Source: Saprospira grandis (GTDB taxonomy: Bacteria; Bacteroidota; Bacteroidia; Chitinophagales; Saprospiraceae). From it: a stretch of DNA of 64,000 bases. The stretch is from the NCBI RefSeq assembly GCF_027594745.1, contig NZ_CP110854.1, positions 1,180,241-1,244,240 on the forward strand, written 5' to 3'. The stretch's first letter is position 1. Each line of letters opens with the position of its first letter. Shown here piece by piece: positions 1-64,000 of the stretch. The notes under the pieces were generated by a model. The model was not told the DNA's origin and made no database searches. It was given only the letters and a program-made list of their open reading frames with translations. A program made the position numbers and the translations under genes.

Positions 1-13
1 TAATTTATCCTTC

Positions 14-52
14 TATAGGCTAGTTCTTGATTCAGGACTAGCCTATTTTTTT
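14..52 (+). terminator. Intrinsic terminator: hairpin ataggctagt/actagcctat plus T-run, downstream of an off-window gene ending TAA at 1-3
   Basis: 10-bp inverted repeat with 12-nt loop followed by TTTTTTT. The T-run runs straight into a GC-rich repeat copy. Confidence 0.5.
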
Positions 53-192
53 GGGGCCTGCCGCCTTTGGCGGCCGGGCCCTTGCGGGGCTCGCAAGTCT
101 GCTCGGCCCTGCGCCGCTTTCAGCGGCTGGGTCTGGCCTACGGCCCCCCCTTCAGGCCCCTAGGCCTGCGGCGGCTTCGCCGCCTACAAAAC
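46..192 (+). repeat. GC-rich interspersed repeat, copy 1 (forward)
   Basis: TTTTTTGGGGCCTGCCGCCTTTGGCGGC hairpin module, GCTCGCAAGTCTGCTCGGCCCTGCG core and GGTCTGGCC...GGCTTCGCCGCC tail. Shares these modules with more than 20 other copies. Confidence 0.85.
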
Positions 193-312
193 CCAGAAAA
201 CGAATAGCTAGAATAATTTCAAAGCAGAACTAAAAACAATAAAAAGCAAATTTCAGCTAATAAAATTTTAAATTAGAGGGCAAACCAATTCATCATTACA
301 ACCTTATAGTGT

Positions 313-3300
313 ATGCGTATACTTTATGCTTTTGCAGCTGCACTTTTGCTCTCTAGTTTTGGTCTACAAGCCCAAACGACAGCAGGAGACTGGCTAGCGC
401 TGAAGTCGGGCCGAGAATTTATTGCCGCCGACCTCATTAGCTTTAGCAGCCCGCAGCAACAAGATGTTTATCAAGGCAAGCTGTTTCGCTTAGCCAATTT
501 TAAAGAACTGCCCAATGCCAAAAAACGGGCAGCCATGCAAGACCAAGGCATTGTATTTTTAGAATACTTGCCAAAAAATAGCTACCTGCTTGCTATTCCG
601 AGCCGCCTAACTGTTCAAGATTTAGAAGGCTTTGGTATTCGTGGGCTCAAACTGCTCGCTCCCAAACATAAAATGGACGCCCGACTAGAGGAGCGTCCAT
701 TTCCTATTTGGGCCATGCAAGGGCAACAACTTAAGCTTTTTGTCCAAATTCATCAAAGCATCAACTGGGAGCAGGCTCTCCAAGAACTACAAACAGAAGG
801 CTATCCCCTGCTGTTTGTCAACCCCCTAAGCAGAACCCTAGTCACGGCCCTGCCTCCTAGCCAAATTGAACAACTAGCCCAAAAACCCTTTGTTCGCTAC
901 TTAGACTTACCCTCTGATCCTGGACAGCCAGAATCAGATGATGGCCGTAATCTTCACCGCGCCAACCTTATCGATGGCGATTATTATGGGGCCTATGCCT
1001 ATAATGGCGCTGGCGTGGCCGTCGCTATTAACGATGACGGTTTTGCTGGTCCACATATCGACTTTAAAGGCCGAGCCAACCAACAAGATGTAGCTGGCGA
1101 CTTTACTGGCTCTCATGGTGATATGACTGTGGGGATTGTGGGTGCCGCAGGTAACCTAGACCCTGTCATGAGAGGAATGGCCCCGCATGCTTATTTGCAC
1201 GTTCGCCAATATAATAGTAGCCTGCCCGGCACGGTGGCCCTCCACCAAGATAGCGCCGTTATGGTTTTCTCTAGCTCTTATTCTAATGGCTGTAATGCGG
1301 GCTATACCACCCTAGCCAGAACCGTAGACCAAGAGATTTATAGCAACCCTAGCCTCATTCAGGTCTTTTCTGGCGGAAATAGCAACGGTAGCGACTGTGG
1401 CTATGGCGCCGGTAGCCAATGGGGAAATATTACTGGAGGCCATAAAGTTGGAAAAAATGTTTTGGCTACCGCCAACCTCTTTAATGATGACGGCCTCGCC
1501 AATAGTAGTAGCCGTGGCCCCGCCTCCGACGGAAGAATCAAACCCGATATTTCCGCTCATGGCCAAGGCCAAATGTCTACCGACCCCGATAATACTTATG
1601 TGCCTGGTGGAGGAACTTCTGCCGCTGCTCCTGGTATCGCAGGGGTGCTCACCCAATTGCATCAGGCTTATCGAGACCTCAATGCTGGCGCTAACGCCCC
1701 CTCGGCCCTACTAAAAGCCGCATTGCTCAACTCTGCCAATGATCTAGGCAATGATGGCCCCGATTACTCTTTTGGCTGGGGGAAAGTGAACGCCTATCGC
1801 GCACTCAAAACCCTAGAAGAAAACCGATACATTAACGGATCTGTGGGACAAGCAGGCAGCGCTAGCCATACTATCAGTATACCCGCTAATGTTCGCCGAG
1901 CTAAAATTATGGTCTATTGGCACGATAAGGAGGCCTCTACTTCAGCCGCCCTTGCCCTAGTTAATAACCTAGACCTTACAGTTAGCGATCCTAGTAATAG
2001 CACGCATCTGCCCTGGATCCTCGACCCAACACCTAATGCCACTACCCTAGCCCTGCCCGCTACCAGAGGAGTCGATACCCTCAATAATGTGGAACAGGTG
2101 GCTATTGATAACCCTACTGCAGGAACTTATATCATTAACGTAAGTGGTACTGCGGTGCCCTTTGGCCCACAAGACTACTATATCGTCTATGAGTTTCTGA
2201 CCGATGACATCCTACTCACTTACCCCCTTGGTGGCGAAGGACTTATCCCTGGCAGCCAAGACCGTATCCATTGGGATGCCTATGGCACAAGCGCTAGCTT
2301 TAATATTGAGTATAGCGCCGATAATGGTAATTCTTGGGCTACAGTGCAATCTAATGTAGCTGGTACAGCTCGCTTTATTGACTGGACCGTCCCCACTGCT
2401 GTAACTGGCCAAGGACTTATTCGTATTACTAGAGGTAGCAACTCGGATATGAGCGATGCCAATTTCTCGATCCTAGAGACTCCTCAAAATATTCGGGTAG
2501 TTGCGGTCTGTACCTCTGCCAATACCATCCGCATCAATTGGGATGCCGTAGCTGGTGCCGCCGAATATGATGTCTTTGTTCTTGGTGCCACACATATGGA
2601 TTCTGTAGGCTCTACGGCTAACCTTAGCTTTGATGTCCCCGTCAACAATATCAATGATGACCAATGGTTCTCGGTTCGAGCCAAAGGCCCTAACGGCCTT
2701 AGAGGCCGCCGCGCTATTGCGGTCCAAATGCAAGGAGGCAATACAGGCAGCGCAGCCTGCCTTATGGATTGTGGACTAAATGACGATGCCGGAATTAGCC
2801 AGGTCTTTAGCCCCCAAACACAACAGCAAAGTTGTAATGGAAATAGCCTGCCCGTAGAAGTCGAATTGACAAACATTAGCAATCAAACACAAAGTAACTT
2901 TGAGGTCTACTACCAAGTCGATAACCAAACTATTGTCACCGATACCTTTACTGGCAGCCTAGCCGGAGGCGCTGTTGCTAACTTTAGCTTTAGCCAAGCC
3001 CTTACGCTTGCTGGCCCCGGCCAATATCAGTTTAAGGTCTGGACCAATATCCCTGGAGATGGCGCTCGCTGTAATGATACGATCGCTATGACAATTGATT
3101 TTAGCAATACGATTAGTGCTTTCCCTTATATCGAGGACTTTGAATCTGGCGTTTTCCCTCCCGCCAATAGCTATCTCGAAAATAATGATGCCGACCTCAG
3201 CTGGCAGGAAGATAATGTGACGGGTAGCGATGGCAACCCCACTACCGCTATTGTGGTCAATAACTTTGTCTATAATGCCGCCGGTGAAGAGGATGTCCTC

Positions 3301-5016
3301 GGCTTCTTTAGTATGGACCTCACTAACACTCCCGCCGCTCAACTCAGCTTTGATGTGGCTTATGCTCGCTATAGTGCCTCGCTCTATGATGGCCTAAGAG
3401 TAGAGGTCTCTACCGATTGTGGCCAAACCTATAGCCAACTCTACTTTAAAGAGGACCTTACACTCGCTACGGCAGGTACCCAAACTGGGCAGTTTAGCCC
3501 CGCCGCCGCTAGCGACTGGAGAACAGAGGTCATCGATCTCGCCCCTTACATTGGTAATAATGTGGCCTTCCGCTTTGTCAATATCTGTGGCTATGGTAAC
3601 GACCTTTTCCTAGATAATATCAATGTGACAACGCTTAATAATGCGCCCAGCGTGGCCTTTAGCGCTGGAAGCACCACTAGCTGTAATGGTTCGGTCTCTT
3701 TTATGGACCAATCTACAAATACGCCCACTAGCTGGGCCTGGGATTTTGGCGATGGCAATAGCTCTACGCAACAAAACCCCAACCATCAATATACTGCCAA
3801 TGGTAGCTATACGGTCCAACTAATTGCAAGTAACCAACTCGGTAGCGATACCCTGGTCCAAAGCAATTATGTAACAGTGAATTTCCCTACAGCCCCCACT
3901 GCTGCAACTCCAGCTACAGGCTGTGTTGGCCAAACTGTTGCCCTTAGCGCTACCGGCACAGGCAGCATCTGGTGGTCCGATGCAAACGGTAATTTCCTCT
4001 TTGAAGGCAATACTTATAATGCAACGCCTACGGCTACAAGCAGCAACTATTCGGTCCAAAATGTAGTCACTTCTCCCTCTCAGCAGGTTGGCCCAGCCAA
4101 CCCCGCCGCTCTAGGAGCTGGAGGCTATTTTACGGGTACCCAATACCTGAATTTCGACGCCAGCAGCCCCATTCGCATCGTTTCCGTTTTGGTAGATGCC
4201 GATGGCGCAGGCAACAGAACCATTGAGCTTTATGATGCAGCCAATGGCGGCGGTAACCTAATTCAATCCACTACCGTAAATGTTCCTAACGGACAAAGCC
4301 GCATTGCACTCAATTTTGAACTGCCCGCTGCAGGTACATATAGTATCGGCGGAACAGCTCTAAATCTCTACCGCAATAATGCCGGCGCAGCCTATCCCTA
4401 TAGTATCGCTGGCCTGATGAGCATCACGGGCTCTTCTTTTAGCCCCGATTACTACTATTTCTTCTACGATTGGGAGGTCCAAGATGCCCCCTGCCGCTCT
4501 ACTGCTGTTACGGTTAATGTCTCTGCCGATGAGGCAAACTTTAATCATGATGCCAATGCGAGTACTCTTGCCGTTAACTTCACGGACCTATCTGCTGGAG
4601 CCAATAGTTGGAGCTGGGATTTTGGCGATGGCAATAGCTCGACGCAACAAAATCCTAGCTACAGCTATGCCGCCCCTGGCGTTTATCTGGTCCAATTGAC
4701 GATCAATGGTAACTGCAGCTATACCGATACGGTCACGGTTGGCCCCACGGCTATCCAAAGCTGGAGCAATGGCACTGATGTACGCATCCTGCCCAATCCT
4801 AGCCTCGGCCAAAGCCGCCTGCAACTCTCTAGCGCCCTCAGCAATACCCTAAGCGTTCAACTGATTGCCCTAGACGGACGTATCCTCCAAAGCTATGAAC
4901 TGCCCGCTGGCCAAAATAGCCTAGACCTTAATGAGGAGCTCGCCCCCGGCGTCTATTTCTTGCGCATGCAAAATGAACAGGAGCAACTCCTACTCAAATG
5001 GATTATTCAAGACTAA
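313..5016 (+). CDS. Secreted subtilisin-like serine peptidase (S8) with two PKD-like domains and a T9SS C-terminal sorting domain
   Basis: Signal peptide MRILYAFAAALLLSSFGLQAQ. GTSAAAPGIAGV matches the subtilase catalytic Ser motif. Two WDFGDGNSSTQQNP...YTVQL PKD-like units. C-terminal ILPNPSLGQSRLQL...VYFLRMQ matches the Por/T9SS sorting domain pattern. Confidence 0.85.
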   Translation: MRILYAFAAALLLSSFGLQAQTTAGDWLALKSGREFIAADLISFSSPQQQDVYQGKLFRLANFKELPNAKKRAAMQDQGIVFLEYLPKNSYLLAIPSRLTVQDLEGFGIRGLKLLAPKHKMDARLEERPFPIWAMQGQQLKLFVQIHQSINWEQALQELQTEGYPLLFVNPLSRTLVTALPPSQIEQLAQKPFVRYLDLPSDPGQPESDDGRNLHRANLIDGDYYGAYAYNGAGVAVAINDDGFAGPHIDFKGRANQQDVAGDFTGSHGDMTVGIVGAAGNLDPVMRGMAPHAYLHVRQYNSSLPGTVALHQDSAVMVFSSSYSNGCNAGYTTLARTVDQEIYSNPSLIQVFSGGNSNGSDCGYGAGSQWGNITGGHKVGKNVLATANLFNDDGLANSSSRGPASDGRIKPDISAHGQGQMSTDPDNTYVPGGGTSAAAPGIAGVLTQLHQAYRDLNAGANAPSALLKAALLNSANDLGNDGPDYSFGWGKVNAYRALKTLEENRYINGSVGQAGSASHTISIPANVRRAKIMVYWHDKEASTSAALALVNNLDLTVSDPSNSTHLPWILDPTPNATTLALPATRGVDTLNNVEQVAIDNPTAGTYIINVSGTAVPFGPQDYYIVYEFLTDDILLTYPLGGEGLIPGSQDRIHWDAYGTSASFNIEYSADNGNSWATVQSNVAGTARFIDWTVPTAVTGQGLIRITRGSNSDMSDANFSILETPQNIRVVAVCTSANTIRINWDAVAGAAEYDVFVLGATHMDSVGSTANLSFDVPVNNINDDQWFSVRAKGPNGLRGRRAIAVQMQGGNTGSAACLMDCGLNDDAGISQVFSPQTQQQSCNGNSLPVEVELTNISNQTQSNFEVYYQVDNQTIVTDTFTGSLAGGAVANFSFSQALTLAGPGQYQFKVWTNIPGDGARCNDTIAMTIDFSNTISAFPYIEDFESGVFPPANSYLENNDADLSWQEDNVTGSDGNPTTAIVVNNFVYNAAGEEDVLGFFSMDLTNTPAAQLSFDVAYARYSASLYDGLRVEVSTDCGQTYSQLYFKEDLTLATAGTQTGQFSPAAASDWRTEVIDLAPYIGNNVAFRFVNICGYGNDLFLDNINVTTLNNAPSVAFSAGSTTSCNGSVSFMDQSTNTPTSWAWDFGDGNSSTQQNPNHQYTANGSYTVQLIASNQLGSDTLVQSNYVTVNFPTAPTAATPATGCVGQTVALSATGTGSIWWSDANGNFLFEGNTYNATPTATSSNYSVQNVVTSPSQQVGPANPAALGAGGYFTGTQYLNFDASSPIRIVSVLVDADGAGNRTIELYDAANGGGNLIQSTTVNVPNGQSRIALNFELPAAGTYSIGGTALNLYRNNAGAAYPYSIAGLMSITGSSFSPDYYYFFYDWEVQDAPCRSTAVTVNVSADEANFNHDANASTLAVNFTDLSAGANSWSWDFGDGNSSTQQNPSYSYAAPGVYLVQLTINGNCSYTDTVTVGPTAIQSWSNGTDVRILPNPSLGQSRLQLSSALSNTLSVQLIALDGRILQSYELPAGQNSLDLNEELAPGVYFLRMQNEQEQLLLKWIIQD

Positions 5017-5048
5017 TCTTTTCCGGTTTTTCTTGATTTCTCATCTAG

Positions 5049-5082
5049 AGGCCTTCCTTTTGGAAGGTCTCTTTTTTTTGGG
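5049..5082 (+). terminator. Intrinsic terminator after the S8 peptidase gene
   Basis: GGCCTTCC-TTTT-GGAAGGTC hairpin followed by T8. Continues directly into a repeat copy. Confidence 0.5.
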
Positions 5083-5232
5083 GCCTGCCGCCTTCGGCGG
5101 CCGGGCCCTTGCAGGGCTCGCAAGCCTGCTCGGCCCTTCGTTTTTCGCTGCGCTCAAAACTCGGTCTGGCCTGCGGCCACCCTTTCAGGCCCCTAGGCCG
5201 ATAGCCACTGCGGCTTTCAGCCGCAGCAAAAA
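5074..5232 (+). repeat. GC-rich interspersed repeat, copy 2a (forward)
   Basis: TTTTGGGGCCTGCCGCCTTCGGCGGCCGGGCC...GCTCGCAAGCCTGCTCGGCCC; same modules as copy 1. Confidence 0.85.
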
Positions 5233-5261
5233 GGGCCAGCTCAAAAGCTGGCCTCAGCCTT

Positions 5262-5499
5262 CTGGACCTAGCAGGGCCGAAGGCCCGCAGACTGAGGGAT
5301 GAGAGCAGGGCCGCCGCAGGCGGCAGACCCAGGCGCTTTAGCGCCGCAGGGCCGAGCGACCCGACCAACGGGAGCCGACGCAGCGAAGCAAGTAACAGCG
5401 AGCTGCGGACAGCCCGACCCGACTGAAAGGACAACCAGCCCCAAAGGGGCGCCAGTTCGACAACCGAAGGGCGTAGCGGCAGCCCCAAAAAATCATCAT
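5262..5499 (-). repeat. GC-rich interspersed repeat, copy 2b (reverse), head-to-head with 2a
   Basis: Reverse-complement modules ...GGGCCGAGCGACCCGACC...GCAGCCCCAAAAAA. Forms a composite palindrome with copy 2a. Confidence 0.8.
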
Positions 5500-5505
5500 C
5501 TAGTA

Positions 5506-6528
5506 TTAAAGCGATAATTCCCAACTCAAGCCCGAAATATCAACTAATTTTAGGGTTTTGGCCTTGGCCGCTAAGGCTTTGGAAATCGGCAGACTCAGAC
5601 GGGCCTTGGCCCCCAGGGGAACTACGAGGCTATGCGCCCCCGCCCTGATTTTAGCGGGATAAGCATTCTGAATTTGTTGATCGGGCAGGCTAGAAAGGGC
5701 CTTTTGGTCCCAGTACTTAAGGATTTGGCCCTCCTCATCTAGCAATTCGATTTGGATGAGAAAGGAGCCATAAACATCTGCACCCTCTATGCGATAGAGC
5801 TCAAAACTTAGGCTATCAGCCTGAAAAATCGGGGCCGAAAGGGCCAATTTGGGCTTAACCGATTTGTTGTGTAGCTGCCCCCAAAGGCCAGAATGAAAAT
5901 ATTGGTTAGTGTAAAGCGCTAGGGCAAAAATGAGCAAACTGCCCCATAAAACGGGCTTTTGGAAGCCTTCCCAGCGGATAGGGCCCGAGCTCCAAAACGA
6001 TAGGTAGCCGGTCCAGCCCCAACACTCCAAAGCATAATGGTCTAGACTATAGCGGCCGCCGCCCGTCATCAATATACTGGCCCCAGCAGATACCCCCAAA
6101 ATGCCAATTTGCCATTCATCTAAGCAGGTGGTGCCCAGCCAGCCCGAACCCAGCAAAATGCCTAGGGCAAGGCCCAAAACGGCCAGACTCATCAGGCGAC
6201 TTAAAAAACCGAGCATAAAAAAGAGGCCCACAACCCCCTCTATCAGGGTAAAGAAGAGCATGGCCCACCACAAATAGGCGGGATGTTCGAGCAAAAACTC
6301 GATGATTGGGCCAATGCCAAGGGCCTGCGGCAAAAAATGATTAAACTTGATGCCGATATAATTGGCCGCATCGGGATCTAGCTTATTGGAGAGAATCAGG
6401 CGGCGCCAAAAAGCCGAGAAATAGGTCCAGCCCACCACTAGGCGGAGGCCCAAATTAAAGACGCCCAATAATTTATAAGAAAGGAACTGCTGCCCATCTT
6501 GGGGCAAAACTGCTGATTGATTTGACAT
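5506..6528 (-). CDS. DoxX-family-like integral membrane protein with an extra C-terminal domain
   Basis: 340-aa ORF with several hydrophobic helices. N-terminal region resembles DoxX/DoxD membrane proteins. Product is a weak call. Confidence 0.45.
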   Translation of the reverse strand: MSNQSAVLPQDGQQFLSYKLLGVFNLGLRLVVGWTYFSAFWRRLILSNKLDPDAANYIGIKFNHFLPQALGIGPIIEFLLEHPAYLWWAMLFFTLIEGVVGLFFMLGFLSRLMSLAVLGLALGILLGSGWLGTTCLDEWQIGILGVSAGASILMTGGGRYSLDHYALECWGWTGYLSFWSSGPIRWEGFQKPVLWGSLLIFALALYTNQYFHSGLWGQLHNKSVKPKLALSAPIFQADSLSFELYRIEGADVYGSFLIQIELLDEEGQILKYWDQKALSSLPDQQIQNAYPAKIRAGAHSLVVPLGAKARLSLPISKALAAKAKTLKLVDISGLSWELSL

Positions 6529-6934
6529 ATAAATGAGTTTTTTTAATGAATGAATCGCTTAATTGCCAAGCATTCATCAACTCATTTTTCCATTGTTGGT
6601 AGAGCAGAAAATAGGGCCGAGGCGGGCCGCGAGGGCCTTCTGCATCCAGCATCGCTCTATTTTTCCGCTTTATTTGGCTCAAAAAAAATAGCGAAGCCGA
6701 AGAAAGAGGCGCTGTGCCCATTTTCTTTAGCTTCACTATTGTTTGGCTCCATTGCAGGAGCCTGTTTTCGCTTTTTTGTTCTGTTTTCGCACAACTTAGG
6801 CCCTTGGCTTTGGCGGCCACGGCCGTAGGCAATTGGTCCAAACTGCTTTGCAGGGCCCAGCGCATTTTGCAGGGGGCCAGCAAGAGCAAGCTGCCCAAAA
6901 AGAGCAGACTAATATATGTGCGGAGCCTATTCAT
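6473..6934 (-). CDS. Possible small secreted protein (hypothetical)
   Basis: ORF in an otherwise empty 446-bp gap. Signal-peptide-like N-terminus MNRLRTYISLLFLGSLLLLAPC. No recognisable domain. Its 3' end overlaps the start of the DoxX-like gene. Confidence 0.25.
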   Translation of the reverse strand: MNRLRTYISLLFLGSLLLLAPCKMRWALQSSLDQLPTAVAAKAKGLSCAKTEQKSENRLLQWSQTIVKLKKMGTAPLSSASLFFLSQIKRKNRAMLDAEGPRGPPRPYFLLYQQWKNELMNAWQLSDSFIKKTHLYVKSISSFAPRWAAVPFL

Positions 6935-6974
6935 AGGCACAAACATAAGGCTTTATTCCTTTCCCTTTTCTTAG

Positions 6975-7658
6975 CTATTTGCTAAGGCTTTCTAAAAGGC
7001 TTTTGGCCCCTTCAAACAAGCTGTCTAGGGCTTTTTCCATTTGCCAGGCAGCTCGATTGCGGGGCTCTACATAATTGGAGATAGACCGCAGGGCCACAAA
7101 AGGCTGTTTGGCTTGCAGGCAGGCAAAGAAAAAGGCGGCTCCCTCCATACTCTCCAAATCGGCCTCGGGATATTTGGCCCGAATCTGCTCGATAGAATGG
7201 GCAGAGCCATGGGCTTTATTGACCGTTAGGCCCGTAGCCAAGGGCAAAAACTCGCTTTCATCGGCTTGGGGGTTATAGAGGCGCTTATTGATATAAGGCG
7301 GGTTGCTTGCTTCTAAGAGGCCCAAATCAAAGAGGTCTAGAAGGCGGCCATCTTTTTCCTCGGCCCCTAGGTCTCCTAAGATTTCGGCCCGAACGTGATA
7401 GAGCTGGCCCAAAACCAAATCGGGATTCAAGGCTCCAGCTACCCCTAGGTTGATGGCCAAATCGGGGGGATTTAGGAGGAGCTCTTGGCCCAAAGCATGG
7501 GCGGTATGCATACTGCCCACCCCAGTAATTAGGCAATGCAGTTCTAGTTGGCCTTGCTTAAAGCTGCCCGCTCTGCGCTGAGGCTCCCAGTTTTTGTACA
7601 GCCATTGCAAAAGGGGCGAAATTTCTAGTTCGGTGGCGGCGACAATCAGGAGTTTCAT
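6975..7658 (-). CDS. Purine nucleoside phosphorylase-family hydrolase, futalosine hydrolase (MqnB)-like
   Basis: N-terminal MKLLIVAATELE and GVGSMHTAHALGQ resemble MqnB/MTA-nucleosidase family proteins. Overlaps the next gene by 4 bp, suggesting an operon. Confidence 0.5.
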   Translation of the reverse strand: MKLLIVAATELEISPLLQWLYKNWEPQRRAGSFKQGQLELHCLITGVGSMHTAHALGQELLLNPPDLAINLGVAGALNPDLVLGQLYHVRAEILGDLGAEEKDGRLLDLFDLGLLEASNPPYINKRLYNPQADESEFLPLATGLTVNKAHGSAHSIEQIRAKYPEADLESMEGAAFFFACLQAKQPFVALRSISNYVEPRNRAAWQMEKALDSLFEGAKSLLESLSK

Positions 7659-8365
7659 AGTTGAGTGGCTTGTTCGGCGAGATATTCTTCTTGGCTCATG
7701 CGGTCATAATAGCGCATCTTAAAGCGGTCCTTTTCGAGAACCACTTGGGTGTGGCTGACCGTCTGCACAATGCCATTATTGCGGTACATCACTAGGCCAT
7801 TTTCGATATCGCCTTGGCCCCCTTCCTGATGAAACTGCCAGGCAGATTCTGGGCGGTAAGTTCCTTGTTGGCACTTCCAATCTGTAAACCAGCCCGCTCT
7901 TTGGGCCTGAATAGGCGCTGGATAAAGGGTGGCTGAAGACCAGATATAGGCTTCGGTGGGCATCAATTTTTCTACATGGGCTTTTTCCTCATCCCAGCGC
8001 AATTGATACAAATTGCCTCGCTCATAAATGACCAAGGTAAAGGGTTCGATGCCTTCAAAATCGTAGTGTTCAAAAAAGCTGGGCGCATCTTCATAATCAA
8101 AGAAATCGAGGACCAGCAGGCCACGGCTGCGCTTATAAGGCGGTTGGTGTTTATGTTTCACAAAGGCGCCATTGAGCAAACAAAGCAGGCGGCCATTATC
8201 CGAGGCGGCAATCCAAGTTCCCCCTTGGCTGGGCTCTTTAGGATAAATCAATCCTTTTTCCTCATGCTTAAAAATCCCCTCGGGTTGGCGGCGGGGGCTC
8301 TCATCTCGGTTAGAGGTCAGTACAAATTGGTCCTTGCCTAGGGGCAAGTAAGTTACGGTACACAT
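7655..8365 (-). CDS. NRDE-family (TANGO2-like) protein
   Basis: Starts MCTVTYLP and contains the NRDE motif (TSNRDE), typical of this family. Confidence 0.6.
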   Translation of the reverse strand: MCTVTYLPLGKDQFVLTSNRDESPRRQPEGIFKHEEKGLIYPKEPSQGGTWIAASDNGRLLCLLNGAFVKHKHQPPYKRSRGLLVLDFFDYEDAPSFFEHYDFEGIEPFTLVIYERGNLYQLRWDEEKAHVEKLMPTEAYIWSSATLYPAPIQAQRAGWFTDWKCQQGTYRPESAWQFHQEGGQGDIENGLVMYRNNGIVQTVSHTQVVLEKDRFKMRYYDRMSQEEYLAEQATQL

Positions 8366-8387
8366 AATATTATATAGTTCTTGTTTT

Positions 8388-8566
8388 TCGGTTGGGGTTG
8401 GGGGGGGGTTGGGGCTGCCCCTCGCCTATCGGCTCGGGTCGGGCTCTGTCGGGGCTCGCAGGTCTGCTCGGCCCTGCGCAAAATTCGCTACGCTCATTTT
8501 GCTGGGTCTGCGGCTTCGCCGCCCCCCTTTCCATCCCTCAGCCGAGGCGCTTCGCGCCTGCTTGCT
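8388..8566 (+). repeat. GC-rich interspersed repeat, copy 3 (forward)
   Basis: GCTCGCAGGTCTGCTCGGCCCTGCG core; tail GGGTCTGCGGCTTCGCCGCCCCCCTTTCCATCCCTCAGCCGAGGCGC shared with copy 6. Confidence 0.8.
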
Positions 8567-8571
8567 GCAAA

Positions 8572-9204
8572 TTATTGGCCCAATAAAATTTGTTGGGGAA
8601 AGAGTTTTTTGAGGCGGGCATCATGGGTAACAATCAGCAGGCTAGCGTTTAGGGCTTCTGATTGTTCTCGGAGGAGCTGGGCCACTTCCTCGGCATTTTT
8701 ATCGTCTAGGCTGGCCGTGGGTTCATCGGCCAAGATGAGTTGGGGGCGGCGCAGCAGCACACGAGCAATAGCGATGCGTTGTTGTTCGCCTTGGCTCAGT
8801 TGCTGGGGTTTGGCCTTGCGTTTATCGGCTAGACCTAGGCGATCTAGCAAATGGACAATGGCATTTTTGTCTTCTTTAATTTGGGCAAAATGCTGGGCGG
8901 CCAATAGGTTTTCTTCCACATTTAGGGAGCGGATAAGGTGGGCTTGTTGGAAGACCACCCCGACCTTTTGGCCTCTATACTCATCTAGGCTGCCCTTCAT
9001 ATTTTCTAGGGCCAAATCGCCTAGGCGGATACTGCCTTTTTGCAATTTTCGGAGGCCTGCGATCAGGTGGAGCAGGGTTGTTTTGCCGCAGCCAGATTGG
9101 CCTAAGAGCAGGCGTTGCTCGCCTGCGGGGCAAGTAAAATTGGGAAAATCAATTTGTTTTCCATCGGGATATTGGTAACTAACATCTTGAACGTGTAGGT
9201 CCAT
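8572..9204 (-). CDS. ABC transporter ATP-binding protein (stand-alone ATPase; no adjacent permease)
   Basis: Walker A GQSGCGKTT, signature LSQGEQQRIAIARVL and Walker B LILADEPTASLD. The start at MDLHVQDV (9204) is preferred over the longer ORF start at 9261, which runs into a repeat. Confidence 0.85.
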   Translation of the reverse strand: MDLHVQDVSYQYPDGKQIDFPNFTCPAGEQRLLLGQSGCGKTTLLHLIAGLRKLQKGSIRLGDLALENMKGSLDEYRGQKVGVVFQQAHLIRSLNVEENLLAAQHFAQIKEDKNAIVHLLDRLGLADKRKAKPQQLSQGEQQRIAIARVLLRRPQLILADEPTASLDDKNAEEVAQLLREQSEALNASLLIVTHDARLKKLFPQQILLGQ

Positions 9205-9225
9205 AGGAAAGGAGTTTCTGGTCCA

Positions 9226-9398
9226 AAAAATGGCGGCTTTGCCGCCTTGGCCGCAGGCCAAACGGCCTAGCGATGTGCAGGGGTGGCCGCAGGCCAGACC
9301 GAAGCGCGCAGCGCTGAAGGGCCGAGCGAACAGCGAGCCCCGAAGCGTAGCGCCGCAGCTTGCTGCGGAGGCCCCAAAAGGGCATAAAAAAGGGGAGA
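9226..9398 (-). repeat. GC-rich interspersed repeat, copy 4 (reverse)
   Basis: GGCCTAGCGATGTGCAGGGGTGGCCGCAGGCCAGACC...GCAGCTTGCTGCGGAGGCCCCAAAAG. Begins right after the stop of the 1885-aa gene. Confidence 0.85.
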
Positions 9399-9438
9399 AC
9401 AGCGAACTGTCCTCCCCTCAAAAGTACAATATTTTGGC

Positions 9439-12400
9439 TTATTTCTGCAAAATAATGCGTTCGGTCAATACTTGTTCACCGATGATGATGCGAGCGAGAT
9501 AAACGCCAGCGCTATAATCGGCTAGGTTAATTTGGTAGTTAAGGTTGCGGCCCAATTGGCTGGGGAAGCGTTGAACTTCTTGGCCATTGAGGTTATAGAT
9601 CGTCAATTGTACTTCCTCCTCCTTGGCTAGTTCAATTTGCAGCTGAGCGACATCTTGAGTAGGATTGGGGAAGAGATTCAATTGATTGAGGCCTTCAACG
9701 CCACTGATGTTAGTGGGTTGAGTGTAAGCCACTGTGATCGTTTGGCTAGTAGAGCAACCTACTTGATCGTAGACCGTCACTTCATATTGGCCAGAAACGA
9801 GGTTATTGATGCTAGCGGTAGTATCGCCAGTATTCCAAACGATGTAGTAAGGACCAACACCGCCAGATACAGAAACATCGATAGATCCGGCGAAGTCGCT
9901 GCTTTCGTTCACTACATTATCCACATTGATGGTCAAAGCGGGGTTAGCGCTAATGGTATAGCTTTCGTTGTAGGTACAGCCAGAAGCGTCGGTTACCGTT
10001 ACGCTATAAGTTTCGCCATCGAGGACGTTGCTTAGTGCGGCAGTTGTTGCGCCATTGCTCCAGTTGTAGGTATAGGGAGCGGTACCGCCTTGTACGCCTA
10101 CTTGGAGTGTACCTGCATTGCCACAATCTACGCCACTAGCCATAAAGCTAAAGTTGAGTGGGGCGGGACCATTAACGGGGTATGTTTCGTTAAACTCACA
10201 GCCATTATCGTCGGTAATAGTTACGGTATAAGTTCCAACATCTAGTCCAGTGATATCTTCAGTAGTAGCGCCGGTGGTCCAATTGAAAGAGAAAGGAGCC
10301 GTACCGCCAGCCAAAGTAATATCAACAGCACCGTTGCCATCGCGTCCGCAGTTCAGCGTACTCAACTGAGCGCTAACTGTGGGGCCAGTAAAGAAAGAGA
10401 TCTGGATAGAGTCGGTAAGTAGACAGCCATTAGCGTCAGTCATTGTGACTGCATATTGGCCCTCCATATTAGCGACAATACCGGGAGTAGTTTCTCCAGT
10501 GCTCCAGAGATAGCCTTGAGCGCCTGGGGCGGCAGCAAGGCCGATAGGGTTACTTTCACAGATGGTTGCATCGGGGCCAAGGTCTAGGTTGGCTGTTGCC
10601 ACCACAGTAGCGGTAACGGGGGTACGCGTTGTACCGCCAGCACAAGAAGTAATTTCTGCGTAGTAAGTAGTAGATACTTGGAGCGCAGGAGTAGTAAATA
10701 CGGGATCGGTAGACAAGAGCGTACCGCCAGTAGCTTGGTCGTACCAGCTAATTCCGCCAGCGGGCATAGAGGTCAAGCTAGCGCTATTTCCGACACAAGT
10801 CGTATCGCCCATGAAAGTGGGGTTAGGATTAGCGATGCTCACACAAACGTTAGCGGTATCATTGCTTGCGTTGCCATCGGCGGCAAGTTGTGTAATAATT
10901 TCGAAGCAGTAATTTCCACCACCAGTAGTATTAAAAGTACCTACAGTGAGAGTATCTTGAGCGGCAGAAGCTAGAGGACCAGCATAGGTAGCGCTAAAGG
11001 TTTGCGTACCATTGGGGCCGTTCAAGTTTACGGTTACAGGAACATTGCTAATGCTATTGCTACCATTATTAGAAAGCGTAATGACCAAAACTTCATTGGC
11101 ATTTTCGCAGGTACCTACGCTAGGTGCATCAACACCAACTGCTACGGCATCATCGGTAAAGATAGTAATTTCATCGGCTCCGATATCGGGTAGTGTAGTA
11201 CTAGCAGAGGGGCGGGTTTCGCCATCGATATCTGTAGCTACGCCTACAAGGGCGCCAGCGGCATTGAGTTGGATATTTTGAACGTGTAGGTCCGTGTAGT
11301 TGGCTACAAACTGAGGATCGATATCCAAAGAGTTAGCATCATAGCCATAGGGGCCAGAAGCCTGCCAAGTAGCCAAATCATAGGTTGTTGTCCCATAATC
11401 GATATGGTTCGTTCCGCTTGCCTTATAGAATACGTTATTATCCATAGCGGCCAAAGGCAAAGCATCGGCAGATTCAAAGGCGTAGGCAGAAGCATTATCG
11501 GCCACAAAGATATTATTGCGAATATCTAGGTCGGTGGGGTCATTCATATAGAGACCAGAAGCCAGTGTACTACCAGAACCGACTAGTGTATTGTGCCAGA
11601 TATCTACAGATTGGATATCATCCATGTAGAGGGCATCATCACTCTTAGAGAAGACCATATTGTTAATAATCTGTCCACGGCGAGTAATTGCGCCATCAAA
11701 GTTACCATCAGAGATATAGATACCATAATCTTCTGTCACCACACGGTTGTAGTTGATCGTAAAGTCCATGATATCGAAGCAATAGATTGCATCACTGAAG
11801 GTAGAGCCTACAGTTGTTTCAATCGTATTATAGTTAATCTCTAGAGAGTCTTGATCATCGATATAGATACCATAGTCATCAAAGTCCATGATTGTGTTAT
11901 TGATGATGCGGTTATACTTGTTACGAGCAGCGCTAGCGCCTTCGATATGGATTCCCATTTCTCCACCCGTGATATAGTTGTTCTCGATGAGGGTATAATT
12001 GGCGTTATTGCCTTCTGAGTAGTCATCGGTAAGGCTAGCCGAAATCACTAGAGGAATCACATCAAAAACAGAGGTTTGGAAAGTAGCGCTAATGCGGTTA
12101 TTTCTGATGCGGTTATGGTCTGCGCCATTAGTCAATTGTACCCCCCAGCCATCGCCGCCAGAAACGGCAGTAGTAGCGATACTGAAGTTTTGTACGGTTA
12201 CATAATCGGCTCCATCCAATAGTACAGTGGCATATTGGCTATTAGAAGCGTCATGAGTAAGGAAAGTAGTTGCGGTATCGCCACCATCAAAAGTGATGGT
12301 ATTGCTCATGCTAGCGCCAGAGATTTCTCCGATAAGCGCCAATTGTTGTCCGCTATAAGTACCTGCGGCCACTTGGAAAGTGACTGCACCAGCTACACCA

Positions 12401-15096
12401 CATTGGTAGAGGCGAGCTACAGCATCTGTAATAGCGGGAAAATCAGAAGTGGGCGTACCTACAGTATAAGTACCCACTAGGCCTTGGCAAAGCTCGGCAT
12501 AGAGCGTATCATTGCTCATGCGGTCATCGGTTTGGCCGTTGGGCATGTTGGTCCAGAAGACAAAGTCTACATTTTGGCCCGCGGGGAAGTTAATGCTACT
12601 TAGGGTAACATCTACTTCTTGTTGGGGAGCAAGAGGAGCTCCAGTATAGCCAATTGTTCCTTGAGGCGTTCCGTTGTAGGTCCAATCGATATTGAAAGAG
12701 GTCAAATCTTGTACACCAAAGTTACGCACACGTACGGTTACGGCTTGGAAGCCTGCAGTTAGTGGAGAAACGGGATTGACCAAAGCGATCACACCAGCAT
12801 CATTATCTTTGGGGCGGAACTCATCTGCTCCAATATCTACGGTAGTGGCGCCAGTAAATGGACGGCTTTCGCCATCAATATCTACAGTAACGCCAACAGT
12901 ATTATCTCCAGCATCATTAGCAAAAGCACCATCTACGTGTAGGTCCATAGGGCCTATGAAAACGGGATCAGCTTCTACAGAGTTAGTACCATGGCCAAAA
13001 GTGTTGCTATTTTGCCAAGTCGCTACATCAACATAGTTAGAGGTACCAAACTGAATAAAGTTAGTTCCGGGGTTGAAGCGGAAAAACAGGTTATGGTCCA
13101 TATCAGTTAGGGCCAAGGCATCGGCATGGCGGAAAGTATAGCCAAAGTCTGAGGTAAAGATATTGTTTACTGCAGAAACATCAATCAAGTCATTGCCATA
13201 GAAAGATGCGCTGGTAGTACTTGTATTTTTGTTCCAGGTGCTGTTATGGAAAACATCCGTTTCGTTCACATCATCTAGATAAATACAATAGAACCCTTCA
13301 GCGATAGACATATTGTTGATCACCTCTCCACGACGGCTAGGGGTCGCATCAAAGTTTCCATCAGAAATATAGATGCCATAATCTTGTGCATAAACATTAT
13401 TGCTATTGATACGGAAGTTCATCAAGTCAAGGCAATAGATGGCATCAGAGAAGGTAGAGCGAAGATCATTCACAGTGTTTCCGATGATCTCGACAGAATC
13501 TTGATCATCCATATAGAAACCATAATCATCTACGCCAGTGATTGTATTATTGATAAAGCGGTTGCCTACATTGCGGTTAGCGCTAGCGCCCTCAAAGCGG
13601 ACGGCATAGTCTCCTCCTGTAATGTAGTTGCCTTGGATCAGGTTATAGTTGGCATTGTCGCCTTCGCTAAAGGTGCTAGTATAACTAGCAGAAGCAAGAA
13701 TAGCTACAGCATCAACGATACCTGACTGATAAGGCATTGTAATTTGGTTATTGAGGATTTGGTTATTATTGGCCGAGTTGGTCAAGAATACTCCCCAAAT
13801 ATCAGTAGTTCCTGTACTTTGGATACCTAGGTTTTGGATACGCACCCATTCTACGCCATCTAGAGCTACAGTAGCATTGCCGTTGGCCCCAGAACCATCA
13901 TGCGTTACAATAGTATTAGCGGCATTTCCACCATCAAAGGTTACCGTATTTACTGCAGAGGCCCCTGTGATAGGACCAACTAGGGCAATATTTTCGGTAT
14001 AAGTGCCAGGCTGAATATTAAAAGTAACTGGACCACTAATTCCGCAGCTATACAAAGCGGCAACAGCATCTCCAATAGTAGCAAAGTCGGCAGTTGCGCC
14101 CCCTACCGTATAAGCCCCATTAAGGCTGGTACAGAAGAAAGCAGTCAAAGTATCATTGCCAGGAAAGTTATCTGCATTACCGTTGGGCAAAGAGGTCCAA
14201 GCTCTGATTGTCGTCAAACCATTAGCAAAGTTATAGTTTCCTAGGTTTACAGTTACGCTAGCCTGAGGAGCCACCAAGGTGCTATAATTGACCTGCGTTT
14301 GCATGACCCCATTCATTTCCCAGTCAATATTTACTGAGTTAAGGGCATTGGTGCCAAAGTTGGTTAGGGTTACATCTACGGCTTGGTTACCTGCTGTACC
14401 GGGTACAGTGGGCGCCACCAAAGCGCTAATTCCAGCATTATCGGGAACGGGAGGCGTACCTGTAATGCTAAAATCATCTAGGGTAAATCCATCAGAAACG
14501 GTAATGCTGGTGGCTTGAAAATCATCAGACCAACCAAAACGCACCTGAAAAGTACTACTGACCAACTGGCTATTGGCTGCTAGAGTAGCATCAATATCAA
14601 TACCCGTTTCATTAAAATAAACACCATTGGTTGTGTTTCCAGACCAATCTAGGACCTCAATCCAAGCATCGGTATTACTTCCACGGATCCAAACCCGGTC
14701 CTGAGTATGAACTTCATCCCCATGCTCCATCCACCAAAAGCTAAGCTCTAGGTCATTAGAACCTAAATAAGCACTAAGGTCTCCGGTAAAAGTCAAATAA
14801 GAAATCCCCAAAGTACCGCTCACTTCTGCATCTAGGGTCATGGCGCGGTTACCGCCATGATAAAAACCTGCTCCAGCATCAGTACGAAGACGACAGTTCG
14901 TGGTATTTTCTTCAAAATCCCATTGGTAGCCTGTGCCGTTAAGGCCAGGAATAGGGTTGGTAGTGGCTACATAAGTGCCGGCTGTGGCCCCCTCAAAGTC
15001 CTCATTATAAGGAAGGGTTAGCTGGGCCTGCAAGGAGGTCCAACTCGCCAAAAGCAGCGCTACACAATAGCCTAATTGTGTTAACGTTTTTCGCAT
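9439..15096 (-). CDS. Giant secreted T9SS cargo protein with tandem right-handed beta-helix modules and SprB repeats
   Basis: Signal peptide MRKTLTQLGYCVALLLASWTSLQAQ. Two near-identical beta-helix modules (YNLIQGNYITGGDYAVRFEGASANRN... and YTLIENNYITGGEMGIHIEGASAARN...). SprB-type repeats (e.g. GAVDITLAGGTAPFSFNWTTGATTEDITGLDVGTYTVTITDDNGC). C-terminal LFPNPTQDVAQLQIEL...VYLARII T9SS sorting domain. Confidence 0.8.
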   Translation of the reverse strand: MRKTLTQLGYCVALLLASWTSLQAQLTLPYNEDFEGATAGTYVATTNPIPGLNGTGYQWDFEENTTNCRLRTDAGAGFYHGGNRAMTLDAEVSGTLGISYLTFTGDLSAYLGSNDLELSFWWMEHGDEVHTQDRVWIRGSNTDAWIEVLDWSGNTTNGVYFNETGIDIDATLAANSQLVSSTFQVRFGWSDDFQATSITVSDGFTLDDFSITGTPPVPDNAGISALVAPTVPGTAGNQAVDVTLTNFGTNALNSVNIDWEMNGVMQTQVNYSTLVAPQASVTVNLGNYNFANGLTTIRAWTSLPNGNADNFPGNDTLTAFFCTSLNGAYTVGGATADFATIGDAVAALYSCGISGPVTFNIQPGTYTENIALVGPITGASAVNTVTFDGGNAANTIVTHDGSGANGNATVALDGVEWVRIQNLGIQSTGTTDIWGVFLTNSANNNQILNNQITMPYQSGIVDAVAILASASYTSTFSEGDNANYNLIQGNYITGGDYAVRFEGASANRNVGNRFINNTITGVDDYGFYMDDQDSVEIIGNTVNDLRSTFSDAIYCLDLMNFRINSNNVYAQDYGIYISDGNFDATPSRRGEVINNMSIAEGFYCIYLDDVNETDVFHNSTWNKNTSTTSASFYGNDLIDVSAVNNIFTSDFGYTFRHADALALTDMDHNLFFRFNPGTNFIQFGTSNYVDVATWQNSNTFGHGTNSVEADPVFIGPMDLHVDGAFANDAGDNTVGVTVDIDGESRPFTGATTVDIGADEFRPKDNDAGVIALVNPVSPLTAGFQAVTVRVRNFGVQDLTSFNIDWTYNGTPQGTIGYTGAPLAPQQEVDVTLSSINFPAGQNVDFVFWTNMPNGQTDDRMSNDTLYAELCQGLVGTYTVGTPTSDFPAITDAVARLYQCGVAGAVTFQVAAGTYSGQQLALIGEISGASMSNTITFDGGDTATTFLTHDASNSQYATVLLDGADYVTVQNFSIATTAVSGGDGWGVQLTNGADHNRIRNNRISATFQTSVFDVIPLVISASLTDDYSEGNNANYTLIENNYITGGEMGIHIEGASAARNKYNRIINNTIMDFDDYGIYIDDQDSLEINYNTIETTVGSTFSDAIYCFDIMDFTINYNRVVTEDYGIYISDGNFDGAITRRGQIINNMVFSKSDDALYMDDIQSVDIWHNTLVGSGSTLASGLYMNDPTDLDIRNNIFVADNASAYAFESADALPLAAMDNNVFYKASGTNHIDYGTTTYDLATWQASGPYGYDANSLDIDPQFVANYTDLHVQNIQLNAAGALVGVATDIDGETRPSASTTLPDIGADEITIFTDDAVAVGVDAPSVGTCENANEVLVITLSNNGSNSISNVPVTVNLNGPNGTQTFSATYAGPLASAAQDTLTVGTFNTTGGGNYCFEIITQLAADGNASNDTANVCVSIANPNPTFMGDTTCVGNSASLTSMPAGGISWYDQATGGTLLSTDPVFTTPALQVSTTYYAEITSCAGGTTRTPVTATVVATANLDLGPDATICESNPIGLAAAPGAQGYLWSTGETTPGIVANMEGQYAVTMTDANGCLLTDSIQISFFTGPTVSAQLSTLNCGRDGNGAVDITLAGGTAPFSFNWTTGATTEDITGLDVGTYTVTITDDNGCEFNETYPVNGPAPLNFSFMASGVDCGNAGTLQVGVQGGTAPYTYNWSNGATTAALSNVLDGETYSVTVTDASGCTYNESYTISANPALTINVDNVVNESSDFAGSIDVSVSGGVGPYYIVWNTGDTTASINNLVSGQYEVTVYDQVGCSTSQTITVAYTQPTNISGVEGLNQLNLFPNPTQDVAQLQIELAKEEEVQLTIYNLNGQEVQRFPSQLGRNLNYQINLADYSAGVYLARIIIGEQVLTERIILQK

Positions 15097-15217
15097 CGTT
15101 TAAAATTAAATTTGATGAAGAGTTAATAAATTTGTGAAATCTTCCTAGGTAAAGTTAAGGATTTTTAAATGGAAAACAAACCCTCTTCCCTCCCCTATCT
15201 ACTCCCTAAAATTAGAT

Positions 15218-15371
15218 CTGCAACTAGAGGAGCGTAGCGACTGGCTGAGGGATGGATAGCAGGGCCGCCAAAGGCGGCAGACCAAGGAGCCAAAGGCGAC
15301 GCAGGGCCGAGCAAACCTGCGAGCTGCGACAGAGCCCGACCCGACCGCAAGGGAGGGGCAGCCCCAAAAAA
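15218..15371 (-). repeat. GC-rich interspersed repeat, copy 5 (reverse)
   Basis: ...GGGCCGAGCAAACCTGCGAGCTGCGACAGAGCCCGACCCGACC...GGCAGCCCCAAAAAA. Confidence 0.8.
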
Positions 15372-15474
15372 CAACCCTAATCTTTCAGAAAAACCGACTT
15401 CCCACAAAAAAGCAATAAAAAACAAACCGAAAAGCTTAGATATTGTTAGCTTAACAGCTACAATTTTAAATCTT

Positions 15475-16875
15475 ATGGATATGTCTGTTTTGCCCAAAAA
15501 AGCCAAAAGAGTTATTGCTTGGTTTCGCCTAGATTTGCGACTACACGATAATGAAATGCTCACCGAAGCGATTAAGGCCGGTGAAGAGGTCTACCCCGTC
15601 TATGTCTTTGATGAGCGGACCTTTGGCGGCAAGACGGAGTCTGGCTTTGCCAAAACTGGCCCCAGAAGATGCCAGTTTATTATTGAGGCGGTGGCCGACC
15701 TGAAGCAACAACTACAGGCCCTTGGCATCGACCTCCTTATCAGAAGAGGAAAGGCCGAGGAGGAGGTCTTTAAGCTGGCCCAAGAACTCAAAACGGGCTG
15801 GGTGTTTTGCAACCGAGAAAAAACTTATGAGGAGGAACTTCAGCAAAATCGCCTAGAAGAAAAGCTTTGGTCTATTGGCCAAGAAATTCGCTTTTTTAGA
15901 GGCAAAATGCTCTACTATACCCAAGACCTCCCCTTCCCTATTGCCCATACCCCCGATATTTTTACGCAGTTTCGCAAGGAGGTGGAAAAACTAACGCCGG
16001 TCCGCGCCCCCCTGCCCAAACCCAAGGCTTTTAACCCTTGGAGCCACCGTTTGCCCCTAGGCGATTTGCCCCAATTGAGCAATTTTGGCTGGGAAATGCC
16101 GCCCCAAGATGATCGGACCGTCCTGCAGTTTAAAGGCGGAGAAACAGAGGGCCTCAAACGCCTACACTATTATCTCTGGGATTCGGATTGTATTGCTAGT
16201 TATAAGGAAACGAGAAACGGCCTGCTGGGCGCCGATTATTCCTCTAAGTTTTCGCCCTGGCTGGCCCAAGGCTGCCTTTCGCCCAAACAGATTTATGCCG
16301 AAATTAAACGCTACGAAAAAGAAAGAACAAAGAATAAATCGACTTATTGGCTCTATTTTGAACTGCTCTGGCGCGACTTTTTCCGCCTGATGGGCAAAAA
16401 ATATGGCCCGCAGATTTTCTTGCCCACCGGCCTACGGGGCAAAAAGAAAAAAAAGCTCTCTAATAATATACAAGCCTTTGAAAGTTGGGTGCTGGGCAAA
16501 ACCGGACAGCCCTTTATCGACGCCAATATGCGAGAACTGGCCCAAACGGGCTTTATGTCGAACCGAGGCCGCCAAAATGTGGCCAGCTACCTCATCAACG
16601 ACCTAAAAGTGAATTGGCAACTGGGCGCAGAATACTTTGAATCGGTCCTGATTGATTATGATGTGACCAGCAATTGGGTCAATTGGCTCTATATCGCTGG
16701 CGTGGGCAATGACCCCCGAGAAGATCGCTATTTCAACCCCATCAGCCAAAGTAAACGCTATGATCCCGATGGCGAATATATTAGGTTCTGGCTGCCCGAA
16801 TTAGCCGCCCTCGATAGCCGAGAAATTCATAAGGCCGATAGCCGAGAGTTTAGCCGAAAAAAACATCAACCCTAA
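15475..16875 (+). CDS. Cryptochrome DASH / deoxyribodipyrimidine photolyase family protein
   Basis: WFRLDLRLHDNEMLTEA N-terminal photolyase motif. C-terminal FAD-binding region WQLGAEYFESVLIDYDVTSNWVNWLYIAGVGND is diagnostic of the photolyase/cryptochrome family. Confidence 0.85.
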   Translation: MDMSVLPKKAKRVIAWFRLDLRLHDNEMLTEAIKAGEEVYPVYVFDERTFGGKTESGFAKTGPRRCQFIIEAVADLKQQLQALGIDLLIRRGKAEEEVFKLAQELKTGWVFCNREKTYEEELQQNRLEEKLWSIGQEIRFFRGKMLYYTQDLPFPIAHTPDIFTQFRKEVEKLTPVRAPLPKPKAFNPWSHRLPLGDLPQLSNFGWEMPPQDDRTVLQFKGGETEGLKRLHYYLWDSDCIASYKETRNGLLGADYSSKFSPWLAQGCLSPKQIYAEIKRYEKERTKNKSTYWLYFELLWRDFFRLMGKKYGPQIFLPTGLRGKKKKKLSNNIQAFESWVLGKTGQPFIDANMRELAQTGFMSNRGRQNVASYLINDLKVNWQLGAEYFESVLIDYDVTSNWVNWLYIAGVGNDPREDRYFNPISQSKRYDPDGEYIRFWLPELAALDSREIHKADSREFSRKKHQP

Positions 16876-16905
16876 TGATTAGAGGTCCATTTTTGGACCT
16901 TTTTT

Positions 16906-17042
16906 CTTTTTTTGGGACTGGTTGTCGCTGCGCTCGGGTCGGGGCTCGCAGGTCTGCTCGGCCCTGCGCGGGCTTTGCCCGCTGGGTCTGCGGCTTCGCC
17001 GCCCCCCTTTCCATCCCTCAGCCGAGGCGCTGCGCGCCTCTC
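16906..17042 (+). repeat. GC-rich interspersed repeat, copy 6 (forward)
   Basis: TTTTTTTGGGACTGGTTGTCGCTGCGCTCGGGTCGGGGCTCGCAGGTCTGCTCGGCCCTGCG...; tail identical to copy 3. Confidence 0.8.
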
Positions 17043-17243
17043 GCCCAAGCTTAGTCATTAAGAAGAAATTAAAAGCGAAAAATAGGCTTAAACTCCTTTC
17101 AAAACGATTTAATTTTGGCCCAAGTTAGTAGAGCCTAAAAAAATGCCTATTTTAGGGCCCTTAAACACTAGAAAAATAAAGGTGGCCCAGGCTACCCTAT
17201 ATAATTAACATCCAAACCCTTAAGGGGTCAAAAAATAATACAG

Positions 17244-18239
17244 ATGCAATCTTCGGCAGATATTCAAGCCCTGAACGAACGCATTTATGCAGAAAGCCAA
17301 GTCATCGAGCGCCTATTGGCCGAAACCTCTAAGGTGATTATTGGCCAAGAATACATGATTGAGCGCCTGCTAATGGGCCTGCTGACCAAAGGACACGTTC
17401 TGCTGGAAGGCTTGCCCGGTTTGGCCAAAACCCTAGCCATCAATACCCTATCTAAGGCTATTGATGCAGAGTTTAAACGGATTCAATTTACCCCCGATTT
17501 GCTGCCCGCAGATATTTTGGGGACCATGATTTATAATCCCGCCAACAACAGCTTTTCGGTCCGTAAAGGCCCCATTTTCGCCAACTTTATTCTTGCAGAT
17601 GAGATTAACCGTGCCCCCGCCAAGGTGCAATCGGCCCTGCTAGAGGCCATGCAAGAGCGACAGGTCACTATTGGCGAAAAAACCTATAAATTGCAAGAGC
17701 CCTTTTTGGTCCTCGCTACCCAAAACCCCATCGAGCAAGAAGGAACTTACCCCTTGCCCGAGGCCCAAACTGACCGCTTTATGCTCAAAGCCAAAATTGG
17801 CTATCCCAAAAAGAGCGAAGAACGCCAAATTATCCGCCTAAATATGAGCGGAGAGTTTAGCCAGGTCCAAAAAGTAGCCAGTGTAGAGGATATTTTGCGC
17901 GCCCGCAAAACGGTCCGAGATGTTTATATGGATGACCGCATCGAGCAGTATATTTTGGACCTCGTTTTTGCTAGCCGCTTTCCCAAAGAACACGGCCTCG
18001 CCCAACTGGAAGATCTCATTACTTATGGAGGCTCGCCTCGGGCAAGTATCAACTTGGCCCTAGCCGCAAAAGCCCATGCCTATATGCGCCGCCGAGGCTA
18101 TGTGATTCCAGAAGATGTGCAAGCTATCGCCCCCGATGTGCTCCGCCACCGTATTGGCCTAAGCTATGAGGCCCAAGCCGAAAATATTAGTCAAGAAGAT
18201 ATTATTGAGCAATTGCTCAATAGCGTAAAGGTCCCCTAA
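17244..18239 (+). CDS. moxR: MoxR-family AAA+ ATPase (first gene of the Bat aerotolerance operon)
   Basis: LLEGLPGLAKT Walker A and ILADEINRAPAKVQSALLEAMQERQVTI MoxR signature. Confidence 0.9.
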   Translation: MQSSADIQALNERIYAESQVIERLLAETSKVIIGQEYMIERLLMGLLTKGHVLLEGLPGLAKTLAINTLSKAIDAEFKRIQFTPDLLPADILGTMIYNPANNSFSVRKGPIFANFILADEINRAPAKVQSALLEAMQERQVTIGEKTYKLQEPFLVLATQNPIEQEGTYPLPEAQTDRFMLKAKIGYPKKSEERQIIRLNMSGEFSQVQKVASVEDILRARKTVRDVYMDDRIEQYILDLVFASRFPKEHGLAQLEDLITYGGSPRASINLALAAKAHAYMRRRGYVIPEDVQAIAPDVLRHRIGLSYEAQAENISQEDIIEQLLNSVKVP

Positions 18240-18241
18240 AG

Positions 18242-19120
18242 ATGAGCCAGCAAGTTCGAGATTTAATCAAGAAAGTGCGCAAAATCGAGTTAAGGACCAG
18301 AGGCCTCTCTGCCATGGCCTTTTCGGGCAGTTACAAAACCCATTTTAAGGGTAGAGGAATGTCCTTTAGCGAGCTGCGCAGCTACCAATATGGAGACGAT
18401 ATCCGAAACATTGATTGGAATGTAACGGCCCGCACAGGTACGCCCTATATTAAGGTCTTTGAGGAGGAACGAGAGCAGAATTTCATGCTTTTGGTCGATG
18501 TCAGTGCCTCCACCAATTTTGGTAGCCATGATGTCAATAAACGAGAGTTTATGGCCGAGCTGGGCGCCACTTTGGCCCTGGCCGCTATTCGCAATAACGA
18601 TAAGGTGGGCGTCATCTTTTTTTCAGATAAAATTGAGCAGTATTTGCCGCCAAAAAAGGGGCGAAACCATGGTTTGCGGATTATTCGGGAGCTGCTCCAA
18701 TGCCAGTCAGAAAGTCCGCATACAGACATAGACCAAGCCCTGCGCTACCTGACGGGCCTGATTCGCAAACGCTGCACCGCTTTTCTTTTATCCGATTTTT
18801 TGGACCCCAATTATGGCCGCTATCTCAAGGTGGCCGCTAGCCGCCATGATCTGGTCGGCCTACAGGTCTATGACCCCCGAGAGGTAGAATTGCCCAATTT
18901 GGGCCTTTTGCCTATCCGCGATGCCGAAACCGGCAGTTGGCGTTGGATAGACAGCGCTTCTGCTAGCGTTCGTCAGGCCTATAAAGCTCGTTTTGAGCAA
19001 CAAACCGCCAGCTTTAAGGAGCAATTTGGAAAACTAGGGCTCGACTCCTTGAGTTTGTGCAGCGACCAGCCTTTTGTGGGCGCTTTGCGGCAGTTTTTCC
19101 AAGAACGTCCGGCCTTATAA
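18242..19120 (+). CDS. DUF58 domain protein (MoxR partner)
   Basis: DIRNIDWNVTARTG motif typical of DUF58. Start is 3 bp after the moxR stop. Confidence 0.85.
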   Translation: MSQQVRDLIKKVRKIELRTRGLSAMAFSGSYKTHFKGRGMSFSELRSYQYGDDIRNIDWNVTARTGTPYIKVFEEEREQNFMLLVDVSASTNFGSHDVNKREFMAELGATLALAAIRNNDKVGVIFFSDKIEQYLPPKKGRNHGLRIIRELLQCQSESPHTDIDQALRYLTGLIRKRCTAFLLSDFLDPNYGRYLKVAASRHDLVGLQVYDPREVELPNLGLLPIRDAETGSWRWIDSASASVRQAYKARFEQQTASFKEQFGKLGLDSLSLCSDQPFVGALRQFFQERPAL

Positions 19121-19202
19121 ATGATTTGAAACTACCATGATGCACCGCCTCCTTTTGTGGATTCCTTATATATTTTATTGTTTTTATTCTATGCTAAGTA
19201 GG

Positions 19203-19330
19203 ATTTGGGGCCTCCTGCCTTCGGCAGGCGCTATGTTCGGCAGCTCGCAAGTCTGCTCGGCCCTGCGGCCCTACGGGCCTGGGTCTGCGGCTGCGCCGCA
19301 CTGCCTACCAGCGCTAGGCCCTGCCCGCCC
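19203..19330 (+). repeat. GC-rich interspersed repeat, copy 7a (forward)
   Basis: TTGGGGCCTCCTGCCTTCGGCAGGCGCTATGTTCGGCAGCTCGCAAGTCTGCTCGGCCCTGCGGCC... Confidence 0.8.
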
Positions 19331-19500
19331 TCGGCCCAATAGCGTCCTACAGGCGGCGATAGCCGCCGCAGGCCTAGGGATGGAAAGCGGTGGCCGGAGG
19401 CCAGACCGAGGCGGCTTCGCCGCCGAAGGGCCGAGCGAAAAGCGAGCCGCGACACAGCCCGCCGCCAAGGCCGCAGGCCTGCAGCGGAGGCCCCAACTCC
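19331..19500 (-). repeat. GC-rich interspersed repeat, copy 7b (reverse), head-to-head with 7a
   Basis: ...GGCCGGAGGCCAGACCGAGGCGGCTTCGCCGCCGAAGGGCCGAGCGAAAAGCGAGCCGCGACAC...GGAGGCCCCAA. Confidence 0.8.
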
Positions 19501-20441
19501 TCCTAATTATCCTTGCCTTTTTACTGCCTGTACTGGCTTCGGCCCAACCCAATATTCAGTTTTTGGTAGATAGTACCGAACTTTTGATTGGCGACCAATT
19601 GACGGCTCGGATGCGGCTAGAAAGTCGAGAAGATGTGCTGGTCCGCCTGCCCAACCCTACGGTATATTGGGATGATAACTTAGTGGAAGTCATTCGACTT
19701 TCGGATCAATTGGAGGAGATTAGCCCTGATGGATTAAATAGTTTTGAGAAAAAGATCACTTTTACCTTTTGGGATACGGGCCATTATCAGCTGCCCGATT
19801 TGCCCATTTTGTATCAGAAAGATGGACAAATAGACAGTCTTTGGTTGAAAGTGCCCCTGATTCGGGTCAAGTTTCCGCCGGGCATTCGGGGCGATTCTAG
19901 TTATGTTGCACCGATTAAGGACATTATGGATGAGCCGCAGAATTTTATAGAAAAGCTGCTAGAATGGTTCTTTTTTTATCTGCCAATTGTTGCGGTAGTT
20001 TTTCTCATTTTGTTTGCTAGTGTCTTGGGCTTTTTGGCCTATTTGCTCTACAAAAAAGCGCAGGCTAGAAGAATCTACAAAACGCCTGAAGAGCGGGCAC
20101 GTATAGCCCTAAAAAAGCTATTGGCCAAGGGCTATTTGGAGCGAGAAGAATGGGCAGAATTTCATACGGGCATCAGTTGGATTATCCGGAGTTATTTGCG
20201 GCTTCGTTTTAGAGTTCGGGCTTTAGAGGCCACCACTAATCAGCTATTGGATCGGCTAAATTATGAGCATCTAGAGCAGAGTTTACTCTTAGAATTGAGA
20301 GAAGTACTAGAAACTGCGGATTTGGTCAAATATGCCAAGGCTTCGCCTTTGGCGGCGGCCAATGATTTTTCCGTGAAATTTATTCATAAAATGTTGGAAT
20401 ATGTAGAGCGGCAGGAAGCCCTCCGCAATAGTTCAAATTAA
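19380..20441 (+). CDS. Bat-operon membrane protein (hypothetical); native start uncertain because the 5' region is occupied by a repeat pair
   Basis: Signal-like segment RRPQLLLIILAFLLPVLASAQ begins near 19478 with no ATG between it and the repeat. The first in-frame ATG (19380) lies inside repeat 7b. One internal TM helix LPIVAVVFLILFASVLGFLAYLLY. The ORF caller's 19137 start is an artefact of the repeat. Confidence 0.5.
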   Translation: MESGGRRPDRGGFAAEGPSEKRAATQPAAKAAGLQRRPQLLLIILAFLLPVLASAQPNIQFLVDSTELLIGDQLTARMRLESREDVLVRLPNPTVYWDDNLVEVIRLSDQLEEISPDGLNSFEKKITFTFWDTGHYQLPDLPILYQKDGQIDSLWLKVPLIRVKFPPGIRGDSSYVAPIKDIMDEPQNFIEKLLEWFFFYLPIVAVVFLILFASVLGFLAYLLYKKAQARRIYKTPEERARIALKKLLAKGYLEREEWAEFHTGISWIIRSYLRLRFRVRALEATTNQLLDRLNYEHLEQSLLLELREVLETADLVKYAKASPLAAANDFSVKFIHKMLEYVERQEALRNSSN

Positions 20442-20449
20442 GCAAAAGC

Positions 20450-21451
20450 ATGTCCGGTCTTTCATCTATTATATTTGCACAAGCTTGGGTCTTGCTTCTT
20501 TTGCCCTTACTGCCTTTGTTTTGGTATTGGCGGAAGCGGAGGTCCTATTATGCTGACTTAGAGTTATCTCCTACGGCGGGTTTGGGCCCGGCGCAGAGTT
20601 GGCGAAGTCGTTTGCGGCCCATATTGCCTTGGTTGCAGCTCTTTGTTTTGGGGAGTTTGGTTTTGGCCTTGGCCCGTCCGCAGAAAGTCTTGGTCAAGGA
20701 AAACATCAAGGCAGATGGCATTGACATTGTGGTAGCCTTAGATGTATCGAGTAGTATGTTGGCTCGGGACTTTAAGGAAGACCGTTTGGATGCTTCTAAG
20801 CGGGTGGTGCAGAGCTTTGTTGACCAGCGGCCCTACGATCGTTTGGGCTTGGTGCTCTTTGCGGGCCGCAGCTACACCCAATGTCCGCTAACGACCGATC
20901 ATGGCATGCTCAAGCAGCTGATTAGTCGGGTAGAATGTGGCTTAATTGAAGAGGGGACAGCCATTGGGATGGGCTTGGCCAATGCGGTTCGGCGTTTACA
21001 AAAAAGCCAGGTCAAGAGCAAAGTTATCATCTTATTGACCGATGGAGTGAATAACTCGGGGAAAATTCCGCCTTTGGTGGCCGTAGAAGCCGCCAAAAAG
21101 CTGGGGATAAAGGTCTATACCATTGGGGTAGGGACCAGAGGGCGGGCCTTGGCGCCTATTTACCGCAAGGCCAATGGCAGCTTTGTATTTAGCCCCACCG
21201 AGGTAGAAATTGACGAAAAGCTTTTGCAGCAGATTGCAGAAAGCACCAAAGGGCTTTATTTTCGGGCCACAGATGAAAAAAGCCTAGAGAAAATTTATGC
21301 TCAGATTGACAAACTGGAGCGCTCTAAAATTGAGAAAGAGACCTTTATTCGTCATCGGGAATTGTACCAATACTTTCTCTTTTTAGCAGTGGTTTTACTG
21401 CTCCTTCATCTTATTCTTCAACAAACGGTATTGCGTAGCATCGTCCAATAG
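20450..21451 (+). CDS. batA: BatA-like von Willebrand factor A domain membrane protein
   Basis: N-terminal TM, then vWA MIDAS motif VVALDVSSSM and C-terminal TM. Bat operon context. Confidence 0.8.
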   Translation: MSGLSSIIFAQAWVLLLLPLLPLFWYWRKRRSYYADLELSPTAGLGPAQSWRSRLRPILPWLQLFVLGSLVLALARPQKVLVKENIKADGIDIVVALDVSSSMLARDFKEDRLDASKRVVQSFVDQRPYDRLGLVLFAGRSYTQCPLTTDHGMLKQLISRVECGLIEEGTAIGMGLANAVRRLQKSQVKSKVIILLTDGVNNSGKIPPLVAVEAAKKLGIKVYTIGVGTRGRALAPIYRKANGSFVFSPTEVEIDEKLLQQIAESTKGLYFRATDEKSLEKIYAQIDKLERSKIEKETFIRHRELYQYFLFLAVVLLLLHLILQQTVLRSIVQ

Positions 21452-21460
21452 TCTTTTATT

Positions 21461-22471
21461 ATGCAGTTTGAATCACCCAGTTTGCTGGCCCTACTAGTCT
21501 GCATTCCCCTAATTATTATATTATTTATTAGGGCGCAGCGGCTCAATGCCCAAATTAGAGCTCGTTTTGGCAGTTGGACAGCCTTTCAGCGGATGATCCC
21601 TGCTTTTGCTCCTGGCCGCAACAAGCTCAAGTTTGTGCTTTCTGTTTTGGCCCTTTCGCTAATGATTTTGGCCTGGGCCAACCCGAGGATGGGCAGCCGC
21701 AGCCGCAAAGTAGAGCGGGCCGGAGTAGATGTTTATTTGGCCCTTGATTTATCTAGAAGTATGTGGGCCAAAGATGTGCAGCCCAAGGGCATGGACCGTT
21801 TGGAGAAGGCCCGTCTGTTTAGTTTAGATTTACTGCAGGGTTTGGCCAATAATCGGGTGGGGCTTATCTTCTTTGCTGGAGAGGCTTTTTTGCAAATGCC
21901 GCTTACTTTGGACCATAGTTCGGCCCAGGTATTTCTTTATAATGGCTTGGAAGAAGTAGAACTCATGCAAGGCAGTATGCCAGAGAAAGTCTTGGAGCTG
22001 GTCCAAAAATCAGAAATACAGCCAGATGGTAAACAGCATCAAAAAGCGGTTATTTTTGTTAGTGATGGAGAAGAACACAACCCCAAAACCTTAGAGGCGG
22101 CCAAAGCCGCCCGCAAAAATGGGGTATTTAGTTATACTATTAGTGTGGGCTCTAGCCAAGGGGCCAAAATTCCACTACAAAGAGAAAATGAACTGGGTTT
22201 TCATAGAGATAAGCGAGGAGAAGAAGTAGTGACCGCTACCAACAAAAAGATGCTGGCCGAATTGGCCAAAGTAGGGGGCGGCCGAGCCTTTGATATTGAC
22301 CAAGGGAAAAATATCTTGCCCGCCTTGCTCAAAGACTTTAAGAAGTTGGAGCAACAAGAGTTTGATGAATTGCAATATGACGATTTTGACAGCTACTATC
22401 AGTATTTGTTGGCTCCTGCCCTACTCCTTCTCCTCTTTGAGTTTTTTCTGGCCTACCGCAAAAAATCATAA
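21461..22471 (+). CDS. batB: BatB-like vWA domain protein
   Basis: YLALDLSRSMWAKDV MIDAS motif, N- and C-terminal TM segments. Confidence 0.8.
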   Translation: MQFESPSLLALLVCIPLIIILFIRAQRLNAQIRARFGSWTAFQRMIPAFAPGRNKLKFVLSVLALSLMILAWANPRMGSRSRKVERAGVDVYLALDLSRSMWAKDVQPKGMDRLEKARLFSLDLLQGLANNRVGLIFFAGEAFLQMPLTLDHSSAQVFLYNGLEEVELMQGSMPEKVLELVQKSEIQPDGKQHQKAVIFVSDGEEHNPKTLEAAKAARKNGVFSYTISVGSSQGAKIPLQRENELGFHRDKRGEEVVTATNKKMLAELAKVGGGRAFDIDQGKNILPALLKDFKKLEQQEFDELQYDDFDSYYQYLLAPALLLLLFEFFLAYRKKS

Positions 22472-22474
22472 GCG

Positions 22475-23092
22475 ATGAGAGTAATTATTTTTCTGCTTCT
22501 TGCGCTCCCTTTGGGGCTATTGGCCCAAGAATCTTCTCGGAAGAACTTGATTGAAGGCAATAAGCACTATCGGCTGGGCGAACAAGAAAAGGCAGGGCAA
22601 AGTTATCAGAAAGCCCTACAAACCGATGAAAACAATAGCAAGGCCTGGTACAACCTAGGCAATGTCTTTTATCAGGCACAAAATTATGAAGAGGCAGAAC
22701 AGCACTATAAGGAAGCCCTTCAGAAAGCCGATAACCCTGAGCTAGAAGCCCGGGCCTACCATAACCTGGGAAACCTCTACGCCAAAGAGAAAAAACTCAA
22801 AGAGGCCGTAGAAGCCTATAAGAATGCCCTGCGCATTCGGCCCAAAGATGTAGAAACCAAACACAACCTGGCCCAGGTCCTCAGAACGATTAAGCAGCAG
22901 CAACCGCCGCCCCCTAAACCCAAAGACGATAATAAAAAACAGGAGGAAGAACAAGAATCTCCGCCCCCCGATGAAATGTCTAAGGATGAGGTAGAACGCA
23001 TGATGGATATGATTGAGGAGGAAGACAAAGACACCCAAAAGAAGAAGAAAAAGCAACCTAAAAATCGCCAAAATCCAGAAAAAGACTGGTAA
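22475..23092 (+). CDS. batC: BatC-like TPR protein with a Pro/Lys/Glu-rich C-terminal tail
   Basis: TPR repeats (WYNLGNVFYQAQNYEEAEQHYKEAL; YHNLGNLYAKEKKLKEAVEAYKNAL). Low-complexity tail QQPPPPKPKDDNKKQEEE. Confidence 0.75.
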   Translation: MRVIIFLLLALPLGLLAQESSRKNLIEGNKHYRLGEQEKAGQSYQKALQTDENNSKAWYNLGNVFYQAQNYEEAEQHYKEALQKADNPELEARAYHNLGNLYAKEKKLKEAVEAYKNALRIRPKDVETKHNLAQVLRTIKQQQPPPPKPKDDNKKQEEEQESPPPDEMSKDEVERMMDMIEEEDKDTQKKKKKQPKNRQNPEKDW

Positions 23093-23172
23093 GCAAATTG
23101 TATTTATAATGAGCAGAAGGAAGCAGGGCTTCCTTCTACCTTCTATTCTTCATTTTTAAATTCAACTGCATT

Positions 23173-23892
23173 ATGAAAACGCTTTTTAGTACTTTGATGG
23201 GACTCTTTTTTGCACTTGGCCTAGGAGCCCAGTCGCCTACTATCTCTCTGGAAGTTCCTTATGATACCGTAGGGACCGAAGATGTTTTTCAATTGCACTA
23301 CCATATTGAGCAGGGAGAGCAAGTAGAGTTCAAACAGCCCGATTTTGTCGACTTTGAGGTAATTGGCACATCTAGCAGCAGCCAAACCTCTATTATTAAT
23401 GGCCAAAAGACCGCTAAAAAAACCTATAGCTTTAGCCTAAAGCCCCGCTATGCGGGCTATCTGGCCCTACCCTCCGCCACGGCCTATATTGATGGCCAGA
23501 CTTATAGCAGCCCCAATGGGTCTGTATTTGTGGTAGAAGGAGCGCTAAGAGGCAACAGCAAAGGAAATATTTTTGGCAATTCGCCCTTTTCTAATGAGTC
23601 GCCTTTTGGCCAAGGCTTTAATATACAGCCCGATAACTTCAACTTTGATATGGAAGGCTTTGGCGATTTGAGCGATGGCCGCATGCAAGAACTGATGCAA
23701 AAACAAGAGGAACTCATGCGACGCTTGCAAAATCCCGATTCCCTGCTCAAACAACTAGATCCACAACTTAGAAATATGGACCAAGAATTTGAGGAGCTTT
23801 TTCGCCAAATGGAAGACCAATTTCCCGGTTTGCTTGGACCAGATGCCCCCAAAAAGAAACAACCCAAAGAGCAAAAAACCTATCGGCTTTAA
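23173..23892 (+). CDS. Secreted protein resembling the N-terminal module of BatD (short paralogue)
   Basis: Signal peptide. The repeated Greek-key-like pattern (LEVPYDTVGTEDVFQLHY...FEVIGTSSSSQTSIINGQKTAKKTYSFSLKP) parallels the first module of the next gene. Confidence 0.5.
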   Translation: MKTLFSTLMGLFFALGLGAQSPTISLEVPYDTVGTEDVFQLHYHIEQGEQVEFKQPDFVDFEVIGTSSSSQTSIINGQKTAKKTYSFSLKPRYAGYLALPSATAYIDGQTYSSPNGSVFVVEGALRGNSKGNIFGNSPFSNESPFGQGFNIQPDNFNFDMEGFGDLSDGRMQELMQKQEELMRRLQNPDSLLKQLDPQLRNMDQEFEELFRQMEDQFPGLLGPDAPKKKQPKEQKTYRL

Positions 23893-24043
23893 GGGAGGCA
23901 GCCAAGCGCAACTTGGCCTAGCGATGCGGCGGGGTGGCCGAAGGCCAGACCGAGTTTTTTGAGCGTAGCGAAAAAAACGAAGGGCTGAGCAAACTTGCGA
24001 GCCCCAAAGCGTAGCGCCGCAGCTTGCTGCGGAGGCCCCAAAT
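23893..24043 (-). repeat. GC-rich interspersed repeat, copy 8 (reverse)
   Basis: GGCCTAGCGATGCGGCGGGGTGGCCGAAGGCCAGACC...GCAGCTTGCTGCGGAGGCCCCAAATAAAT. Confidence 0.8.
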
Positions 24044-24083
24044 AAATAGATAAGTCAACAACTACCAGATTAAAACTACCGTT

Positions 24084-25835
24084 TTGAAAAGCTACCAACT
24101 AAGTCTACTTCTCCTTAGTTTTTGGGCCATGAGCAGCAGCTTGTTGGCCCAAAAAATCGCTTTTGTAGCCGATTGCAACGCCTCTAAGGTGGTGCTAGGC
24201 AATGCCTTCAGGCTCTCTTTTCGTTTAGAAAATGCCGAAATTAAGAAGATTCGATTTCCAGATTTTGAAGCCCAGGGCTTTCAAATTGTGGAGGGGCCTG
24301 TTAATGAGAGTCGATACACCAATATTAATGGCAACCGCTATACCTTTGAGGCCTATACCTTTAGCTTGGCCCCCAATAATGAGGGCAACTATACGATTGG
24401 GGCCGCAGAAGTGACCACCTATGGCGGTAAGGTCCTGAAAACCATGCCCGTTAAGATCAAGTGCGTGGCCCCAAGTAGTAGCAATGTACAAAGCCTAAAT
24501 GACCACAACCTGCCCCCAGAATTGGCGGGGAAAGTGCTTTTTCGCCTCGAATGTGAAAATCAAGAAGCCGTGGTGGGCGAACAAATCCGACTCAATTATA
24601 AGGTCTACACCCAAATAGATATTTCTAATATTGAGCTGGTCAAGGAACCCGAATTTCCTAAAATGTATACCAGAGAATATCGCTTCTTTGACAAAGATCC
24701 TCGGGTGGAGGTCATCAATGGCCAACAATATGCCACGAAAATCATCTACTCTATGGGGGTTTTTCCAACCAAAAATGGCGAGCTGAGCATCCCCCCCGCC
24801 GAAATCCTAATTAGTGTGGGCCGACAAGATCCCCGCAATCCTTTTGCCAGCCGCAGCCTCAAACAATATCCCCTGCTCAGCCTGCCTAAAACAATTCCCG
24901 TTCGCTCGCTTTCTGGCCAAGATAAAGATTATACCGGGGCCGTGGGCGAATACGATATGGAGCTTTATCTGGAAAAAGATGAAATTACAACCGATGAAGC
25001 CCTAGAACTAGTGATGCGCATTCGAGGCCTAGGCGATATTAAACCCATCACGGCCCCGCCCGTCCATTTTAAGGAGGGCAGCTTTAAGATTTTGGAGGTC
25101 GAACAAAAAGAAGATATCCGAGAAGGGGGCCGAGGCATTGGCGGCGAAAAAACCTTTATCTATAAAATTGACCCGCAAGAAGTGGGGGATTTGAGCTTGC
25201 AGCCCAGCTTTGTCTACTTTGATGTGCGCGACCGAAAATTGATCCGCATAGACAGCAGTCTAGAGGTCAAGGTAAAACAAGGCAAACGCATCCTGAACCA
25301 AGAAGTAGCCGAAACAGCCGTAGATAGCAGCCAAGTATTGAGCATGCAAGCGGCCCTAAAATCGGCAAGTTGGCGGCCAACACCCCAGCCATTTTTTGGT
25401 ACTTACCGCTTTTATCTGCTCAGTGTATTGCCCTTTTTGGCCTTTGGCGGATTCTATTTGCTCCTTTTGGGCCGAAAGAAAAGCCTAGCGCTCAAAGAAA
25501 AACAAGCCCTAAAAAATGCCCCTTACCGACATGCGAAGGAGCAGCTTCAACTAGCCAAAACAGCCCTAAAAACAGACAATGTAGGCGATTTCTACCGGGC
25601 CATTGAAGAGGCCCTAAAAGGCTATATCGGCCTGCAAATGAATATCCCTTTAGGCGAAAGAAGCAAAGAACGCCTGCAAACACTTTTGCCCGAAAAAGAA
25701 GCGCAGGAACTAGGCGAAATCCTTGAGCATTGCGAACAAGCCCTCTTTGCTGGCCAATCGCCCCATAAAACCATGGAAGAACAACTCAAACATAGCCAAA
25801 AGCTCATTAAACAACTCGAAAAACGCCTTGCCTAA
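24084..25835 (+). CDS. batD: BatD-like (oxygen tolerance) protein
   Basis: 583 aa with signal peptide, two tandem BatD-type beta modules, a TM segment (FYLLSVLPFLAFGGFYLLLLG) and a C-terminal helical domain. Position between batC and batE. Confidence 0.7.
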   Translation: MKSYQLSLLLLSFWAMSSSLLAQKIAFVADCNASKVVLGNAFRLSFRLENAEIKKIRFPDFEAQGFQIVEGPVNESRYTNINGNRYTFEAYTFSLAPNNEGNYTIGAAEVTTYGGKVLKTMPVKIKCVAPSSSNVQSLNDHNLPPELAGKVLFRLECENQEAVVGEQIRLNYKVYTQIDISNIELVKEPEFPKMYTREYRFFDKDPRVEVINGQQYATKIIYSMGVFPTKNGELSIPPAEILISVGRQDPRNPFASRSLKQYPLLSLPKTIPVRSLSGQDKDYTGAVGEYDMELYLEKDEITTDEALELVMRIRGLGDIKPITAPPVHFKEGSFKILEVEQKEDIREGGRGIGGEKTFIYKIDPQEVGDLSLQPSFVYFDVRDRKLIRIDSSLEVKVKQGKRILNQEVAETAVDSSQVLSMQAALKSASWRPTPQPFFGTYRFYLLSVLPFLAFGGFYLLLLGRKKSLALKEKQALKNAPYRHAKEQLQLAKTALKTDNVGDFYRAIEEALKGYIGLQMNIPLGERSKERLQTLLPEKEAQELGEILEHCEQALFAGQSPHKTMEEQLKHSQKLIKQLEKRLA

Positions 25836-26599
25836 TGCTACGCCTTTTTAGCCTCATTTTGCTCCTTGCCGTAGCAGCCCCAAGCTGGGCCCAACTGCCC
25901 GACAGCTTGGCCAAACAGTTTGCTATTGGCTATGCCCATTATGAAAAAGGAGACTACGAAAAAGCCCTTTCTGCCTACCAAAAAGCAGCCTTGCCAGGCT
26001 ATTGCTCTGCCGAATTGCAAAATAATTTGGGCCTGACCTACGAAAAATTAGGACAATATGGCCCCGCCGTACTCGCCTTCGAGCGCGCCCTCTTTTGCCA
26101 ACCCCAATTTGGGCCCGCCCAAGCCAACCTTAAGGCCATTGCCAGCAAATTAAGCCGACCCAAAGCTCAAGAAAAAGCTGGCTTTATCTTCCAAACTTGG
26201 GACAATCTAGCCGCCGGCCTCGGTAGCCATTTCTGGGCCTATAGCTTCCTGTTTTTCCTCTTTTTGGCCGCCGGCAGCCTCGCCTACTACCTCTTTGTGC
26301 AACAGAAAAAAGGCAAAACTTGGCTGCTCATCCTACTTAGCCTGCTGCTGGCCTTCTTTAGTTTTATGCTCAGCCGCCGAGCCAATTATCTGCAATTTAA
26401 CCGCCAATGGGCCGTCGTCATGAGCCCAGAAGCCGCCATCCTAGACCAACCCTCTATCCAAGGCAAAGAAGTAGAGCTGGTCGGCAGCGGAAATAAAGCC
26501 CTAATTCTAGAAGAAAAAGAAGATTGGTATTATGTTCGCTTGCCCAATGCCGTACAAGGCTGGATATCGGCCAAATTACTAGAAAAAGTACGCTCCTAA
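25835..26599 (+). CDS. batE: BatE-like TPR + SH3b protein
   Basis: TPR repeat, TM segments and C-terminal SH3b-like WYYVRLPNAVQGWISAKLL. Start overlaps the batD stop. Confidence 0.7.
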   Translation: MLRLFSLILLLAVAAPSWAQLPDSLAKQFAIGYAHYEKGDYEKALSAYQKAALPGYCSAELQNNLGLTYEKLGQYGPAVLAFERALFCQPQFGPAQANLKAIASKLSRPKAQEKAGFIFQTWDNLAAGLGSHFWAYSFLFFLFLAAGSLAYYLFVQQKKGKTWLLILLSLLLAFFSFMLSRRANYLQFNRQWAVVMSPEAAILDQPSIQGKEVELVGSGNKALILEEKEDWYYVRLPNAVQGWISAKLLEKVRS

Positions 26600-26832
26600 T
26601 TTGGGGCCTCCGCAGCAAAGCTGCGGCGGTTACTCCTTTCAGTCGTCGAACTGCGCCCTAAAGGGCTTGTTGTCGTTTCGGGGCTCGCTGATTTTTTTGG
26701 GCCTCCGCAGCAAAGCTGCGGCGCTACGTTTCGGGGCTCGCTATTCGCTCGGCCCTGCGGCAGCAAAGCTGCCTGGGTCTGGCCTTCGGCCACCCCTACA
26801 CATCGCTAGGCCTGCGGCGCTCCGCGCCTGCA
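26597..26832 (+). repeat. GC-rich interspersed repeat, copy 9 (forward; hairpin module duplicated; carries optional module B)
   Basis: TTTGGGGCCTCCGCAGCAAAGCTGCGGCGGTTACTCCTTTCAGTCGTCGAACTGCGCCCTAAAGGGCTTGTTGTCGTTTCGGGGCTCGC...ACATCGCTAGGCCTGCGGCGC. The element starts at the batE stop codon. Confidence 0.85.
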
Positions 26833-26870
26833 TAACGCAAAATATAAGACCTCTTAAAATACTTATCATC

Positions 26871-27602
26871 ATGAAAAATATCTTTTCTCTAAGCCTCATG
26901 GCTGTCCTCATCCTCTTTAGCTTTAGTAGCTGCGATAGCCTACAATCTGCCCTAGATGAGGCCTCAAAACTCAATGGCGGAACCGCCGCCCTTACCCAAG
27001 CCCAAATTGGCGAAGGACTCAAGCAAGCCCTTAAGCAAGGGGCCAGCAAAGGAGCCAGCCAACTGGCCGCCCGCGACGGATTTTTTAAAAATCCTTCGGT
27101 CAAAATCCTCTTTCCCGCCGAGGCCAAACAAGTAGAAAGTCGCCTCCGTGCCCTTGGCGCTGGCAACCTAGTCGATGATGCCATCGAAAAACTAAACCGC
27201 TCGGCAGAAGATGCCTCCAAATCAGCTAAAGACATTTTTGTTAAGGCGATTACCCAAATGACCATCCAAGATGCTACGAATATCCTGATGGGCGACAAAG
27301 ATGCTTGTACCAGCTATCTCAAAAGAACCACCTCCAACCAGTTGTACCAAAGCTTTCAGCCAGTCATCAAAAGATCATTGAATAAAACAGGTGCCCTAAA
27401 CGCCTGGAACAATGTAATGACTCGCTACAATAAAATTCCACTGGTCCAAAAAGTGAACCCCGATCTAGATGATCATGTCACCAATAAAGCCATGGAAGGC
27501 CTATTCAAAATGGTCGAAAAAGAAGAGGCAAATATTCGCGCCAATCCCGTGGCCCGCGCTACCGACCTCATGAAAAAAGTCTTTGCCAAACAAGATAAGT
27601 AG
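26871..27602 (+). CDS. DUF4197-like lipoprotein
   Basis: Lipoprotein signal MKNIFSLSLMAVLILFSFSSC. LKQALKQGASKGASQLAARDGFFKNPSVKILFPAEAK pattern typical of DUF4197. The ORF-track start at 26601 is a repeat-derived extension. Confidence 0.6.
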   Translation: MKNIFSLSLMAVLILFSFSSCDSLQSALDEASKLNGGTAALTQAQIGEGLKQALKQGASKGASQLAARDGFFKNPSVKILFPAEAKQVESRLRALGAGNLVDDAIEKLNRSAEDASKSAKDIFVKAITQMTIQDATNILMGDKDACTSYLKRTTSNQLYQSFQPVIKRSLNKTGALNAWNNVMTRYNKIPLVQKVNPDLDDHVTNKAMEGLFKMVEKEEANIRANPVARATDLMKKVFAKQDK

Positions 27603-27635
27603 CCTTTTTAAGCCCTACTTACGTTAGTAAAAAGA

Positions 27636-27669
27636 GAAGTCAGTTGATCCTCAACTGACTTCTTTTTTG
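27636..27669 (+). terminator. Intrinsic terminator
   Basis: GAAGTCAGTTGA-tcc-TCAACTGACTTC hairpin followed by TTTTTTG. Confidence 0.6.
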
Positions 27670-27724
27670 TTACTTTTGAGCCCCTCGGAGCAAAATGCTC
27701 TAGCCTAGCCTAAAAATAGAATTT

Positions 27725-29626
27725 ATGTTTTATCGCACGCTTTTATACCTTTTGATCTGCTGCCTAAGCAGCCCCGCACTCTTTGCCCAAGGAGTACAGC
27801 TGGTTCCACTAGAAGAAAATTTGGCCCTCAAAAAAAGAAGCCAACTCAAAAATAATCAGGTCTGCCCCAACCTCCAACTGAGCCTCCCCTTCTTCGAGGA
27901 TTTTGCCAATAACCCCAATGGCATTTACCCCGATTGTAGCCGCTGGCAAGATAATCAAGCTTATATCAATGATCAGTTTGGCTATTTGCCCCCCAGCTTA
28001 GGAGTAGCCACTCTAGACGGTTTGGACCAAACTGGCGCTCCCTATGATGCCAATGCTAGCGTCTCTATCCCTGAAGCCGCCGATACCCTTACTTCTCAAG
28101 CTATAGACCTAGACAACCGCAACCTAAGCGACCAAATTGTCCTGAGCTACTTCTATCAGCCCCAAGGCTGGGGCGACCGGCCCGAAGAAGGCGACTCCCT
28201 GCTGCTGGAGTTTTTGGACCAAAACGGCAACTGGCAAGCCGTCCGGGCCCATGCTGGGGTGCCCAGCTCCCTCTCTACTACCGACCTCATTGACTTTGAA
28301 GAAGAATTGGTGGTCCTCGATACCCAATTCCTACATGCTAATTTTCAATTCAGATTTAGAAATTTAGCCACTATTACCGGAAGTAACGACCACTGGAACC
28401 TCGATTATATTTATCTAGATGCCAACCGCGATACCAGCCAAGCTAGCAATTATGCCGATGTGAGCTTTCGCATGCGACCAAAATCTCCTCTGGCCCCCTA
28501 TACCGCAGTGCCTTGGCGCCATTTTGATAATACCCTTTGGTCCGATTCTGTTGTGATGCAGTGCTTTAATCATAATGGCCTATCGGGTACCCTAGACCGC
28601 AGATACCAAGTTTATGATAGCGCACAAACAGGCTTTTTGTTACTCAATAGCCAAGTGCCCGCAACCACCTATGCCCCTAGCCCCAACGCAGACGATGACT
28701 ATCGAGACCTTAGCCTAAATGCTTTTTCGCCCTTTTTGCCTAGCCAAACTACAGAGCTCATCAGCCGCTATATTATTGAAAACCCTAGCGATTTTCAATC
28801 TGCAGCCCGCTATCAGGCCAATGATACCGCCTACCTAAAAACCCAACTCTCGAACTATTTTGCTTATGATGATGCCTCGGCAGAAATGCGCATTATTGTC
28901 CAAGGAATTGGAACCCAACTAGCCGTAGCTTTTCAGGCCCAAGTAGATGATACCCTCAGAGGCATCTATTTTCATTTGCCCTATTTTACCAACCGAGATG
29001 CAGAACTCGACTTTATCAATGTTAAGGTTTGGGAAGACTCTGCGGGCGTTCCTGGTCAAGAACTCTTTTCTAAGGATATTTATAAATTGCGTTATGTAGA
29101 GGGCTTTAATGGCTTTCATTATATGCCCCTCAGTGATTTTGCCGATAGCCTAACGCCTATCGCCCTGGCCGCCGGTAGCCGCTTTCATATTGGCTGGCAA
29201 CAGGCCTCTAGTACACCAGTTCCAGTAGGTTTTGACCGAAATAACAGCGATGCCGAAGCCTTTACTCATGTCAAAGTAGGAGGAAATGCTTGGCAGGATC
29301 TGGCCCTAGGCGGCGCCGTAATGATTCGGCCAGTACTTAGCCCCTCTGCTAATCCGGTGATTGTGTCTAGTACAACAACATTAGCCCCAAAAACAACATT
29401 AAACTGGAAGGTATTCCCCAACCCACTAGCAGAAGTTTTGATGATAGAAGGACTAGAAGAACGACCCCAGGCAGAGCTCCAACTCTATAATAGTTTGGGC
29501 CAGTTGGTGGCCCAAAGTCCCGCCCAAAGCCGCTGGACCCTCCCTCAACTCCCCAGCGGTATTTATTATCTTTCGGTTTGGGAAAATGGCCAATGCCTAG
29601 GCAGTAAAAAGCTATTACAACCCTAA
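27725..29626 (+). CDS. Secreted T9SS cargo protein (unknown N-terminal domains)
   Basis: Signal peptide. C-terminal WKVFPNPLAEVLMIEGLEE...LQLYNSLGQLVAQS...YYLSVWENGQ matches the Por/T9SS sorting domain pattern. Confidence 0.75.
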   Translation: MFYRTLLYLLICCLSSPALFAQGVQLVPLEENLALKKRSQLKNNQVCPNLQLSLPFFEDFANNPNGIYPDCSRWQDNQAYINDQFGYLPPSLGVATLDGLDQTGAPYDANASVSIPEAADTLTSQAIDLDNRNLSDQIVLSYFYQPQGWGDRPEEGDSLLLEFLDQNGNWQAVRAHAGVPSSLSTTDLIDFEEELVVLDTQFLHANFQFRFRNLATITGSNDHWNLDYIYLDANRDTSQASNYADVSFRMRPKSPLAPYTAVPWRHFDNTLWSDSVVMQCFNHNGLSGTLDRRYQVYDSAQTGFLLLNSQVPATTYAPSPNADDDYRDLSLNAFSPFLPSQTTELISRYIIENPSDFQSAARYQANDTAYLKTQLSNYFAYDDASAEMRIIVQGIGTQLAVAFQAQVDDTLRGIYFHLPYFTNRDAELDFINVKVWEDSAGVPGQELFSKDIYKLRYVEGFNGFHYMPLSDFADSLTPIALAAGSRFHIGWQQASSTPVPVGFDRNNSDAEAFTHVKVGGNAWQDLALGGAVMIRPVLSPSANPVIVSSTTTLAPKTTLNWKVFPNPLAEVLMIEGLEERPQAELQLYNSLGQLVAQSPAQSRWTLPQLPSGIYYLSVWENGQCLGSKKLLQP

Positions 29627-29635
29627 GCCCCATTT

Positions 29636-29830
29636 GCTGTTAAAGCGCTTTGGGGCGGCTTGGCCGCCTTGGCCGAAGGCCAAATGGCCCAGCGCTGCGG
29701 CGGGGTGGCCGAAGGCCAGACCAAAGGCGAAACGAAGTGGAGCCTGAAGGGCCGAGCAGACCTGCGAGCCCCAAAGCATAGCGGCGGCCGCCCTACTATA
29801 AAGGGCGGCCGCGGGCCCCAAAATACCCTA
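29636..29830 (-). repeat. GC-rich interspersed repeat, copy 10 (reverse)
   Basis: GGCCCAGCGCTGCGGCGGGGTGGCCGAAGGCCAGACC...GGGCCGAGCAGACCTGCGAGCCCCAAAGCATAGCGGCGGCCGCC...GGGCCCCAAAATA. Confidence 0.8.
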
Positions 29831-29855
29831 AAAAAAACTACATAAAACATCTAAA

Positions 29856-30572
29856 ATGAAAGTTGATATTCTTGCCATTGGCGCACATCCCGACGATATT
29901 GAAATTTCTTGCTCCGGCACCCTTTTGCACCATATTTCATTGGGGCATAAGGTAGGGCTGTTGGACCTCACCGCTGGAGAATTGGGCAGCCGAGGCACTG
30001 CCGAAATTCGCCTAAAAGAAGCTCATGCCGCCTCTCAACTCATGGGGGCCAGCTTTAGAGCCAACCTAGGCTTTGCCGACGGATTTTTTGAGCACAAGCA
30101 AAGCAATATTCTGGAAATTGTGCAGATGATCCGATTGACCCAGCCCCGAATCGTCTTGGCCAACTCTATCCATGACCGCCACCCCGACCATGGCCGGGCC
30201 GCTAAACTCATTGCCGATGCCTGCTTTTATGCCGGTTTGCGCCGAATTGAGACCGAATGGGAGGGCCAAGCACAAAATGCCTGGCGACCAGAAGTCGTCT
30301 ACCACTATATCCAAGATTATAACCTAAAACCCGATTTTGTCTTTGATATTAGCCCCTATATGGACAAAAAAATGGAGCTGATTCAAGCCTTTAAATCACA
30401 GTTCTACGACCCCAATTCTACCGAACCCCAAACGCCCATTTCTTCCGCAGAATTTTTGGAGTTCGTCCGAGCAAAAAATGCCACCTACGGCCGCCCCGCG
30501 GGCTTCCATTATGCCGAAGCCTTTACCGTAAACCGCAGCATTGGAGTAGATAATCTGTTCTCGATTAAATAG
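29856..30572 (+). CDS. bshB1: Bacillithiol biosynthesis deacetylase BshB1 (LmbE/PIG-L family)
   Basis: MKVDILAIGAHPDDIEISCSGTLL and HPDH metal-binding motif. Confidence 0.8.
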   Translation: MKVDILAIGAHPDDIEISCSGTLLHHISLGHKVGLLDLTAGELGSRGTAEIRLKEAHAASQLMGASFRANLGFADGFFEHKQSNILEIVQMIRLTQPRIVLANSIHDRHPDHGRAAKLIADACFYAGLRRIETEWEGQAQNAWRPEVVYHYIQDYNLKPDFVFDISPYMDKKMELIQAFKSQFYDPNSTEPQTPISSAEFLEFVRAKNATYGRPAGFHYAEAFTVNRSIGVDNLFSIK

Positions 30573-30586
30573 CTTTTAAGCTAGCA

Positions 30587-30630
30587 AAAGCCGCAAGCCT
30601 CATCCGCTTGCGGCTTTTTTTTTATTTTTT
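30587..30630 (+). terminator. Intrinsic terminator after bshB1
   Basis: AAAGCCGCAAGC-ctcatcc-GCTTGCGGCTTT hairpin plus T-run. Confidence 0.7.
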
Positions 30631-30734
30631 TTCTTGGCCTTGGAACTTATCCCAAAAGCTTTGAGTTCTGCTGCTGTCTACACTTAGTTTAGATATTAAA
30701 CTAAGTCCATGTTTAACCTCAAAATCATTTTATT

Positions 30735-33266
30735 ATGGGAGACAGCCGCGAACGCGATTTAGTCCTCGCCCCCAACGAGTACGCCTTTATTTCTGACCAA
30801 ACCAAGGGGAATGTAATTACTTATGTAGGGCCTTATAAAACCAGTATGGCCAATACAGACAAGCCCGTTTTTTTTAATAAAAAGACGAAAGCCTTTGACA
30901 TTTGCAATTTGGATGGTTCTATTCAGACCTTTTGCACGGCCCCAGAAGGCTGGTATATTATCCTGAAAAACCCTGCAATTGATAATAAACCGCCCCAGAT
31001 TGGGACCTCCAACCAGCTTTCTTCTTTGCAGATTGGACGCAAGGTCAATTTACCTGGTCCCAACTTTTTTGCGCTTTGGCCTGGCCAAATGGCTGAAGTT
31101 TTAGAGGGCCATCATCTGCGCTCCAATGAGTATTTGCTGGTCCGTGTCTATGAAGAGGAACAAGCCCGCGCCAATTGGGATAATGCCGTAATTACGCCTC
31201 AACATACCCAGCCCGAAGGCCTAGAAGAAGAGCAACAAGCCAATGATAGCATTGATGCCAACCGCCTCAGTATGGGCCAATTGCATGTGATCAAAGGGAC
31301 CAATGTTTCTTTTTATATTCCTCCCACCGGAATTGAAGTGCTCCGAGACAAAAAAGGAAATTATGTCCGCTCTGCCGTCACTTTGGAGCGCCTAGAGTAT
31401 TGTATTCTACTCGATGAAGATGGCAATAAACGCTATATCCAAGGACCCGATGTGGTCTTTCCTCGCCCCACCGAACGCTTTATTGAGAAAAATGGCAGCC
31501 GCAAGTTTAAGGCGATAGAACTAGATGAAAATAGCGGGATTTATGTCAAAATTATTGCTCCCTATACCGAAAATGGCCAAAGTTATAAGGTGGGCGACGA
31601 GCTCTTTATTACGGGCCGAGAACAAATGATTTATTTCCCCCGCCCAGAGCAAGCCCTGATCAAATATGGGGAACAGGAAATCTATCAAGCGGTGGCCATC
31701 CCCCCCGGCGAGGGCCGCTATGTATTGAACAGAAAGAGCGGAAAAATCAGCCTGCAAAAAGGGCCCGCCATGTTTTTGGCCGACCCCAGAGAGGAGATGA
31801 TTTTGCGCCGTATCCTTAGCCCCAAACAAGTAGAGCTTTGGTTCCCCGGCAATCAAGAGGCCCTGCAATATAACCTCCAACTGCAAGAGCTCTCTAAACA
31901 ACAGCAGGCCCGCCTGCGCAAAGCCTCCAAAAAGCGGAATAAACTCAATTTACCGCCCATGGCCCAACAACAACAGGCCCTGATTGATATGGATTTCTCG
32001 GAGGAAAATGAAGAAGAAGGCGAAAGCGTCTATGAAGGCATCGTTAGCAATTCTTTTTCTAGAAGCCGACAACCCCAAAATAACAATAGCCTGGTCCTCG
32101 ATAGTAAGTATGAAGGGGCTGTTACTATTGATGCCTGGACCGGCTATGCCGTTTTGGTCACCAGCAAATTAGGCGACCGCAAAGTGGTGGTGGGCCCAAG
32201 CACTTATCTACTCGATTATGATGAGGTTCTACAGGGCATTGAGCTCTCTACAGGCACCCCAAAATCTGATGCAAAGCTAATGAGAACGGTCTATCTCCGC
32301 ATTCTCAATAATAAGGTGTCTGATTTGGTGCGGGTAGAAACTGCCGACTTCTGCGAGCTGGATATCCACCTCTCTTATCGAGTCAATTTTACGGGAGATC
32401 CCGAAAAATGGTTCAATGTGGAGAATTATGTCAAGTTCCTCACCGACCACCTCCGCTCGGTCCTCCGAAATGCCATTAAGCAGTATAATTTGGCCGATTT
32501 TTATGCCGAAGGGATTGCCGAATTGCGCAATATCGTCCTAGGTAGCCGCCCCGAAGGCGAAGAGCAGGATAGCCGCCGCCCCGGCCGCCTATTTACCGAA
32601 AATGGCATGCACATTTATGAGCTGGAGGTCCTCGATATCGAGATTCTGGATGAGGAAATCCAAGAGCTACTTTTTGCTAGCAAGCACCAAGATATTCGCA
32701 GCCAGCTAGAGCTAGACAATAAGCGAAAGGAGTTGCTCTATAGCCAAGAAGCAGAAGAAATGGCCCAGAAAATCGCCGCTAGCCGCTCTAAAACGAAGCA
32801 GTTTGCTCTCGAGCTCCAAGAGGCAGAAGAAAAACAGGCCCAAATGCTCAAGTTGGCGAGCCAAGCGGCCCGCATTGATCTAGAACGCCAAGAACTTACA
32901 GCCCAAATGGAGATGCAAGAAAAGGCTCTCAATATTGCCCGACTACAGCGCCAAGATGAGGAAGAAGCCGGCCTACTCCAACTCGAACTCAAGAAGGGAG
33001 CCCTAGAACAACGCCTCAAAGAATTGGAGGGCGAAGTGCAGGCGGTGGTCCAAAAAGCCGAGGCCGTTAGCCCCGATCTGATCGCGGCCCTACAAGCCTT
33101 TGGCGACAAAGCCCTGGCCGAAAAAATGGCCGAAAGCATGGCCCCGCTCTCTATTATCGGCGGCAAAAGTATTGTCGAGGTCTTTGGCAATCTGCTGGCC
33201 GGCAGTCCCCTCTCCTATCTGCTAGATAAAAAAGGAGAAACTCAGGATCCCGGTTTAGAGGAGTAG
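30735..33266 (+). CDS. Major vault protein (MVP) homologue: MVP repeat domains, SPFH-like shoulder, coiled-coil cap-helix
   Basis: 843 aa; eukaryotic MVP is about 860-890 aa. Recalled MVP blocks align: ours KAIELDENSGIYVKII vs MVP IPLDENEGIYVQDV; ours VVGPSTYLLDYDEVLQGIEL vs MVP VIGSTYMLTQDEVLWEKEL; ours DLVRVETADFCELDIHLSYRVNF vs MVP [23 protein letters not shown]. Repeated Pro/Tyr/Gly-punctuated units run through the N-terminal 400 aa. A roughly 150-aa coiled coil follows the shoulder, as in the MVP cap-helix. Confidence 0.8.
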   Translation: MGDSRERDLVLAPNEYAFISDQTKGNVITYVGPYKTSMANTDKPVFFNKKTKAFDICNLDGSIQTFCTAPEGWYIILKNPAIDNKPPQIGTSNQLSSLQIGRKVNLPGPNFFALWPGQMAEVLEGHHLRSNEYLLVRVYEEEQARANWDNAVITPQHTQPEGLEEEQQANDSIDANRLSMGQLHVIKGTNVSFYIPPTGIEVLRDKKGNYVRSAVTLERLEYCILLDEDGNKRYIQGPDVVFPRPTERFIEKNGSRKFKAIELDENSGIYVKIIAPYTENGQSYKVGDELFITGREQMIYFPRPEQALIKYGEQEIYQAVAIPPGEGRYVLNRKSGKISLQKGPAMFLADPREEMILRRILSPKQVELWFPGNQEALQYNLQLQELSKQQQARLRKASKKRNKLNLPPMAQQQQALIDMDFSEENEEEGESVYEGIVSNSFSRSRQPQNNNSLVLDSKYEGAVTIDAWTGYAVLVTSKLGDRKVVVGPSTYLLDYDEVLQGIELSTGTPKSDAKLMRTVYLRILNNKVSDLVRVETADFCELDIHLSYRVNFTGDPEKWFNVENYVKFLTDHLRSVLRNAIKQYNLADFYAEGIAELRNIVLGSRPEGEEQDSRRPGRLFTENGMHIYELEVLDIEILDEEIQELLFASKHQDIRSQLELDNKRKELLYSQEAEEMAQKIAASRSKTKQFALELQEAEEKQAQMLKLASQAARIDLERQELTAQMEMQEKALNIARLQRQDEEEAGLLQLELKKGALEQRLKELEGEVQAVVQKAEAVSPDLIAALQAFGDKALAEKMAESMAPLSIIGGKSIVEVFGNLLAGSPLSYLLDKKGETQDPGLEE

Positions 33267-33269
33267 GTT

Positions 33270-33480
33270 TTGGGGCCTCAGCTGCGGTTACTCCCTTTGG
33301 TCGTCGAACTGCAGACTAAAGTCCTTGTTATCGTTGCGCAGCTCGCTGCTGTTTTGGGGCCTCCCGCCTTCGGCGGGCGCTACGTTTCGCAGCTCGCAGG
33401 TCTGCTCGGCCCTGCGGCCTGACGGCCTTGGTCTGCGGCTGCGCCGCACTGCTCCACATCGCTAGGCTAGTTCTGCGGCC
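33270..33480 (+). repeat. GC-rich interspersed repeat, copy 11 (forward, with module B)
   Basis: Starts 4 bp after the MVP stop: TTTTGGGGCCTCAGCTGCGGTTACTCCCTTTGGTCGTCGAACTGCAGACTAAAGTCCTTGTTATCGTT...ACATCGCTAGGC. Confidence 0.85.
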
Positions 33481-33540
33481 CAAGGCCGCAGCTGGGCCGA
33501 ACCAGCTAGGCAAAACCCTTTTACTGGCCCTAGCATAAGC

Positions 33541-33583
33541 AAAGCGCCCCGCTGCCAATGGCAGCGGGGCGCTCTTTTTGGCC
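33541..33583 (+). terminator. Intrinsic terminator (hairpin GCGCCCCGCTGCC/GGCAGCGGGGCGC)
   Basis: 13-bp perfect stem with AATG loop, followed by TCTTTTTG. Confidence 0.65.
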
Positions 33584-33596
33584 CAAAAGTCAGGCC

Positions 33597-35531
33597 TTAA
33601 TCCTTAGCTAAATGCTTGGCCAAAAAGCTTTGCATTCGTCCATAAAACTCAAAGCGGTTTTCCTCATTTCGGAAGCCATGGCCCTCGTTTTCCTTAAGGA
33701 TGTACTCTACCTCGACTCCTCTTGCCTGTAAGGCCGCCACCATTTGGTCCGATTCCGCCTGATTGACCCGAGGGTCTTTGGCCCCCTGCGCAATCAATAA
33801 GGGCGCCTTGATTTTATCCACATGAAAAACAGGAGATGTGGCCCGCATCCGAATACTGTCGGCCTCATTGCTAGGGTCGCCTACCATTTCATGTAGCATT
33901 TTGCGGTAGGGCTCCCAATAGGGCGGAATCGTCTCCATAAATGTAAAGAGGTTAGACACCCCCACATAATCTATAGCACAGGCATATTTCTCTGGACTAA
34001 ACGTAATGCCCGCCAAACTACAATAGCCCCCATAACTTCCGCCATAAATGGCCACTCGATCAGGGTCGGCAATGCCTTCCCGCACCAACCAATCTACTCC
34101 ATCACTGACATCATCTTGCATTTTGAGGCCCCACTCCTTAAAAGAAGCTTCCCAGAATTTGCGGCCATAGCCCGTACTTCCTCTAAAATTGACCTGCAAA
34201 ACGGCATAGCCTCTATTGGCCAAAAACTGCACTTCTGGGTTAAAGGTCCAGACATCTCTGGCCCAAGGCCCCCCATGTGGATTAACCACCACAGGCAAGT
34301 TTTTTGGCGCCTTGCCCTTGGGCAAGGTAAGGTAACCATGAATCTGCCAGCCATCTCGGCTGCGGTAGCTAATTGGACGCATTTCCGCCAATTGATTGGC
34401 GGGGAGCCAGGGACTCACCTCCGCTATTTTGCGCAACTCCTTTTGGTCCAAATCATAGAAATAATAGGCCCCCAAAGAACGATCGCTATAGGTGCGGACA
34501 ATAAACTTGTTTTCTTCTTCATTGGTGCTGCTCAATACAATCTCCAAATCGGGCAAAAGACTTTCTAAATGCTTATAAATGGCCGCCACCTGAGGGTCCA
34601 GAAAATGATACTCTCGCTTCCAACTAATATAGGAAATGGTGCTCAGGGCCTTGCGCTTACGGGAATAAGACATATAAGAAACATTGACCTCGGGATGCTC
34701 AAAGATGAGCTGACTCTCCTTGGCCGTTTTTAAATCAAACTTGACCACTGCCGTTTTATCTCGGCCCAAATCAGAGAGGGCGTAGATTTCCTCCTTGCCT
34801 TCAAAATCAAAGTAAAGCGGGTAGAGTGTTTCCTTAAACGAAGTATTAAGGACCAAACGGAAACTATCTTTTTCACTCTTCCGATAGAGCAAACTACTAT
34901 TTACCCCATCGGTAGCAATAGCGAGGCGGAGCCGCCCCTGATGGTCCGTTTTCCAACTCGTAATATTACCCGGGTTTTCGGCCAAGAGTTCTAGCTCTGC
35001 CGTTTGGATATTGAGGCGGTAGGGGTCAAAAACTTGGGGGTTGCGTTTATTCATCCCAATAATGAGATGTTGTTCATCGCTGCGGAGATCATCAATAATT
35101 TCTACCCGAACATTATCGAAGGGTGTGAGATCTACCTCCTTCTGGCCCCTTCGGTCTACCGAAAAGAGATGAAAGTTTTCATCTCCGCCTTGGTCCCGCA
35201 CATAGACCAAGCGATCATTATTGGCCCAAAAGAAGCCAGAAAGATCACGGTCGGTCACCTTGGTGAGGCGCAAAGGAGCTTGCTTCTGAGCGACATCTTG
35301 GACAAAGATGTTTTTGCGGTTTTCATAAGGAGCCAAATAGGCCATATACTCCCCATTTGGAGATAACTTATAGGCACTACTAGCGGGATTTCGGAAAAAG
35401 TCTTCTAAGGGAATTAAGTTCTCGTTCTTTTGCATATCAACTTCCTTTTCGGGGGCTGGATTTTTAAATAGGCAACTACTGCCAAGCAGAAGCAGCAGTA
35501 GGCTAAGTATTTTGATTGAATAGCTATTCAT
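33597..35531 (-). CDS. S9 family serine peptidase (prolyl oligopeptidase/dipeptidyl aminopeptidase-like), secreted
   Basis: N-terminal beta-propeller region. C-terminal catalytic domain with GGSYGGY nucleophile elbow, [15 protein letters not shown] and HGF. Confidence 0.85.
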
Positions 35532-35649
35532 TGGTCTTCATTGAGTAAAGCAGTTAGTTTTGCGAGGCTTAGCTATTCTAATGTAGACTTTAGTATTGGT
35601 ATATTGCAGTTCTTTAGACTAAAAAAAGATTTCTCTAGACTTAAGCCCG

Positions 35650-35832
35650 CTCTTTTTTGGTCCATTTTGCGGTGGACAGGCGGCGAAGCCGCCGCAAAGG
35701 AGCGCAGCGACGCGGCTGAGGGATGGATAGCAGTGGCCCAAAGGGCCAGACCCAGCCGCCAAAGGCGGCGCAGGGCCGAGCAGACCTGCGAGCTGCGACA
35801 CAGCCCGACCCGGCCGAAGGGCGGGGCAGCCC
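35650..35832 (-). repeat. GC-rich interspersed repeat, copy 12 (reverse)
   Basis: ...GGGCCGAGCAGACCTGCGAGCTGCGACACAGCCCGACCCGGCCGAAGGGCGGGGCAGCCCCAAAATAA. Confidence 0.8.
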
Positions 35833-35868
35833 CAAAATAAGAGCATAAAGCTTTGCTAAATAAGAAAC

Positions 35869-38800
35869 ATGATGATGCGTTATTTCCTATTCTTGCTCCT
35901 GCTTTGGAGTAGTGGGTCCCTTTTGGCCCAAACAGAAGATATTGAATTGGTGGTGAGCCAAGGCCACCACAGTAATGTCCGAGCCCTTGCCTTTTCGGAA
36001 GATGGGCGTTTTTTGGCCACGGCTGGCGATGACCGCAGCCTGCGCATTTGGTCGATGCGGCTACAGCAAGAATATAAGGTCCTTTGGGGACATAAGGCGG
36101 CTATTACGGATGTGGGCTTTTCTAAAGATGGGCAGTTTCTGGCCTCTGTGGGCAGTCGGCTGCTCTGTATATGGTCTATGCCTGAAGGCAAACTTTTGCA
36201 TCAGATGGAGGTAGATGCCCTGAGCAAACGCCTGCAATTTTCGGAGACTAAGGCAGGACATGTTATGGCCCGACTGCCCGAGGGCATGGCCTGGGTAGAT
36301 TTAAAAACAGGGGCCATAGACTACAGCCTAAAGCCCTTTATGCGAAATTGGAGCAACTGGATTTTGGGACAAAAAACAGCCCGTGTGATTATTCCAGAAC
36401 GGCCCGATAGCATTTGGGCCTATAGCCTCGAGGGCCAAAGAAAACAACTATTTGTAGGTAAAGGAAGCTATTATAAGCTGCTGCTTTCGCCCAATGAGGA
36501 TTATCTGGCAGCCTATTCGGGCAGCCGTCTGGCCGTAGATGTTTGGGACTATAAGAGCGGAAAATTGATTGGCAGTATTGAGGGGCTTGGCCCACTACAA
36601 GACTTTTGTTTTGATATGGCGGGGCAGCGGCTCTGGATTATGGACCTACATGCCGAATGCAGGGTCTATAGCTGCCCTAAACTCCAAATGGAGCTAATTG
36701 TCAATAAAAAGAGCTGGGGGCAAGAAGGCCTTGGCCAAGGCGATTTGGTACAGGTAAATATTGGTCAGCAGATTCGCCCCAGCCCCAATGGGCAGTTTAT
36801 GGGGCTGGCCATTACTCGCACCGAAGTGAACCGCAAGACGAGCAAGATGAATGACCTCAGAGGAGTCCAACTAGTCGATGCCCAAACGGGCAAAGAAAGG
36901 GGCCTATTTAAGGGGCATTTTAAGTGGATTACCCAGCTAGGTATCTCGCCCAAAGGCGATAAACTCCTCTCCATCAATATGGGCAAAACCCGAGGGCTGC
37001 GCTCTTGGACCATCCAAAAAGGAGAAATTGAACGCTATATCCATAGCTCCCAAAGCCTTAGCCAAAGCCAAGATAAAAAACAACTGGCCCTACTCGAGTT
37101 TCAGGAAAAAGCTCAGCCAGAACTAACGGTCTATCAGCTCCCTAGTTTTAGAAAGCTAGCCAAGAAGAAGCTCGACAATTGCAGCGCCTTTGCCCTAAGT
37201 GGCGATGGTAAAAAAATAGCGGCCCTACAAGTAGATGTTAATCTCAAAAACCCTTTAAACAACCGCTTTTATTACTCTATATGGAAGCTACCCAACTACA
37301 AACTAGAACAAGAAATTGAGATCGAATCTAAGGAATCTGCCCTACCCATATTTAAAAGTCTATTGCTTGATTCTGCTGGCGATTACCTTCTTGCTGCCGC
37401 CCAAAACCAAGCCTACAGCCTAGAGCTAAGCAGCCAAAAACGCATCCGATTTGCCCTGCCTAGCTCGGCTACTTATTGGCGAATGCTCTGCCTGCACCCA
37501 CAACAGCCCGCCCTACTCTTTGCGGTCACGGAGGTGGTCTATAATCAGGAGGAAAAAAGAGTGGAGGAGCTCAGCAAGCTGCTGCTCTACAACTATAAAA
37601 CAGGCGAACTCATCGAGGAAGTAAGCAGCCCCAAAGAGGGGGTTATCCAAAGCGCAACCTTTAGCCCAGATGGTCAATACCTACTCACGGGGCAAACGGC
37701 CTATCAGGCGGTCATCAACTTTGATGTGCTGCTCTGGGATTGGCCCCAAAAACAACTGCTCTGCCAATTTAAAGGGCATAATGGCGGCATCAATGACCTG
37801 GCCTTTGACCCCCTAGGCAAAAAGGCCTATAGCTGCTCAGAAGATGGATTGATTAAGGCCTGGGATATAGAAAAATGTGCCCTAGACGCTTCTTTTATTG
37901 GCTATAATGAATTGGATTACCTCATTATCTCGCCCGAAAATTACTATAAAACTAGCCGAAGCAATACCGCTGGCCTTGGCTTTCGATATGCCGGCGACCT
38001 CTATACCTACGATCAGTTTGACCTCCGATTTAACCGCCCAGATAAGGTCCTCGCCCCCTTTAGCGATGCCCCTCGCAAACTAAATATCTATACCAAGGCC
38101 TGGAAAAAAAGAGTGCGGCGACTCGGCTTTACCGAGGAACAACTAGAGCAAGAGCTAGACCTGCCCCAACTTCAAATTGTCAATCAATTGCAGCTCCCCA
38201 TTTTTGTAGAAGATAGCCTCATCCATTTCCAAATTACCGCCTTTGACCAGCAACAGGCCCTAAAAAAACTGCGCATCTTTGTCAATGGCGTGCCCTACCC
38301 CAATGCAGAAGGCATCGAGCTAAACAACAGCCCTGGCGATAGCCTGCGCCAAGAACTAAGTATTCCACTAGGCCAAGGCCCCAATAAAATTCAACTCTCG
38401 GTGGTCAATGCCGCAGGCCTAGAAAGTGCCAAACAGAGCTTTCAACTGGCCTACCAACCCAAAGAGAAACAAACTAGTCAACTCTACTTTTTGGGCCTTG
38501 GAGTCAGTGAGTTTAAAGATAGTAGCCGCAACCTAAAGTACCCCCAAAAAGATGCCCATGACCTGGCCCAAACCTTAGCCGAAGCCCAAGAAAAAGGACA
38601 GTTCCAGCAACTTTTGCTCGACCCTAATATGCCCATAGAACAACTGCAAAAAAGCGCTAGAGACTTTATGGAGCAGGCCAAAATCAATGACCAAATTGTC
38701 TTTTATATCTCTTCGCATGGCCTGCTAGACGATAGCCTGAACTACTACCTAGCCCTCCCCAATAGCCAATTTGATCAGCCCCAAAATGGAAGCTGGGCCT

Positions 38801-39303
38801 ATGATAATATAGAGCAATTACTGGATGGGCTACCCTGCCGCAACCGCCTGCTCCTGCTCGATGCCTGCCATTCTGGGGAAGTGGATAAGGAGGTAGAAAC
38901 CGAGAAGAAATCGGTCAGCAGCTTTGCCCAAAACATACTCAAAAGAAGCAAGTCGGGCAGTACCCTGATCCGCCCCAAAACGGGACTCAACAACTCTTTT
39001 GCCTATATGAAGGCCCTTTTTTCGGACCTAGAACAGCAGAGCGGGGTCACGGTTATTTCTGCCGCTGGCGGCTTCGAACTGGCCTATGAATCGGATGAAT
39101 GGGGCAACGGCCTCTTTACCTACGCCCTTTTGGAGGGCATCAAAAGCAAGAAAGCCGACCTCAATAATGATGGCCAAATTCCTATCCTCGAGCTGCGAGA
39201 CTTCCTCAGCCTCAGGGTGCTAGAGCTCAGTCAGGGCCAACAGCAGCCCACCGCCCGCCAATCCAATGTTTTCAATAACTTTATCCTTTACCGTTATGAT
39301 TAG
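35869..39303 (+). CDS. Secreted WD40-repeat protein with C-terminal caspase-like (peptidase C14) domain
   Basis: Signal peptide MMMRYFLFLLLLWSSGSLLAQ. WD40 units (e.g. GHHSNVRALAFSEDGRFLATAGDDRSLRIWS; GHKAAITDVGFSKDGQFLASVGSRLLCIWS; GHNGGINDLAFDPLGKKAYSCSEDGLIKAWD). The C-terminus carries the caspase His/Cys dyad context YISSHGLLDD ... LLLLDACHSGE. Confidence 0.8.
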   Translation: MMMRYFLFLLLLWSSGSLLAQTEDIELVVSQGHHSNVRALAFSEDGRFLATAGDDRSLRIWSMRLQQEYKVLWGHKAAITDVGFSKDGQFLASVGSRLLCIWSMPEGKLLHQMEVDALSKRLQFSETKAGHVMARLPEGMAWVDLKTGAIDYSLKPFMRNWSNWILGQKTARVIIPERPDSIWAYSLEGQRKQLFVGKGSYYKLLLSPNEDYLAAYSGSRLAVDVWDYKSGKLIGSIEGLGPLQDFCFDMAGQRLWIMDLHAECRVYSCPKLQMELIVNKKSWGQEGLGQGDLVQVNIGQQIRPSPNGQFMGLAITRTEVNRKTSKMNDLRGVQLVDAQTGKERGLFKGHFKWITQLGISPKGDKLLSINMGKTRGLRSWTIQKGEIERYIHSSQSLSQSQDKKQLALLEFQEKAQPELTVYQLPSFRKLAKKKLDNCSAFALSGDGKKIAALQVDVNLKNPLNNRFYYSIWKLPNYKLEQEIEIESKESALPIFKSLLLDSAGDYLLAAAQNQAYSLELSSQKRIRFALPSSATYWRMLCLHPQQPALLFAVTEVVYNQEEKRVEELSKLLLYNYKTGELIEEVSSPKEGVIQSATFSPDGQYLLTGQTAYQAVINFDVLLWDWPQKQLLCQFKGHNGGINDLAFDPLGKKAYSCSEDGLIKAWDIEKCALDASFIGYNELDYLIISPENYYKTSRSNTAGLGFRYAGDLYTYDQFDLRFNRPDKVLAPFSDAPRKLNIYTKAWKKRVRRLGFTEEQLEQELDLPQLQIVNQLQLPIFVEDSLIHFQITAFDQQQALKKLRIFVNGVPYPNAEGIELNNSPGDSLRQELSIPLGQGPNKIQLSVVNAAGLESAKQSFQLAYQPKEKQTSQLYFLGLGVSEFKDSSRNLKYPQKDAHDLAQTLAEAQEKGQFQQLLLDPNMPIEQLQKSARDFMEQAKINDQIVFYISSHGLLDDSLNYYLALPNSQFDQPQNGSWAYDNIEQLLDGLPCRNRLLLLDACHSGEVDKEVETEKKSVSSFAQNILKRSKSGSTLIRPKTGLNNSFAYMKALFSDLEQQSGVTVISAAGGFELAYESDEWGNGLFTYALLEGIKSKKADLNNDGQIPILELRDFLSLRVLELSQGQQQPTARQSNVFNNFILYRYD

Positions 39304-39304
39304 T

Positions 39305-39433
39305 TTCTTTTCTTTTGGGGCCTCCGCCTCCCTTCGGTCGTCGGCGCTACGTTCCGGGGCTCGCAAGTCTGCTCGGCCCTTCGGCGGCTTGGCCGCCTCG
39401 GTCTGCGGCTGCGCCGCCCCCCTCCACATCGCT
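39305..39433 (+). repeat. GC-rich interspersed repeat, copy 13 (forward)
   Basis: Starts 2 bp after the stop: TTTTGGGGCCTCCGCCTCCCTTCGGTCGTCGGCGCTACGTTCCGGGGCTCGCAAGTCTGCTCGGCCCTTCGGCGG...ACATCGCTAGGCC. Confidence 0.85.
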
Positions 39434-39481
39434 AGGCCAAAACCAAAAACTGCCCTAGGGGCAGCCAAAGAGGGCCTTTCG

Positions 39482-40457
39482 GCCCTCCCACTAAATGCGC
39501 CTAATAGGGCCCAACAGGCTGGCAGGTCGCCCCTTATTTTGGGCCTTTTACTGCTGTTGTTCTTGGGCCTAGTTCCCGCCTGCCAGCCTGCTCAATCAGC
39601 AGAGGCAGAACCCGCCCCCCTCCTAGCAGATAGTAGCCAAACAGACAGTTTGCCCCCAAGCCAACTCCCCCCCGCTATTCGCCAAGGGCCACAGCCTCGG
39701 CTAGCCCAGTTTAGCGACAGTCTGACGACCCTAAGTATTGGGGGGCATAAGGTGGATATACAACTCCCTAGGGCCGCCTTTAAGGGCAGTATCATTATTT
39801 TGCCTGGCTATAATTTCCCGAAGGAGGATGCCTGCCAGAAAGCTCCCCTCTTTTGCCAGACCTTTTTGGAGGCGGGTTATCTACTCATTATGCCTGAAAT
39901 GGGACGCTCCTTATATAGTAGTCAGTATTTTCCAGAAACCCAGGCTCGTTACAAGCGCTATCCCGACCAAAACTGGGTCCTAGATAGTCTGCTCCCTCAT
40001 TTGCAGCTAGAATATGGGCTATTAGTAGATGGGCAAGACAATTTCTTAGTGGGCATTTCTACTGGGGGCCGAGGGGCTGCTCTTTTGGCCTTGGCTGCGC
40101 CCGAGCGTTGGACCGCAGTGGCCAGCCTGTCTGGAGACTTTGACCAAAGCCAGATACCCAATGATGGACTGATGCGCAACTTTTATGGACCTTACAAACA
40201 ATTTAGTCAGCGCTGGAAAATGGTGGATAATGTTATTGCTCGCATAGACGACTGGCAAACGCCTATCTTTATTGGGCATGGCGGAGCCGATAAGGTGGTC
40301 CCCCCCCGCCCAGTCTAAACAACTCTTTGATAGCTTACAAAGTCGTTTAGATCAGGAGCTACTCTATTACTCTGCGCCCCCCAAGGCCGAGCACAACTAT
40401 GCTTATTGGGAAGCTGAGGCCAAAAATATACTGGCCTTTTTTCAGTCATTGCCTTAG
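39482..40457 (+). pseudogene. Alpha/beta-hydrolase (putative esterase family) lipoprotein gene with a +1 frameshift in a C8 tract and no ATG start
   Basis: Lipobox-type signal LLLLLFLGLVPAC. IIILPGYNFPKED, nucleophile-elbow context VGISTGGRGAALLAL and IFIGHGGADKVVP. The reading frame stops at 40318 just after CCCCCCCC (40300-40307). The C-terminal continuation AQSKQLFDSLQSRLDQELLYYSAPPKAEHNYAYWEAEAKNILAFF is in the +1 frame (ORF 40272..40457). No in-frame ATG lies between the upstream repeat and the signal peptide. Confidence 0.6.
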
Positions 40458-40631
40458 CGGGCTGTTTTTTGTCCTGATTTATACTTTGCCCCCTAGTTGC
40501 TTGCAGCGGCTAGGGGGCTTTGTTGTTTGGGCTATGCGCTAGCTGAGACTATTTAAAATATGCTGCATTTCTTTTTTATCGCCTAGGGACAAGCCGAGAC
40601 TGTTTAAAATTTTGTGTTTCTCCTTTTGCTG

Positions 40632-40797
40632 CCTAGGGACAAGCCCCTAGGCTAGCTTTTTCAGACAGCCCTCTAAAGAGGGCCTTTGGATAAGGTTCTT
40701 CTCTGCGATAATAACTAAACAAGGCCTTGTATACCAACAGTTGAGGCCCTCAAAGAGGGCTGACTCCATTGGATTAGCCTAGGGGCTTGTCCCTAGG
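40632..40797. mobile_element. MITE-like 166-bp element with perfect 20-bp terminal inverted repeats
   Basis: CCTAGGGACAAGCCCCTAGG at 40632-40651 and its exact reverse complement CCTAGGGGCTTGTCCCTAGG at 40778-40797. Internal second inverted pair CAGCCCTCTAAAGAGGGCC / GGCCCTCAAAGAGGGCTG. Sits between TTTGCTG and CGATTATTGG, which are nearly contiguous (TTTGCTGAGGCGACTATTGG) in a paralogous sequence at 44611-44650. Confidence 0.65.
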
Positions 40798-40868
40798 CGA
40801 TTATTGGCTGAATCCTAACAAGCTAAAGGCCCAAATTTTATTCGGATACACAAAATCCTGAATAGTCC

Positions 40869-40917
40869 CGACAAGCCCCTAGGCTAGCTTTTCGGACAGC
40901 CCTCTGCGAGGGCCTTT
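40869..40917. repeat. Solo fragment of the MITE-like element (left end without the outer CCTAGG)
   Basis: GACAAGCCCCTAGGCTAGCTTTTCGGACAGCCCTCTGCGAGGGCCTTT matches 40639-40688 with few changes. Another partial TIR GCCTAGGGACAAGCC lies at 40581-40595. Confidence 0.6.
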
Positions 40918-40946
40918 ATTTTATTCCAACATACAAAATATTGAGG

Positions 40947-41358
40947 TTCCCCCTCGGAAGGGGTTACTCTAGCCCTCAAGAGGGGTTACTCTACCCCTCG
41001 AAAGGGGTTAATCTACCCCTCAAGAGGGGTTACTCTACCCCTCGAAAGGGGTTACCCTACCCCTCGAAAGGGGTTACCCTACCCCTCGAAAGGGGTTACT
41101 CTACCCCTCGAAAGGGGGTGCTCTACCCATCGAAAGGGGGTGCTCTACCCATCGAGAGGGGGTGCTTTACCCATCGAGAGGGGGTGCTCTACCCATCGGG
41201 AGGGGGTGCTCTACCCATCGGGAGGGGGTGCTCTACCCATCGGGAGGGGGTGCTTTACCCATCGAGAGGGGGTGCTTTACCCATCGAGAGGGGGTGCTTT
41301 ACCCATCGAGAGGGGGTGCTTTACCCATCGAGAGGGGGGTGCTTTACCCATCGGAAGG
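40947..41358. repeat. 22-bp tandem repeat array, about 19 copies, two sub-families, each unit a short hairpin
   Basis: About 7 units CTCTACCCCTCGAAAGGGGTTA (hairpin CCCCT-CGAA-AGGGG), then about 12 units CTCTACCCATCGAGAGGGGGTG with the variable positions drifting along the array. No spacers. Confidence 0.9.
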
Positions 41359-41706
41359 AAAATACTAGCAATAAAGAGGGGTAGATGGATTTAAATTAAA
41401 GGCAATATAAAAACAGTTATTGACTCCTTTATATCACTAAAGCTGAGCAACTTTTACAACCTTCTGACTGATAGCAATGCGCAGGCCCTCAGCTAGAAAT
41501 AGTCCTTAAAACAACTGCTAATAAGATCCAAAACTCTATAAAACACAAAAAAATAGCCTATTAAAGTATTTTTTATTAGTTATAACTTGCATCTTAAAAT
41601 TATTTACCCTATGTTTATAACATAGACAACATAAGAGCACATTATTTTTACTAAAGAGCTCTAGTTGTTAGACATCTAATTATTAATCAAATAAATACCT
41701 AGTACT

Positions 41707-42216
41707 ATGTCTAGAAGAAACATGATTAGCATTGAATTGCTTGCGGCTACGGTCCAGCAAGTTCAGAGCGCATTTGAGACTATTGAGCAGTTGCTTGATG
41801 GTCATGTTGTAAACATCAGCCCGGAGGACCGTCAGCGTTATGGGAGTGTAGATGAGCAGGCCAAACTATTTATCTTTAAGGCGCATGATTTTTATCGGGC
41901 CAAGGGGCAGTTGCTTCCGAGCTACTTTGATACTGTGGAGTATGAAAAAGACTTTGAGGGGCGTAAACTATTTGAGCGTTTTGAACAAAAGGCGGTAGAA
42001 TTACAGGAAAAAATTCGCGACACTCGGACGCTTTTGGATTATGATACCCTTCAGTATTCTTACAGTCTATATCGCCATCTAAAGAACATGAGCCAAGAAG
42101 ACATTCCGGGCATTGATTTTTGGCTAGAGGAGATGTCTCAGTTTTTCAAGCGTAGCACTAACAATGGTTTGGAAGAACAGAGCAATGATGAGGCGGAGCC
42201 GCCTATTGTTGACTAA
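41707..42216 (+). CDS. Hypothetical protein (169 aa, acidic C-terminus), preceded by a roughly 300-bp AT-rich region
   Basis: Clean ORF MSRRNMISIELLAATVQQVQ... with no recognisable domain. Upstream 41390-41706 is roughly 28-30% GC. Confidence 0.55.
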   Translation: MSRRNMISIELLAATVQQVQSAFETIEQLLDGHVVNISPEDRQRYGSVDEQAKLFIFKAHDFYRAKGQLLPSYFDTVEYEKDFEGRKLFERFEQKAVELQEKIRDTRTLLDYDTLQYSYSLYRHLKNMSQEDIPGIDFWLEEMSQFFKRSTNNGLEEQSNDEAEPPIVD

Positions 42217-42294
42217 CTAGTTTTAGTTGTTTAATCTGTGGTTTATAAATTGGTTACAGGCAAGCTCTACTTTTGTGGGGCTTGTTTTTTTTGT

Positions 42295-42533
42295 GGGTTG
42301 AGGAGGCGGCAGCCATGGCCCGCAGGGCCAAACGGCCACAACAAAGCCTTTAGGCTGTCTTCGACGACTGAAAGGAGTAAGCGATGCGGCAGCCATGGCC
42401 CGCAGGGCCAAACGGCCTAGCGATGCGGCGGGGTGGCCGTCAGGCCAGACCAAGGCGGCGCAGCCGCCGCAGGGCCGAGCAGACCTGCGAGCCCCAAAGC
42501 GTAGCGCCGCAGCTTGCTGCGGAGGCCCCAAAT
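42295..42533 (-). repeat. GC-rich interspersed repeat, copy 14 (reverse; hairpin module duplicated; module B present)
   Basis: GGCGGCAGCCATGGCCCGCAGGGCCAAACGGCC occurs twice, separated by AAAGCCTTTAGGCTGTCTTCGACGACTGAAAGGAGTAA (reverse complement of module B). Ends GCAGCTTGCTGCGGAGGCCCCAAATAAAAAGG. Confidence 0.8.
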
Positions 42534-42649
42534 AAAAAGGCTGAAGTAAATTCTTGTTATCTTGCTGAAGCTTTGTTAAATTTGGGGCTTGTTTTTGGGG
42601 CTTAGGGTCCTGAGCAGATATTAACAAACCGTATTACGAATAATATATC

Positions 42650-43363
42650 ATGGGAAGAGCATTTGAATATCGCAAAGAGCGCAAGATGAAGCGTTGGAGC
42701 CAGATGGCCAAGGTATTTACAAAAATTGGTAGAGAGATCGCATTGGCGGTAAAAGAGGGGGGCCCTGATCCGGAGAACAACCCGAAATTGCGTTTGGCGG
42801 TACAGAATGCCAAGGTGGCCAATATGCCTAAAAAGAACGTAGAGGCGGCCATTCAGCGGGCGACCTCTAAGGATGCGGAGGACTTGCAGGAGGTGGTATA
42901 TGAGGGCTATGGGCCTCATGGTGTAGCCTTTATTATTGAGACCTTGACGGACAATCCGACGCGGACGGTGGCCAATATGCGTTTTTATTTTAGTCGTTCT
43001 AATGGTTCATTGGGGACCTCGGGTTCGGTATCTTTTATGTTTGACCGTCAGGGCGAATTCATTTTGGATGCCGAGGGTTTGGACATGGAAGAGTTGGAGT
43101 TGGAATTGATTGATGGAGGAGCCGAAGAGATTGAGATCAATGAGGATCAGATTTGTATTTATACGGCCTTTGAGGACTTTGGAAACATGCAAGCCAAGTT
43201 GGAAGAGTTGGGCTTGGAGGTAAAAGAGGCTAGTTTGCAGCGTTTTGCCAATGCGAGTAAAAAGTTGGAAGACCCCGATCAAATTGCTGAAATAGAGAAC
43301 CTTATTGATAAGTTTGAGGATGATGACGATGTGCAGAAGGTTTTCCACTCTATGGAAATTTAA
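42650..43363 (+). CDS. yebC: YebC/PmpR family DNA-binding transcriptional regulator
   Basis: MGRAFEYRKERKMKRWSQMAKVFTKIGREIALAVKEGGPDPENNPKLRLAVQNAKVANMPKKNVEAAIQRA is the highly conserved YebC N-terminus. Confidence 0.9.
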   Translation: MGRAFEYRKERKMKRWSQMAKVFTKIGREIALAVKEGGPDPENNPKLRLAVQNAKVANMPKKNVEAAIQRATSKDAEDLQEVVYEGYGPHGVAFIIETLTDNPTRTVANMRFYFSRSNGSLGTSGSVSFMFDRQGEFILDAEGLDMEELELELIDGGAEEIEINEDQICIYTAFEDFGNMQAKLEELGLEVKEASLQRFANASKKLEDPDQIAEIENLIDKFEDDDDVQKVFHSMEI

Positions 43364-43460
43364 AATTTAGGCAAAAAAATAGGCGCTTTATTTGGACAAA
43401 CCAATTGGAGCGCCTATATTTGCATCGCACTTGAGGGAACGATAGTGCATAATTACTCTT

Positions 43461-43549
43461 GCCCAGGTGGTGGAATTGGTAGACACGCTACTTTGAGGGG
43501 GTAGTGCCTAATTACAGGCGTGCAAGTTCGACTCTTGTCCTGGGCACCA
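43461..43549 (+). tRNA. tRNA-Leu (anticodon GAG), type II with long variable arm; CCA encoded
   Basis: Acceptor stem GCCCAGG/CCTGGGC. D-arm GTGGAATTGGTAGACAC. Anticodon stem CTACT/GGTAG with loop TTGAGGG, giving anticodon GAG. Variable arm TGCCTAATTACAGGCGTG. T-arm GCAAG-TTCGACT-CTTGT. 3' end ACCA. Confidence 0.85.
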
Positions 43550-43611
43550 AAAAATCTCGATATCGGAAGATGTCGGGATTTTTTTTTGTGCTGTATAAGA
43601 TGAGGAAATAA

Positions 43612-43650
43612 AAAAGCCGCAAGTCATACAACTTGCGGCTTTGGTTTTTT
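43612..43650. terminator. Bidirectional intrinsic terminator between the tRNA-Leu region and the convergent minus-strand gene
   Basis: AAAGCCGCAAGT-cataca-ACTTGCGGCTTT hairpin flanked by A5 upstream and GGTTTTTTG downstream. Confidence 0.7.
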
Positions 43651-43664
43651 GAGCGCTCAGTGAA

Positions 43665-44564
43665 CTAGTTTCTTAAGTTTTTATCTTCTACAAAAATCTT
43701 CTGATCATCTAGGTAGCGGTAGTAGGTAGTCTTGTAGATATACTCTAACTTCTTCTTTTCTTTATTGGGCAGATTTCCCGTTTCTGTTAGTTCTATATAA
43801 AACTGATCATTTAGGATGAAATACTTGACCCTTGTCTTGTAGTGATAGACATAATCTGGTTTAACTTGATAATCTTCTGTAGGAGCTCTTTGGTCTATCT
43901 CACTGAGCCAGCTTAAAGCAGAGCGAGTATAATTGTTAATGCTAAAAAGTTTGATATCTGCTGTGCTAATATTAGATGGATCAGATTCCTCTGTATCTTC
44001 TCGCTGAAGAAAAATGCGTCCTCCCTCAAAAGCAACTGCCTTTGGGCTTGAGTTCGTTTCATAATAAGAGCTCCAAGAGTAGCCCATACTAAAGGCCTCT
44101 GATTTTAAACAGTTTTTTACATTTTTAGTCATCTGTTCTAAACTCCATCTTTGCTTATCCCAGTGAAGACGCATAATACTGAGATTTTCCTGAGCGAGAA
44201 CGGATCCCCTTTCTGTACCAAAACATACCTCTATCACTGCAGGTTTATGACGAAAGAAAACCAAGGCGTATAGTTCTTCTTCTTTTTTATAGTAAAATGT
44301 GGTATCCCAATAAACAAGCATTCGCCGCTCATTTTCGCATACATATGGCTCTGGGGCTAAGTAATAAGCAGTATCTTCATTTATGTTGTCAATAGCAAAG
44401 GCCAGTTTCATCCACTTTTCTTTTTCTAGCTCTAATTGGTCCGCCTCTATAGGGGTATAGGGAGGCAAAGGCTCTACATATCGCCTTTGGGCAGTTAACT
44501 GACTAACTAACAAGCTGCAACTTGCTAGTAGAAAACATAATTTGAGTTTAGCTAAAAATTTCAT
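43665..44564 (-). CDS. Hypothetical secreted/lipoprotein
   Basis: Preferred start MKFLAKLKLCFLLASCSLLVSQLTAQ (signal peptide with Cys). The longer ORF start at 44612 is not preferred. No recognised domain. Confidence 0.55.
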   Translation of the reverse strand: MKFLAKLKLCFLLASCSLLVSQLTAQRRYVEPLPPYTPIEADQLELEKEKWMKLAFAIDNINEDTAYYLAPEPYVCENERRMLVYWDTTFYYKKEEELYALVFFRHKPAVIEVCFGTERGSVLAQENLSIMRLHWDKQRWSLEQMTKNVKNCLKSEAFSMGYSWSSYYETNSSPKAVAFEGGRIFLQREDTEESDPSNISTADIKLFSINNYTRSALSWLSEIDQRAPTEDYQVKPDYVYHYKTRVKYFILNDQFYIELTETGNLPNKEKKKLEYIYKTTYYRYLDDQKIFVEDKNLRN

Positions 44565-44610
44565 AAAGGTATTGTTTAAGTAATTAGATGTTATTTGAGG
44601 ACTGTTCAAC

Positions 44611-44712
44611 ATTTTGTGTTTCCCCTCTTTGCTGAGGCGACTATTGGCTAGCTCCTAGTAAGCTAAAAAGCAAAATTTTATTCTGATATATAAAGTCCTA
44701 AACAGCCCCAGC
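44611..44712. repeat. About 100-bp dispersed repeat; uninterrupted paralogue of the sequence flanking the MITE-like element at 40611-40631 / 40798-40880
   Basis: TTTTGTGTTTCCCCTCTTTGCTGAGGCGACTATTGGCTAGCTCCTAGTAAGCTAAAAAGCAAAATTTTATTCTGATATATAAAGTCCTAAACAGCCCC aligns at about 80% with TTTTGTGTTTCTCCTTTTGCTG...CGATTATTGGCTGAATCCTAACAAGCTAAAGGCCCAAATTTTATTCGGATACACAAAATCCTGAATAGTCCC. Confidence 0.6.
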
Positions 44713-44713
44713 C

Positions 44714-45226
44714 CTACTCCCAATTCCACCAAAGCGCCCCATCTACTCCCCCAGCCTCTCCAATTTCTAGCTCCCAAATACTGCCCAAAGGCGTATGGCA
44801 ACCATAGGGACAAGTATAGGGGTAGTCGAGCTGCTCTTTCTTGGGGTCCAAATACTCCAAAATCATATTGATGGGCCCACAATGGCTAAAGATGGCCGTG
44901 GGCCGAGCCCATAACTGCTCCTCCTCTCCCCGATACCAATCCTGCACTCTTTGTTCTAGTGACTCATGCGGCTCTATTTCTTTCTCTCTTTCTCTTAATG
45001 CCTGCACTATCTTCGGCTGCAAAGCTGGAGCAAGCTGAGCATAGGGCGCATAGGTCTGCCCTACCCGCAAATAATCGCTACAATATACGGCCTGAATATC
45101 TTTCTTTGCCAAATACTGGGCAATGGCTAAGGCTTGCTCTTTTCCCTTTTCGCCCAAGGCTGGACCCGGAAAACCCCGATATTCTTTGGGGGCAGGCTGG
45201 GCATGACGCACTAAATAAAGCTTCAT
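44714..45226 (-). CDS. Histidine phosphatase family protein (phosphoglycerate mutase/SixA-like)
   Basis: MKLYLVRHAQP N-terminal RH(A/G) motif and overall length typical of SixA-like phosphatases. Confidence 0.65.
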   Translation of the reverse strand: MKLYLVRHAQPAPKEYRGFPGPALGEKGKEQALAIAQYLAKKDIQAVYCSDYLRVGQTYAPYAQLAPALQPKIVQALREREKEIEPHESLEQRVQDWYRGEEEQLWARPTAIFSHCGPINMILEYLDPKKEQLDYPYTCPYGCHTPLGSIWELEIGEAGGVDGALWWNWE

Positions 45227-45918
45227 ATTTTATGTTGACAGTCTCCTTTTTCGTTAATAATTTCATGTTCCCCCCCTTGGTTCTGCACCAATGCAAAGCC
45301 ATTGTAAAAGGGCTCTAGCTGCAAAAATCGACGATTATATATGGGCCGCCCCGCCAAATCGATATGCAACCAACCCGCCTCATCTTTGGCCCGAGCAAAT
45401 CCTTTGTGAAAAACATCTAGCTCTAGATAGCGATAAGGATGCAAGGCCTTGCCCTGAGAATCAATATGCAAACAATAGCCATCGGCCTGACGAACACAGG
45501 CATAGCCATCTCTAAAGTCTCCCGCATAGCGATAACGCTCCTCATAAAGCGGATGTCCCTGCCAGTCAATATGGAAGTAATCCCCGCCTTTTCGGACCGT
45601 GCAAATGTCTTGCTGATAGTTGCCACACCAGTCATAACGCTCTCCATAAATGGCATTTCCTTTTGTGTCTATATGGAATTGCCCCTGCTCCGAAGATACC
45701 GCCGCCCGATTACAATAATAACCAAAGGTCCGCAAATATCGCTGCCGATAAAGGGCCATGCCCTCGCTGTTGATATGATAGCTGCCCGTTTCGTCTTCTA
45801 CAGGCGCCAAACCCGGCGCATGAAACTTTAATACCGACTTATAAGGGCCAAAAATAGCTTGCCCTTCCAAGCAAAATCCATTGCCTGCAGCATTGACTTT
45901 TATGTTTTTCCAATTCAT
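45223..45918 (-). CDS. WG-repeat-containing protein
   Basis: Repeated (G/A)(F/Y)xxxxxxxWxxIDxxGxxxY units (e.g. GFARAKDEAGWLHIDLAGRPIYNRRF; GYACVRQADGYCLHIDSQGKALHPYRY). Start overlaps the stop of the downstream gene. Confidence 0.55.
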   Translation of the reverse strand: MNWKNIKVNAAGNGFCLEGQAIFGPYKSVLKFHAPGLAPVEDETGSYHINSEGMALYRQRYLRTFGYYCNRAAVSSEQGQFHIDTKGNAIYGERYDWCGNYQQDICTVRKGGDYFHIDWQGHPLYEERYRYAGDFRDGYACVRQADGYCLHIDSQGKALHPYRYLELDVFHKGFARAKDEAGWLHIDLAGRPIYNRRFLQLEPFYNGFALVQNQGGEHEIINEKGDCQHKI

Positions 45919-46886
45919 CTTTTCTCAAATATCAATAGGGTCTGTAAATCATTGATCGAACGCTTTTCTAGATAAGCAAAGCCTGTTTGCTCTGCCAATT
46001 TCCGATAGGCCGCTAAGGTCCGTTCTTGGCTCTTGCAAATGGCCAACATATTCAAACTAAGCAGCTCGGCCCCATCGGCTAGCTGCTCTTTTAGGATTTC
46101 TAAGATGTATAAGCGCCCTCCTTTTGGCAAGGACGCATAAACGTTTTCCAATATTTTTAAGGCAGCTTCATCGGGCCAATCATGTAGCACTCTGGCCAGA
46201 AAAATATGCTCGGCGACTTGGGGAATGGGCGCAAAAAAATCAGCAGAAATAGGCCGAAAAGGCAGCTCTCCCTCTGGCAATAAAGCCAATACTTTGGGCT
46301 TGTCTAATAAATAATATTTAGGCAGAGGATGAACCCTCGCCAAGGCCTTGAGCAAAGCCCCCAAGCCGCCCCCCAAATCCATCACGGCTTTGGCTTCCGA
46401 CAAATCCAACTGCTCGCCCAACTGCGCATAATCATCCCGCGCATATTCGTTCATCGCCAAATGATAAATCCGATTGCTCTCGGGCTGCTCATCCAAATAA
46501 TCAAAAAAAGGCTGTCCATATAGCTGCTCAAAAACGGCCTCATCGCTGCGAATACTCTGCGCCAAATGCTGCCAAGCCCGCAAATGCTCCTCGCCCCAAA
46601 GCAAACAAGCATACTTCAAAGATTGGAGATGTTCCTCCGCCAGTTGCGCCCCTTTTTCGGCCAAAATATACTGCCCATTTTCGGTCTTCAAGGCCTCCAA
46701 TTGCTCCAAGGCCGCCAATAATAACTGCAAACTTGCCCGCTTGGCACCTAGCTTTTCCGCCAACTCAGCCAAACTAAGCGGCCCCTCCCAAAGCGCATCA
46801 AATACCCCCAGCTGACAGGCGGTCCGCAAGGGCAAATAATGCCAATAACTGGTAAAACTATTCTTCAACTCCTGACTAATACTCAT
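45915..46886 (-). CDS. Class I SAM-dependent O-methyltransferase (family 2, HIOMT/COMT-like)
   Basis: N-terminal dimerisation/winged-helix region. SAM motif VMDLGGGLGALLKAL. VLHDWPDE motif characteristic of O-MT family 2. Confidence 0.8.
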   Translation of the reverse strand: MSISQELKNSFTSYWHYLPLRTACQLGVFDALWEGPLSLAELAEKLGAKRASLQLLLAALEQLEALKTENGQYILAEKGAQLAEEHLQSLKYACLLWGEEHLRAWQHLAQSIRSDEAVFEQLYGQPFFDYLDEQPESNRIYHLAMNEYARDDYAQLGEQLDLSEAKAVMDLGGGLGALLKALARVHPLPKYYLLDKPKVLALLPEGELPFRPISADFFAPIPQVAEHIFLARVLHDWPDEAALKILENVYASLPKGGRLYILEILKEQLADGAELLSLNMLAICKSQERTLAAYRKLAEQTGFAYLEKRSINDLQTLLIFEKR

Positions 46887-46908
46887 TTTTTTCTGTTCTA
46901 TATGATTT

Positions 46909-47150
46909 GATTTTTGGGCCTCCGCCTCGCTACGCTCGTCGGCGGTTACTCCCTTCGGTCGTCGAACTGCGAACTAAAGTTCTTGTTGTCGTTCCACAGC
47001 TCGCTGCTATTTTTGGGGCCTCCGCCTCGCTTCGCTCGTCGGCGCTACGTTCCGCAGCTCGCTGTTCGCTCGGCCCTGCGGCCTGACGGCCTTGGTCTGC
47101 GGCTGCGCCGCACTGCTGCACATCGCTAGGCCAAAAAAGGCCTGCGGCTG
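46909..47150 (+). repeat. GC-rich interspersed repeat, copy 15 (forward; hairpin module duplicated; module B present) inside an operon intergenic region
   Basis: TTTTTGGGCCTCCGCCTCGCTACGCTCGTCGGCGGTTACTCCCTTCGGTCGTCGAACTGCGAACTAAAGTTCTTGTTGTCGTT...TTTTTGGGGCCTCCGCCTCGCTTCGCTCGTCGGCG...ACATCGCTAGGCC. Confidence 0.85.
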
Positions 47151-47170
47151 AGCTAGAGAGCTAAAACAGC

Positions 47171-48196
47171 CTACTTCCGCATCGTACAGCCTTGGCAAAG
47201 GGGCTTTTTCTTATAGTTTTCCACCAATTCTACGTAGGCTTTGCTTTGTAGGACCTCCACAAGGCTGCGGTTCTGAATATTACCAAAATCGCCTAAGGCT
47301 TGCCGCTGCTCATCGGGGGCGCAGCAGGGCGATATTTTCCCTGTGGCCGAAACCCAAAGTTCCTTATTTAGGAAAGGGCAGTCGTAGTCTTCTGGGACCG
47401 CCTCTGCTGCGCCTGCAGTTAGGGGGACAATATTTTCTAGTAAAACGGGTTTCCCATTGGGCAGTAAGTATTGGTCTCTAGCCGCATAGGCCTCTTCTAC
47501 ATATTGGTTCCATTGGGCCATGCTCTCCGCATCCTTACGGAAAGACAAGTCCTTGATTTCATCAAAATGATCCCATAACTGATGCCCTTTTACTCGATCT
47601 ACGCCAAGACTAGCCGCTAGCTTGATGATATCGGCTAGTTCATGCATATTGTTTTGCATAAAGGTGAGTTGGAAACTTACTCGGCAATAATAGCCCGTTT
47701 CTGCAAAATGCTGGTCTCGTACAGCCACAAAGCGACGGACATGATCTACACACTGCTCGAAGTTAATTCCAGGCATGACTTCCTCAGCCGTTTTGGCGCT
47801 GGCCGCATTCCAAGAGATTTTAATGTCTGTGGTTTGCGGTACAATCAGTTTGGCCCAAACCTCTACGGGCTTTTTAGGAAAGGTCCCATTGGTGGTGAGA
47901 TTGATTTTAATCCCATACTGCTCACTCAAATCAAAGATTTGCTCAAAGCCTTTATACAACAAAGGCTCCCCCATGGTAGAGGGGATAATCTCTTTGACGC
48001 CCAAGGCTTGGGCCTGCTCAAAAATCTGGACCACCCACTCAAAAGGCATACGGCGACGCTTGACGCCCGTGTTTTTATAGAGGTCTGCGATAAATGTACT
48101 ATAAGGACTATGCTCCTCGCACATAATACAATGCAAGTTGCAATCTTCAGGGTTGGTGTCTATGGTAATTCGCCAAAAGTCTTTAGGCTTGGACAT
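47171..48196 (-). CDS. Radical SAM enzyme with Cys-rich C-terminal (SPASM/twitch-like) auxiliary cluster domain
   Basis: CNLHCIMC = CX3CX2C at residues 19-26. C-terminal CPFLNKELWVSATGKISPCC...CQGC cysteine cluster. Overlaps the upstream GT4 gene by 14 bp. Confidence 0.75.
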   Translation of the reverse strand: MSKPKDFWRITIDTNPEDCNLHCIMCEEHSPYSTFIADLYKNTGVKRRRMPFEWVVQIFEQAQALGVKEIIPSTMGEPLLYKGFEQIFDLSEQYGIKINLTTNGTFPKKPVEVWAKLIVPQTTDIKISWNAASAKTAEEVMPGINFEQCVDHVRRFVAVRDQHFAETGYYCRVSFQLTFMQNNMHELADIIKLAASLGVDRVKGHQLWDHFDEIKDLSFRKDAESMAQWNQYVEEAYAARDQYLLPNGKPVLLENIVPLTAGAAEAVPEDYDCPFLNKELWVSATGKISPCCAPDEQRQALGDFGNIQNRSLVEVLQSKAYVELVENYKKKPLCQGCTMRK

Positions 48197-49472
48197 GCAA
48201 AATAGCTTTATACTGTTCTAAAATGGTTGCTGTATGTGTTTTTATATCAGGGACCTCTCCGGCTGCATCATAGAGATAGCCTCTTTGGCCCAATTGCTTC
48301 ATTTCTTCGGGATGTTGGATGGCCCAGGCCATTTGTTCTTGTAATGATTGACCATCTCGGTGCTTGAAGAGCAGGCCATTGACCCCATGCGCTACATATT
48401 CTGCCATGCCGCCATAATCTGCCGTGATGACAGGCAAACGAGCCGCCTGCGCCTCATGAATCACCAAAGGAGAGTTTTCGCCCCAGATAGAAGGGACCAC
48501 AATGGCATCTACCTGAGCAAAAACCTCTTGGACCAAATCTTCATTGGCATAGCCCCCACAAAATGAAATCCGCTGACTTTGCGCTGCGCTCATGGCACTT
48601 AAAGCCTTTTGGCTTTGGCTGTCTTTCCAGCCCCAAATCTTTAGCTCTACCGCTTGGGCTAAACCCTTAAATGCTTCTATTAATAGGTTGACCCCCTTGG
48701 CGGGAATATGCGTACCGATATACCCAAAGCGAAAAGGTCCAGCTTTTCGAGCTGTTTTGGGCGGACTTAAATAATGCGTCGGAAAGCCATAATCTAAATA
48801 ACTTACTTTTTCGGCAGGCAAATTAAAGTCCTTGATAAAGCGATTCATCAGATAGCGCGAGGGCGCAATAAAATGATCGACTAGCCCAATAATTTCTCTT
48901 GTTTTCTGCATACGTCGGCCTATCCATCGGCTCCAATAGGCTAGGTCTTCGGCTTCTTCTTCTGGATGGCCAGAAAAGAGCATTTTGTAGCAAGAGGCCG
49001 CACATTTTTGGTCCTCTTGGCCCGTACAGAGCTGATAGCAGTTTTGTCCATCAAAGTTGCGCTGTAAAAACTGGCCTCGGGGACACATCAGCCAGAAGTC
49101 GTGCAAGGTAAAGAGAATAGGCACCCCCGCCTTTTTCAGCGCTTGGACCAAGCCCAAAGACAGATGATTAAGATGGCCAATATGAGCTACATCTGGACGG
49201 TCTTGGGCCAAAATAGCCGCCAGCTTTTGGTCGACCTGCGGCTGCCAATAACCGTCTTTGTCTCTGGGCATATTGACCAAATGAAACTGTAAGCCCTGCT
49301 CATCTTTAAAAGAACGCAGCTCAAAATCTGGCCGATAAGGTTCCTCCTCTCGGCTGAAAATTGTGAGCCGATGCCCCTGCCGATGCAGTTCTTGGCAGAG
49401 GCTCTGGCTATAGACTTCGGAGCCTGCACTGTAGCCCGGCGGATAGCCATGAATAATTTTTAGAATGTGCAT
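48183..49472 (-). CDS. Glycosyltransferase family 4 (GT-B)
   Basis: C-terminal SIWGENSPLVIHEAQAARLPVITADYGGMAEYVAHGVNGLLF corresponds to the GT4 E-x7-E donor-binding region. Confidence 0.85.
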   Translation of the reverse strand: MHILKIIHGYPPGYSAGSEVYSQSLCQELHRQGHRLTIFSREEEPYRPDFELRSFKDEQGLQFHLVNMPRDKDGYWQPQVDQKLAAILAQDRPDVAHIGHLNHLSLGLVQALKKAGVPILFTLHDFWLMCPRGQFLQRNFDGQNCYQLCTGQEDQKCAASCYKMLFSGHPEEEAEDLAYWSRWIGRRMQKTREIIGLVDHFIAPSRYLMNRFIKDFNLPAEKVSYLDYGFPTHYLSPPKTARKAGPFRFGYIGTHIPAKGVNLLIEAFKGLAQAVELKIWGWKDSQSQKALSAMSAAQSQRISFCGGYANEDLVQEVFAQVDAIVVPSIWGENSPLVIHEAQAARLPVITADYGGMAEYVAHGVNGLLFKHRDGQSLQEQMAWAIQHPEEMKQLGQRGYLYDAAGEVPDIKTHTATILEQYKAILHVQA

Positions 49473-49703
49473 TTTTTCAATTTATGGTTTAGGGAAGGCT
49501 GTTGGGAACTAGCTCAAAAGGAGAGTTTTGTCTTTGTGCTCCTTTTGTGCTCCACTTATTTCAAATCATCAAAAGGATGTGCCAAAAAGCAAAAATAAAC
49601 TAACCAACTAATAACCAACAACTTACAAAAACAAGCTAATTTAAAGCTGCTGTAAAATTTTGGAATCTATGTATTTTTTTACAGTTTTAGGAGAACTTTA
49701 AGG

Positions 49704-49870
49704 CAATACTTAGGCGGCGAAGCCGCCTTGGCCGAAGGCCAAATGGCCTAGCGCTGCGGCGGGGTGGCCCAAAGGGCCAGACCTAGGCGGCAAAGCCGCC
49801 GCAGGGCAGAGCAGACCTGCGAGCCCCAAAGCATAGCGCCCGCAGCTTGCTGCGGGAGGCCCCACCCCCC
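49704..49870 (-). repeat. GC-rich interspersed repeat, copy 16 (reverse) in a divergent promoter region
   Basis: GGCCTAGCGCTGCGGCGGGGTGGCCCAAAGGGCCAGACC...GCAGCTTGCTGCGGGAGGCCCCACCCCCC. Confidence 0.8.
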
Positions 49871-49890
49871 CTCATCTAACCCCCAAAACT

Positions 49891-51717
49891 ATGGCAAAAG
49901 AAAACATTTACATCAGTTGGCATTATACTACCCATGGCACTGCATTTTTGCAGCATCAGTTGGCGGCTTTTTGGCGGGGGGAGTTGCAATTATCGGAAAA
50001 GCCCTTGTATAAAGAGGGGCTTTGTCAGTTGGAATTGAGCGAGGCCTTTTCGGCAAATCGGCAGCCTGGATTTTTATTTGACAAGGTCTATTATTTATGT
50101 GCCGAGCAGGCTGTTTTGGACCGTTTATCTCTGCGGCGATTGAGCTATCGAAAGAACATGTATGAGGTAGACAAAGCGGTGGAGGAGACGCAAATGCAGG
50201 AGGTTTGGAGAGAGGTGATTGCGCAGAACCTTTCCTCTTGGGTGGATGAGATGACTTATGTAAAGGAACATTATCCCGATCGTTTGGAAGACTTTGAGGG
50301 GCAAATTTGGCGGGACATGCAGCATTATCCCATTGACAGTCAGCTAGCATGGTTTAGGCGAAAGTCGCCTGCTGCGCCTTATTATCATGCTCGTTTTGAG
50401 GCCGTTCATTTTAGCCAAGAAGAGCTGCCAAACTTACGAGATGAGCAGAGCATTTTGACCGTTTTGCAAGGCTTTTTCAAAACTCTTTTGGCCCGACATG
50501 GGGCCGAGGCCAACTACATCATCAATGTCAGTTTGGGCAGTAATGAAACGCAGGTCGCTTGGTTTGTTCTGGCCGAGGCGGGGCTCTTGCCCCCCAACTG
50601 TCGATTCATCAAGGTCTATGACGTTAAGACCAAAGGCGCAGATCCTCGTTTTAAGAACTTCCAAATTCAGGAGATTCCCAGCCGTCTAATTTCTAGTTTA
50701 TCGGCCAACTTATATGAGCATGACAACCTACAATCGCCCCTGCGGCGGTTGGCCGACCTCAAGATGAAGACCTATATAGAGCAAGGTTTTGCCATATTGA
50801 TTTTGGGCGAAAGAGGGACGGGAAAATCCAGAATGATTTCGAGATTGGAGCGAGAAAACCGCAAGGTCTTAGCCATCAATTGTGCCTCCTTTGATGATGA
50901 CAACAAGGCCGAATCGGAGTTTTTTGGGCATAGCAAGGGGGCCTATACGGGGGCAGATCAAGCCAAAAAGGGCTTATTTGAAGAAGCTCGGGGCGGAATT
51001 CTCTTCTTTGATGAGGTGCATCATTTGAGTAAGCGGGTACAGGGCAAACTCATGAAAGCCCTACAAACCGATGAGAACAACAACTATCGTTTTCGGCCCA
51101 TGGGGAGCAGCCAAGAACAGCAAAGTCAGTTTACTGCTGTTTTTGCTAGCAACAAAAGTATTGAAGAGCTGCGGGAGCTTTTATTGGCCGACTTCTTTGA
51201 TCGTATCTCTCAGCTCCTGATTGAGCTGCCCCCACTGCGGGAAAGTCGAGATGAAATTGAAAAAGACTGGGAAACCGTTTGGACACAACTGCGCTTTGCG
51301 CCTAGCTACCCCTGTCCCAAATCTCCAGAGCTCTTCCAATGGCTCAAAAAGCAGCCTTTGTGGGGCAACTTTAGAGATTTGCAAAAGATAGCTATCTATT
51401 ATAAGGCCTTTTTAGATTTACCCCAAGAGGCCCAACAACTAGAGGGAGTAGACAGCCCCCTAGCCTTTGCCCAAAAGGAGTTTAAGGCCTATCATGGGCA
51501 TTTTCCTAAGCAAACTAAGTTGCCCCAAGCCTTTCAAGAGCTCTTTGATCTGGAGCTCATTGCCTCAGAGACGGAAGAAAAGACCTATAAAATTCTGGAG
51601 AAGCGCTATAAAAAGGCCCTTATTAGTTGGGTAGAGGAAAACTTTCCCGCTCAACCAGTTTGGGAGATTTTAGACATGAGCGAAAGTAACTACTACAAGA
51701 TGAAGAAAGAGAGCTAA
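49891..51717 (+). CDS. Enhancer-binding-protein-like AAA+ regulator (sigma-54 interaction-type domain with GAYTGA variant motif) with a roughly 300-aa N-terminal domain of unknown function and a short Fis-type HTH tail
   Basis: ILILGERGTGKSRM Walker A. ESEFFGHSKGAYTGA corresponds to the ESELFGHEKGAFTGA/GAFTGA loop. FFDEVHHLSKRVQGKLMKALQ Walker B/sensor region. C-terminal WEILDMSESNYYKMKKES resembles the end of a Fis-type HTH. Confidence 0.65.
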   Translation: MAKENIYISWHYTTHGTAFLQHQLAAFWRGELQLSEKPLYKEGLCQLELSEAFSANRQPGFLFDKVYYLCAEQAVLDRLSLRRLSYRKNMYEVDKAVEETQMQEVWREVIAQNLSSWVDEMTYVKEHYPDRLEDFEGQIWRDMQHYPIDSQLAWFRRKSPAAPYYHARFEAVHFSQEELPNLRDEQSILTVLQGFFKTLLARHGAEANYIINVSLGSNETQVAWFVLAEAGLLPPNCRFIKVYDVKTKGADPRFKNFQIQEIPSRLISSLSANLYEHDNLQSPLRRLADLKMKTYIEQGFAILILGERGTGKSRMISRLERENRKVLAINCASFDDDNKAESEFFGHSKGAYTGADQAKKGLFEEARGGILFFDEVHHLSKRVQGKLMKALQTDENNNYRFRPMGSSQEQQSQFTAVFASNKSIEELRELLLADFFDRISQLLIELPPLRESRDEIEKDWETVWTQLRFAPSYPCPKSPELFQWLKKQPLWGNFRDLQKIAIYYKAFLDLPQEAQQLEGVDSPLAFAQKEFKAYHGHFPKQTKLPQAFQELFDLELIASETEEKTYKILEKRYKKALISWVEENFPAQPVWEILDMSESNYYKMKKES

Positions 51718-51727
51718 ATAAGAGGGT

Positions 51728-52267
51728 TTAGGCCTCGGTTCTCAAGAGCGCATAATGGTATTCATCCCAAAATTGGCCCGCCTTATAAACCGCTTCTAGA
51801 GATTTGCCCTCTAAACGGAAGCCCGCAGCTTCTAATACCTTGACCGAGCCTAGATTAAAGCTAAATACGGTCCCCACCACCCGATGTAAGTCTAGATAAC
51901 GGCCCCAAGCCCGCTCCAAGAACAAGGGCAAGATCTTTTTCATCAGCCCTCGGCCCCAAAAGGCAGGCGTTAACCAATAGCCAATTTCCATATTGTAGCG
52001 CCAAACATCCTGCTGTGCATGCAGACCAATTCCCCCAATCAATTGCTCTTGGGCAAAGATGGCTAAGATGCCCCCATCCGAAGGGATGGCGACATGATTC
52101 ACAAAGGCCTCTGCAGTGGCTAAGGTATATGGCGAAGCAAAACGATCGCTCATGCCTTTGGCCACTTCTGGATAATCGGCAGCCTGCTGTAAGGCCGCTG
52201 TATATTCGGGCCGAAAAAGGCGTAGGGAGTAGGCCTCGCCATTTAGTTCAAATTCTATCTCTTTCAT
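51728..52267 (-). CDS. GNAT family N-acetyltransferase (RimJ/RimL-like)
   Basis: GIGLHAQQDVWRYNMEIGYWLTPAFWGRGLMKKIL acetyl-CoA binding region. Confidence 0.75.
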   Translation of the reverse strand: MKEIEFELNGEAYSLRLFRPEYTAALQQAADYPEVAKGMSDRFASPYTLATAEAFVNHVAIPSDGGILAIFAQEQLIGGIGLHAQQDVWRYNMEIGYWLTPAFWGRGLMKKILPLFLERAWGRYLDLHRVVGTVFSFNLGSVKVLEAAGFRLEGKSLEAVYKAGQFWDEYHYALLRTEA

Positions 52268-52276
52268 TTTTTATCT

Positions 52277-53497
52277 TTGAGTTCACTCAGAATAATTGAC
52301 ATGATTAAGATAGATAAAATAAAACAACTGGCCCAAGAACAACTAGAGCAATGGATCAGCATTCGCCGACATCTTCACCAATATCCAGAACTCTCTTTTG
52401 AAGAATGGGAAACCGCTAATTATATCGCCTCTTGCCTAGACCGCTGGGGCATTAGCTACCAGAGAGGAATGGTCAAAACAGGGATTTTCGCCCAAATTGA
52501 AGGCAAAAATCCCGCTGCAGCCTGCATTACGCTCCGTGCCGATATAGATGCGCTCCCGATCCAAGAGCAGACGGGCCTGCCTTTTAGCTCTAAGAATGAG
52601 GGCCGTATGCACGCCTGCGGCCATGATGTACATACGACTTCCCTACTCGCTACGGCTTTTATCCTACATGAACTTAGAGGAGAGTTTGAGGGCCGCATTC
52701 AACTGATTTTCCAACCTGGCGAGGAGCTGCTACCCGGTGGCGCTAGCCAAGTCTTGGCCGAGGGTTGGCTGGACCAAAGCCTAGATTTTCCGATTCTGGG
52801 CCAGCATGTAGAGCCTGGCCTGCCCGCTGGACAGGTTGGCTTTCATCCAGGCCCCTTTATGGCCTCCGCCGATGAGCTTTATCTCTCTGTTTATGGCCAA
52901 GGCGGTCATGCCGCCCGCCCCCAAGATTGCAATGATGTGGTCCTGATTGCCTCGCATTTGGTGGTCGCCCTACAGCAGTTAATTAGCCGATTTAGAGACC
53001 CGCTGCAGCCTTCGGTCCTGAGTTTTGGCAAGATGAATACCGCTGGCGGGGCCACCAATGTATTGCCCGAACGCATTGATCTTGAAGGCACATTCAGAGC
53101 CTTCAATGAAGAATGGCGAGCCGAGGCGCATCAAAAAATGCAGCAGCTCTGTCAGCAAATGGCCCAAAGCATGGGCGGCCGTGCCGAGCTAGAAATCAGA
53201 AAGGGCTACCCCTACCTACACAATGAGGAAAATCTAACGCAGAGCCTGATACAGGCCGCCCGTGACTATGTCGGCAAGGATAATTTGGTCCTTCTTCCCC
53301 AACGCATGGGGGCCGAAGATTTTGGCTTTTATGCCCAACAGATGCCCGCCTGCTTCTATCGCTTGGGCACGGGCATTGGTCCGGGTTTGCACCACCCCAA
53401 GTTTTCTCCCGATGAAGAAACGGCCCTCCCCTTGGGGGCTGGGCTTATGGCCTATCTGGCCCTTTTTCAGCTAAATCAACAGATCAAAAAGGCCTAG
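52277..53497 (+). CDS. M20D family amidohydrolase (N-acyl-amino-acid amidohydrolase/hippurate hydrolase-like)
   Basis: HACGHDVHT metal-binding motif and overall M20 architecture. True start may be the internal Met at 52298. Confidence 0.8.
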   Translation: MSSLRIIDMIKIDKIKQLAQEQLEQWISIRRHLHQYPELSFEEWETANYIASCLDRWGISYQRGMVKTGIFAQIEGKNPAAACITLRADIDALPIQEQTGLPFSSKNEGRMHACGHDVHTTSLLATAFILHELRGEFEGRIQLIFQPGEELLPGGASQVLAEGWLDQSLDFPILGQHVEPGLPAGQVGFHPGPFMASADELYLSVYGQGGHAARPQDCNDVVLIASHLVVALQQLISRFRDPLQPSVLSFGKMNTAGGATNVLPERIDLEGTFRAFNEEWRAEAHQKMQQLCQQMAQSMGGRAELEIRKGYPYLHNEENLTQSLIQAARDYVGKDNLVLLPQRMGAEDFGFYAQQMPACFYRLGTGIGPGLHHPKFSPDEETALPLGAGLMAYLALFQLNQQIKKA

Positions 53498-53583
53498 TTG
53501 TTTGCTTGCTGGCTTTTGCTTAACTTGCAGCCAATTCGCATTTCAAACATAGAGGCTCGACCTCTTCAAAGCTTTTTATTTCT

Positions 53584-54240
53584 ATGAAATTTTTTGTGGA
53601 TACGGCCAATCTGGCCCAAATTAAAGAAGCCGCCGATCTTGGCGTTTTGGATGGTGTAACCACCAATCCCTCTCTCATGGCCAAAGAAGGCATCAAAGGC
53701 GAGGAGGCCGTCCGCCAGCATTATCTAAACATCTGCAAGCTTGTAGATGGCCCCGTAAGTGCCGAAGTGATTGCCACCGATTTTGAGGGCATGATCAAAG
53801 AAGGCGAAGCCCTAGCCGCCCTACACCCCAATATCGTCGTGAAGGTCCCGATGATTGAGGATGGCGTGAAGGCCCTTCGCTATTTTAGCGACAAAGGCAT
53901 CAAGACCAACTGTACCCTCGTCTTTTCTGCTGGACAGGCTATTTTGGCCGCCAAAGCAGGCGCTACCTATGTTTCTCCCTTTATTGGCCGCATTGACGAC
54001 ATTAACTGGAGTGGCGTGGAGTTGATCGAGCAGATTGTACATATCTACCAAAATTTTGCTTTCCGCACTCAGGTTTTGGCCGCCTCTATCCGCAATCCCT
54101 TGCATATTGTGCAGTGCGCTGAGCTTGGCGCCGATGTGGTCACTTGCCCCCTTTCTGCCATGAAAGGCATGCTCAAACATCCACTTACCGATATTGGCTT
54201 GCAACAGTTTTTGGCCGATCACGCTAAAAATAATGGCTAG
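53584..54240 (+). CDS. Fructose-6-phosphate aldolase / transaldolase family (TalC/Fsa-like)
   Basis: MKFFVDTANLAQIKEAADLGVLDGVTTNPSLMAKEG and Schiff-base lysine context VVKVP. Confidence 0.85.
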   Translation: MKFFVDTANLAQIKEAADLGVLDGVTTNPSLMAKEGIKGEEAVRQHYLNICKLVDGPVSAEVIATDFEGMIKEGEALAALHPNIVVKVPMIEDGVKALRYFSDKGIKTNCTLVFSAGQAILAAKAGATYVSPFIGRIDDINWSGVELIEQIVHIYQNFAFRTQVLAASIRNPLHIVQCAELGADVVTCPLSAMKGMLKHPLTDIGLQQFLADHAKNNG

Positions 54241-54285
54241 TTAAAGCCCAAGAAGATAAAGGCTGCTGAAAAGTAGCCTTTTTTT

Positions 54286-54495
54286 TTGGGGCCTCCCGCC
54301 TTCGGCGGGCGGTTACTCCCTTCAGTCGTCGAACTGCGGCCTAAAGGCCTTGTTGTCGTTCCGCAGCTCGCTGCTGTTTTGGGGCCTCCCGCCTTCGGCG
54401 GGCGCTACGTTCCGCAGCTCGCTATTCGCTCGGCCCTGCGGCCTCACGGCCTTGGTCTGCGGCTGCGCCGCACTGCTACACATCGCTAGGCCGCT
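54286..54495 (+). repeat. GC-rich interspersed repeat, copy 17 (forward; hairpin module duplicated; module B present)
   Basis: TTTTTTTGGGGCCTCCCGCCTTCGGCGGGCGGTTACTCCCTTCAGTCGTCGAACTGCGGCCTAAAGGCCTTGTTGTCGTT...TTTTGGGGCCTCCCGCCTTCGGCGGGCGCTACGTTCCGCAGCTCGC...ACATCGCTAGGCC. Confidence 0.85.
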
Positions 54496-54576
54496 CATCT
54501 GCCTTTTTCTAGCTTAAGTTTCTTCTTTGGCGGCTGGCTTGTTTTGGGCCGATGGGCTGAAGCCCATTTGGAAGAC

Positions 54577-55080
54577 GCTATTCTGCAACTGCAAAACGAC
54601 ATCTTACAGTTGCGCTAAGCTATTCTGCAGATGCAAAACGGCATATTACAGTTGCGGCAAGCTATTCTGCAACTGCAAAACGGCATATTACAGTTGCGGC
54701 AAGCTATTCTGCAACTGCAAAACGGCATATTACAGTTGCGGCAAGCTATTCTGCAACTGCAAAACGGCATATTACAGTTGCGGCAAGCTATTCTGCAGAT
54801 GCAAAATGGCATATTCCATTTGGAGGACGCTATTCTGCAACTGCAAAACGGCACATTCCATTTGGAGGACGCTATTCTGCAACTGCAAAACGACACATTC
54901 CATTTGGAGGATGCTATTCTGAAACTGCAAAACGGCATATTCCATTTGGAGGACGCTATTCTGCAACTGCAAAACGACACATTCCATTTGGAGGATGCTA
55001 TTCTGCAACTGCAAAACGGCATATTCCATTTGGAGGACGCTATTCTGAAACTGCAAAACGGCATATTCCATTTGGAGGAT
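54577..55080. repeat. 42-bp tandem repeat array, exactly 12 units in two sub-families, each unit with an internal 7-bp-stem hairpin
   Basis: Units GCTATTCTGCAACTGCAAAACGGCATATTACAGTTGCGGCAA (stem GCAACTG/CAGTTGC) followed by units GCTATTCTGCAACTGCAAAACGGCACATTCCATTTGGAGGAC. Open in 5 of 6 frames, which is trivially frame-preserving because 42 = 14 codons. Confidence 0.9.
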
Positions 55081-55139
55081 GCTATTAGGAATTTGCGAAA
55101 ACGTAGCATCAAGACTTTGATGGGCTGTTCCAAAAATTC

Positions 55140-55272
55140 GTCCTACAGGCCCGAAGGGCCGCAGGCCTAGCGATGCGAAAGGGGGCTGCGCAGCCGCAGA
55201 CCAAGGCCGTCAGGCCGCAGGGCCGAGCAGACCTGCGAGCCCTGAAGCGTAGCGCCTGCAGCTTTGCTGCAG
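55140..55272 (-). repeat. GC-rich interspersed repeat, copy 18 (reverse)
   Basis: GGCCTAGCGATGCGAAAGGGGGCTGCGCAGCCGCAGACCAAGGCCGTCAGGCCGCAGGGCCGAGCAGACCTGCGAGCCCTGAAGCGTAGCGCCTGCAGCTTTGCTGCAGGAGGCCCCAAAACAAC. Confidence 0.85.
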
Positions 55273-55320
55273 GAGGCCCCAAAACAACAACAGCAAGAGC
55301 ATAAAAAACAGCAGACTAAA

Positions 55321-56496
55321 ATGGGAAGAACAGAAGATTGGGCATTCATTGCGGAGCATCAGGCGGAAGATTTGGCGCAATTGGCCTTGCAATTGGCCAA
55401 GCGGCCAGAGCTAGACCGCAGTTTTATTTTGGCGCAGGTCAATGGGCGGCAAAAGGCCAAGGAAAAGTTGCCAGATTGGGCGGGTAAAGCGGGCTTAATA
55501 TTCCCTTCTCGCTTGTCGATGCAGCAGTCTTCTAGCCAGATGACGGCCCAAAAAAAGGCCGAATACTTGGCGGGGGGCACTCTAGTTGATTTGACCGGAG
55601 GTTTTGGGGTAGATAGTTATTATTTGGGCCAAAAATTTGAGCGAGTTTATCATGTGGAGCCGCAAGAGGAGCTGCAAGAAATTGTGCGGGCCAACTTTTC
55701 GCTTTTGGGCTTTGATCGGGCGGAGTTTTTTTTGGGCAAGGCCGAAGAATTTCTGGAACAGGCCAATTTGCCTACGATTGATTGCTTTTATATTGATCCG
55801 AGCAGAAGATCGGAGGGCCAAAAAGTCTTTCGTTTAGATGATTGCCAGCCGCAATTACTGGAGATCTTGCCTCGATTATTGGAGCTTGCGCCTAGGGTTT
55901 GGGTCAAGGCGGCGACTATGTTGGACATACAGCAGGCCTTGCAGCAATTGGGGGGCAAAGTTCGGCAAATTTACATTTTGGCTTGGCGCAATGAGTGCAA
56001 AGAGTTGCTCTTTGAAATTGGGCGGGAGTCAGTGATTTCTCCGCAGATACAGATAGAAGAAATCTACCCCAAGCGGGCCTTTTCTTTTCAGTTTGAGCTA
56101 GCAGAAGAAGAGCGGGCTCAGCTCAGTTATGGGGCCTTGGGCAGTTATGTCTACTTGCCGCATACGGGCCTACTCAAGGCGGGAGCCTTTAAATTATTGG
56201 CCGAGCGTTATGGGCTGAGCAAATTGGCCATCAACAGCCATATTTATAGTAGTGAAAAAGAAATATTGGATTTTCCGGGCCGGGCATTTCGGTTAATTCG
56301 GGCCATCCCCTACCCTAGTAAAGCGGCCAAAAAGCTAGGCTTAAAAAAAGCGCAAATCATCAGTAAGAACTTTGGAATGAGCGTAGAACAGCTACGAAAA
56401 AAGCTAAAAATAAAGCAATCGGGAGGCAGCTACCTTCTAGCGAGCAGAGATCAAGAAAACAAAACTTGGCTCTATGAAATGGCGCCCTTGTTCTAA
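55321..56496 (+). CDS. Putative class I SAM-dependent methyltransferase
   Basis: TLVDLTGGFGVDSYYLG resembles SAM-binding motif I. Later FYIDPSRR resembles a DPPY-type motif. The start at MGRTEDWAF (55321) is preferred over the repeat-derived extension from 55264. Confidence 0.45.
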   Translation: MGRTEDWAFIAEHQAEDLAQLALQLAKRPELDRSFILAQVNGRQKAKEKLPDWAGKAGLIFPSRLSMQQSSSQMTAQKKAEYLAGGTLVDLTGGFGVDSYYLGQKFERVYHVEPQEELQEIVRANFSLLGFDRAEFFLGKAEEFLEQANLPTIDCFYIDPSRRSEGQKVFRLDDCQPQLLEILPRLLELAPRVWVKAATMLDIQQALQQLGGKVRQIYILAWRNECKELLFEIGRESVISPQIQIEEIYPKRAFSFQFELAEEERAQLSYGALGSYVYLPHTGLLKAGAFKLLAERYGLSKLAINSHIYSSEKEILDFPGRAFRLIRAIPYPSKAAKKLGLKKAQIISKNFGMSVEQLRKKLKIKQSGGSYLLASRDQENKTWLYEMAPLF

Positions 56497-56604
56497 ATAG
56501 AGTTTTTCCTCCCTAAATTTTTTATTAAATTGTACACGTTTTAGCAATTCATCAAAAAAAGGGGGGTATTCCCTTTTCGATGAAAAAGTCAACCCAAGGA
56601 TTTT

Positions 56605-58719
56605 TTGACTGTTAGGAGTCAGATATCCTTTTTTTATCTCCAATTCCCCGTAGCCTTAGGGCTATCGACCGAGAACTTAACTATGCCTGCTCCCCGTTTC
56701 CTATTTTTTTTCCCGGAGACCAAACGCCAAGCGAGACTAGAAGAAACGCTTTTGTGTTTGGGTAGCTTTTGGACCATGCTCATCTGTTTGGCGTATTGGG
56801 TCCTTAGCTTCTCCTATGACTATCAGGAAGCGACGCCTATTGGGGCTTTATTGGGTGGTTTGGCTTATTTGGGGCTCTTTTTATGGATAAAGTTTAGGGC
56901 CTTTTCGCCTTGGTTATCCTTTATCTATATTCTCATTTCGCTTAGTTTACTGGATGGGCTTTGGATGATGGTGGGGGGCATTTACAGTGACTTGCCCATA
57001 TTGTTATTGTTGGCCTTTTTTGCTTCTTTGATGATTTCGGCCAAGGGGTGGTTATGGTTGGCCATGCTGCTCAACTTTAGCAACTTTGCCTTTTTGTTAG
57101 TTTTGCACCTTTATTTTCCAGAGAGCATCAACTATCATCCGCCAGCTGCAGAGGTAGCTTTTACCAGTTTTACGAGTTTGGGAGTGGCTTTATTTTCGGT
57201 TTGGGTATTGATGGGCATCTTAAAGGAGCGCTATCAACTGAGTCAGGAACAATTGGAAGAAAAAAACATGGCCTTAAGAGATGCCAGCCAGGCCAAGTCT
57301 CAGTTTTTGGCCCAGATGAGCCATGAAATCCGGACCCCCATGAATGGGATGTTGGGCATGGCCCAGCTCCTGCTAGACGGTCCACTAAGCGAAGAGCAAC
57401 AAGAATATGCGCAGACCCTCAAACAAAGCGGCGAGCAGCTTTTGCAGATTGTCAATGAGATTTTGGATTACTCTAAGTTAGAGGCGGGAGGCTGGCATTT
57501 GCAGGAGCAAGAATTTGAGTTGGAGCGGGCCGTAGAGGAGGCCATGAATATTGCGGTGTCTAGGGCCTTAGCCAAGGGATTGAGCTTGCGTTATTTTCCA
57601 GATGCCCATTTGCCAGAGCAGCTCATTGGAGATGCGACAAAGATTCGGCAAATGCTATTAAATTTATTGGACAACGCCATTAAGTTTAGTCATCAGGGCT
57701 GCATCTCTATTTATCTATCCAAATTGCGGGAAGAAGAAGATCGAGTTTGGGTAGAATTTCGCTTAACGGATCAGGGTGTGGGGATTCCCAAAGCCAAGCA
57801 AAGCGATTTATTTAAAGAGTTTTCTCAACTGTCCAATCAGCAGGCGCATAGCAGCTCGGGCACGGGTTTGGGCCTAGCCATTGTTCGGCAATTGGCCGAG
57901 CAGATGGGCGGCCGTGTTGGTGTAGATAGTGCAGCTGGACAAGGAGCTAGTTTTTACTTTCATTTGCCCTTACAAAAAGCAGCCTCCAAGTCGGCCAGTT
58001 TATTTAAGGGCAAACGGCTCTTTTTGTTGAGCAAAAACAAGGATGCCGCTCGTTTTTTCAAGGCTATTTGTCAGCGTTGGGAGATGGAATACTTTCAGTT
58101 TTGGGAGCCCGATGCCAGTCATCAGGCTGCGGAGCTAGACATTATTCCCGCTCCTGATTTTGTCTTTTTTGATAGCCAGTTACAAGATCCTGAAGAGGTG
58201 TTGAGTTGGCCTTGTCCCCAGTTTTTGATTTTAGCATTAGGCGAAGATCGGAAGCTCAGCCGCAACTTTCAAGCAGCACTTTCTGCCCCTTTGCGCCCGC
58301 TCCGAATCAAGCAGTTATTGCTCAAGCAAATGTCGGTGGTCCAAGAGGAAAAGGAGGAGGGGCCTAGCTGGCCATGGACCAATAAAAGGATACTTTTGGC
58401 CGAGGATAATAAGATCAATCAGCGTTTGATGCAACAAATTTTGGAGCGAATGGGGCTTTGGTTGCATATTGTACAAAATGGGCAGGAAGCCCTTGACTTT
58501 TTGGCCCAAGAAGAGGTAGATCTTATTTTTATGGATCTACAAATGCCCGTTTTAGATGGGCGAACAGCCAGCCAAGAAATTCGAGCTCAACAGATTAAAA
58601 CGCCCATTATTGCGCTTAGCGGAGAAGAGGAAAGCCCTATTCAGGGCATCAATGGCTTTTTGCAAAAGCCCATTGCGCGAGAAGAACTAGAGGCTTGTTT
58701 GCGCCAGTTTTTTTGCTAG
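56605..58719 (+). CDS. Hybrid sensor histidine kinase / response regulator with polytopic membrane sensor domain
   Basis: At least 6 N-terminal TM helices. HisKA H-box AQMSHEIRTPMNGMLGMAQLL. HATPase_c G-boxes GTGLGLAIVRQLAEQMGGRVGVDS. C-terminal REC domain ILLAEDNKINQRLMQQIL...DLIFMDLQMPVLDG. Confidence 0.85.
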   Translation: MTVRSQISFFYLQFPVALGLSTENLTMPAPRFLFFFPETKRQARLEETLLCLGSFWTMLICLAYWVLSFSYDYQEATPIGALLGGLAYLGLFLWIKFRAFSPWLSFIYILISLSLLDGLWMMVGGIYSDLPILLLLAFFASLMISAKGWLWLAMLLNFSNFAFLLVLHLYFPESINYHPPAAEVAFTSFTSLGVALFSVWVLMGILKERYQLSQEQLEEKNMALRDASQAKSQFLAQMSHEIRTPMNGMLGMAQLLLDGPLSEEQQEYAQTLKQSGEQLLQIVNEILDYSKLEAGGWHLQEQEFELERAVEEAMNIAVSRALAKGLSLRYFPDAHLPEQLIGDATKIRQMLLNLLDNAIKFSHQGCISIYLSKLREEEDRVWVEFRLTDQGVGIPKAKQSDLFKEFSQLSNQQAHSSSGTGLGLAIVRQLAEQMGGRVGVDSAAGQGASFYFHLPLQKAASKSASLFKGKRLFLLSKNKDAARFFKAICQRWEMEYFQFWEPDASHQAAELDIIPAPDFVFFDSQLQDPEEVLSWPCPQFLILALGEDRKLSRNFQAALSAPLRPLRIKQLLLKQMSVVQEEKEEGPSWPWTNKRILLAEDNKINQRLMQQILERMGLWLHIVQNGQEALDFLAQEEVDLIFMDLQMPVLDGRTASQEIRAQQIKTPIIALSGEEESPIQGINGFLQKPIAREELEACLRQFFC

Positions 58720-58758
58720 CTTTGCGCTATTATTTTCACGCATCCTCCCCTCCTAATC

Positions 58759-60234
58759 ATGAAAGTTACTGCAGAAAAAATAGCCCTTTATAGTCTTGGA
58801 TTTCTTTTTTGTATTCTGCTGCTCTACAAGGCGGTCAAGATGAGTATGACTCATGATGAAGCCGCTACTTTTTTGGTCTATACCAAATGGTCTATTTATG
58901 ATATCTGGACCAATTCGGGCCCCAATCCCACGGCCAACAACCACCTACTCAACACCTTATTGATTAAATTTTTGGTGCAGCTCTTTGGCGATCATCAGTT
59001 GGTGGTTCGCCTTAGCAATATTTTAGCGGGATTCAGTTTTCTCTATTTCTCTGGGCGCCTGATGCAACAGGTTTTTGAGCCCAAAAATAAGCTTTTGGTC
59101 CTTTTGGGCTTCAGCCTGCTGCTGATGAATAATTATCAGTTTGATTTTTTTGCCGTGGCTCGCGGCTATGGCTTGTCTATGGGCTTTTTTATGCCTGCGA
59201 TCTATTTTTCGCTGCAGGCGGTCGCCAATTCTTCTATCCGAAGTTGGAGCTGGGCGGTCGGCCTTTGTCTGCTGGCGGTTTTGGCCAATTTTAGTAGCCT
59301 GGTTTTTTGTATCGCCTTGCTGGGCAGCGCGCTGCTGCTGGCGCTCAAAAAAGAGCGAAACTGGCGGTTTTTGGGCCAAATTCTGGGTATTGCTAGTCTG
59401 GCGGCCCTCGTTTTAGGGCTGGCCATTGCCCCTGCCATCATTCGCCTCATCGAGTTTGAGCAGCTCTATTTTGGGGGAGATAATGGCTTTTTTCAAGATA
59501 CTATAGGCAGCTTGGCCCGATCCTATACACACAATATTTCCTTTTTGCATTCGCCCAAATATATCCATTGGGGCTTTGGGTTTCTGCTTGTTTTTGCCGC
59601 TGCCCGCCTGCTTTTTTCGCTTGTCAAAGAGAAAAGTCAGGGCCCTACTCTTTTCATTCAATTGGGTTTATCCTGCCTTTTGGCTAGCTGCATCGGCCAT
59701 CTTTTGCTCCATCTCCTTTTCGATGTCAAGTTTCTGATGCAACGGACCGCCCTAATTTATTTTCCCCTACTGCAGTTTTCGCTCATTAGCCTGCTGTATA
59801 GCCTTTATCAGGCTTTTCCCTTGGCCAAAAAATGGAAAAATACAGCTTTGGTCTTCGCCAGCGTTCTAGGCCTAAGCCTTTTTGGCCTCAACTACCGCCC
59901 CAATACCATGACCGAATGGTACTACAATGTAGAGGATAGAAAAATTTTGAGCGAATTGGAGGCGAGCATTCCCCAAAATGAAACCCATACCCTAGGCATT
60001 TGGTGGCTCTTTTTCCCCACTTTCGAGTTCTATCTAGAAACGGGGGTCTATCAAAATATTCAGCTCAATCCACACAATATGCAGCTTGATCTCGAGCAGG
60101 ATTATGACTATTATTTTATCGACCACAATGCAGAACGAGTGGCCGCTTTAAGCGAAAAATACGAACGCTTCAAAAATTACCAACAAGGGATTCTCTTTCG
60201 CCATAAGAACTTTCCCATTCAGAAAAATAACTAG
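58759..60234 (+). CDS. GT-C fold membrane glycosyltransferase (ArnT/PMT, GT39/GT83-like)
   Basis: Polytopic membrane protein. First loop carries the HDEA (DE) motif. NNHLLNTLLIKFLVQLFG resembles the PMT_2 family signature region. Confidence 0.55.
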   Translation: MKVTAEKIALYSLGFLFCILLLYKAVKMSMTHDEAATFLVYTKWSIYDIWTNSGPNPTANNHLLNTLLIKFLVQLFGDHQLVVRLSNILAGFSFLYFSGRLMQQVFEPKNKLLVLLGFSLLLMNNYQFDFFAVARGYGLSMGFFMPAIYFSLQAVANSSIRSWSWAVGLCLLAVLANFSSLVFCIALLGSALLLALKKERNWRFLGQILGIASLAALVLGLAIAPAIIRLIEFEQLYFGGDNGFFQDTIGSLARSYTHNISFLHSPKYIHWGFGFLLVFAAARLLFSLVKEKSQGPTLFIQLGLSCLLASCIGHLLLHLLFDVKFLMQRTALIYFPLLQFSLISLLYSLYQAFPLAKKWKNTALVFASVLGLSLFGLNYRPNTMTEWYYNVEDRKILSELEASIPQNETHTLGIWWLFFPTFEFYLETGVYQNIQLNPHNMQLDLEQDYDYYFIDHNAERVAALSEKYERFKNYQQGILFRHKNFPIQKNN

Positions 60235-60235
60235 T

Positions 60236-60425
60236 GTTTTTTGGGGCTGCCCCGCCCTTTGGGCGGGTCGGGCTATGTCGCAGCTCGCAGGTCTGCTCGG
60301 CCCTGCGGGCTTTTTCGCTTTGCTTCAAAAGCCCTGGGTCTGGCCTTCGGCCACTGCTTTCTATCCCTCAGCCACGTCGCTACGCTCCTATGCGGGCGCT
60401 GCGCGCCCTGCAAAGCTGCAATTGG
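60236..60425 (+). repeat. GC-rich interspersed repeat, copy 19 (forward)
   Basis: Starts 2 bp after the stop: TGTTTTTTGGGGCTGCCCCGCCCTTTGGGCGGGTCGGGCTATGTCGCAGCTCGCAGGTCTGCTCGGCCCTGCGGGC... Confidence 0.85.
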
Positions 60426-60434
60426 ACCAACAGG

Positions 60435-62216
60435 CTAGCGCTTTTTGGGCGGAAAAAGCTCAAAGCGCTTCTGAAAATCTTTCAATAAGCCATTTTGCTT
60501 CAAAAAGTGGACATACTTCTCTCGGTCGGTTGTCGGCCGATGTTTTGGCTTGGGGATATCTTCTTCCTTGGGTTCCTCTATCGTAAATTTGTACTGTAAT
60601 TTGGGCAGACCAAATTCTTCTCGCAACTGATTGAGCAGGGCCTGTTCATCGCCAATAGCGTCTTTTACTCTTTGGCTACTCACCACTAATCCTAGGGCCT
60701 GTTCTTCTTTGGGCAAAACCGTCAATTTAGCCGATCGCAGCAGGGCTTGCATAGAAGGCGACTCCATTTTTTGGGCATAGGCTTCCCAAAGGGCCAAAAC
60801 AGCCTTTTCTTCCCAGCTTTTGTGTACAATTTGCTTTTTGCGCTCTTCTTCCGCCTGAATTTCGGCCTTAAGGGCATCTATGGCCGTTTCTTTTTTCTTT
60901 TTGAGGCGCTCCTTTAAACTCTTTTTAGGCTTTTTTTCCAGTTTTGGCGCTGCCTCCTTGGGCTCTTCTTTGGTTGCAACTACTTTAGGGCTAGTTGTTT
61001 CTTTGGGTTCTTCTTGTTTTTTGCTGGGGGCAGCGCCTTCTTGGACCACTTCCGTCGGCCTACTTTCTACGGTTTGCACATACTGTACAACTTGCTGTGG
61101 AGCCAAAGTTTTGGGCTGTATCGCCCTGCGGATATGGGCCATTTTAATCAGAGCCATTTCTACATGTAGGCGCTTATTTCTGGCCATTTTATAATTCACA
61201 TCGCAGGCGGCGCTCAGGCTCAGGGCCGAAACCAAAATATCTTTGGGCGCCAATTGGGCCTGTTGCTGATAGCGTTGGCGCAGCTTTTCACTAAGGTCCA
61301 AAAGGCCAAGGGTGCTAGCATCTTGGGCCATTAGCAAATTGCGCAAATGCAAAGAAAGGCCATCTAAGAAAATATCGCCATCAAATCCCTTTCGCTGAAT
61401 TTGGTCAAAGATGAGGAGCAATTGCTGCATATCCTCCGCCAAGATGGCATCAATAATCTGAAAGTAATAATCGTAATCTAAAATATTCAGGTTTTCAATG
61501 ACATCCTCATAGCGGATATGGCTGCCTGAAAAACTGACCATGCGGTCAAAAATAGAAAGGGCATCTCGCAGAGCGCCATCGGCCTTTTGGGCAATCATAT
61601 TGAGGGCCTCTTCTTCGGCCTCAATGCCCTCTTCTTGGCAAATTTTGGCCAAATGCGCTCGCATATCGGCTACCTGAATTCGATTAAAGTCAAAAATTTG
61701 ACAGCGAGAGAGAATAGTGGGAATAATTTTATGCTTCTCGGTAGTGGCCAAAATGAAAATGGCATAAGAGGGCGGTTCCTCCAAAGTTTTTAGAAAAGCA
61801 TTAAAGGCCGCCTGAGAAAGCATATGCACCTCATCAATAATATAGATTTTGTAGCGGCCCTTTTGAGGAGCAAAACGCACTTGTTCAATCAAAGAGCGGA
61901 TATGCTCTACCGAGTTATTGGAGGCGGCATCTAGCTCATGAATATTGAGTGAAGCATTTTCTCTAAAGGCTGTGCAAGAAGGGCATTCATCGCAGGGCTC
62001 GGTATCTGAGGTGGGATTTTCACAATTGAGTAATTTGGCCAAGATACGGGCGCAGGTCGTTTTGCCCACCCCTCTAGGGCCACAAAACAAAAAAGCTTGG
62101 GCCAAATGCTCTGAGCGGATGGCATTTTTGAGGGTATTAGAAACATGTTGTTGACCCACCACCGAATCAAAGCGGATGGGACGATATTTGCGGGCGGAAA
62201 CGACGAAATTACTCAT
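60435..62216 (-). CDS. dnaX: DNA polymerase III subunit gamma/tau
   Basis: FLFCGPRGVGKTTCARILAKLLNCE Walker A. Zinc module CDECPSCTAF. Sensor motifs. Lys/Glu-rich linker. Typical DnaX length. Confidence 0.9.
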   Translation of the reverse strand: MSNFVVSARKYRPIRFDSVVGQQHVSNTLKNAIRSEHLAQAFLFCGPRGVGKTTCARILAKLLNCENPTSDTEPCDECPSCTAFRENASLNIHELDAASNNSVEHIRSLIEQVRFAPQKGRYKIYIIDEVHMLSQAAFNAFLKTLEEPPSYAIFILATTEKHKIIPTILSRCQIFDFNRIQVADMRAHLAKICQEEGIEAEEEALNMIAQKADGALRDALSIFDRMVSFSGSHIRYEDVIENLNILDYDYYFQIIDAILAEDMQQLLLIFDQIQRKGFDGDIFLDGLSLHLRNLLMAQDASTLGLLDLSEKLRQRYQQQAQLAPKDILVSALSLSAACDVNYKMARNKRLHVEMALIKMAHIRRAIQPKTLAPQQVVQYVQTVESRPTEVVQEGAAPSKKQEEPKETTSPKVVATKEEPKEAAPKLEKKPKKSLKERLKKKKETAIDALKAEIQAEEERKKQIVHKSWEEKAVLALWEAYAQKMESPSMQALLRSAKLTVLPKEEQALGLVVSSQRVKDAIGDEQALLNQLREEFGLPKLQYKFTIEEPKEEDIPKPKHRPTTDREKYVHFLKQNGLLKDFQKRFELFPPKKR

Positions 62217-62282
62217 AATAATTTAACTTGTAGGGCAAAGATAGGCTTTCTAAAGGAACTTAGAAGCCCTTCTGAATAAGAA

Positions 62283-62528
62283 GAGGGCAAAAACTTCTGC
62301 GGTCCTTTGGCCTAGCGATGTGCAGCAGTGGCCGTCAGGCCAGACCAAGGCGCTGCAAGCGCCGCAGGGCCGAGCGAACAGCGAGCTGCGAAACGTAGCG
62401 CCCGCCGAAGGCGGGAGGCCCCAAAACAACAGCGAGCTGCGAAACGACAACAAGCCCTTTAGGGCGCAGTTCGACGACCAAAGGGAGTAACCGCAGCAAG
62501 GCGAAGCCGCAGCTGAGGCCCCAAAAAA
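62283..62528 (-). repeat. GC-rich interspersed repeat, copy 20 (reverse; with module B)
   Basis: GGCCTAGCGATGTGCAGCAGTGGCCGTCAGGCCAGACC...GGGCCGAGCGAACAGCGAGCTGCGAAACGTAGCGCCCGCCGAAGGCGGGAGGCCCCAAAA...AACGACAACAAGCCCTTTAGGGCGCAGTTCGACGACCAAAGGGAGTAACCGCAGC...GAGGCCCCAAAAAATAAA. Confidence 0.85.
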
Positions 62529-62548
62529 TAAAACAAATCCCCTTAAAT

Positions 62549-63067
62549 ATGCGTATATTTACAGTTATTATTTCATTCTTTTTTTTGCTGAGTTGTTCAT
62601 CTTCCCCAGAAGTTGTGGCTGATCAGCCTGCGCCAGAGCCTGTAGAAAAAGAGGAGGTTGCGGCTCCGCCTGTAGCTGAGCCCAAGCCAGTAGTGGCCAT
62701 AGACAGCAGTGGGCCCAAGCGGGCCAAAAAGCCCAGTTTGCGGCCAGCTTTTCCTCAATTTGATAGTTTGGCCCATGACTTTGGGGAGGTTATTCAGGAT
62801 TCGGTGCTTCGGCATCGCTTTCATTTTGAGAATACTGGAGAGCGGCCTTTAGAGATAGAATCCGTGCAGGGAAGTTGTGGTTGCATACAGGGCAGCCAGC
62901 CATTTTTGCCCATTGGGCCGGGAGAAAAAAGTTATATTGATCTCCGTTTTGATAGTCGGGGACGGCAGGGGGCTGAGTACAAATACCTTTTGGTGAATTG
63001 GAAGGGCAATGAGGAGCCATTGAAGCTAGAAGTCCGGGCAAAAGTCTTGTTAAAAGAGAAAAAATAG
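62549..63067 (+). CDS. DUF1573 domain lipoprotein
   Basis: Lipoprotein signal MRIFTVIISFFFLLSC. HDFGEVIQDSVLRHRFHFENTGERPLEIESVQGSCGCI matches the DUF1573 core. Confidence 0.7.
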   Translation: MRIFTVIISFFFLLSCSSSPEVVADQPAPEPVEKEEVAAPPVAEPKPVVAIDSSGPKRAKKPSLRPAFPQFDSLAHDFGEVIQDSVLRHRFHFENTGERPLEIESVQGSCGCIQGSQPFLPIGPGEKSYIDLRFDSRGRQGAEYKYLLVNWKGNEEPLKLEVRAKVLLKEKK

Positions 63068-63104
63068 TGGTATATTCGAGAAGATAACCAAAAAACTATT
63101 TTCG

Positions 63105-63818
63105 ATGAAAAACTTTATCTTTTTGGCCTTTTTAGGGGCCTTAATTTTGGGACAAACGGCCTGTAAACGCAGTGTAGAAGGCGAGACACAGAGCTGGGAG
63201 GCCAACAAAGGAAATGTACAGAAGCTATCGGCCAAGTACAGTAACTTTAAGCCTGCATTTGAGGAAATCTTGAAAAAAGCGGAGGCTAAAATGACCGAAG
63301 CGCAGGCGATGACTGATGAGAAGGCCAAGATTTCGGCCATGGCGGAGGCCAACTCGATTATTCGGCCCAAATTTGTGCGGGGCTTAGAAGGTATGGACCG
63401 CAAGATTTCTACTTTGGAAGACCTGATGGCCAAGGCTAGTCAGCAATCTAAGGATCATAGCGACCGAGATGCTGCTTGGGCGGCTAAAAGCAGTGGCGAG
63501 CGGGCTATTCGGGAGGCTCGTGAGCTTATTCGCAGCGCCAAAGTGAGCTCGGCAGCAGTAGCCGATGGCATTGTTAGCGATGCCGAGCGGCAGTTAGATT
63601 CGGCCCAAAAGCGCTTGCAAGAAGTGGTTAAAACGGCCCAGAAAAAAGCCGATGAAAAAGAAAAAGCAAAGGCCGATCAGAAAGCAGAAGAAACCGCTAA
63701 GCAAGAAGCTGAAGAGAAAAAAGCTTCGCCTATTAAATGTGGGTACTGTGGTACGATGAATAAAGCCGGCAGCTTAAAATGTAGCTCTTGTGCTGCTCCC
63801 TTAGAGGCCAATAAATAG
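63105..63818 (+). CDS. Lipoprotein with helical/charged middle region and C-terminal zinc-ribbon (CGYCGTMNKAGSLKCSSC)
   Basis: Signal MKNFIFLAFLGALILGQTAC. CxxC...CxxC at the C-terminus. Confidence 0.55.
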   Translation: MKNFIFLAFLGALILGQTACKRSVEGETQSWEANKGNVQKLSAKYSNFKPAFEEILKKAEAKMTEAQAMTDEKAKISAMAEANSIIRPKFVRGLEGMDRKISTLEDLMAKASQQSKDHSDRDAAWAAKSSGERAIREARELIRSAKVSSAAVADGIVSDAERQLDSAQKRLQEVVKTAQKKADEKEKAKADQKAEETAKQEAEEKKASPIKCGYCGTMNKAGSLKCSSCAAPLEANK

Positions 63819-63837
63819 GTGGAACTAAGGGCATAAA

Positions 63838-63876
63838 AAAGCCGCAAAGGAGAAATTCCTTTGCGGCTTTGCTGTT
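63838..63876. terminator. Bidirectional intrinsic terminator shared by convergent genes
   Basis: AAAGCCGCAAAGG-agaaattcc-TTTGCGGCTTT hairpin with A6 upstream and GCTGTTTTTATT downstream. Confidence 0.7.
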
Positions 63877-64000
63877 TTTATTGGCCAAAAATCTGCGCCC
63901 AATAATAGCCCCATTCGCTATCTTCATCGGCAACAAAACCTGCGCCCATAAAGCGGGCATCGGGGTCCAGCATATTTTTAAGATGGCCAGGGCTGTTATA
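63876..64000 (-). CDS. 3' end of a minus-strand gene (partial; unknown product)
   Basis: Reverse-strand frame reads ...YNSPGHLKNMLDPDARFMGAGFVADEDSEWGYYWAQIFGQ* with the stop at 63876-63878, immediately followed by the terminator. The ORF-track entry 63733..63960 is in a different frame and was not used. Confidence 0.4.

Follow-up and report, generated by a model that had tools for sequence, protein, structure and literature searches.

A GC-rich repeat family in intergenic regions of Saprospira grandis

The stretch of DNA analyzed here (64 kb, referred to as the window) is part of the chromosome of Saprospira grandis WH-T and contains 22 copies of a noncoding element with a unit length of ~125 nt, 11 on each strand and all of them intergenic. 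The copies were identified with a covariance model built from the family (R1), which gave scores of 80 to 122 bits for 21 of them and 36 bits for a degenerate copy, and nhmmer recovered the identical 22 elements. In a self-BLAST, 21 GC-rich repeat regions were found, which comprise 3,847 nt or 6.0% of the window when extra modules are counted and which have a GC content of 62% to 72%, compared to ~48% for the window. These results agree with the original prediction of a dense GC-rich family with at least 22 copies in both orientations that makes up about 6% of the window, and the proposed modules (A, B, core, and tail) were all seen in the alignment of the copies. The core GCTCGCARGYCTGCTCGGCCCTGCGGCC was matched 13 times in the window with up to three mismatches (none expected), and TTTTGGGGCC was matched 57 times with up to one mismatch (14 expected). 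The claim that nearly every intergenic gap is occupied was too strong, as elements are present in 19 of the 44 gaps; of the 25 gaps that are 100 nt or longer, 18 contain elements.

Element 1 (positions 49 to 170, minus strand, 89.4 bits) is a full copy whose T-run head (46 to 52) directly follows a terminator hairpin at 18 to 43. Elements 2 (5076 to 5203, minus, 81.0 bits) and 3 (5293 to 5433, plus, 36 bits) form a close pair, in which the degenerate right member covers model positions 8 to 117 and has a head that extends to ~5490 in the alignment. A second pair, located in the Bat gene cluster, consists of elements 8 (19203 to 19324, minus, 97.5 bits) and 9 (19367 to 19498, plus, 89.7 bits). 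Both pairs had been predicted correctly but were described as head-to-head; in the 5′-to-3′ module order used for that prediction their T-run ends point outward, and they are tail-to-tail pairs. Ends of type 2 (GGCTG/CAGCC) are present in elements 4 (8407 to 8547, minus, 94 bits), 6 (15239 to 15369, plus, 94.6 bits, within a divergent promoter region), 7 (16910 to 17027, minus, 90.5 bits, with an eroded head as judged by comparison with L218), 14 (35710 to 35837, plus, 117.7 bits), and 21 (60239 to 60377, minus, 101.9 bits). The last of these shows ~97% identity to its ortholog in a relative whose flanking genes are 77% to 83% identical. Element 12 (29682 to 29823, plus, 80.3 bits) has type 3 ends (GGCCC/GGGCC) and carries an insertion sequence (IS) insertion in strain Lewin. 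The minimum-energy fold is the consensus fold for element 14 and also for element 20 (55160 to 55284, plus, 106.5 bits). Elements 5 (9260 to 9379, plus, 103.4 bits) and 18 (49741 to 49867, plus, 108.5 bits) are further copies, and element 10 (23911 to 24043, plus, 101.6 bits) has an interior that varies between strains in a five-genome alignment, with identical flanks. Element 15 (39313 to 39442, minus, 121 bits) is read through by the open reading frame (ORF) 39266 to 40318; because of the high GC content, ORFs running across copies are artifacts.

Six elements carry additional units. Extra 5′ units with a module B adjoin, on the minus strand, element 11 (26694 to 26816, 122.2 bits; unit at 26599 to 26693), element 13 (33352 to 33472, 104.6 bits; unit of 84 nt at 33268 to 33351), element 17 (47011 to 47136, 103.6 bits; unit at 46906 to 47010), and element 19 (54377 to 54496, 100.3 bits; unit at 54284 to 54376, beginning directly after the transaldolase terminator). 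On the plus strand, element 22 (62305 to 62426, 117.4 bits) has such a unit with module B on its head side (62427 to 62533), and element 16 (42410 to 42533, 117.4 bits) has a tail-side extension (42303 to 42409) with a B module between a duplicated hairpin block. The tandem duplications of module A that had been predicted were thus found as 5′ units at 26599, 46906, and 54284, to which the alignment added those at 33268 and 62427, whereas the duplication at 42295 flanks the tail-side B module and does not involve module A. A lookup of the exact transaldolase protein gave only one contig, 4.5 kb long and with its end at the repeat.

Distribution of the family

Searches of genomes, metagenomes, and plasmids revealed that the family is not restricted to the window, which rules out a local peculiarity. 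It occurs genome-wide with about one copy per 3 kb on both chromosome and plasmid: 287 copies were counted in ~0.9 Mb of blocks of strain DSM 2844 and 21 copies in 50 kb of the Lewin plasmid, and the density was ~0.34 per kb in three data sets. A genome probably contains more than a thousand copies. The comparison with REP/BIME elements made in the original prediction was apt with respect to density in a noncoding, genome-wide family. Among 72,556 plasmids, only the two Saprospira plasmids carry the family, and both records leave it unannotated. The core is identical in metagenome-assembled genomes of Lewinellaceae and other Saprospiraceae, so that other Saprospirales genera share the invariant core. 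A phage origin was rejected, as there were 0 exact core matches in viral contigs. We found no publication describing the family in the literature covered, to which the two 2012 papers on S. grandis genomes did not belong. Short-read assemblies are broken by the elements, which have also led to wrongly extended N termini of proteins in public annotations.

One strand is constrained to a fixed fold

One strand of the element, 5′-GGCCUAGCG...GGAGGCCCCAAAA-3′, which is the complement of the predicted module order, is under constraint to adopt one fixed fold. Its closing helix, P1/P1b, surrounds a hairpin, HP1′, and a second helix, P2. Within P2 lie two hairpins that vary and the core hairpin, CGAGC-AGACCU-GCGAG, which is invariant and has tandem G·A pairs. 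The nested fold of ~125 nt has 29 pairs in 8 helices and three variable hairpins in all. In an alignment of 38 diverse copies, 99.8% of the cells were paired, and compensatory changes were found at 16 of the 29 pairs. The covariation score was 0.45 compared to 0.16 in shuffled alignments, none of 500 of which reached 0.45, and it was at most 0.08 when the partners were slid against each other; RNAalifold independently gave the same helices. A pairing between the CGCAG that precedes the core and its neighbor CUGCG was dropped after tabulation of the covariation, in favor of P2, in which the tail is the partner.

Four variants were counted for P1 (GGCCT/AGGCC in 187 copies, GGCTG/CAGCC in 84, GGCCC/GGGCC in 26, and GGCTT/AAGCC in 7) and four for P2 (GGGG/CCCC in 117, GCAG/CUGC in 108, AGGG/CCCU in 57, and GCGG/CCGC in 12). 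The complementary 5-bp ends, which are accompanied by T/A runs, were matched in 96% of the copies and are coupled with a Cramer's V of 0.99, whereas the modules in between are nearly unlinked to either end (V of 0.06 to 0.25). All non-Watson-Crick cells are G·U pairs on the structured strand, with 22 versus 0 in P2 and 15 versus 0 in the hairpins, and U15·G95 occurs in all type 1 copies. The tandem G·A pairs and GAA, GCA, and AAA triloops lie on the same strand. The majority of the loops are triloops and not tetraloops of the GNRA or UNCG type, and a CUUG loop closed by G-C, which is a stable RNA tetraloop, is frequent on this strand. Directly 5′ of HP1′, type 1 copies have the sequence CGUAGCG and type 2 copies have ACAGCCCGACC. 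At its end, the structured strand has an A-run whose length varies (3 to 9 T on the opposite strand in 85% of the copies, genomes with 60% GC included), and truncation at the 5′ end in the RNA sense was seen in no more than 8 of 586 copies.

The covarying hairpins and lengths that step by one base rule out a decayed gene family, in line with the original view of the copies as noncoding. A known structured RNA family was likewise rejected: Rfam 15 gave 0 matches at the gathering score over the whole window and, in a search with two copies at E values up to 10, only chance-level matches. Single-sequence folding z-scores were modest, ranging from -2.3 to +0.3. As far as sequence can tell, readings of the fold as single-stranded DNA and as RNA are not separable.

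Sites persist while hairpins and modules are exchanged

Five genomes with 82% to 97% identity were compared, among them WH, DSM, Lewin, QB6, and an ENA contig. Six of six compared sites were occupied in all five genomes, and additional sites are common to the window and a metagenomic relative. The presence/absence comparison of orthologous loci proposed with the original prediction thus revealed no polymorphism of whole elements at these six sites. A polymorphism of this kind could have been detected, because an unrelated AT-rich miniature inverted-repeat transposable element (MITE) of 157 nt is present in some and absent from others of the same genomes at the same loci. No empty site was found, the single absence (in L152) being one in which the MVP gene is missing together with its element, and consequently no insertion end or target duplication was defined.

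The copies thus hold fixed intergenic sites for long periods but trade hairpins and modules among one another. Whole hairpins and modules are swapped in place at conserved sites: at 23911, HP1 is the only difference between Lewin and the ENA contig; at 33352, the mosaics are phylogenetically inconsistent; and module B was gained or lost at 26599 and 33268. The unit at 26599 is present in WH and DSM, absent from Lewin and QB6, and doubled in the ENA contig. The 84-nt unit at 33268 is found only in WH among the five genomes and is flanked by GTTTT direct repeats, although GTTTT is also part of a 13-nt head repeat. A total of 119 different HP2 sequences were counted in 240 copies, and HP2 reassorts with HP3, the core, and the tail. 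Between close strains, element identity was 0.93 compared to 0.97 for coding sequences, and in a distant comparison it was still 0.78 where third codon positions had fallen to 0.67.

Neighboring elements alternate in orientation

Neighboring elements alternate in orientation in 372 pairs and fail to do so in 44, and 19 of 20 neighbor pairs on the Lewin plasmid alternate. To our knowledge, there is no precedent for such an alternation over kilobases. Between most elements and their inverted partner lie one or two genes; intervals faced by tails are short and those faced by heads are long, and 67 of the 69 neighbor pairs less than 450 nt apart are tail-to-tail. Among elements between tandem genes, 58 were co-oriented and 59 anti-oriented with the flanking genes, which rules out that orientation is set by gene polarity. 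Replication direction was ruled out by a ratio of ~50:50 in every 0.4-Mb bin. A recent local inverted duplication does not account for the alternation either, as partners are no more similar to each other (identity of 0.74; 0.70 to 0.72 for close doublets) than random copies are (0.75).

It is possible, though on the whole doubtful, that the elements are cis-acting structured RNAs that are cotranscribed with their neighbors and that, as folded RNA or as duplexes between inverted neighbors similar to the stalks flanking rRNA, direct transcript processing, stability, or insulation. Such a role would fit the G·U wobble, the tandem G·A pairs, and the CUUG tetraloop on one strand, the conservation of sites across species (as in the copy at 60239, with its more diverged flanking genes), and the occurrence of elements between genes in clusters transcribed in one direction (the Bat cluster of the window and the pur and paa clusters of the plasmid). 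Moreover, because of the alternation every neighbor pair is complementary, and the 25-nt core would form a perfect duplex. However, the flanking genes have the structured strand as their sense strand in only half of the cases, divergent promoter regions hold a chance-level share of the elements (45 of 209 classified), and several copies begin just beyond a canonical intrinsic terminator hairpin with its T-run. The dominance of triloops, the modest z-scores, and the lack of an Rfam match also speak against this role.

It is somewhat unlikely, in our judgment, that the elements are more than passengers and make up a system that is integrated into the host, common to several genera of the Saprospirales, and based on elements acting in inverted pairs. 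Such pairs would divide the chromosome and the plasmid into alternating short (0 to 2 genes) and long (1 to 5 genes) segments and could be RNA processing stalks or single-strand or loop anchors for a dedicated putative protein.

Architectural roles have been proposed for BIMEs, and the regular spacing of ~3 kb, the strong alternation independent of gene polarity and replichore, the dissimilarity kept between partners, and the conservation of the core across genera would be consistent with sites in DNA that act in inverted pairs as loop anchors, supercoiling barriers, or sites for nucleoid proteins or topoisomerases, the fold then reflecting cruciform extrusion. We consider this unlikely, since a site bound as a duplex requires no long-range complementarity and cruciform extrusion would not favor wobble on one strand; moreover, we know of no candidate protein. 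With respect to the predicted function at the level of RNA or genome architecture, a role as a single strand or in architecture has gained support from the conserved fold, the strand-specific wobble, and the alternation, while no support was found for an RNA role tied to host transcripts, given the random orientation and the copies beyond terminators.

Search for a mobilizing enzyme

No transposase had been noticed in the window, and a Pfam scan of 40 window ORFs, with three giant and a few small ORFs outside the scan, revealed neither a transposase domain nor an integrase. Enzymes of the Y1/HUH or reverse transcriptase families were not seen among multicopy ORFs of the DSM sample, and tblastn with IS200 and RAYT query sequences gave nothing in ~1 Mb; all three are weak tests that covered a minor part of each genome. 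Genes flanked by inverted copies, considered as candidates for the mobilizing enzyme, proved to be ordinary genes. An IS5-like transposase is present in four copies in the DSM sample, and Lewin has an IS4/IS5-like IS. An unsystematic inspection of ~2 Mb showed no IS with element-like ends.

These ISs could provide the DDE transposase for an ordinary MITE, with the 5-bp complementary ends and T/A runs as terminal inverted repeats; the high proportion of matched ends and the WH-specific unit between direct repeats at 33268 would suit this reading. Nevertheless, it is very unlikely: the element is invariant in its interior and variable at its ends, the covarying P2 and hairpins lie well within it, wobble is strand specific, the orthologous sites compared are all occupied, no IS with matching ends was seen, and the AT-rich element that is a true MITE in the same genomes does show presence/absence polymorphism. 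Least probable of all is a bacterial SINE-like retroposon, in which RNA of the structured strand would be copied into DNA after priming of its A-run end on genomic T-runs: the variable A-run, the heads that abut T-rich terminators and leaders, and the tandem units at the T-run of an existing element are in its favor, but no reverse transcriptase was seen among the multicopy ORFs (a weak test), 5′ truncation in the RNA sense is rare, no polymorphic insertions were found, and we know of no SINE-like retroposition mechanism in bacteria.

Proposed origin and maintenance of the family

The explanation that we tentatively put first is an old, vertically inherited, REP/REPIN-like noncoding family, constrained as a folded single strand and homogenized by gene conversion. 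The exchange of hairpins would be short-patch gene conversion among about a thousand or more copies, which would hold the scaffold near a single consensus, let the hairpins reassort, and perhaps also account for the high GC content. The importance of the fold would lie in the processing of the element in single-stranded form, most likely as DNA, by an enzyme that acts in trans from a gene elsewhere in the genome, in the way that RAYT transposases act on REPs. New copies would arise rarely, possibly as tail-to-tail doublets, and deletion between closely spaced direct repeats may contribute to the alternating orientation. REPIN/RAYT systems are indeed vertically inherited and long-lived (PMC3116915; PMC5581495; bioRxiv 10.1101/2021.07.10.451892). 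The REPIN-like reading is weakened by the failure to find a partner enzyme in partial, weak searches, by a multi-helix unit much larger than a REP, by the failure to find an empty site, and by a similarity of partners at the level of random copies, which gives no sign of recent local duplication. In addition, direct-repeat deletion alone does not explain why tail-facing intervals are short and head-facing ones long.

About 6% of the genome would be a single noncoding family under clear structural constraint, of which we found no record. Features that usually occur separately are joined in it, namely the abundance and persistence of REPs, a covarying nested fold similar to those of structured RNAs, hairpin exchange, and alternation over kilobases. 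Should the family have a protein partner or a role as RNA, it would represent a new way of organizing a bacterial chromosome and would extend REPIN-type "intragenomic populations" beyond the Proteobacteria. The SINE-like reading, if true, would mean the first such retroposons of bacteria.

Comparison with known systems

Yeast mitochondrial GC clusters and Rickettsia palindromic elements are also GC-rich palindromic modules dispersed in a genome of lower GC content and prone to recombination or conversion. They differ in host and sequence and do not have the conserved multi-helix scaffold of the Saprospira family, and Rickettsia palindromic elements insert in frame within genes. Integron attC sites share a conserved structure with variable central sequence and length as well as a folded single strand, which is the active one in attC. 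However, attC sites are co-oriented in cassette arrays next to an integrase, whereas the Saprospira copies are dispersed and alternating, with no integrase in the window ORFs scanned. The BOX elements of Streptococcus pneumoniae and the Correia, ERIC, and RUP elements are modular MITE-like repeats with insertion polymorphism between strains and conserved ends. They resemble the Saprospira elements in their ordered modules of variable internal number, intergenic location, predicted structure, and lack of an encoded transposase; the Saprospira elements differ in compared sites that are fixed across species, variable ends, an invariant core, and strand-specific covariation.

Compared with REPs, which are hairpins of 20 to 40 nt, the Saprospira unit is a nested multi-helix fold of 125 nt whose invariant part is the internal G·A hairpin and whose hairpin sequences are hypervariable. 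A REPIN consists of two short units inverted around a short spacer, whereas Saprospira partners are mostly one or two genes apart and their alternation spans kilobases and genes. RAYTs are encoded by a cognate single-copy Y1 HUH gene flanked by the repeats, and partial searches of the window ORFs scanned, the multicopy ORFs, and ~1 Mb by tblastn (a weak test) found none here. The host belongs to the Bacteroidota, and the word "Bacteroid" is absent from PMC5581495. Common to both families are an extragenic location, a GC content above that of the surroundings, and copy numbers from the hundreds into the thousands; both are assembled as mosaics from palindromic units and linker motifs, with doublets of inverted units and an alternation of unit orientation, and both are vertically inherited at fixed sites without an adjacent transposase (PMC3116915; PMC5581495). 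The CGUAGCG of type 1 Saprospira copies, in the place of which type 2 copies have ACAGCCCGACC, contains GTAG and may correspond to the GTAG-type tetranucleotide that is conserved 5′ of the REP hairpin on the active strand (PMC3116915; PMC5581495).

A GC-rich element family extends beyond the window

The covariance model R1, built from the element family, detected 22 elements in the window, 11 per strand, and nhmmer returned the same 22, which confirms the dense GC-rich repeat family of the original prediction. R1 scores were 80 to 122 bits for 21 elements and 36 bits for one degenerate copy. The elements form islands with sharp edges and 62 to 72% GC in a window of ~48% GC. Self-BLAST yielded 21 GC-rich repeat regions with a total of 3,847 nt (6.0%), in agreement with the predicted share of about 6% of the window. 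The predicted core motif was matched 13 times in the window at up to 3 mismatches (0 expected) and TTTTGGGGCC 57 times at up to 1 mismatch (14 expected), and the proposed module order was visible in an alignment of oriented copies. Of the 44 intergenic gaps, 19 are occupied, and of the 25 that measure 100 nt or more, 18; the statement that copies occupy nearly every intergenic gap is thus somewhat overstated. As had been claimed, no transposase domain was detected among the 40 window ORFs scanned; these ordinary genes comprise, for example, the Bat cluster, dnaX, transaldolase, and a major-vault-protein homolog.

Exact protein matches assign the window to the chromosome of S. grandis WH-T (4,250,550 bp). 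Genome-wide searching showed that the family extends well past the window into genomes, metagenomes, and plasmids. A species-genome scan with the 25-nt core matched at least 120 blocks of up to 8 kb. Nearly all of the matched blocks listed are distributed across the entire 4.42-Mb chromosome of S. grandis DSM 2844, with more on a 56.6-kb scaffold, and the remaining core matches listed come from Lewinellaceae and Saprospiraceae MAGs. The MAG elements (R1 scores of 17 to 84 bits) have an unchanged architecture and an identical core, GGCTCGCARGTCTGCTCGGCCCTGCG, with different ends (GGGCGTG...CACGC). Most of the metagenome matches listed derive from one sample with a Saprospira-like organism (44% GC, 77 to 89% identical to the window). 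Among 72,556 plasmids, the element was present only on two Saprospira plasmids, at 14 and 10 places, which carry no annotation in these records; the viral contigs searched gave no match. The window, the DSM 2844 blocks, and the metagenome contigs all had a density of ~0.34 per kb, from which we estimate ~1,000 to 1,500 copies per genome by extrapolation, the DSM 2844 blocks having been chosen for containing a match. Rfam holds no family matching the element, and a literature search outside the original S. grandis genome papers, in which a brief earlier mention is possible, found no description of these repeats.

The longest ORFs traverse elements at window positions 19137-20441, 26601-27602, and 39266-40318, as do those of public annotations: an esterase is annotated with 386 to 387 amino acids in Lewin and DSM 2844 and with 313 in CCB-QB6, and the gene after DUF58 with 434. 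The extended N termini are probably encoded by the repeat. The short-read Logan contig SRR23239775_1181 with the window's transaldolase stops right at an element; the family therefore fragments short-read assemblies. Other window repeats are a 27-nt unit (GGGGTTACTCTACCCCTCGAAAG...) that is tandemly arrayed at 40950-41358, fills ORF 40941-41384, and shares the string GGTTACTC with module B; QNGILQLRQAILQL-type repeats at 54564-55103 that make up the coiled-coil-like ORF 54631-55170, located between both members of an inverted element pair; and a ~360-nt internal repeat (11656-12015 and 13309-13665) of a gene for 1,885 amino acids (9439-15096).

The elements share a covarying fold

Parsing of 318 distinct full elements revealed three hairpins at constant positions, separated by conserved linkers, whose sequences are hypervariable (119 distinct HP2 hairpins in 240 copies) and whose complementarity is almost always perfect. 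The element ends, ~120 nt apart, covary with a Cramer's V of 0.99 (GGCCT/AGGCC 187, GGCTG/CAGCC 84, GGCCC/GGGCC 26, and GGCTT/AAGCC 7 copies), and the four bases preceding the core likewise covary with tail positions 3 to 6 (GGGG/CCCC 117, GCAG/CTGC 108, AGGG/CCCT 57, GCGG/CCGC 12). The modules between the coupled partners are nearly unlinked to them (V = 0.06 to 0.25 for the ends).

In a MAFFT alignment of 38 diverse copies, 99.8% of the cells of a hand-drawn structure were paired and 15 of 24 pairs showed compensatory change. RNAalifold independently predicted the same helices plus helix P1b, giving 29 pairs, of which 16 showed compensatory change. Covariation scored 0.45, compared to 0.16 for shuffles (none of 500 reached 0.45) and at most 0.08 with partners slid by 1 to 3 columns; this shuffle control overstates independence, because the copies are related and only three or four types of the end helix P1 exist. 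The reassortment of the intervening modules is the stronger argument for selection on pairing.

Wobble pairs indicate the structured strand

All departures from Watson-Crick pairing indicate that the structured strand is the complement of the predicted module order. In helix P2, A:C on the predicted strand corresponds to G.U on the complement in 22 copies, and the reverse case was never found; all 15 single mismatches in HP2 and HP3 are likewise G.U on the complement, and U15.G95 is fixed among copies with the type-1 P1 end. On the structured strand, the invariant core reads CGAGC-AGACCU-GCGAG and forms a hairpin with tandem G.A/A.G pairs, which on the opposite strand would be C.T/T.C. Its GAGC-GNA-GCGA mini-hairpin recurs within the variable hairpins. 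When single elements were folded, three of four adopted the consensus structure on this strand and not on the other, with modest z-scores (-2.3 to +0.3). GAA, GCA, and AAA triloops predominate among the loops, and some loops are CUUG. Triloops of the GNA type with C-G closure typify very stable DNA mini-hairpins, and CUUG is a stable RNA tetraloop; the sequence would thus suit single-stranded DNA as well as RNA.

Neighboring elements alternate in orientation

Within tandem gene pairs, 58 elements were co-oriented and 59 anti-oriented, which is random relative to the flanking genes, and no bias of orientation with chromosome position was seen either. Of the elements, 117 lie in tandem, 47 in convergent, and 45 in divergent gaps. 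The T-run head (at least 3 T in 85% of the copies) has a median distance of 57 nt to a gene end, and the end that it faces is a 3' end (312) about as often as a 5' end (265). For the tail, the median distance to a gene is 132 nt. Several heads begin directly after a canonical terminator hairpin with its T-run. A structured RNA, with which the CUUG loops would agree, is an unlikely reading, and the random orientation relative to transcription and the placement beyond terminators argue against a role tied to a particular mRNA. Terminator T-runs lacking an element (33575, 35655, 16895, and 60440) are followed by GGNCC (TTTTTGGCCC, TTTTTTGGTCC, TTTTTGGACC) resembling the element head TTTTGGGGCC; such terminators could be preferred targets or solo heads.

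Neighboring elements alternated in 372 pairs and had the same orientation in 44 (p ~1e-65), a pattern that each data set (window, DSM 2844 blocks, metagenome contigs) shows on its own. The Lewin plasmid, as annotated by RefSeq, has 20 neighbor transitions, of which 19 alternate, among them those in the pur and paa clusters, whose genes are co-directional. Pairs that face each other with their tails are close together: no gene intervenes in 88 cases, one in 88, and two in 41. Pairs that face with their heads enclose 1 to 5 genes; the same-orientation fraction climbs with distance from ~1% to 34%. Neighbors are no more alike (identity 0.74) than random copies (0.75), and close doublets are slightly less so (0.70 to 0.72). 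Three partial candidate explanations, none of them satisfactory, are that direct repeats lying close together are lost by deletion and insertion occurs as doublets, that a function needs the copies in inverted pairs, and that duplicative inversions took place long ago and their similarity has disappeared. That the paired elements serve DNA architecture appears improbable to us.

Orthologous elements keep their sites and exchange modules

We compared an orthologous 20.7-kb span in Lewin (96 to 97% identical to the window), an ENA contig (96%), DSM 2844 (93%), and Saprospira sp. CCB-QB6 (82 to 86%). All six element sites were occupied in all five genomes, and the element interiors differed by whole-module replacement. 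At 23911, the three hairpins (HP1, HP2, HP3), the core loop variant, and module B vary between genomes with identical flanks, and HP1 is the sole difference between Lewin and the ENA contig. The module combinations at 33352 are phylogenetically inconsistent across the five genomes. The module B unit at 26599 is present, absent, or doubled depending on the genome, and that at 33268 is found only in the window's strain. Genome-wide, the same HP2 is found together with numerous variants of HP3, core, and tail. In close strains, element identity (0.93) is below coding identity (0.97); in the distant comparison it is still 0.78, with third codon positions down to 0.67, and copy 60239 is ~97% identical to its ortholog in a relative whose flanking genes are 77 to 83% identical. 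Fast short-term change with bounded long-term divergence is the pattern expected from concerted evolution by gene conversion under structural constraint. We infer such conversion from this pattern.

Module B (GGTTACTCC...CTTGTTGTCGTT) has its own covarying hairpin, NNC-TAAAG-NN (26599-26693, 33268-33351, 42303-42409, and others). Within the element it takes either of two positions, both at a CGCTA motif and with the adjacent hairpin block duplicated, and it may be a nested mobile module. The window also encodes a homolog of the eukaryotic major vault protein with an MVP_shoulder domain (30735-33266); in a metagenomic relative (block L152, ~2840-3900), this gene and element 33352 behind it are missing together, and the shared terminator comes immediately after bshB1.

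An ordinary MITE is a very improbable explanation. Four features speak against a DDE-type MITE that is active at present: the invariant core is internal, the nested fold covaries, wobble is specific to one strand, and the sites are fixed. A genuine AT-rich palindromic MITE of 157 nt in the same genomes and loci does show presence/absence polymorphism. At least 12 copies of this second, MITE-like family (~157 nt, fold -53.9 kcal/mol; 4974-5132 of block L080) occur in the DSM 2844 blocks and none in the window. DSM 2844 and the ENA contig carry it at sites (blocks L125 and L128; window position 35694) where the window's strain and Lewin lack it, and in both cases seen it was inserted just past the tail of a GC-rich element. 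Lewin carries an IS within a GC-rich element (L122 8385-9830, corresponding to window position 29766), with a 481-aa DDE_Tnp_1 transposase and inverted ends CTTGGGTTGACCCAC, and a 271-aa IS5-like transposase occurs four times in the DSM 2844 blocks. A retroposon has marginally the poorest prospects of all readings.

Comparison with known repeat families

The closest known kind is REP/BIME/REPIN, and we consider its specific mechanism only tentatively for the GC-rich elements. Membership is not established, because the unit greatly exceeds a REP in size and complexity and weak tests over part of each genome found no RAYT. REP/BIME/REPIN sequences are extragenic mosaics that occur in abundance and in pairs, are inherited vertically, and persist for a long time; a single-copy RAYT handles REPs as folded single-stranded DNA (PMC3116915, PMC5581495, bioRxiv 10.1101/2021.07.10.451892).

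Follow-up and report, generated by a model that had tools for sequence, protein, structure and literature searches.

The eukaryotic vault is a closed shell made of two 39-mer halves, and for some forty years it has been debated what this shell does. To our knowledge, in eukaryotic major vault protein (MVP) as in every structurally solved SPFH protein, copies stand side by side through the shoulder and cap helix and close a ring or a cup. In human MVP, repeats R3-R5 carry the docking surface for PARP4 (MINT), and the shoulder binds NAD+ and ADP (PMC12280208). Full-length prokaryotic homologues have been described in Asgard archaea, where they are known from prediction only (PMC12962969, Nat Microbiol 2026). 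In bacteria, Daly et al. 2013 (PMC3762200) named the Saprospira grandis protein H6L4P8 as a putative MVP, and reported from modelling and in-silico docking that it folds and docks like MVP. The same protein is a main subject of a 2019 preprint by Sokolskyi (10.1101/872010).

The 64-kb stretch of S. grandis DNA that we analysed (the window) contains a complete ATG-to-stop ORF of 843 aa plus stop (Table 1), at exactly the coordinates and on the + strand given in a first-pass annotation made from the sequence. The start codon is right, because homologues align from residue 1. The NCBI entry bears the name "SPFH domain-containing protein". The protein is 99% identical (837/843 residues) to UniProt H6L4P8 ("Major vault protein"; WP_015691617.1, from S. 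grandis str. Lewin), with which it shares a 90% cluster, and the differences are at strain level, namely six substitutions and a one-residue indel. The identification as an MVP homologue is correct, and it was already known in silico in 2013 and 2019. Our search of the searchable literature found no experiments on any bacterial MVP, in agreement with the description of these proteins in the first-pass annotation as essentially uncharacterised, with partners, RNA and cargo unknown.

The ORF encodes a true MVP homologue, and its homology to eukaryotic MVP extends over the entire protein. The proposed MVP shoulder is found by Pfam PF11978 over the whole profile (positions 2-118 of 118) at aa 525-639, with 109 bits (cut-off 25) and E=1.9e-31. 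The proposed match to Pfam Vault (PF01505) is undetected in the Pfam scan of the protein, as is PF17794. None of the vault-repeat models is above threshold: Vault_3 scores 27.2 bits (cut-off 28.8) and Vault_4 13.8 bits (cut-off 22.9). Many close homologues carry a precomputed PF17795 match, and tetrapod MVPs match all four vault-repeat models (PF01505, PF17794, PF17795, PF17796). Family profiles compared with solved MVP chains give E=1.7e-23 and E=8.9e-42, both collinear. Compared with a tetrapod MVP alignment, hhalign reports 99.4% probability and E=9.3e-22 over 537 collinear columns with 26% identity, in an alignment that begins at residue 1 and reaches into the cap helix. The better of the two family-profile values, together with the hhalign E-value, excludes chance similarity. 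A 210-aa fragment finds rat and human MVP with E=7.5e-11; a phmmer search of PDB sequences with the full-length protein finds no MVP, possibly because the HMMER bias filter acts on the coiled-coil region. Identity to eukaryotic MVP is about 13-26%.

The first-pass annotation had also placed three blocks of the protein next to blocks of human MVP. All three human blocks are genuine MVP sequence, but only VETADFCELDIHLSYRVNF, in the shoulder, lies at the orthologous position. The other two are cross-repeat resemblances. For LDENSGIYVKI, the profile alignment puts human R7 opposite, and it is bacterial PPGEGRYVLNR that stands opposite human LDENEGIYVQD. For GPSTYLLDYDEVLQGIEL, the main alignment gives human R9, GPELVSLGPEEQF.

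An AF2 model of aa 1-530, from an alignment of 84 sequences, has pLDDT 88.1 and pTM 0.75. In a Foldseek search of the PDB with this model, MVP takes each of the first 16 places (E from 2.6e-17 to 4.8e-11), and the 17th match has E=0.087. The TM-score is 0.60-0.63 when normalised to murine R1-R7, and 0.53 in the proposed superposition on rat MVP (4V60), with MVP as the only significant match. The full-length AlphaFold model, which used 55 close homologues, is poor overall (pLDDT 57); its shoulder and cap helix reach pLDDT 80-92, and its top 12 structural matches are whole MVP chains. Flotillin, HflK/C, stomatin and prohibitin form a second tier with E about 1e-4. At the fold level, we are confident that the model describes aa 1-524 as an array of MVP-type beta-repeat domains. 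Sequence profiles and predicted structure thus agree on a full-length bacterial MVP homologue in the eukaryotic domain order. The layout of punctuated repeats, SPFH-like shoulder and long coiled coil is present as first described: beta-rich units punctuated by Gly and Pro in aa 1-524, then the shoulder and the helix (Table 1).

Table 1. Features of the S. grandis MVP locus, in positions of the 64-kb window.
Feature	Residues (aa)	Position	Strand	Alignment or accession
Terminator-like hairpin and T-run after upstream PIG-L-family gene		30586..30618	+	
Whole ORF, Saprospira grandis MVP homologue		30735..33266	+	WP_270100140.1
Repeat 1	1-50	30735..30884	+	Aligns to eukaryotic R1
Repeat 2, extended by loop at ~aa 79-102	51-125	30885..31109	+	
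Repeat 3, short helix and acidic loop at aa 156-178	126-203	31110..31343	+	
Repeat 4	204-250	31344..31484	+	Aligns to eukaryotic R6 (EYCILLDE opposite NYCVILDP)
Repeat 5	251-305	31485..31649	+	Aligns to eukaryotic R7
Repeat 6 core	306-373	31650..31853	+	Aligns to first part of eukaryotic R8
Repeat 6 insertion, roughly 84 aa		31854..32105	+	
Repeat 7	458-524	32106..32306	+	Aligns to eukaryotic R9; sub-threshold Vault_3
MVP shoulder / SPFH-like domain	525-639	32307..32651	+	PF11978
Cap helix	640-775	32652..33059	+	pLDDT 82-92
C-terminal segment	776-843	33060..33263	+	
Strong terminator-like hairpin downstream of the MVP gene, stem of 14 bp with 12 GC pairs		33543..33573	+	

The predicted model and the alignments give seven repeats. 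There are seven conserved G-x6-G(P) hairpins in the family, the AF2 strand pattern matches seven repeats, the registers between repeat profiles are consistent with seven units, and hhalign places two repeat-length gaps against human R2-R5. The claim of a eukaryote-like architecture and length therefore holds for the domain order and for the nearly equal length, but not for the repeat count, which is seven and not nine. The overall length is near that of eukaryotic MVP because of insertions, including the long segment in the sixth repeat.

Among the 55 closest homologues, neither the N-terminal strand of Repeat 1 nor its N40-T41-D42 loop varies. The equivalents of these two segments in eukaryotic vaults make the contact that joins the half-vaults (PMC12280208); the residues of the human waist contacts are mostly different in the bacterial protein. 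In the alignment, Repeat 2 stands opposite eukaryotic R2 (first half) and R3 (second half), and Repeat 3 opposite parts of R4 and R5. Repeat 5 is the sole classical "GDEWL-type" vault repeat (YKVGDELFITG). The insertion in Repeat 6 starts with a helix (aa 374-402); the rest of it (aa 403-457, pLDDT 40-45) is charged and disordered. It occurs in 78/78 homologues, with a length of 62-89 aa and a variable sequence, and its site is that of a helix and loop in mammalian R8. Repeat 7 ends in a near-invariant loop, S505-T-G-T-P509-K510, the equivalent of the human "keyhole loop". The cap helix is a single helix of 136 residues, of low complexity and rich in Leu, Glu, Ala, Gln and Lys. Profile searches place it opposite the MVP cap-helix region, and it is poorly conserved (32% mean identity to the window protein); its hydrophobic periodicity at 3.5-3.6 residues is not significant in the family alignment, where 81/500 shuffles reach the observed power. 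After the helix, residues 776-830 are moderately hydrophobic, with 72% mean identity. The start of this C-terminal segment aligns to human 801-818, with AVSPDLIAAL opposite human AIGPSTIRDL (801-810) at the start of the cap ring, in a part of the model with low confidence (pLDDT below 50). Full-length identity across phyla is 53-57%, and repeats 1, 4, 5 and 6 and the C-terminus have 72-80% mean identity. Conservation this high would be consistent with a lattice protein.

The genomic context suggests that the MVP gene is a single-gene unit. The upstream hairpin separates it from upstream transcription, and the downstream one lies between it and a convergent S9 peptidase gene; because terminator-like hairpins are found on both sides, the gene appears monocistronic. 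Across 80 related loci (roughly 10 kb flanks, ORF clustering), we find no conserved neighbour. The commonest shared neighbours are of generic types, a histidine kinase at 12/80 loci and an ABC ATPase at 8/80, and the few others reflect synteny among close relatives. In the window, no Rfam family is above threshold, and no counterparts of vault RNA, TEP1 or PARP4 are found. We considered several candidates. A GC-rich 330-bp stretch after the stop is rejected as a vault-RNA-like gene and assigned to a dispersed intergenic repeat, because Rfam is empty, the window has 12 occurrences of its core motif, and S. grandis DSM 2844 lacks one copy. A WD40-caspase protein 2.6 kb downstream reaches 63 bits against a TEP1-propeller cut-off of 89, and it adjoins the MVP gene in S. 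grandis only, which disfavours it as TEP1-like and as a partner. The upstream vWA proteins, considered as PARP4-like, are members of a MoxR/DUF58/BatA-D operon. All searches for links of S. grandis MVP to defence systems, phage families or viral structures are empty.

We give a probability of roughly 0.7 to the reading that S. grandis MVP is a seven-repeat rod with a shoulder, a cap helix and a conserved C-terminus, encoded by a stand-alone gene, which would build a vault-like shell by itself. Cage assembly of S. grandis MVP is what we infer by analogy with the solved systems. Many copies would probably pack laterally through the shoulder and cap helix into a ring or cup, and two such cups would then probably be joined at the tips of Repeat 1, which are among the most conserved parts of the protein, to give a closed and hollow vault-like shell of one protein. 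A chain of seven repeats, two fewer than in eukaryotes, should make a shorter barrel. We also expect the shell to be without the PARP4 docking surface, and without most of the basic residues of the human NAD+/ADP pocket. Given that no partner gene is conserved, we take the shell to be probably self-sufficient, and any contents would be recruited in trans. Weighing against this reading are a cap helix of no significant periodicity, the low model confidence of the C-terminal segment, waist and pocket residues that mostly differ from the human ones, and Pfam vault-repeat scores below threshold. A bolder version, to which we would give somewhat less than an even chance, is that bacterial MVPs of this kind self-assemble into shorter, closed cytoplasmic shells, with seven repeats per chain, in which the long disordered insertion recruits cargo. 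They would form a hitherto unobserved class of protein compartment, most of whose carriers are filamentous, gliding or predatory, and represent a prokaryotic precursor of the eukaryotic vault.

Of the alternatives, the one that survives best is still unlikely. It proposes a membrane-associated half cage of the SPFH type, a single cup on the cytoplasmic membrane like those of HflK/C, flotillin, stomatin and prohibitin. The NCBI name agrees with such a half cage, as do the weak Band_7 match (PF01145) over aa 525-665, the SPFH cages found as second-tier structural matches (E about 1e-4), and the fact that canonical SPFH proteins are all membrane-bound. Dictyostelium vaults can also attach to membranes by the cap side (PMC13100048), and the most hydrophobic stretch of S. 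grandis MVP, aa 803-830, is in the conserved C-terminus. However, Band_7 is below the Pfam cut-off (18.2 against 23.6 bits), and by 10-13 orders of magnitude the SPFH cages match less well than MVP does. A hydropathy scan finds no transmembrane or strongly hydrophobic anchor in the protein; the maximum 19-aa Kyte-Doolittle mean is 1.25, at the C-terminus. The usual position of the SPFH anchor is taken up by 524 residues of MVP repeats. By its sequence, S. grandis MVP is not a membrane-anchored protein.

We regard as improbable a protein that forms no cage at all, that is, a soluble monomer or small oligomer which, following Sokolskyi 2019, could bind or sequester nucleotides at the shoulder. 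For H6L4P8, the preprint places predicted GMP and CMP pockets within aa 500-700 (10.1101/872010), the human shoulder does bind NAD+ and ADP (PMC12280208), the equivalent bacterial loop (S505 to K510) is nearly invariant, and a cage has never been observed in any bacterium. Against this, it takes two neighbouring chains in an assembled cage to form the human pocket (PMC12280208). The residues of the human "keyhole" pocket are R504, K506, R507, P508, H509, R511, L517, D521, F522, W545, P565 and K573 (PMC12280208), and their bacterial counterparts, in the same order, are T508, K510, S511, D512, A513, L515/M516, R522, N526, K527, V550, E563 and D571. Only K506 of these is kept (as K510), together with the neighbouring human P505 (as P509); R504, R507, H509, R511 and K573 give way to T508, S511, A513, L515/M516 and D571. 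A solitary helix of 136 residues and a beta rod of 500 residues are also hard to rationalise outside a lattice. As the surface-forming repeats are strongly conserved as a whole, most of the surface is suggested to be interface.

The family comprises at least 589 clusters at 50% identity (E<=1e-30) and at least 287 species. The view of bacterial MVPs as sporadic is right, yet the family is not small. In a neighbour-joining tree of 78 homologues, which mostly follows taxonomy with few cross-phylum placements, S. grandis MVP sits inside a Saprospiraceae clade. The gene lies on the 4.25-Mb S. grandis chromosome in surroundings typical of Bacteroidota (Bat operon, a T9SS-sorted protein, S9 peptidase), it is syntenic in DSM 2844 with the same neighbours, and its GC (0.49) and GC3 (0.53) equal those of the neighbours. 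The suggestion that it was probably acquired horizontally, for which the first-pass annotation had proposed a phylogeny, finds no support in this lineage from the composition, the synteny or the tree, which largely follows taxonomy. That the gene came recently from a eukaryote, or is contamination in the assembly, is for practical purposes refuted: MVP is best known from eukaryotes, and Daly et al. 2013 (PMC3762200) raised a eukaryote-to-bacterium transfer for cyanobacterial MVP-like genes, but the S. grandis protein has ~13-26% identity to eukaryotic MVP against 53-97% to hundreds of bacterial homologues, in addition to its native composition, its place in the tree and its conserved chromosomal locus. 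We give a negligible chance to a TolA-like C-terminal half with a Tol/Pal envelope function (Sokolskyi 2019), for which the preprint compares the cap-helix region with TolA domain II and gives 22-37% identity (10.1101/872010), since the Pfam scan of the protein has no TolA family even at E<=1, profile searches align the cap-helix region collinearly to that of MVP, a transmembrane anchor is missing, and the similarity is likely compositional, because the helix is of low complexity.

A bacterial MVP offers a simple, genetically tractable one-gene system, with no known partners, for the function and origin of vaults. Our additions are incremental. They include the confident fold assignment, the count of seven repeats, the mapping of the missing units to the part of human MVP to which PARP4 binds, the universal disordered insertion, and a near-invariant "keyhole" loop that is chemically unlike the human NAD+ pocket. 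They also include a distribution that is wider than the usually cited "few bacteria" and largely congruent with taxonomy, and a gene with no conserved partner in the roughly 10 kb flanks of the 80 related loci.

Compared with known systems, S. grandis MVP has the same order of repeats, SPFH shoulder, cap helix and C-terminal segment as eukaryotic MVP (rat 4V60, 4HL8 and 7PKZ; human 9BW5 and 9MXV), and the two are collinear from residue 1 to about 790. Eukaryotic vaults have been seen as particles, whereas the bacterial protein is known here from sequence and a predicted model. Eukaryotic MVP has nine repeats (R1-R9) and S. grandis MVP seven; the two missing repeat lengths fall in the region aligned to R2-R5, which includes the human docking surface for PARP4. 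Of the basic residues in the human NAD+/ADP pocket, most are replaced. Bacterial repeat 6 and mammalian R8 are both interrupted, at corresponding sites, by an insertion or disordered loop, which is much longer in S. grandis (62-89 aa across the family). In the shoulder, too, a loop modelled with low confidence (aa 609-611) coincides in place between the two proteins. The Asgard homologues are likewise prokaryotic and full-length, with cap helix and shoulder and fewer repeats than in eukaryotes; by description, their representative has five repeats to the seven of S. grandis (PMC12962969). The canonical SPFH cages (HflK/C, flotillin, stomatin, prohibitin, QmcA) also have an SPFH domain followed by a long, laterally packing helix. 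These are membrane half cages with an anchor N-terminal to the SPFH domain, where S. grandis MVP has ~524 residues of repeats instead.

The 843-codon ORF, with an ATG start, lies exactly where the first-pass annotation had placed it, and its start codon is sound, because the best 120 of approximately 5,870 matching database proteins (98-100% coverage, 55-70% identity) align from the first residues. In NCBI, the identical protein is WP_270100140.1, "SPFH domain-containing protein [Saprospira grandis]", encoded on a 4.25-Mb contig. It shares 837 of its 843 residues (99%) with UniProt H6L4P8, the entry from S. grandis strain Lewin that is called "Major vault protein" (MVP) there. In a scan of one genome per species, the closest relative is that of Saprospira grandis DSM 2844 (97% identity, full length, with neighbouring genes shared), and many relatives carry the JGI annotation "major vault protein". 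H6L4P8 is among the putative bacterial MVP homologues that Daly et al. 2013 describe as folding and docking like MVP (PMC3762200), and the Sokolskyi 2019 preprint (10.1101/872010) covers it as one of four proteins. The identification as a bacterial MVP homologue, central to the first-pass annotation, is therefore correct but already known, and it takes corrections on the repeat count, on transfer and on family size. The TolA link claimed in the 2019 preprint is not reproduced by a Pfam scan of the window protein. Searches of literature accessible without subscription found only in-silico work on bacterial MVPs, including these two studies and that of Santos et al. 2023, which concerns copies carried by phages; the phrase "bacterial vault" did not occur there.

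The protein is homologous to MVP. The whole Pfam MVP_shoulder model matches the SPFH-like shoulder domain (109 bits, E=1.9e-31); the Pfam vault-repeat models stay just under threshold (Vault_3, 27.2 vs 28.8 bits), and Band_7 is likewise under threshold. Searched alone at full length against PDB sequences, the protein does not find MVP; a 210-residue fragment of it finds rat and human MVP (7.5e-11), and family profiles searched against the sequences of solved structures find MVP and only MVP (E=1.7e-23 and 8.9e-42). The pieces aligned to rat MVP are collinear (profile positions 13-50 to rat 10-46, 233-355 to 294-409, and 463-791 to 458-818). A profile-profile comparison with an alignment of 16 tetrapod MVP sequences gives 99.4% probability and E=9.3e-22 over 537 aligned columns with 26% identity, spanning the N-terminus to the start of the cap helix. 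Three blocks had been reported to match human MVP almost residue for residue; the shoulder block is indeed at the orthologous position, and the other two are likenesses between different repeats.

The protein also has the MVP fold and domain order. The first AlphaFold model (full length, 55 close homologues) is poor overall, with pLDDT 57, and confident for the shoulder and the helix at residues 640-775. Compared with the PDB, its 12 best matches are whole MVP chains (E 1e-18 to 1e-14); murine R1-R7 comes next (E 1.6e-5 to 7.4e-5), ahead of SPFH cages (~1e-4). The second model, for which the query was cut to residues 1-530 and 84 more diverse sequences were used, has pLDDT 88.1 and pTM 0.75. 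Its 16 significant PDB matches are all MVP (E 2.6e-17 to 4.8e-11; the next is at E=0.087). The TM-score is 0.53 against rat 4V60 and, when normalised to the crystal structures of murine R1-R7, 0.60-0.63. The MVP profile match and the MVP-like predicted structure on which the first-pass annotation had staked its claim are thus both found, as is its layout of a beta-rich, Gly/Pro-punctuated N-terminal half, an SPFH-like domain and a single very long helix.

The eukaryote-like architecture proposed earlier holds for the domain order and fails for the repeats, which number seven here and nine (R1-R9) in eukaryotes. In the family alignment, a conserved hairpin G-x6-G(P) occurs in seven copies, around which the strands of the 1-530 model group. 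Profiles of the seven segments align mutually in consistent registers with weak similarities, the best being between bacterial repeats 4 and 6 (E=2e-4), 3 and 5 (1.2e-3), and 1 and 7 (1.6e-3). In the alignment to tetrapod MVP, bacterial repeat 1 pairs with R1, repeat 2 with the first half of R2 and the second half of R3, repeat 3 with parts of R4 and R5, and repeats 4-7 with R6-R9; therefore, two repeat-lengths are missing within the region matching human R2-R5. Loops in repeat 2 and repeat 3, together with an insertion in repeat 6, make up the near-eukaryotic length. The insertion consists of a helix (374-402) and a disordered charged segment (403-457), at the site of the helix and loop of mammalian R8. 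All 78 homologues examined have this insertion (62-89 residues), with variable sequence and charge pattern.

Features of the window (nt) and of the window protein (aa), with mean identity to the window protein over 78 homologues
Feature	Position	Strand	Detail	Mean identity
Bat (aerotolerance-type) operon	nt 17244-26599	+	MoxR-type AAA_3 ATPase, DUF58/vWA, unannotated 434-aa ORF, BatA-vWA, second vWA protein, TPR protein, two BatD-domain proteins, TPR-SH3 protein	
DUF4197 protein	nt 26601-27602	+	E=1.3e-77	
T9SS-sorted protein	nt 27725-29626	+	633 aa	
Terminator-like hairpin and T-run	nt 30586-30618		precedes MVP gene	
MVP gene	nt 30735-33266	+	843 codons	
Loop S505-T-G-T-P-K510	nt 32247-32264		between last repeat and shoulder	
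Intergenic repeat, two copies	nt 33267-33520		directly after MVP stop codon	
14-bp hairpin	nt 33543-33573		follows MVP gene	
WD40-caspase protein	nt 35869-39303	+	1144 aa	
Intergenic repeat, other copies	near nt 9368, 19202, 26958, 39312, 47010, 54283, 54376, 55273, 62415, 62515			
Hairpins G-x6-G(P)	aa 25/32, 101/108, 181/188, 230/237, 287/294, 336/343, 480/487			
Repeats 1, 4, 5, 6, 7				70-80%
Disordered insertion				19%
Shoulder	aa 525-639			61%
Cap helix	aa 640-775			32%
C-terminal segment	aa 776-830			72%

The family is large, not tiny. At least 287 species encode a relative in the one-genome-per-species scan, and a search with the coiled-coil region left out of the query gives at least 589 relatives at E<=1e-30 in a set of cluster representatives at 50% identity. 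Among the carriers are Saprospiraceae, Cytophagales and Bacteroidales, Chloroflexota (Anaerolineae, Caldilinea), Riflebacteria, Sericytochromatia, Desulfonema, Myxococcota, and single bins of Gemmatimonadota, Moduliflexus and Bacillota. In a neighbour-joining tree of 78 sequences, built without support values, most carriers group by taxon, with short deep and long terminal branches. Outside this pattern, Desulfobacterota and Moduliflexus fall within Chloroflexota, one Gemmatimonadota falls within Myxococcota, a single Chlorobi bin sits among Bacteroidales, and a single Chitinophagales bin joins Thermoflexibacter. This largely taxon-wise tree points to long residence within lineages with occasional transfer; of the horizontal acquisition suggested earlier, it gives no sign as a recent event in the Saprospira lineage. 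Identity to eukaryotic MVP is 13-26%, far below the 53-57% among bacterial phyla.

The hairpins on both sides suggest that the MVP gene is transcribed alone, and its GC (0.49) and GC3 (0.53) are those of its neighbours. Upstream are a PIG-L-family deacetylase, the T9SS-sorted protein and the MoxR/DUF58/BatA-D operon, a long co-directional row typical of Bacteroidota; downstream are a convergent S9 peptidase and the WD40-caspase protein. When the ORFs of 80 related loci are all clustered, no gene emerges as a conserved partner of the MVP gene. The Rfam scan of the window finds no RNA family, and there is no match in defence-system libraries, phage family libraries or viral structures. For the question of whether bacteria build vaults, the window offers no partner, RNA or context that would advance it. 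The T9SS-sorted protein has a C-terminal sorting domain (Por_Secre_tail) as its only recognisable feature, its passenger region being without Pfam match. The WD40-caspase protein, with WD40 near the N-terminus and at approximately residues 570-690 and a C-terminal caspase (Peptidase_C14), resembles a cell-death or defence protein in architecture and has weak PADLOC matches ("caspase", 8e-7; HEAT-ARM_XIII); it is probably unrelated to MVP, because the two adjoin only in S. grandis strains. In four related bins (uncultured, Ozemobacteraceae, Rifleibacterium), a divergent gene for a protein of 355-368 aa, by eye resembling a CorA-type magnesium transporter, lies ~100-130 bp upstream of the MVP gene, probably as plain synteny among close relatives. 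A GC-rich dispersed intergenic repeat with core GTTTTGGGGCCTC has 12 copies in the 64 kb (at most 1 mismatch; 0.13 expected) and has the appearance of a Saprospira element of REP or MITE type; in strain DSM 2844, the stretch after the MVP stop codon is one copy short (84-nt difference).

Whether bacteria build vaults is a real question, directly testable with this S. grandis MVP gene. By analogy with MVP and all solved SPFH cages, many chains would pack laterally via shoulder and cap helix to form a cup, and a closed shell may arise when two such cups meet at their repeat 1 tips. In the 55 closest homologues, the N-terminal strand and the N40-T41-D42 loop of repeat 1 do not vary, and the equivalent segments of human vaults make the contact between the two halves (PMC12280208); the residues differ from human, so the support for an N-to-N contact is indirect. 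The main rival is a single cup sitting on a membrane, as in canonical SPFH proteins, which would suit the conserved, moderately hydrophobic C-terminus and the binding of Dictyostelium vaults to membranes by their cap side (PMC13100048); the hydropathy of the window protein peaks at 1.25, with no membrane anchor.

The loop at residues 505-510 varies little or not at all within the family. Its human counterpart in the alignment is the "keyhole loop", which contacts NAD+/ADP in a pocket between neighbouring shoulders (PMC12280208). Of the human pocket residues, only K506 is kept, as K510, along with the adjacent P505, as P509; the surrounding basic residues are not, human R504, R507, H509, R511 and K573 being T508, S511, A513, L515/M516 and D571. 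The bacterial loop matters, probably not for the human ligand contacts, and is a candidate site for a ligand or an interface. A role in binding nucleotides without assembly is less likely, since the known pocket requires the assembled lattice and its human residues are not kept. The closed shell of two cups would, with seven repeats, be shorter than the eukaryotic vault, and it would be built without the docking surface for PARP4, which on human MVP lies on R3-R5 (PMC12280208).

Follow-up and report, generated by a model that had tools for sequence, protein, structure and literature searches.

A predicted extracytoplasmic WD40-caspase protein of Saprospira grandis, encoded near a major vault protein gene, and its bacterial family

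A complete gene in a 64,000-nucleotide stretch of Saprospira grandis DNA (the window) encodes a protein composed, in this order, of a signal peptide, two WD40 propellers, an NRPD/beta-sandwich linker without a Pfam family and a C-terminal Peptidase_C14 domain. The protein is an ordinary representative of an already known bacterial family. We consider it probable that it is an extracytoplasmic caspase-fold protease (C14, clan CD), Arg/Lys-specific and self-processing, the propellers of which recruit substrates; that its family, very large and mostly of Bacteroidota, works on its own; and that the adjacency of its gene to a bacterial MVP gene, seen in Saprospira grandis alone, is a coincidence without functional meaning.

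Domain order and export signal

Full-length orthologues of the protein were found in S. grandis DSM 2844 (92% identity) and in a metagenome (79% identity), and the gene is therefore real and not a chance ORF. Searching for homologues with the C-terminal module gave, for the most part, fragments of genes on short contigs; the nearest orthologues there were ~48% identical. The full-length protein was modelled with AlphaFold (pLDDT 78.6), and a second structure model covered residues 690-1144 (pLDDT 76); both were built on shallow alignments (13-15 sequences) and reached pLDDT values of 76-79. The preliminary description of this DNA had read the protein as a signal peptide, WD40 repeats and a C14 domain with an intact dyad, and this reading was borne out by Pfam, by the active-site motif and by the N-terminus. 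In the profile searches WD40 (PF00400) scored 111.9 bits against a cut-off of 27, and Peptidase_C14 (PF00656) scored 52.4 bits against a cut-off of 21.4 over residues 877-1138. The coordinates of all features are collected in Table 1.

Three WD40 repeats pass the Pfam cut-off individually. Canonical repeats are located at residues ~29-130 and ~617-690, with degenerate blades between them, as indicated by Pfam, by the many propeller families that match residues ~26-700 and by the model. Foldseek matched the propellers to the tandem 7+7-bladed WD40 proteins 2ymu, 1nr0 and 4nsx, and they most likely serve as a protein-binding platform for substrates or for a regulatory ligand. The linker module that follows (residues ~703-865) matched no family in a Pfam search; it consists of helices (714-759) with a near-invariant NRPD motif (722-725; conserved in at least 146 of 149 family representatives) and a beta-sandwich (767-862), and is kept at 29-36% identity among family members.

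The N-terminus, MMMRYFLFLLLLWSSGSLLA followed by QTED, contains a single basic residue and a hydrophobic stretch of mean Kyte-Doolittle hydropathy 2.2; cleavage would be expected at an Ala-Gln junction, and residues 2-18 form an isolated helix in the structure model. By simple heuristics, applied without a trained predictor, a hydrophobic N-terminal window was present in 112 of the 149 family representatives compared, versus 1 of 120 MVPs; a small residue (Ala, Ser or Gly) followed by Gln at residues 13-34 was found in 106 of 125 full-length family representatives, versus 2 of 120 MVPs. This junction, in the target as in the family, matches the Q-rule described for Bacteroidetes (PMC5837995, PMC10653852). 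No T9SS C-terminal sorting domain (Por_Secre_tail/CHU_C) was matched by Pfam in the target, nor is there space for one, since the C14 match reaches residue 1138 of 1144. The protein is thus predicted to be extracytoplasmic and, most probably, periplasmic. Three other proteins of the window carry a T9SS sorting domain.

Table 1. Features of the WD40-caspase gene and its neighbours (positions within the window)
Feature	Position	Strand	Details and basis
Bacterial MVP homologue	30735..33266	+	Separate transcription unit, context only; MVP_shoulder 109 bits
S9 (Dpp5-like) serine peptidase	33597..35531	-	Lipoprotein-like signal, divergently transcribed; PF00326 167 bits
Exported WD40-caspase gene	35869..39303	+	Complete, 1144 aa; ATG start, stop TAG at 39301-39303; ORF list and translation
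Predicted Sec/SPI-type signal peptide, residues 1-20	35869..35928	+	MMMRYFLFLLLLWSSGSLLA; predicted mature N-terminus Gln21
Tandem WD40 beta-propellers, residues ~26-700	35944..37968	+	~57 strands, ~14 blades; Pfam, AlphaFold model, Foldseek
Family-specific linker module, residues ~703-865	37975..38463	+	Secondary structure from models
Caspase-fold domain (Peptidase C14, clan CD), residues ~872-1142	38482..39294	+	PF00656, profile, Foldseek
Asp895, candidate acidic S1-pocket residue	38551-38553	+	Aligned with Asp of AtMC4 'VND'
Catalytic His950 (codon CAT)	38716..38718	+	SSHG motif (SHG = 949-951); aligned with AtMC4 'SGHG' His
Asp998, candidate acidic S1-pocket residue	38860-38862	+	Two residues before catalytic Cys
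Catalytic Cys1000 (codon TGC)	38866..38868	+	DACHSGE = 998-1004; aligned with AtMC4 'DSCHSG'
Disordered Lys/Arg-containing loop, residues 1002-1056	38872..39036	+	Between p20-like and p10-like halves; pLDDT <50 in both models
Esterase/PHB-depolymerase-like gene	39266..40318	+	Co-directional, downstream; Pfam Esterase

The caspase domain and its family

Residues 690-1144 as a single query yielded nothing meaningful among PDB sequences, and matches required a family profile, with which the caspase domain matched Geobacter GSU0716 and Arabidopsis metacaspase-4 (AtMC4). Known C14 structures were reached by family profile only, at E ~1e-4, and are ~13-17% identical to the target in structural alignments. 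When the fold itself was compared with Foldseek, the best match of the caspase domain was MALT1 (E 1e-9, TM 0.72 to the caspase domain of 3v4o), and the model of residues 690-1144 retrieved MALT1, GSU0716, metacaspases and caspases at E 1e-9 to 1e-5. MALT1, which is Arg-specific, also combines a caspase domain with an Ig-like beta-sandwich; however, its Ig domain comes after the caspase domain, and the sandwich of the target before it. MALT1 works in signalling in the eukaryotic cytoplasm, and the similarity is at the level of the fold only (~15% identity in structural alignment).

His950 and Cys1000 align with the AtMC4 dyad and are not substituted in any of the 149 family representatives; in the Cys-to-Ala mutant structure 6w8r, the Ala occupies the Cys1000 column. 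Asp895, Asp998, Gly1003 and Glu1004 are likewise invariant (149/149 each). Such a pattern is expected under selection for catalysis, and the protease is apparently active. AtMC4, Trypanosoma brucei metacaspase-2 and GSU0716 share with the target the fold, the HG and DxCHSG motifs and two acidic pocket residues, but have neither propellers nor an export signal. In T. brucei metacaspase-2 the acidic specificity residues are Asp95 and Asp211, to which Asp895 and Asp998 are equivalent, and orthocaspases cleave after basic residues (PMC6426788). Since both acidic pocket positions are kept as in metacaspases and orthocaspases, Arg or Lys would most likely occupy P1, to judge from these two aligned Asp residues.

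In type II metacaspases the catalytic Cys is followed by a long disordered linker, which the disordered loop of the target resembles; with 9 Lys/Arg in 55 residues and low confidence in both models, this loop (1002-1056) is likely to be the autoprocessing linker. The following sequence of events may be proposed. The protein would be exported via Sec and cut by signal peptidase I after Ala20, so that the mature chain would begin with Gln21; the two seven-bladed propellers (~26-700) would select or present substrates or bind a regulatory ligand; the helical/beta-sandwich module (~703-865) would join them to the protease; and the caspase domain, activated probably by self-cleavage within the loop, would cut by means of His950 and Cys1000, most likely after Arg or Lys. 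Exported clan CD cysteine peptidases of Bacteroidota, gingipains among them, are caspase-fold enzymes, Arg/Lys-specific and made as zymogens. Gingipains belong to family C25, with a T9SS C-terminal domain, haemagglutinin/adhesin domains and no WD40; they did not appear among the sequence or profile matches, and the likeness to the target would be one of functional analogy.

The family includes at least 3301 cluster representatives at E<=1e-30, mostly from Bacteroidota. In the best 150 of these, the whole 455-residue linker-plus-caspase module is C-terminal, and the median length is 1120 residues. Family members consist of a signal peptide, two WD40 propellers, the NRPD/beta-sandwich module and the caspase domain, and are named 'caspase family protein' by NCBI; close relatives under this name come from Flavobacteriales, Cyclobacteriaceae, Chitinophaga, Saprospiraceae and Aureispira. 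No experimental characterisation of any member was found in the literature searched. In an earlier survey (Asplund-Samuelsson et al. 2012, PMC3501461), the supplement of which does not include S. grandis, bacterial metacaspases were fused to WD40 more often than to any other domain (10.9%), and prokaryotic metacaspases frequently had a hydrophobic N-terminal helix, interpreted as a signal peptide. The target resembles prokaryotic WD40-fused metacaspases and orthocaspases in its C14 domain, His-Cys dyad, acidic pocket and WD40 fusion; the better-known type, however, is a cytoplasmic caspase-NACHT-WD40 protein, whereas the target has a signal peptide, propellers, the NRPD/beta-sandwich module and a C-terminal caspase domain, with no NTPase. 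The genes around family members differ from locus to locus and give no hint of the substrate, and no conserved partner gene adjoined family members at the loci examined. In some genomes, family genes form paralogue arrays beside CHAT, kinase and toxin-antitoxin genes.

Neighbouring genes and other possible roles

A variation on the protease scenario, tentative and on balance doubtful, is that the exported architecture represents a distinct extracytoplasmic branch of caspase homologues, in which periplasmic sensor propellers trigger the fused protease and MVP is uninvolved. The sensed targets could be, for instance, envelope damage, foreign proteins or components of prey or phage. If so, the protein would be a one-chain, NTPase-free device acting outside the cytoplasm, and the tandem paralogue arrays would reflect diversified recognition.

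S. grandis is a predator of other bacteria, and the target might be a secreted digestive protease with a role in feeding, together with the products of the genes on either side. All three genes encode exported hydrolases; an S9 peptidase orthologue (92.6% identity) occupies the same position beside the 79% orthologue of the target, the esterase gene lies downstream of it as well, and the window has many T9SS-secreted proteases and adhesins. Against this, without a T9SS C-terminal domain release from the cell is not expected, and the trio is not kept in more distant family members. Dispersed intergenic repeats occupy every gap around MVP, S9, target and esterase genes and set the trio apart, and the big propeller platforms would suggest selective over bulk proteolysis. 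We therefore regard a digestive role as unlikely. The S9 peptidase is treated here as a genomic neighbour of the target. One copy of the repeat is located at 39326-39437; the called start of the esterase gene is probably too early, since it overlaps with a repeat element. An operon of target and esterase was considered and downgraded to 'possibly co-transcribed', as a repeat lies between the target stop and the likely true esterase start.

The preliminary description had also suggested regulated proteolysis or a cell-death effector. The first part is reasonable; an intracellular Apaf-1-like or defence effector, in which the propellers sense an invader or stress and the fused caspase kills the cell, is quite improbable. 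Bacteria commonly have WD40-caspase and NACHT-WD40-caspase proteins, which have been discussed as cell-death or conflict systems (PMC3501461); the propellers are similar to those of Apaf-1, and the paralogue arrays described above would fit such a role. The best NCBIfam match, NF047832 (EACC1-associated caspases), is of this type too, but at 78.2 bits it is below its cut-off of 140 and covers the p20 part only. The signal peptide found across the family would place the protease outside the cytoplasm, an NTPase or adaptor domain is absent, and family members have no conserved partner gene; among known defence systems, PADLOC gave only weak partial matches (caspase model 26.6 bits; HEAT-ARM_XIII 32.5 bits over ~100 residues).

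That the protein is a catalytically dead scaffold for protein binding only is very improbable: bacterial pseudo-orthocaspases exist (PMC6426788) and the central WD40 blades are degenerate, but the dyad, both pocket Asp residues, Gly1003 and Glu1004 are all retained throughout the family representatives.

The MVP gene and the proposed vault link

The preliminary description had further proposed that the protein is a TEP1-like minor component, or a processing or assembly factor, of a bacterial vault formed by the neighbouring MVP. The neighbourhood on which this was based is correct. The MVP homologue is a true one (55-70% identity to many proteins named 'major vault protein'), its stop is 2603 bp from the start of the WD40-caspase gene, with just the minus-strand S9 peptidase gene in between, and S. 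grandis DSM 2844 has the same arrangement. TEP1, like the target, is a large protein with WD40 propellers encoded in a genome that also encodes MVP, and both gene types are found in Saprospira and probably in Aureispira genomes.

Co-location, however, does not hold up from either side. The MVP loci compared, 80 from 80 species, comprise 1.08 Mb of flanking sequence, with up to 10 kb examined at the neighbourhood level; in this set the WD40-caspase gene was found near MVP only once, at the same-species locus of DSM 2844. The other 79, which include further Saprospira and Aureispira MAGs, had neither the target gene, nor its linker module, nor any canonical WD40 protein within up to 10 kb; the one other caspase near an MVP gene is built differently and lacks a signal peptide. 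Conversely, none of nine family loci had MVP within 10 kb, and the family is present in many taxa absent among the listed MVP loci (for example Flavobacteriales, Chitinophaga and Nitrospirota). When the S9 peptidase, PIG-L, T9SS protein and esterase were searched by tblastn against the 80 MVP loci, they too were detected at the DSM 2844 locus alone. Clustering of all ORFs of these loci revealed no conserved MVP neighbour; the clusters were shadow ORFs of MVP or belonged to generic families (histidine kinases, ABC transporters and subtilases) at scattered positions.

The proteins themselves also argue against the link. TEP1 contains TROVE, vWA, TIR-like DUF4062 and NACHT domains and is located inside the cytoplasmic vault (bioRxiv 10.64898/2026.05.01.722283). 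None of these domains was matched by Pfam in the whole target protein or its segments, and the target, unlike TEP1, has a caspase domain and an export signal. The Beta-prop_TEP1_2nd model (PF25047) gave a weak match of 63.1 bits, below its cut-off of 89 and tenth behind nine other WD40/propeller models. By the N-terminal heuristics, a signal peptide is absent from the neighbouring MVP and from 119 of 120 homologues; target and MVP should therefore occupy different compartments, in contrast to the shared compartment expected for a TEP1. Terminator-like hairpins were identified at 30586-30618 and 33543-33573. The second of these, a strong terminator-like hairpin, together with the dispersed repeats, indicates that MVP and the target are separate transcription units, with a convergent gene between them. 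Neither vault RNA nor Y RNA was detected when the window was scanned with Rfam. Taken together, these results leave a TEP1-like role barely credible.

A genuine vault link would have opened a first way into what bacterial MVP homologues do and where the minor proteins of vaults came from. As it stands, the lack of any conserved neighbour of bacterial MVP genes in the 80 sampled loci is a useful negative for those who search for vault partners. What remains is a very large family of exported proteases with the caspase fold, well conserved as a whole and strictly so in the active site; it is no surprise but a reasonable target for enzymology.

Domain layout and surroundings of the WD40-caspase gene

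Judged from its sequence, the gene apparently encodes an ordinary, functional WD40-fused prokaryotic caspase homologue, of a kind already known. The open reading frame was found where the preliminary description had placed it (ORF list and translation), and the Pfam profile searches proposed there for its two domains both scored above threshold: WD40 (PF00400) reached 111.9 bits, with three repeats individually above the cut-off and many generic beta-propeller families in addition, and Peptidase_C14 (PF00656) reached 52.4 bits (gathering score 21.4). The SHG and DACHSGE motifs quoted earlier were located at residues 949-951 and 998-1004. The closest database match was a 'WD40 repeat-containing protein' of Saprospira grandis DSM 2844, 92% identical over the full length.

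A full-length AlphaFold model (15 family members; pLDDT 78.6, pTM 0.70) and a second, separate model of residues 690-1144 (pLDDT 76.3) agreed in domain layout. The modeled propellers resemble the solved tandem seven-bladed WD40 proteins 2ymu, Aip1 (1nr0) and Utp21 (4nsx); canonical WD40 sequence is limited to the outer repeats (about 29-130 and 617-690), the central blades being degenerate. The caspase fold matched MALT1 (E 1e-9; TM 0.72 against the isolated caspase domain), with Geobacter GSU0716, plant, yeast and trypanosome metacaspases and caspases as further structural matches. In caspase-family zymogens, cleavage between the large and small halves occurs at a site corresponding to the loop after the catalytic Cys. 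The linker module (690-880) matched no Pfam family in a scan of segments of the protein, and 29-36% identity is kept in its relatives.

Features of the window and of the WD40-caspase protein (residues numbered on the precursor)
Feature	Window position (strand)	Residues	Remarks
S8 subtilase with PKD domains	313-5016 (+)		1567 aa; T9SS cargo, Por_Secre_tail
Beta-helix/SprB-repeat protein	9439-15096 (-)		1885 aa; T9SS cargo, Por_Secre_tail
BatD-like, TPR/SH3 and DUF4197 genes	24084-27602 (+)		three ORFs scanned
633-aa protein	27725-29626 (+)		T9SS cargo, Por_Secre_tail
Terminator-like hairpin	30586-30618		5' of MVP gene
MVP homologue gene	30735..33266 (+)		
GC-rich repeat	33332-33467 (+)		
Terminator-like hairpin	33543-33573		14-bp stem; between convergent MVP and S9 genes
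S9 peptidase gene	33597..35531 (-)		
GC-rich repeat	35747-35801 (-)		
WD40-caspase gene	35869..39303 (+)	1-1144	ATG start, 1144 codons
Signal peptide		2-18	isolated hydrophobic helix (AlphaFold model)
Propellers		26-695	about 57 beta-strands, ~14 blades (AlphaFold model)
Conserved helical and beta-sandwich module	37975-38463 (+)	~703-865	joins propellers and caspase domain
Helices		714-759	structure models
NRPD motif		722-725	
Beta-sandwich		767-862	structure models
Caspase fold		872-1142	structure models
Peptidase_C14 match		877-1138	Pfam
Disordered loop		1002-1056	directly after catalytic Cys; both models; 9 Lys/Arg
Esterase ORF	39266-40318 (+)		start as mechanically called
GC-rich repeat	39326-39437 (+)		
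Further core copies of GC-rich repeat	89, 5116, 8454, 15300, 16944, 19243, 29745, 42468, 49800, 55216, 60283		

Each gap around the S9 peptidase and WD40-caspase genes holds one copy of a GC-rich repeat that is dispersed through the window. When up to 3 mismatches are allowed, the 64-kb window contains 14 matches to the 25-nt core of the repeat (GCTCGCAGGTCTGCTCGGCCCTGCG), where chance predicts 0; 12 of these copies lie between ORFs, and the repeat looks like a REP/MITE-type element. The mechanically called esterase start overlaps the WD40-caspase stop codon, and the first ~60-90 codons of that ORF (GASASLRSSALRSGARK...) are a repeat copy in translation; the actual start probably lies farther downstream, close to a lipoprotein-like signal (LLLLFLGLVPAC). 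A gene caller gave the same overlapping start on the contig of a 79% orthologue. Exported and surface proteins abound in the region, among them the three large T9SS cargo proteins of the table, and the BatD-like, TPR/SH3 and DUF4197 genes probably form the last part of a Bat (aerotolerance-type) cluster beginning around 17.2 kb.

The trio of S9 peptidase, WD40-caspase and esterase genes is kept at the 79% orthologue (locus L081, whose contig ends inside the S9 gene). That the protein is a digestive or predation protease acting with these neighboring hydrolases is nevertheless an unlikely reading, and we favor that of a self-activated, exported protease built on a propeller platform.

The protein family

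The family was defined by the 455-aa linker-plus-caspase module (residues 690-1144). In an exhaustive search this module matched 22,379 cluster representatives with E<=1e-3, of which 3301 reached E<=1e-30. The best 150 have a median length of 1120 aa, and every one of them carries the module C-terminally. Named relatives belong to Flavobacteriales, Cyclobacteriaceae, Marinilabiliales, Bacteroidales, Chitinophaga, Saprospiraceae, Aureispira, Reichenbachiella, Nitrospirota and one gammaproteobacterial MAG; the names they bear are 'caspase family protein' or 'WD40 repeat protein/uncharacterized caspase-like protein'. The NRPD motif of the linker is nearly invariant (at least 146/149 family representatives). 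Some members are shorter, with a small or absent WD40 region, and the NRPD linker module is present also in those without WD40.

Some genomes carry four or five paralogues arrayed in tandem. On the JGI metagenome contigs L083 (836-23273) and L084, four full-length WD40-linker-caspase paralogues lie in tandem with a fifth on the opposite strand, adjoining recA and uvrB; at another family locus, L090, several WD40, C14, CHAT and kinase genes are grouped. These arrays suggest lineage-specific expansion. In a 2012 survey, WD40 was the commonest fusion partner of prokaryotic caspase homologues (10.9% of sequences), and N-terminal helices, probably signal peptides, were frequent (PMC3501461). Assignment to the EACC1-type caspases was rejected, the score being below the NCBIfam threshold, as was assignment to the defense proteins of PADLOC after a search.

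Export signal, active site and proposed mechanism

In its charge, its hydrophobic core and the small residue at the junction, the N-terminus (MMMRYFLFLLLLWSSGSLLA followed by QTED) has the features of a signal peptidase I substrate. A comparable hydrophobic window was found in 112/149 family representatives versus 1/120 MVP homologues, and the family exceptions that were inspected are short or start inside the protein, which suggests that they are fragments. Of the 125 full-length representatives, 106 have Gln next after a small residue within residues 13-34, versus 2/120 MVPs; this junction corresponds to the 'Q-rule' for exported Bacteroidetes proteins (PMC5837995, PMC10653852). These features agree with the signal peptide of the preliminary description. 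No lipobox Cys was found in the signal, and as the C14 match stops six residues before the stop codon there is no space for a T9SS C-terminal domain; with neither, the default destination would be the periplasm. It is quite improbable, given this export signal, that the protein is an intracellular cell-death or defense effector.

When a profile of the linker-plus-caspase module, built from the family alignment, was searched against PDB sequences, it matched GSU0716 and Arabidopsis metacaspase-4 (AtMC4). The family 'HG' aligned with 'SGHG' of AtMC4 and 'DxCHSG' with 'DSCHSG'; since a deposited Cys-to-Ala mutant of AtMC4 has Ala in the same column, the Cys of the family motif is the catalytic one. 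His950, Cys1000, Asp895, Asp998, Gly1003 and Glu1004 are each conserved in 149/149 family cluster representatives. The alignment and this invariance indicate that the His/Cys dyad is intact, as had been claimed, and under strong constraint, and a pseudo-protease is accordingly highly improbable. In a Trypanosoma brucei metacaspase, basic P1 side chains are held by two acidic residues, whose counterparts here are Asp895 and, two positions ahead of the Cys, Asp998, and orthocaspases cleave after positively charged residues (PMC6426788). Our best inference is that the P1 specificity would likewise be Arg/Lys.

The protein would thus be exported by Sec and cut by signal peptidase I, its twin WD40 propellers would serve as a substrate or ligand platform, the caspase-fold domain would cleave after Arg/Lys, and activation would proceed through self-cleavage in the disordered loop. 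We consider this overall picture likely; compartment, specificity and autoprocessing are each less certain than the whole.

The neighboring MVP homologue

The upstream gene proved to be a true MVP (major vault protein) homologue (MVP_shoulder, 109 bits, and homologues named 'major vault protein'). Its bacterial homologues number in the thousands at 55-70% identity, many so named by their sources, and this conservation extends across Bacteroidota, Riflebacteria, Sericytochromatia, Myxococcota and Planctomycetota (245 species hits). A single S9 peptidase gene, transcribed from the minus strand, separates it from the WD40-caspase gene, as previously described, with 2603 bp between MVP stop and WD40-caspase start. 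From this proximity and the WD40 repeats, the WD40-caspase protein had been suggested to be a TEP1-like vault partner.

The co-occurrence analysis proposed with that suggestion was run from both sides, and both results speak against a link. An alignment of ten MVPs, searched against one-genome-per-species collections, gave 245 MVP-encoding stretches, the best 80 of which were taken with up to 10 kb per side (1.08 Mb of flank; 63/80 have 6 kb or more on one or both sides). They cover Saprospiraceae, Cytophagales, Microscillaceae, Riflebacteria, Sericytochromatia, Myxococcota and Planctomycetota. In these 80 loci, tblastn of the protein, four of its segments and its neighbors matched only L001, the fully syntenic locus of the conspecific S. 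grandis DSM 2844. HMMs of the family caspase domain and linker module, and phmmer of the canonical WD40 segments, returned L001 and an unrelated caspase in L031, a Bernardetiaceae MAG. The latter (L031 9994-12819 (+)), the sole other caspase-domain gene within 10 kb of MVP in the 80 loci, was rejected as a family member: its caspase is N-terminal, has neither signal peptide nor WD40 and is fused to a different, long C-terminal region ending alpha/beta-hydrolase-like, the gene being cut by the locus end. Neither the WD40-caspase nor the S9 peptidase gene was found in other Saprospira/Aureispira MAG loci (L003-L008; MVP 65-69% identical), so that the arrangement is not conserved even within Saprospiraceae. 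Clustering of all ORFs of the 80 loci gave no conserved MVP neighbor of any kind. Conversely, the family members in L082 (Reichenbachiella), P0003, L083/84, L085, L086/87, L088, L089 and L090 have no MVP within 10 kb. Among the family loci only L081 gives no information on this point, its contig breaking off in the S9 gene.

TEP1 is defined by TROVE, vWA, TIR-like DUF4062, NACHT and WD40 domains (bioRxiv 10.64898/2026.05.01.722283), whereas in Pfam the protein has only the generic WD40 part, scoring below the cut-off of the TEP1 propeller model. By N-terminal sequence comparison it has a signal peptide, whereas MVP has none. The MVP gene looks solitary, as terminator-like hairpins flank it, and no vault RNA or Y RNA was detected in the 64-kb window. 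A preprint that had earlier dealt with MVP homologues of bacteria, working with the one from S. grandis, reported no partners (bioRxiv 10.1101/872010). Taken together, the lack of co-location, the absent TEP1 domains, the export signal and the terminator hairpin leave the vault-partner claim unsupported, and we give it hardly any probability. The adjacency is confined to S. grandis, and chance is its simplest explanation. What remains of value is a negative result on bacterial vault partners and an unstudied sub-family of exported proteins, which is large and experimentally untouched.
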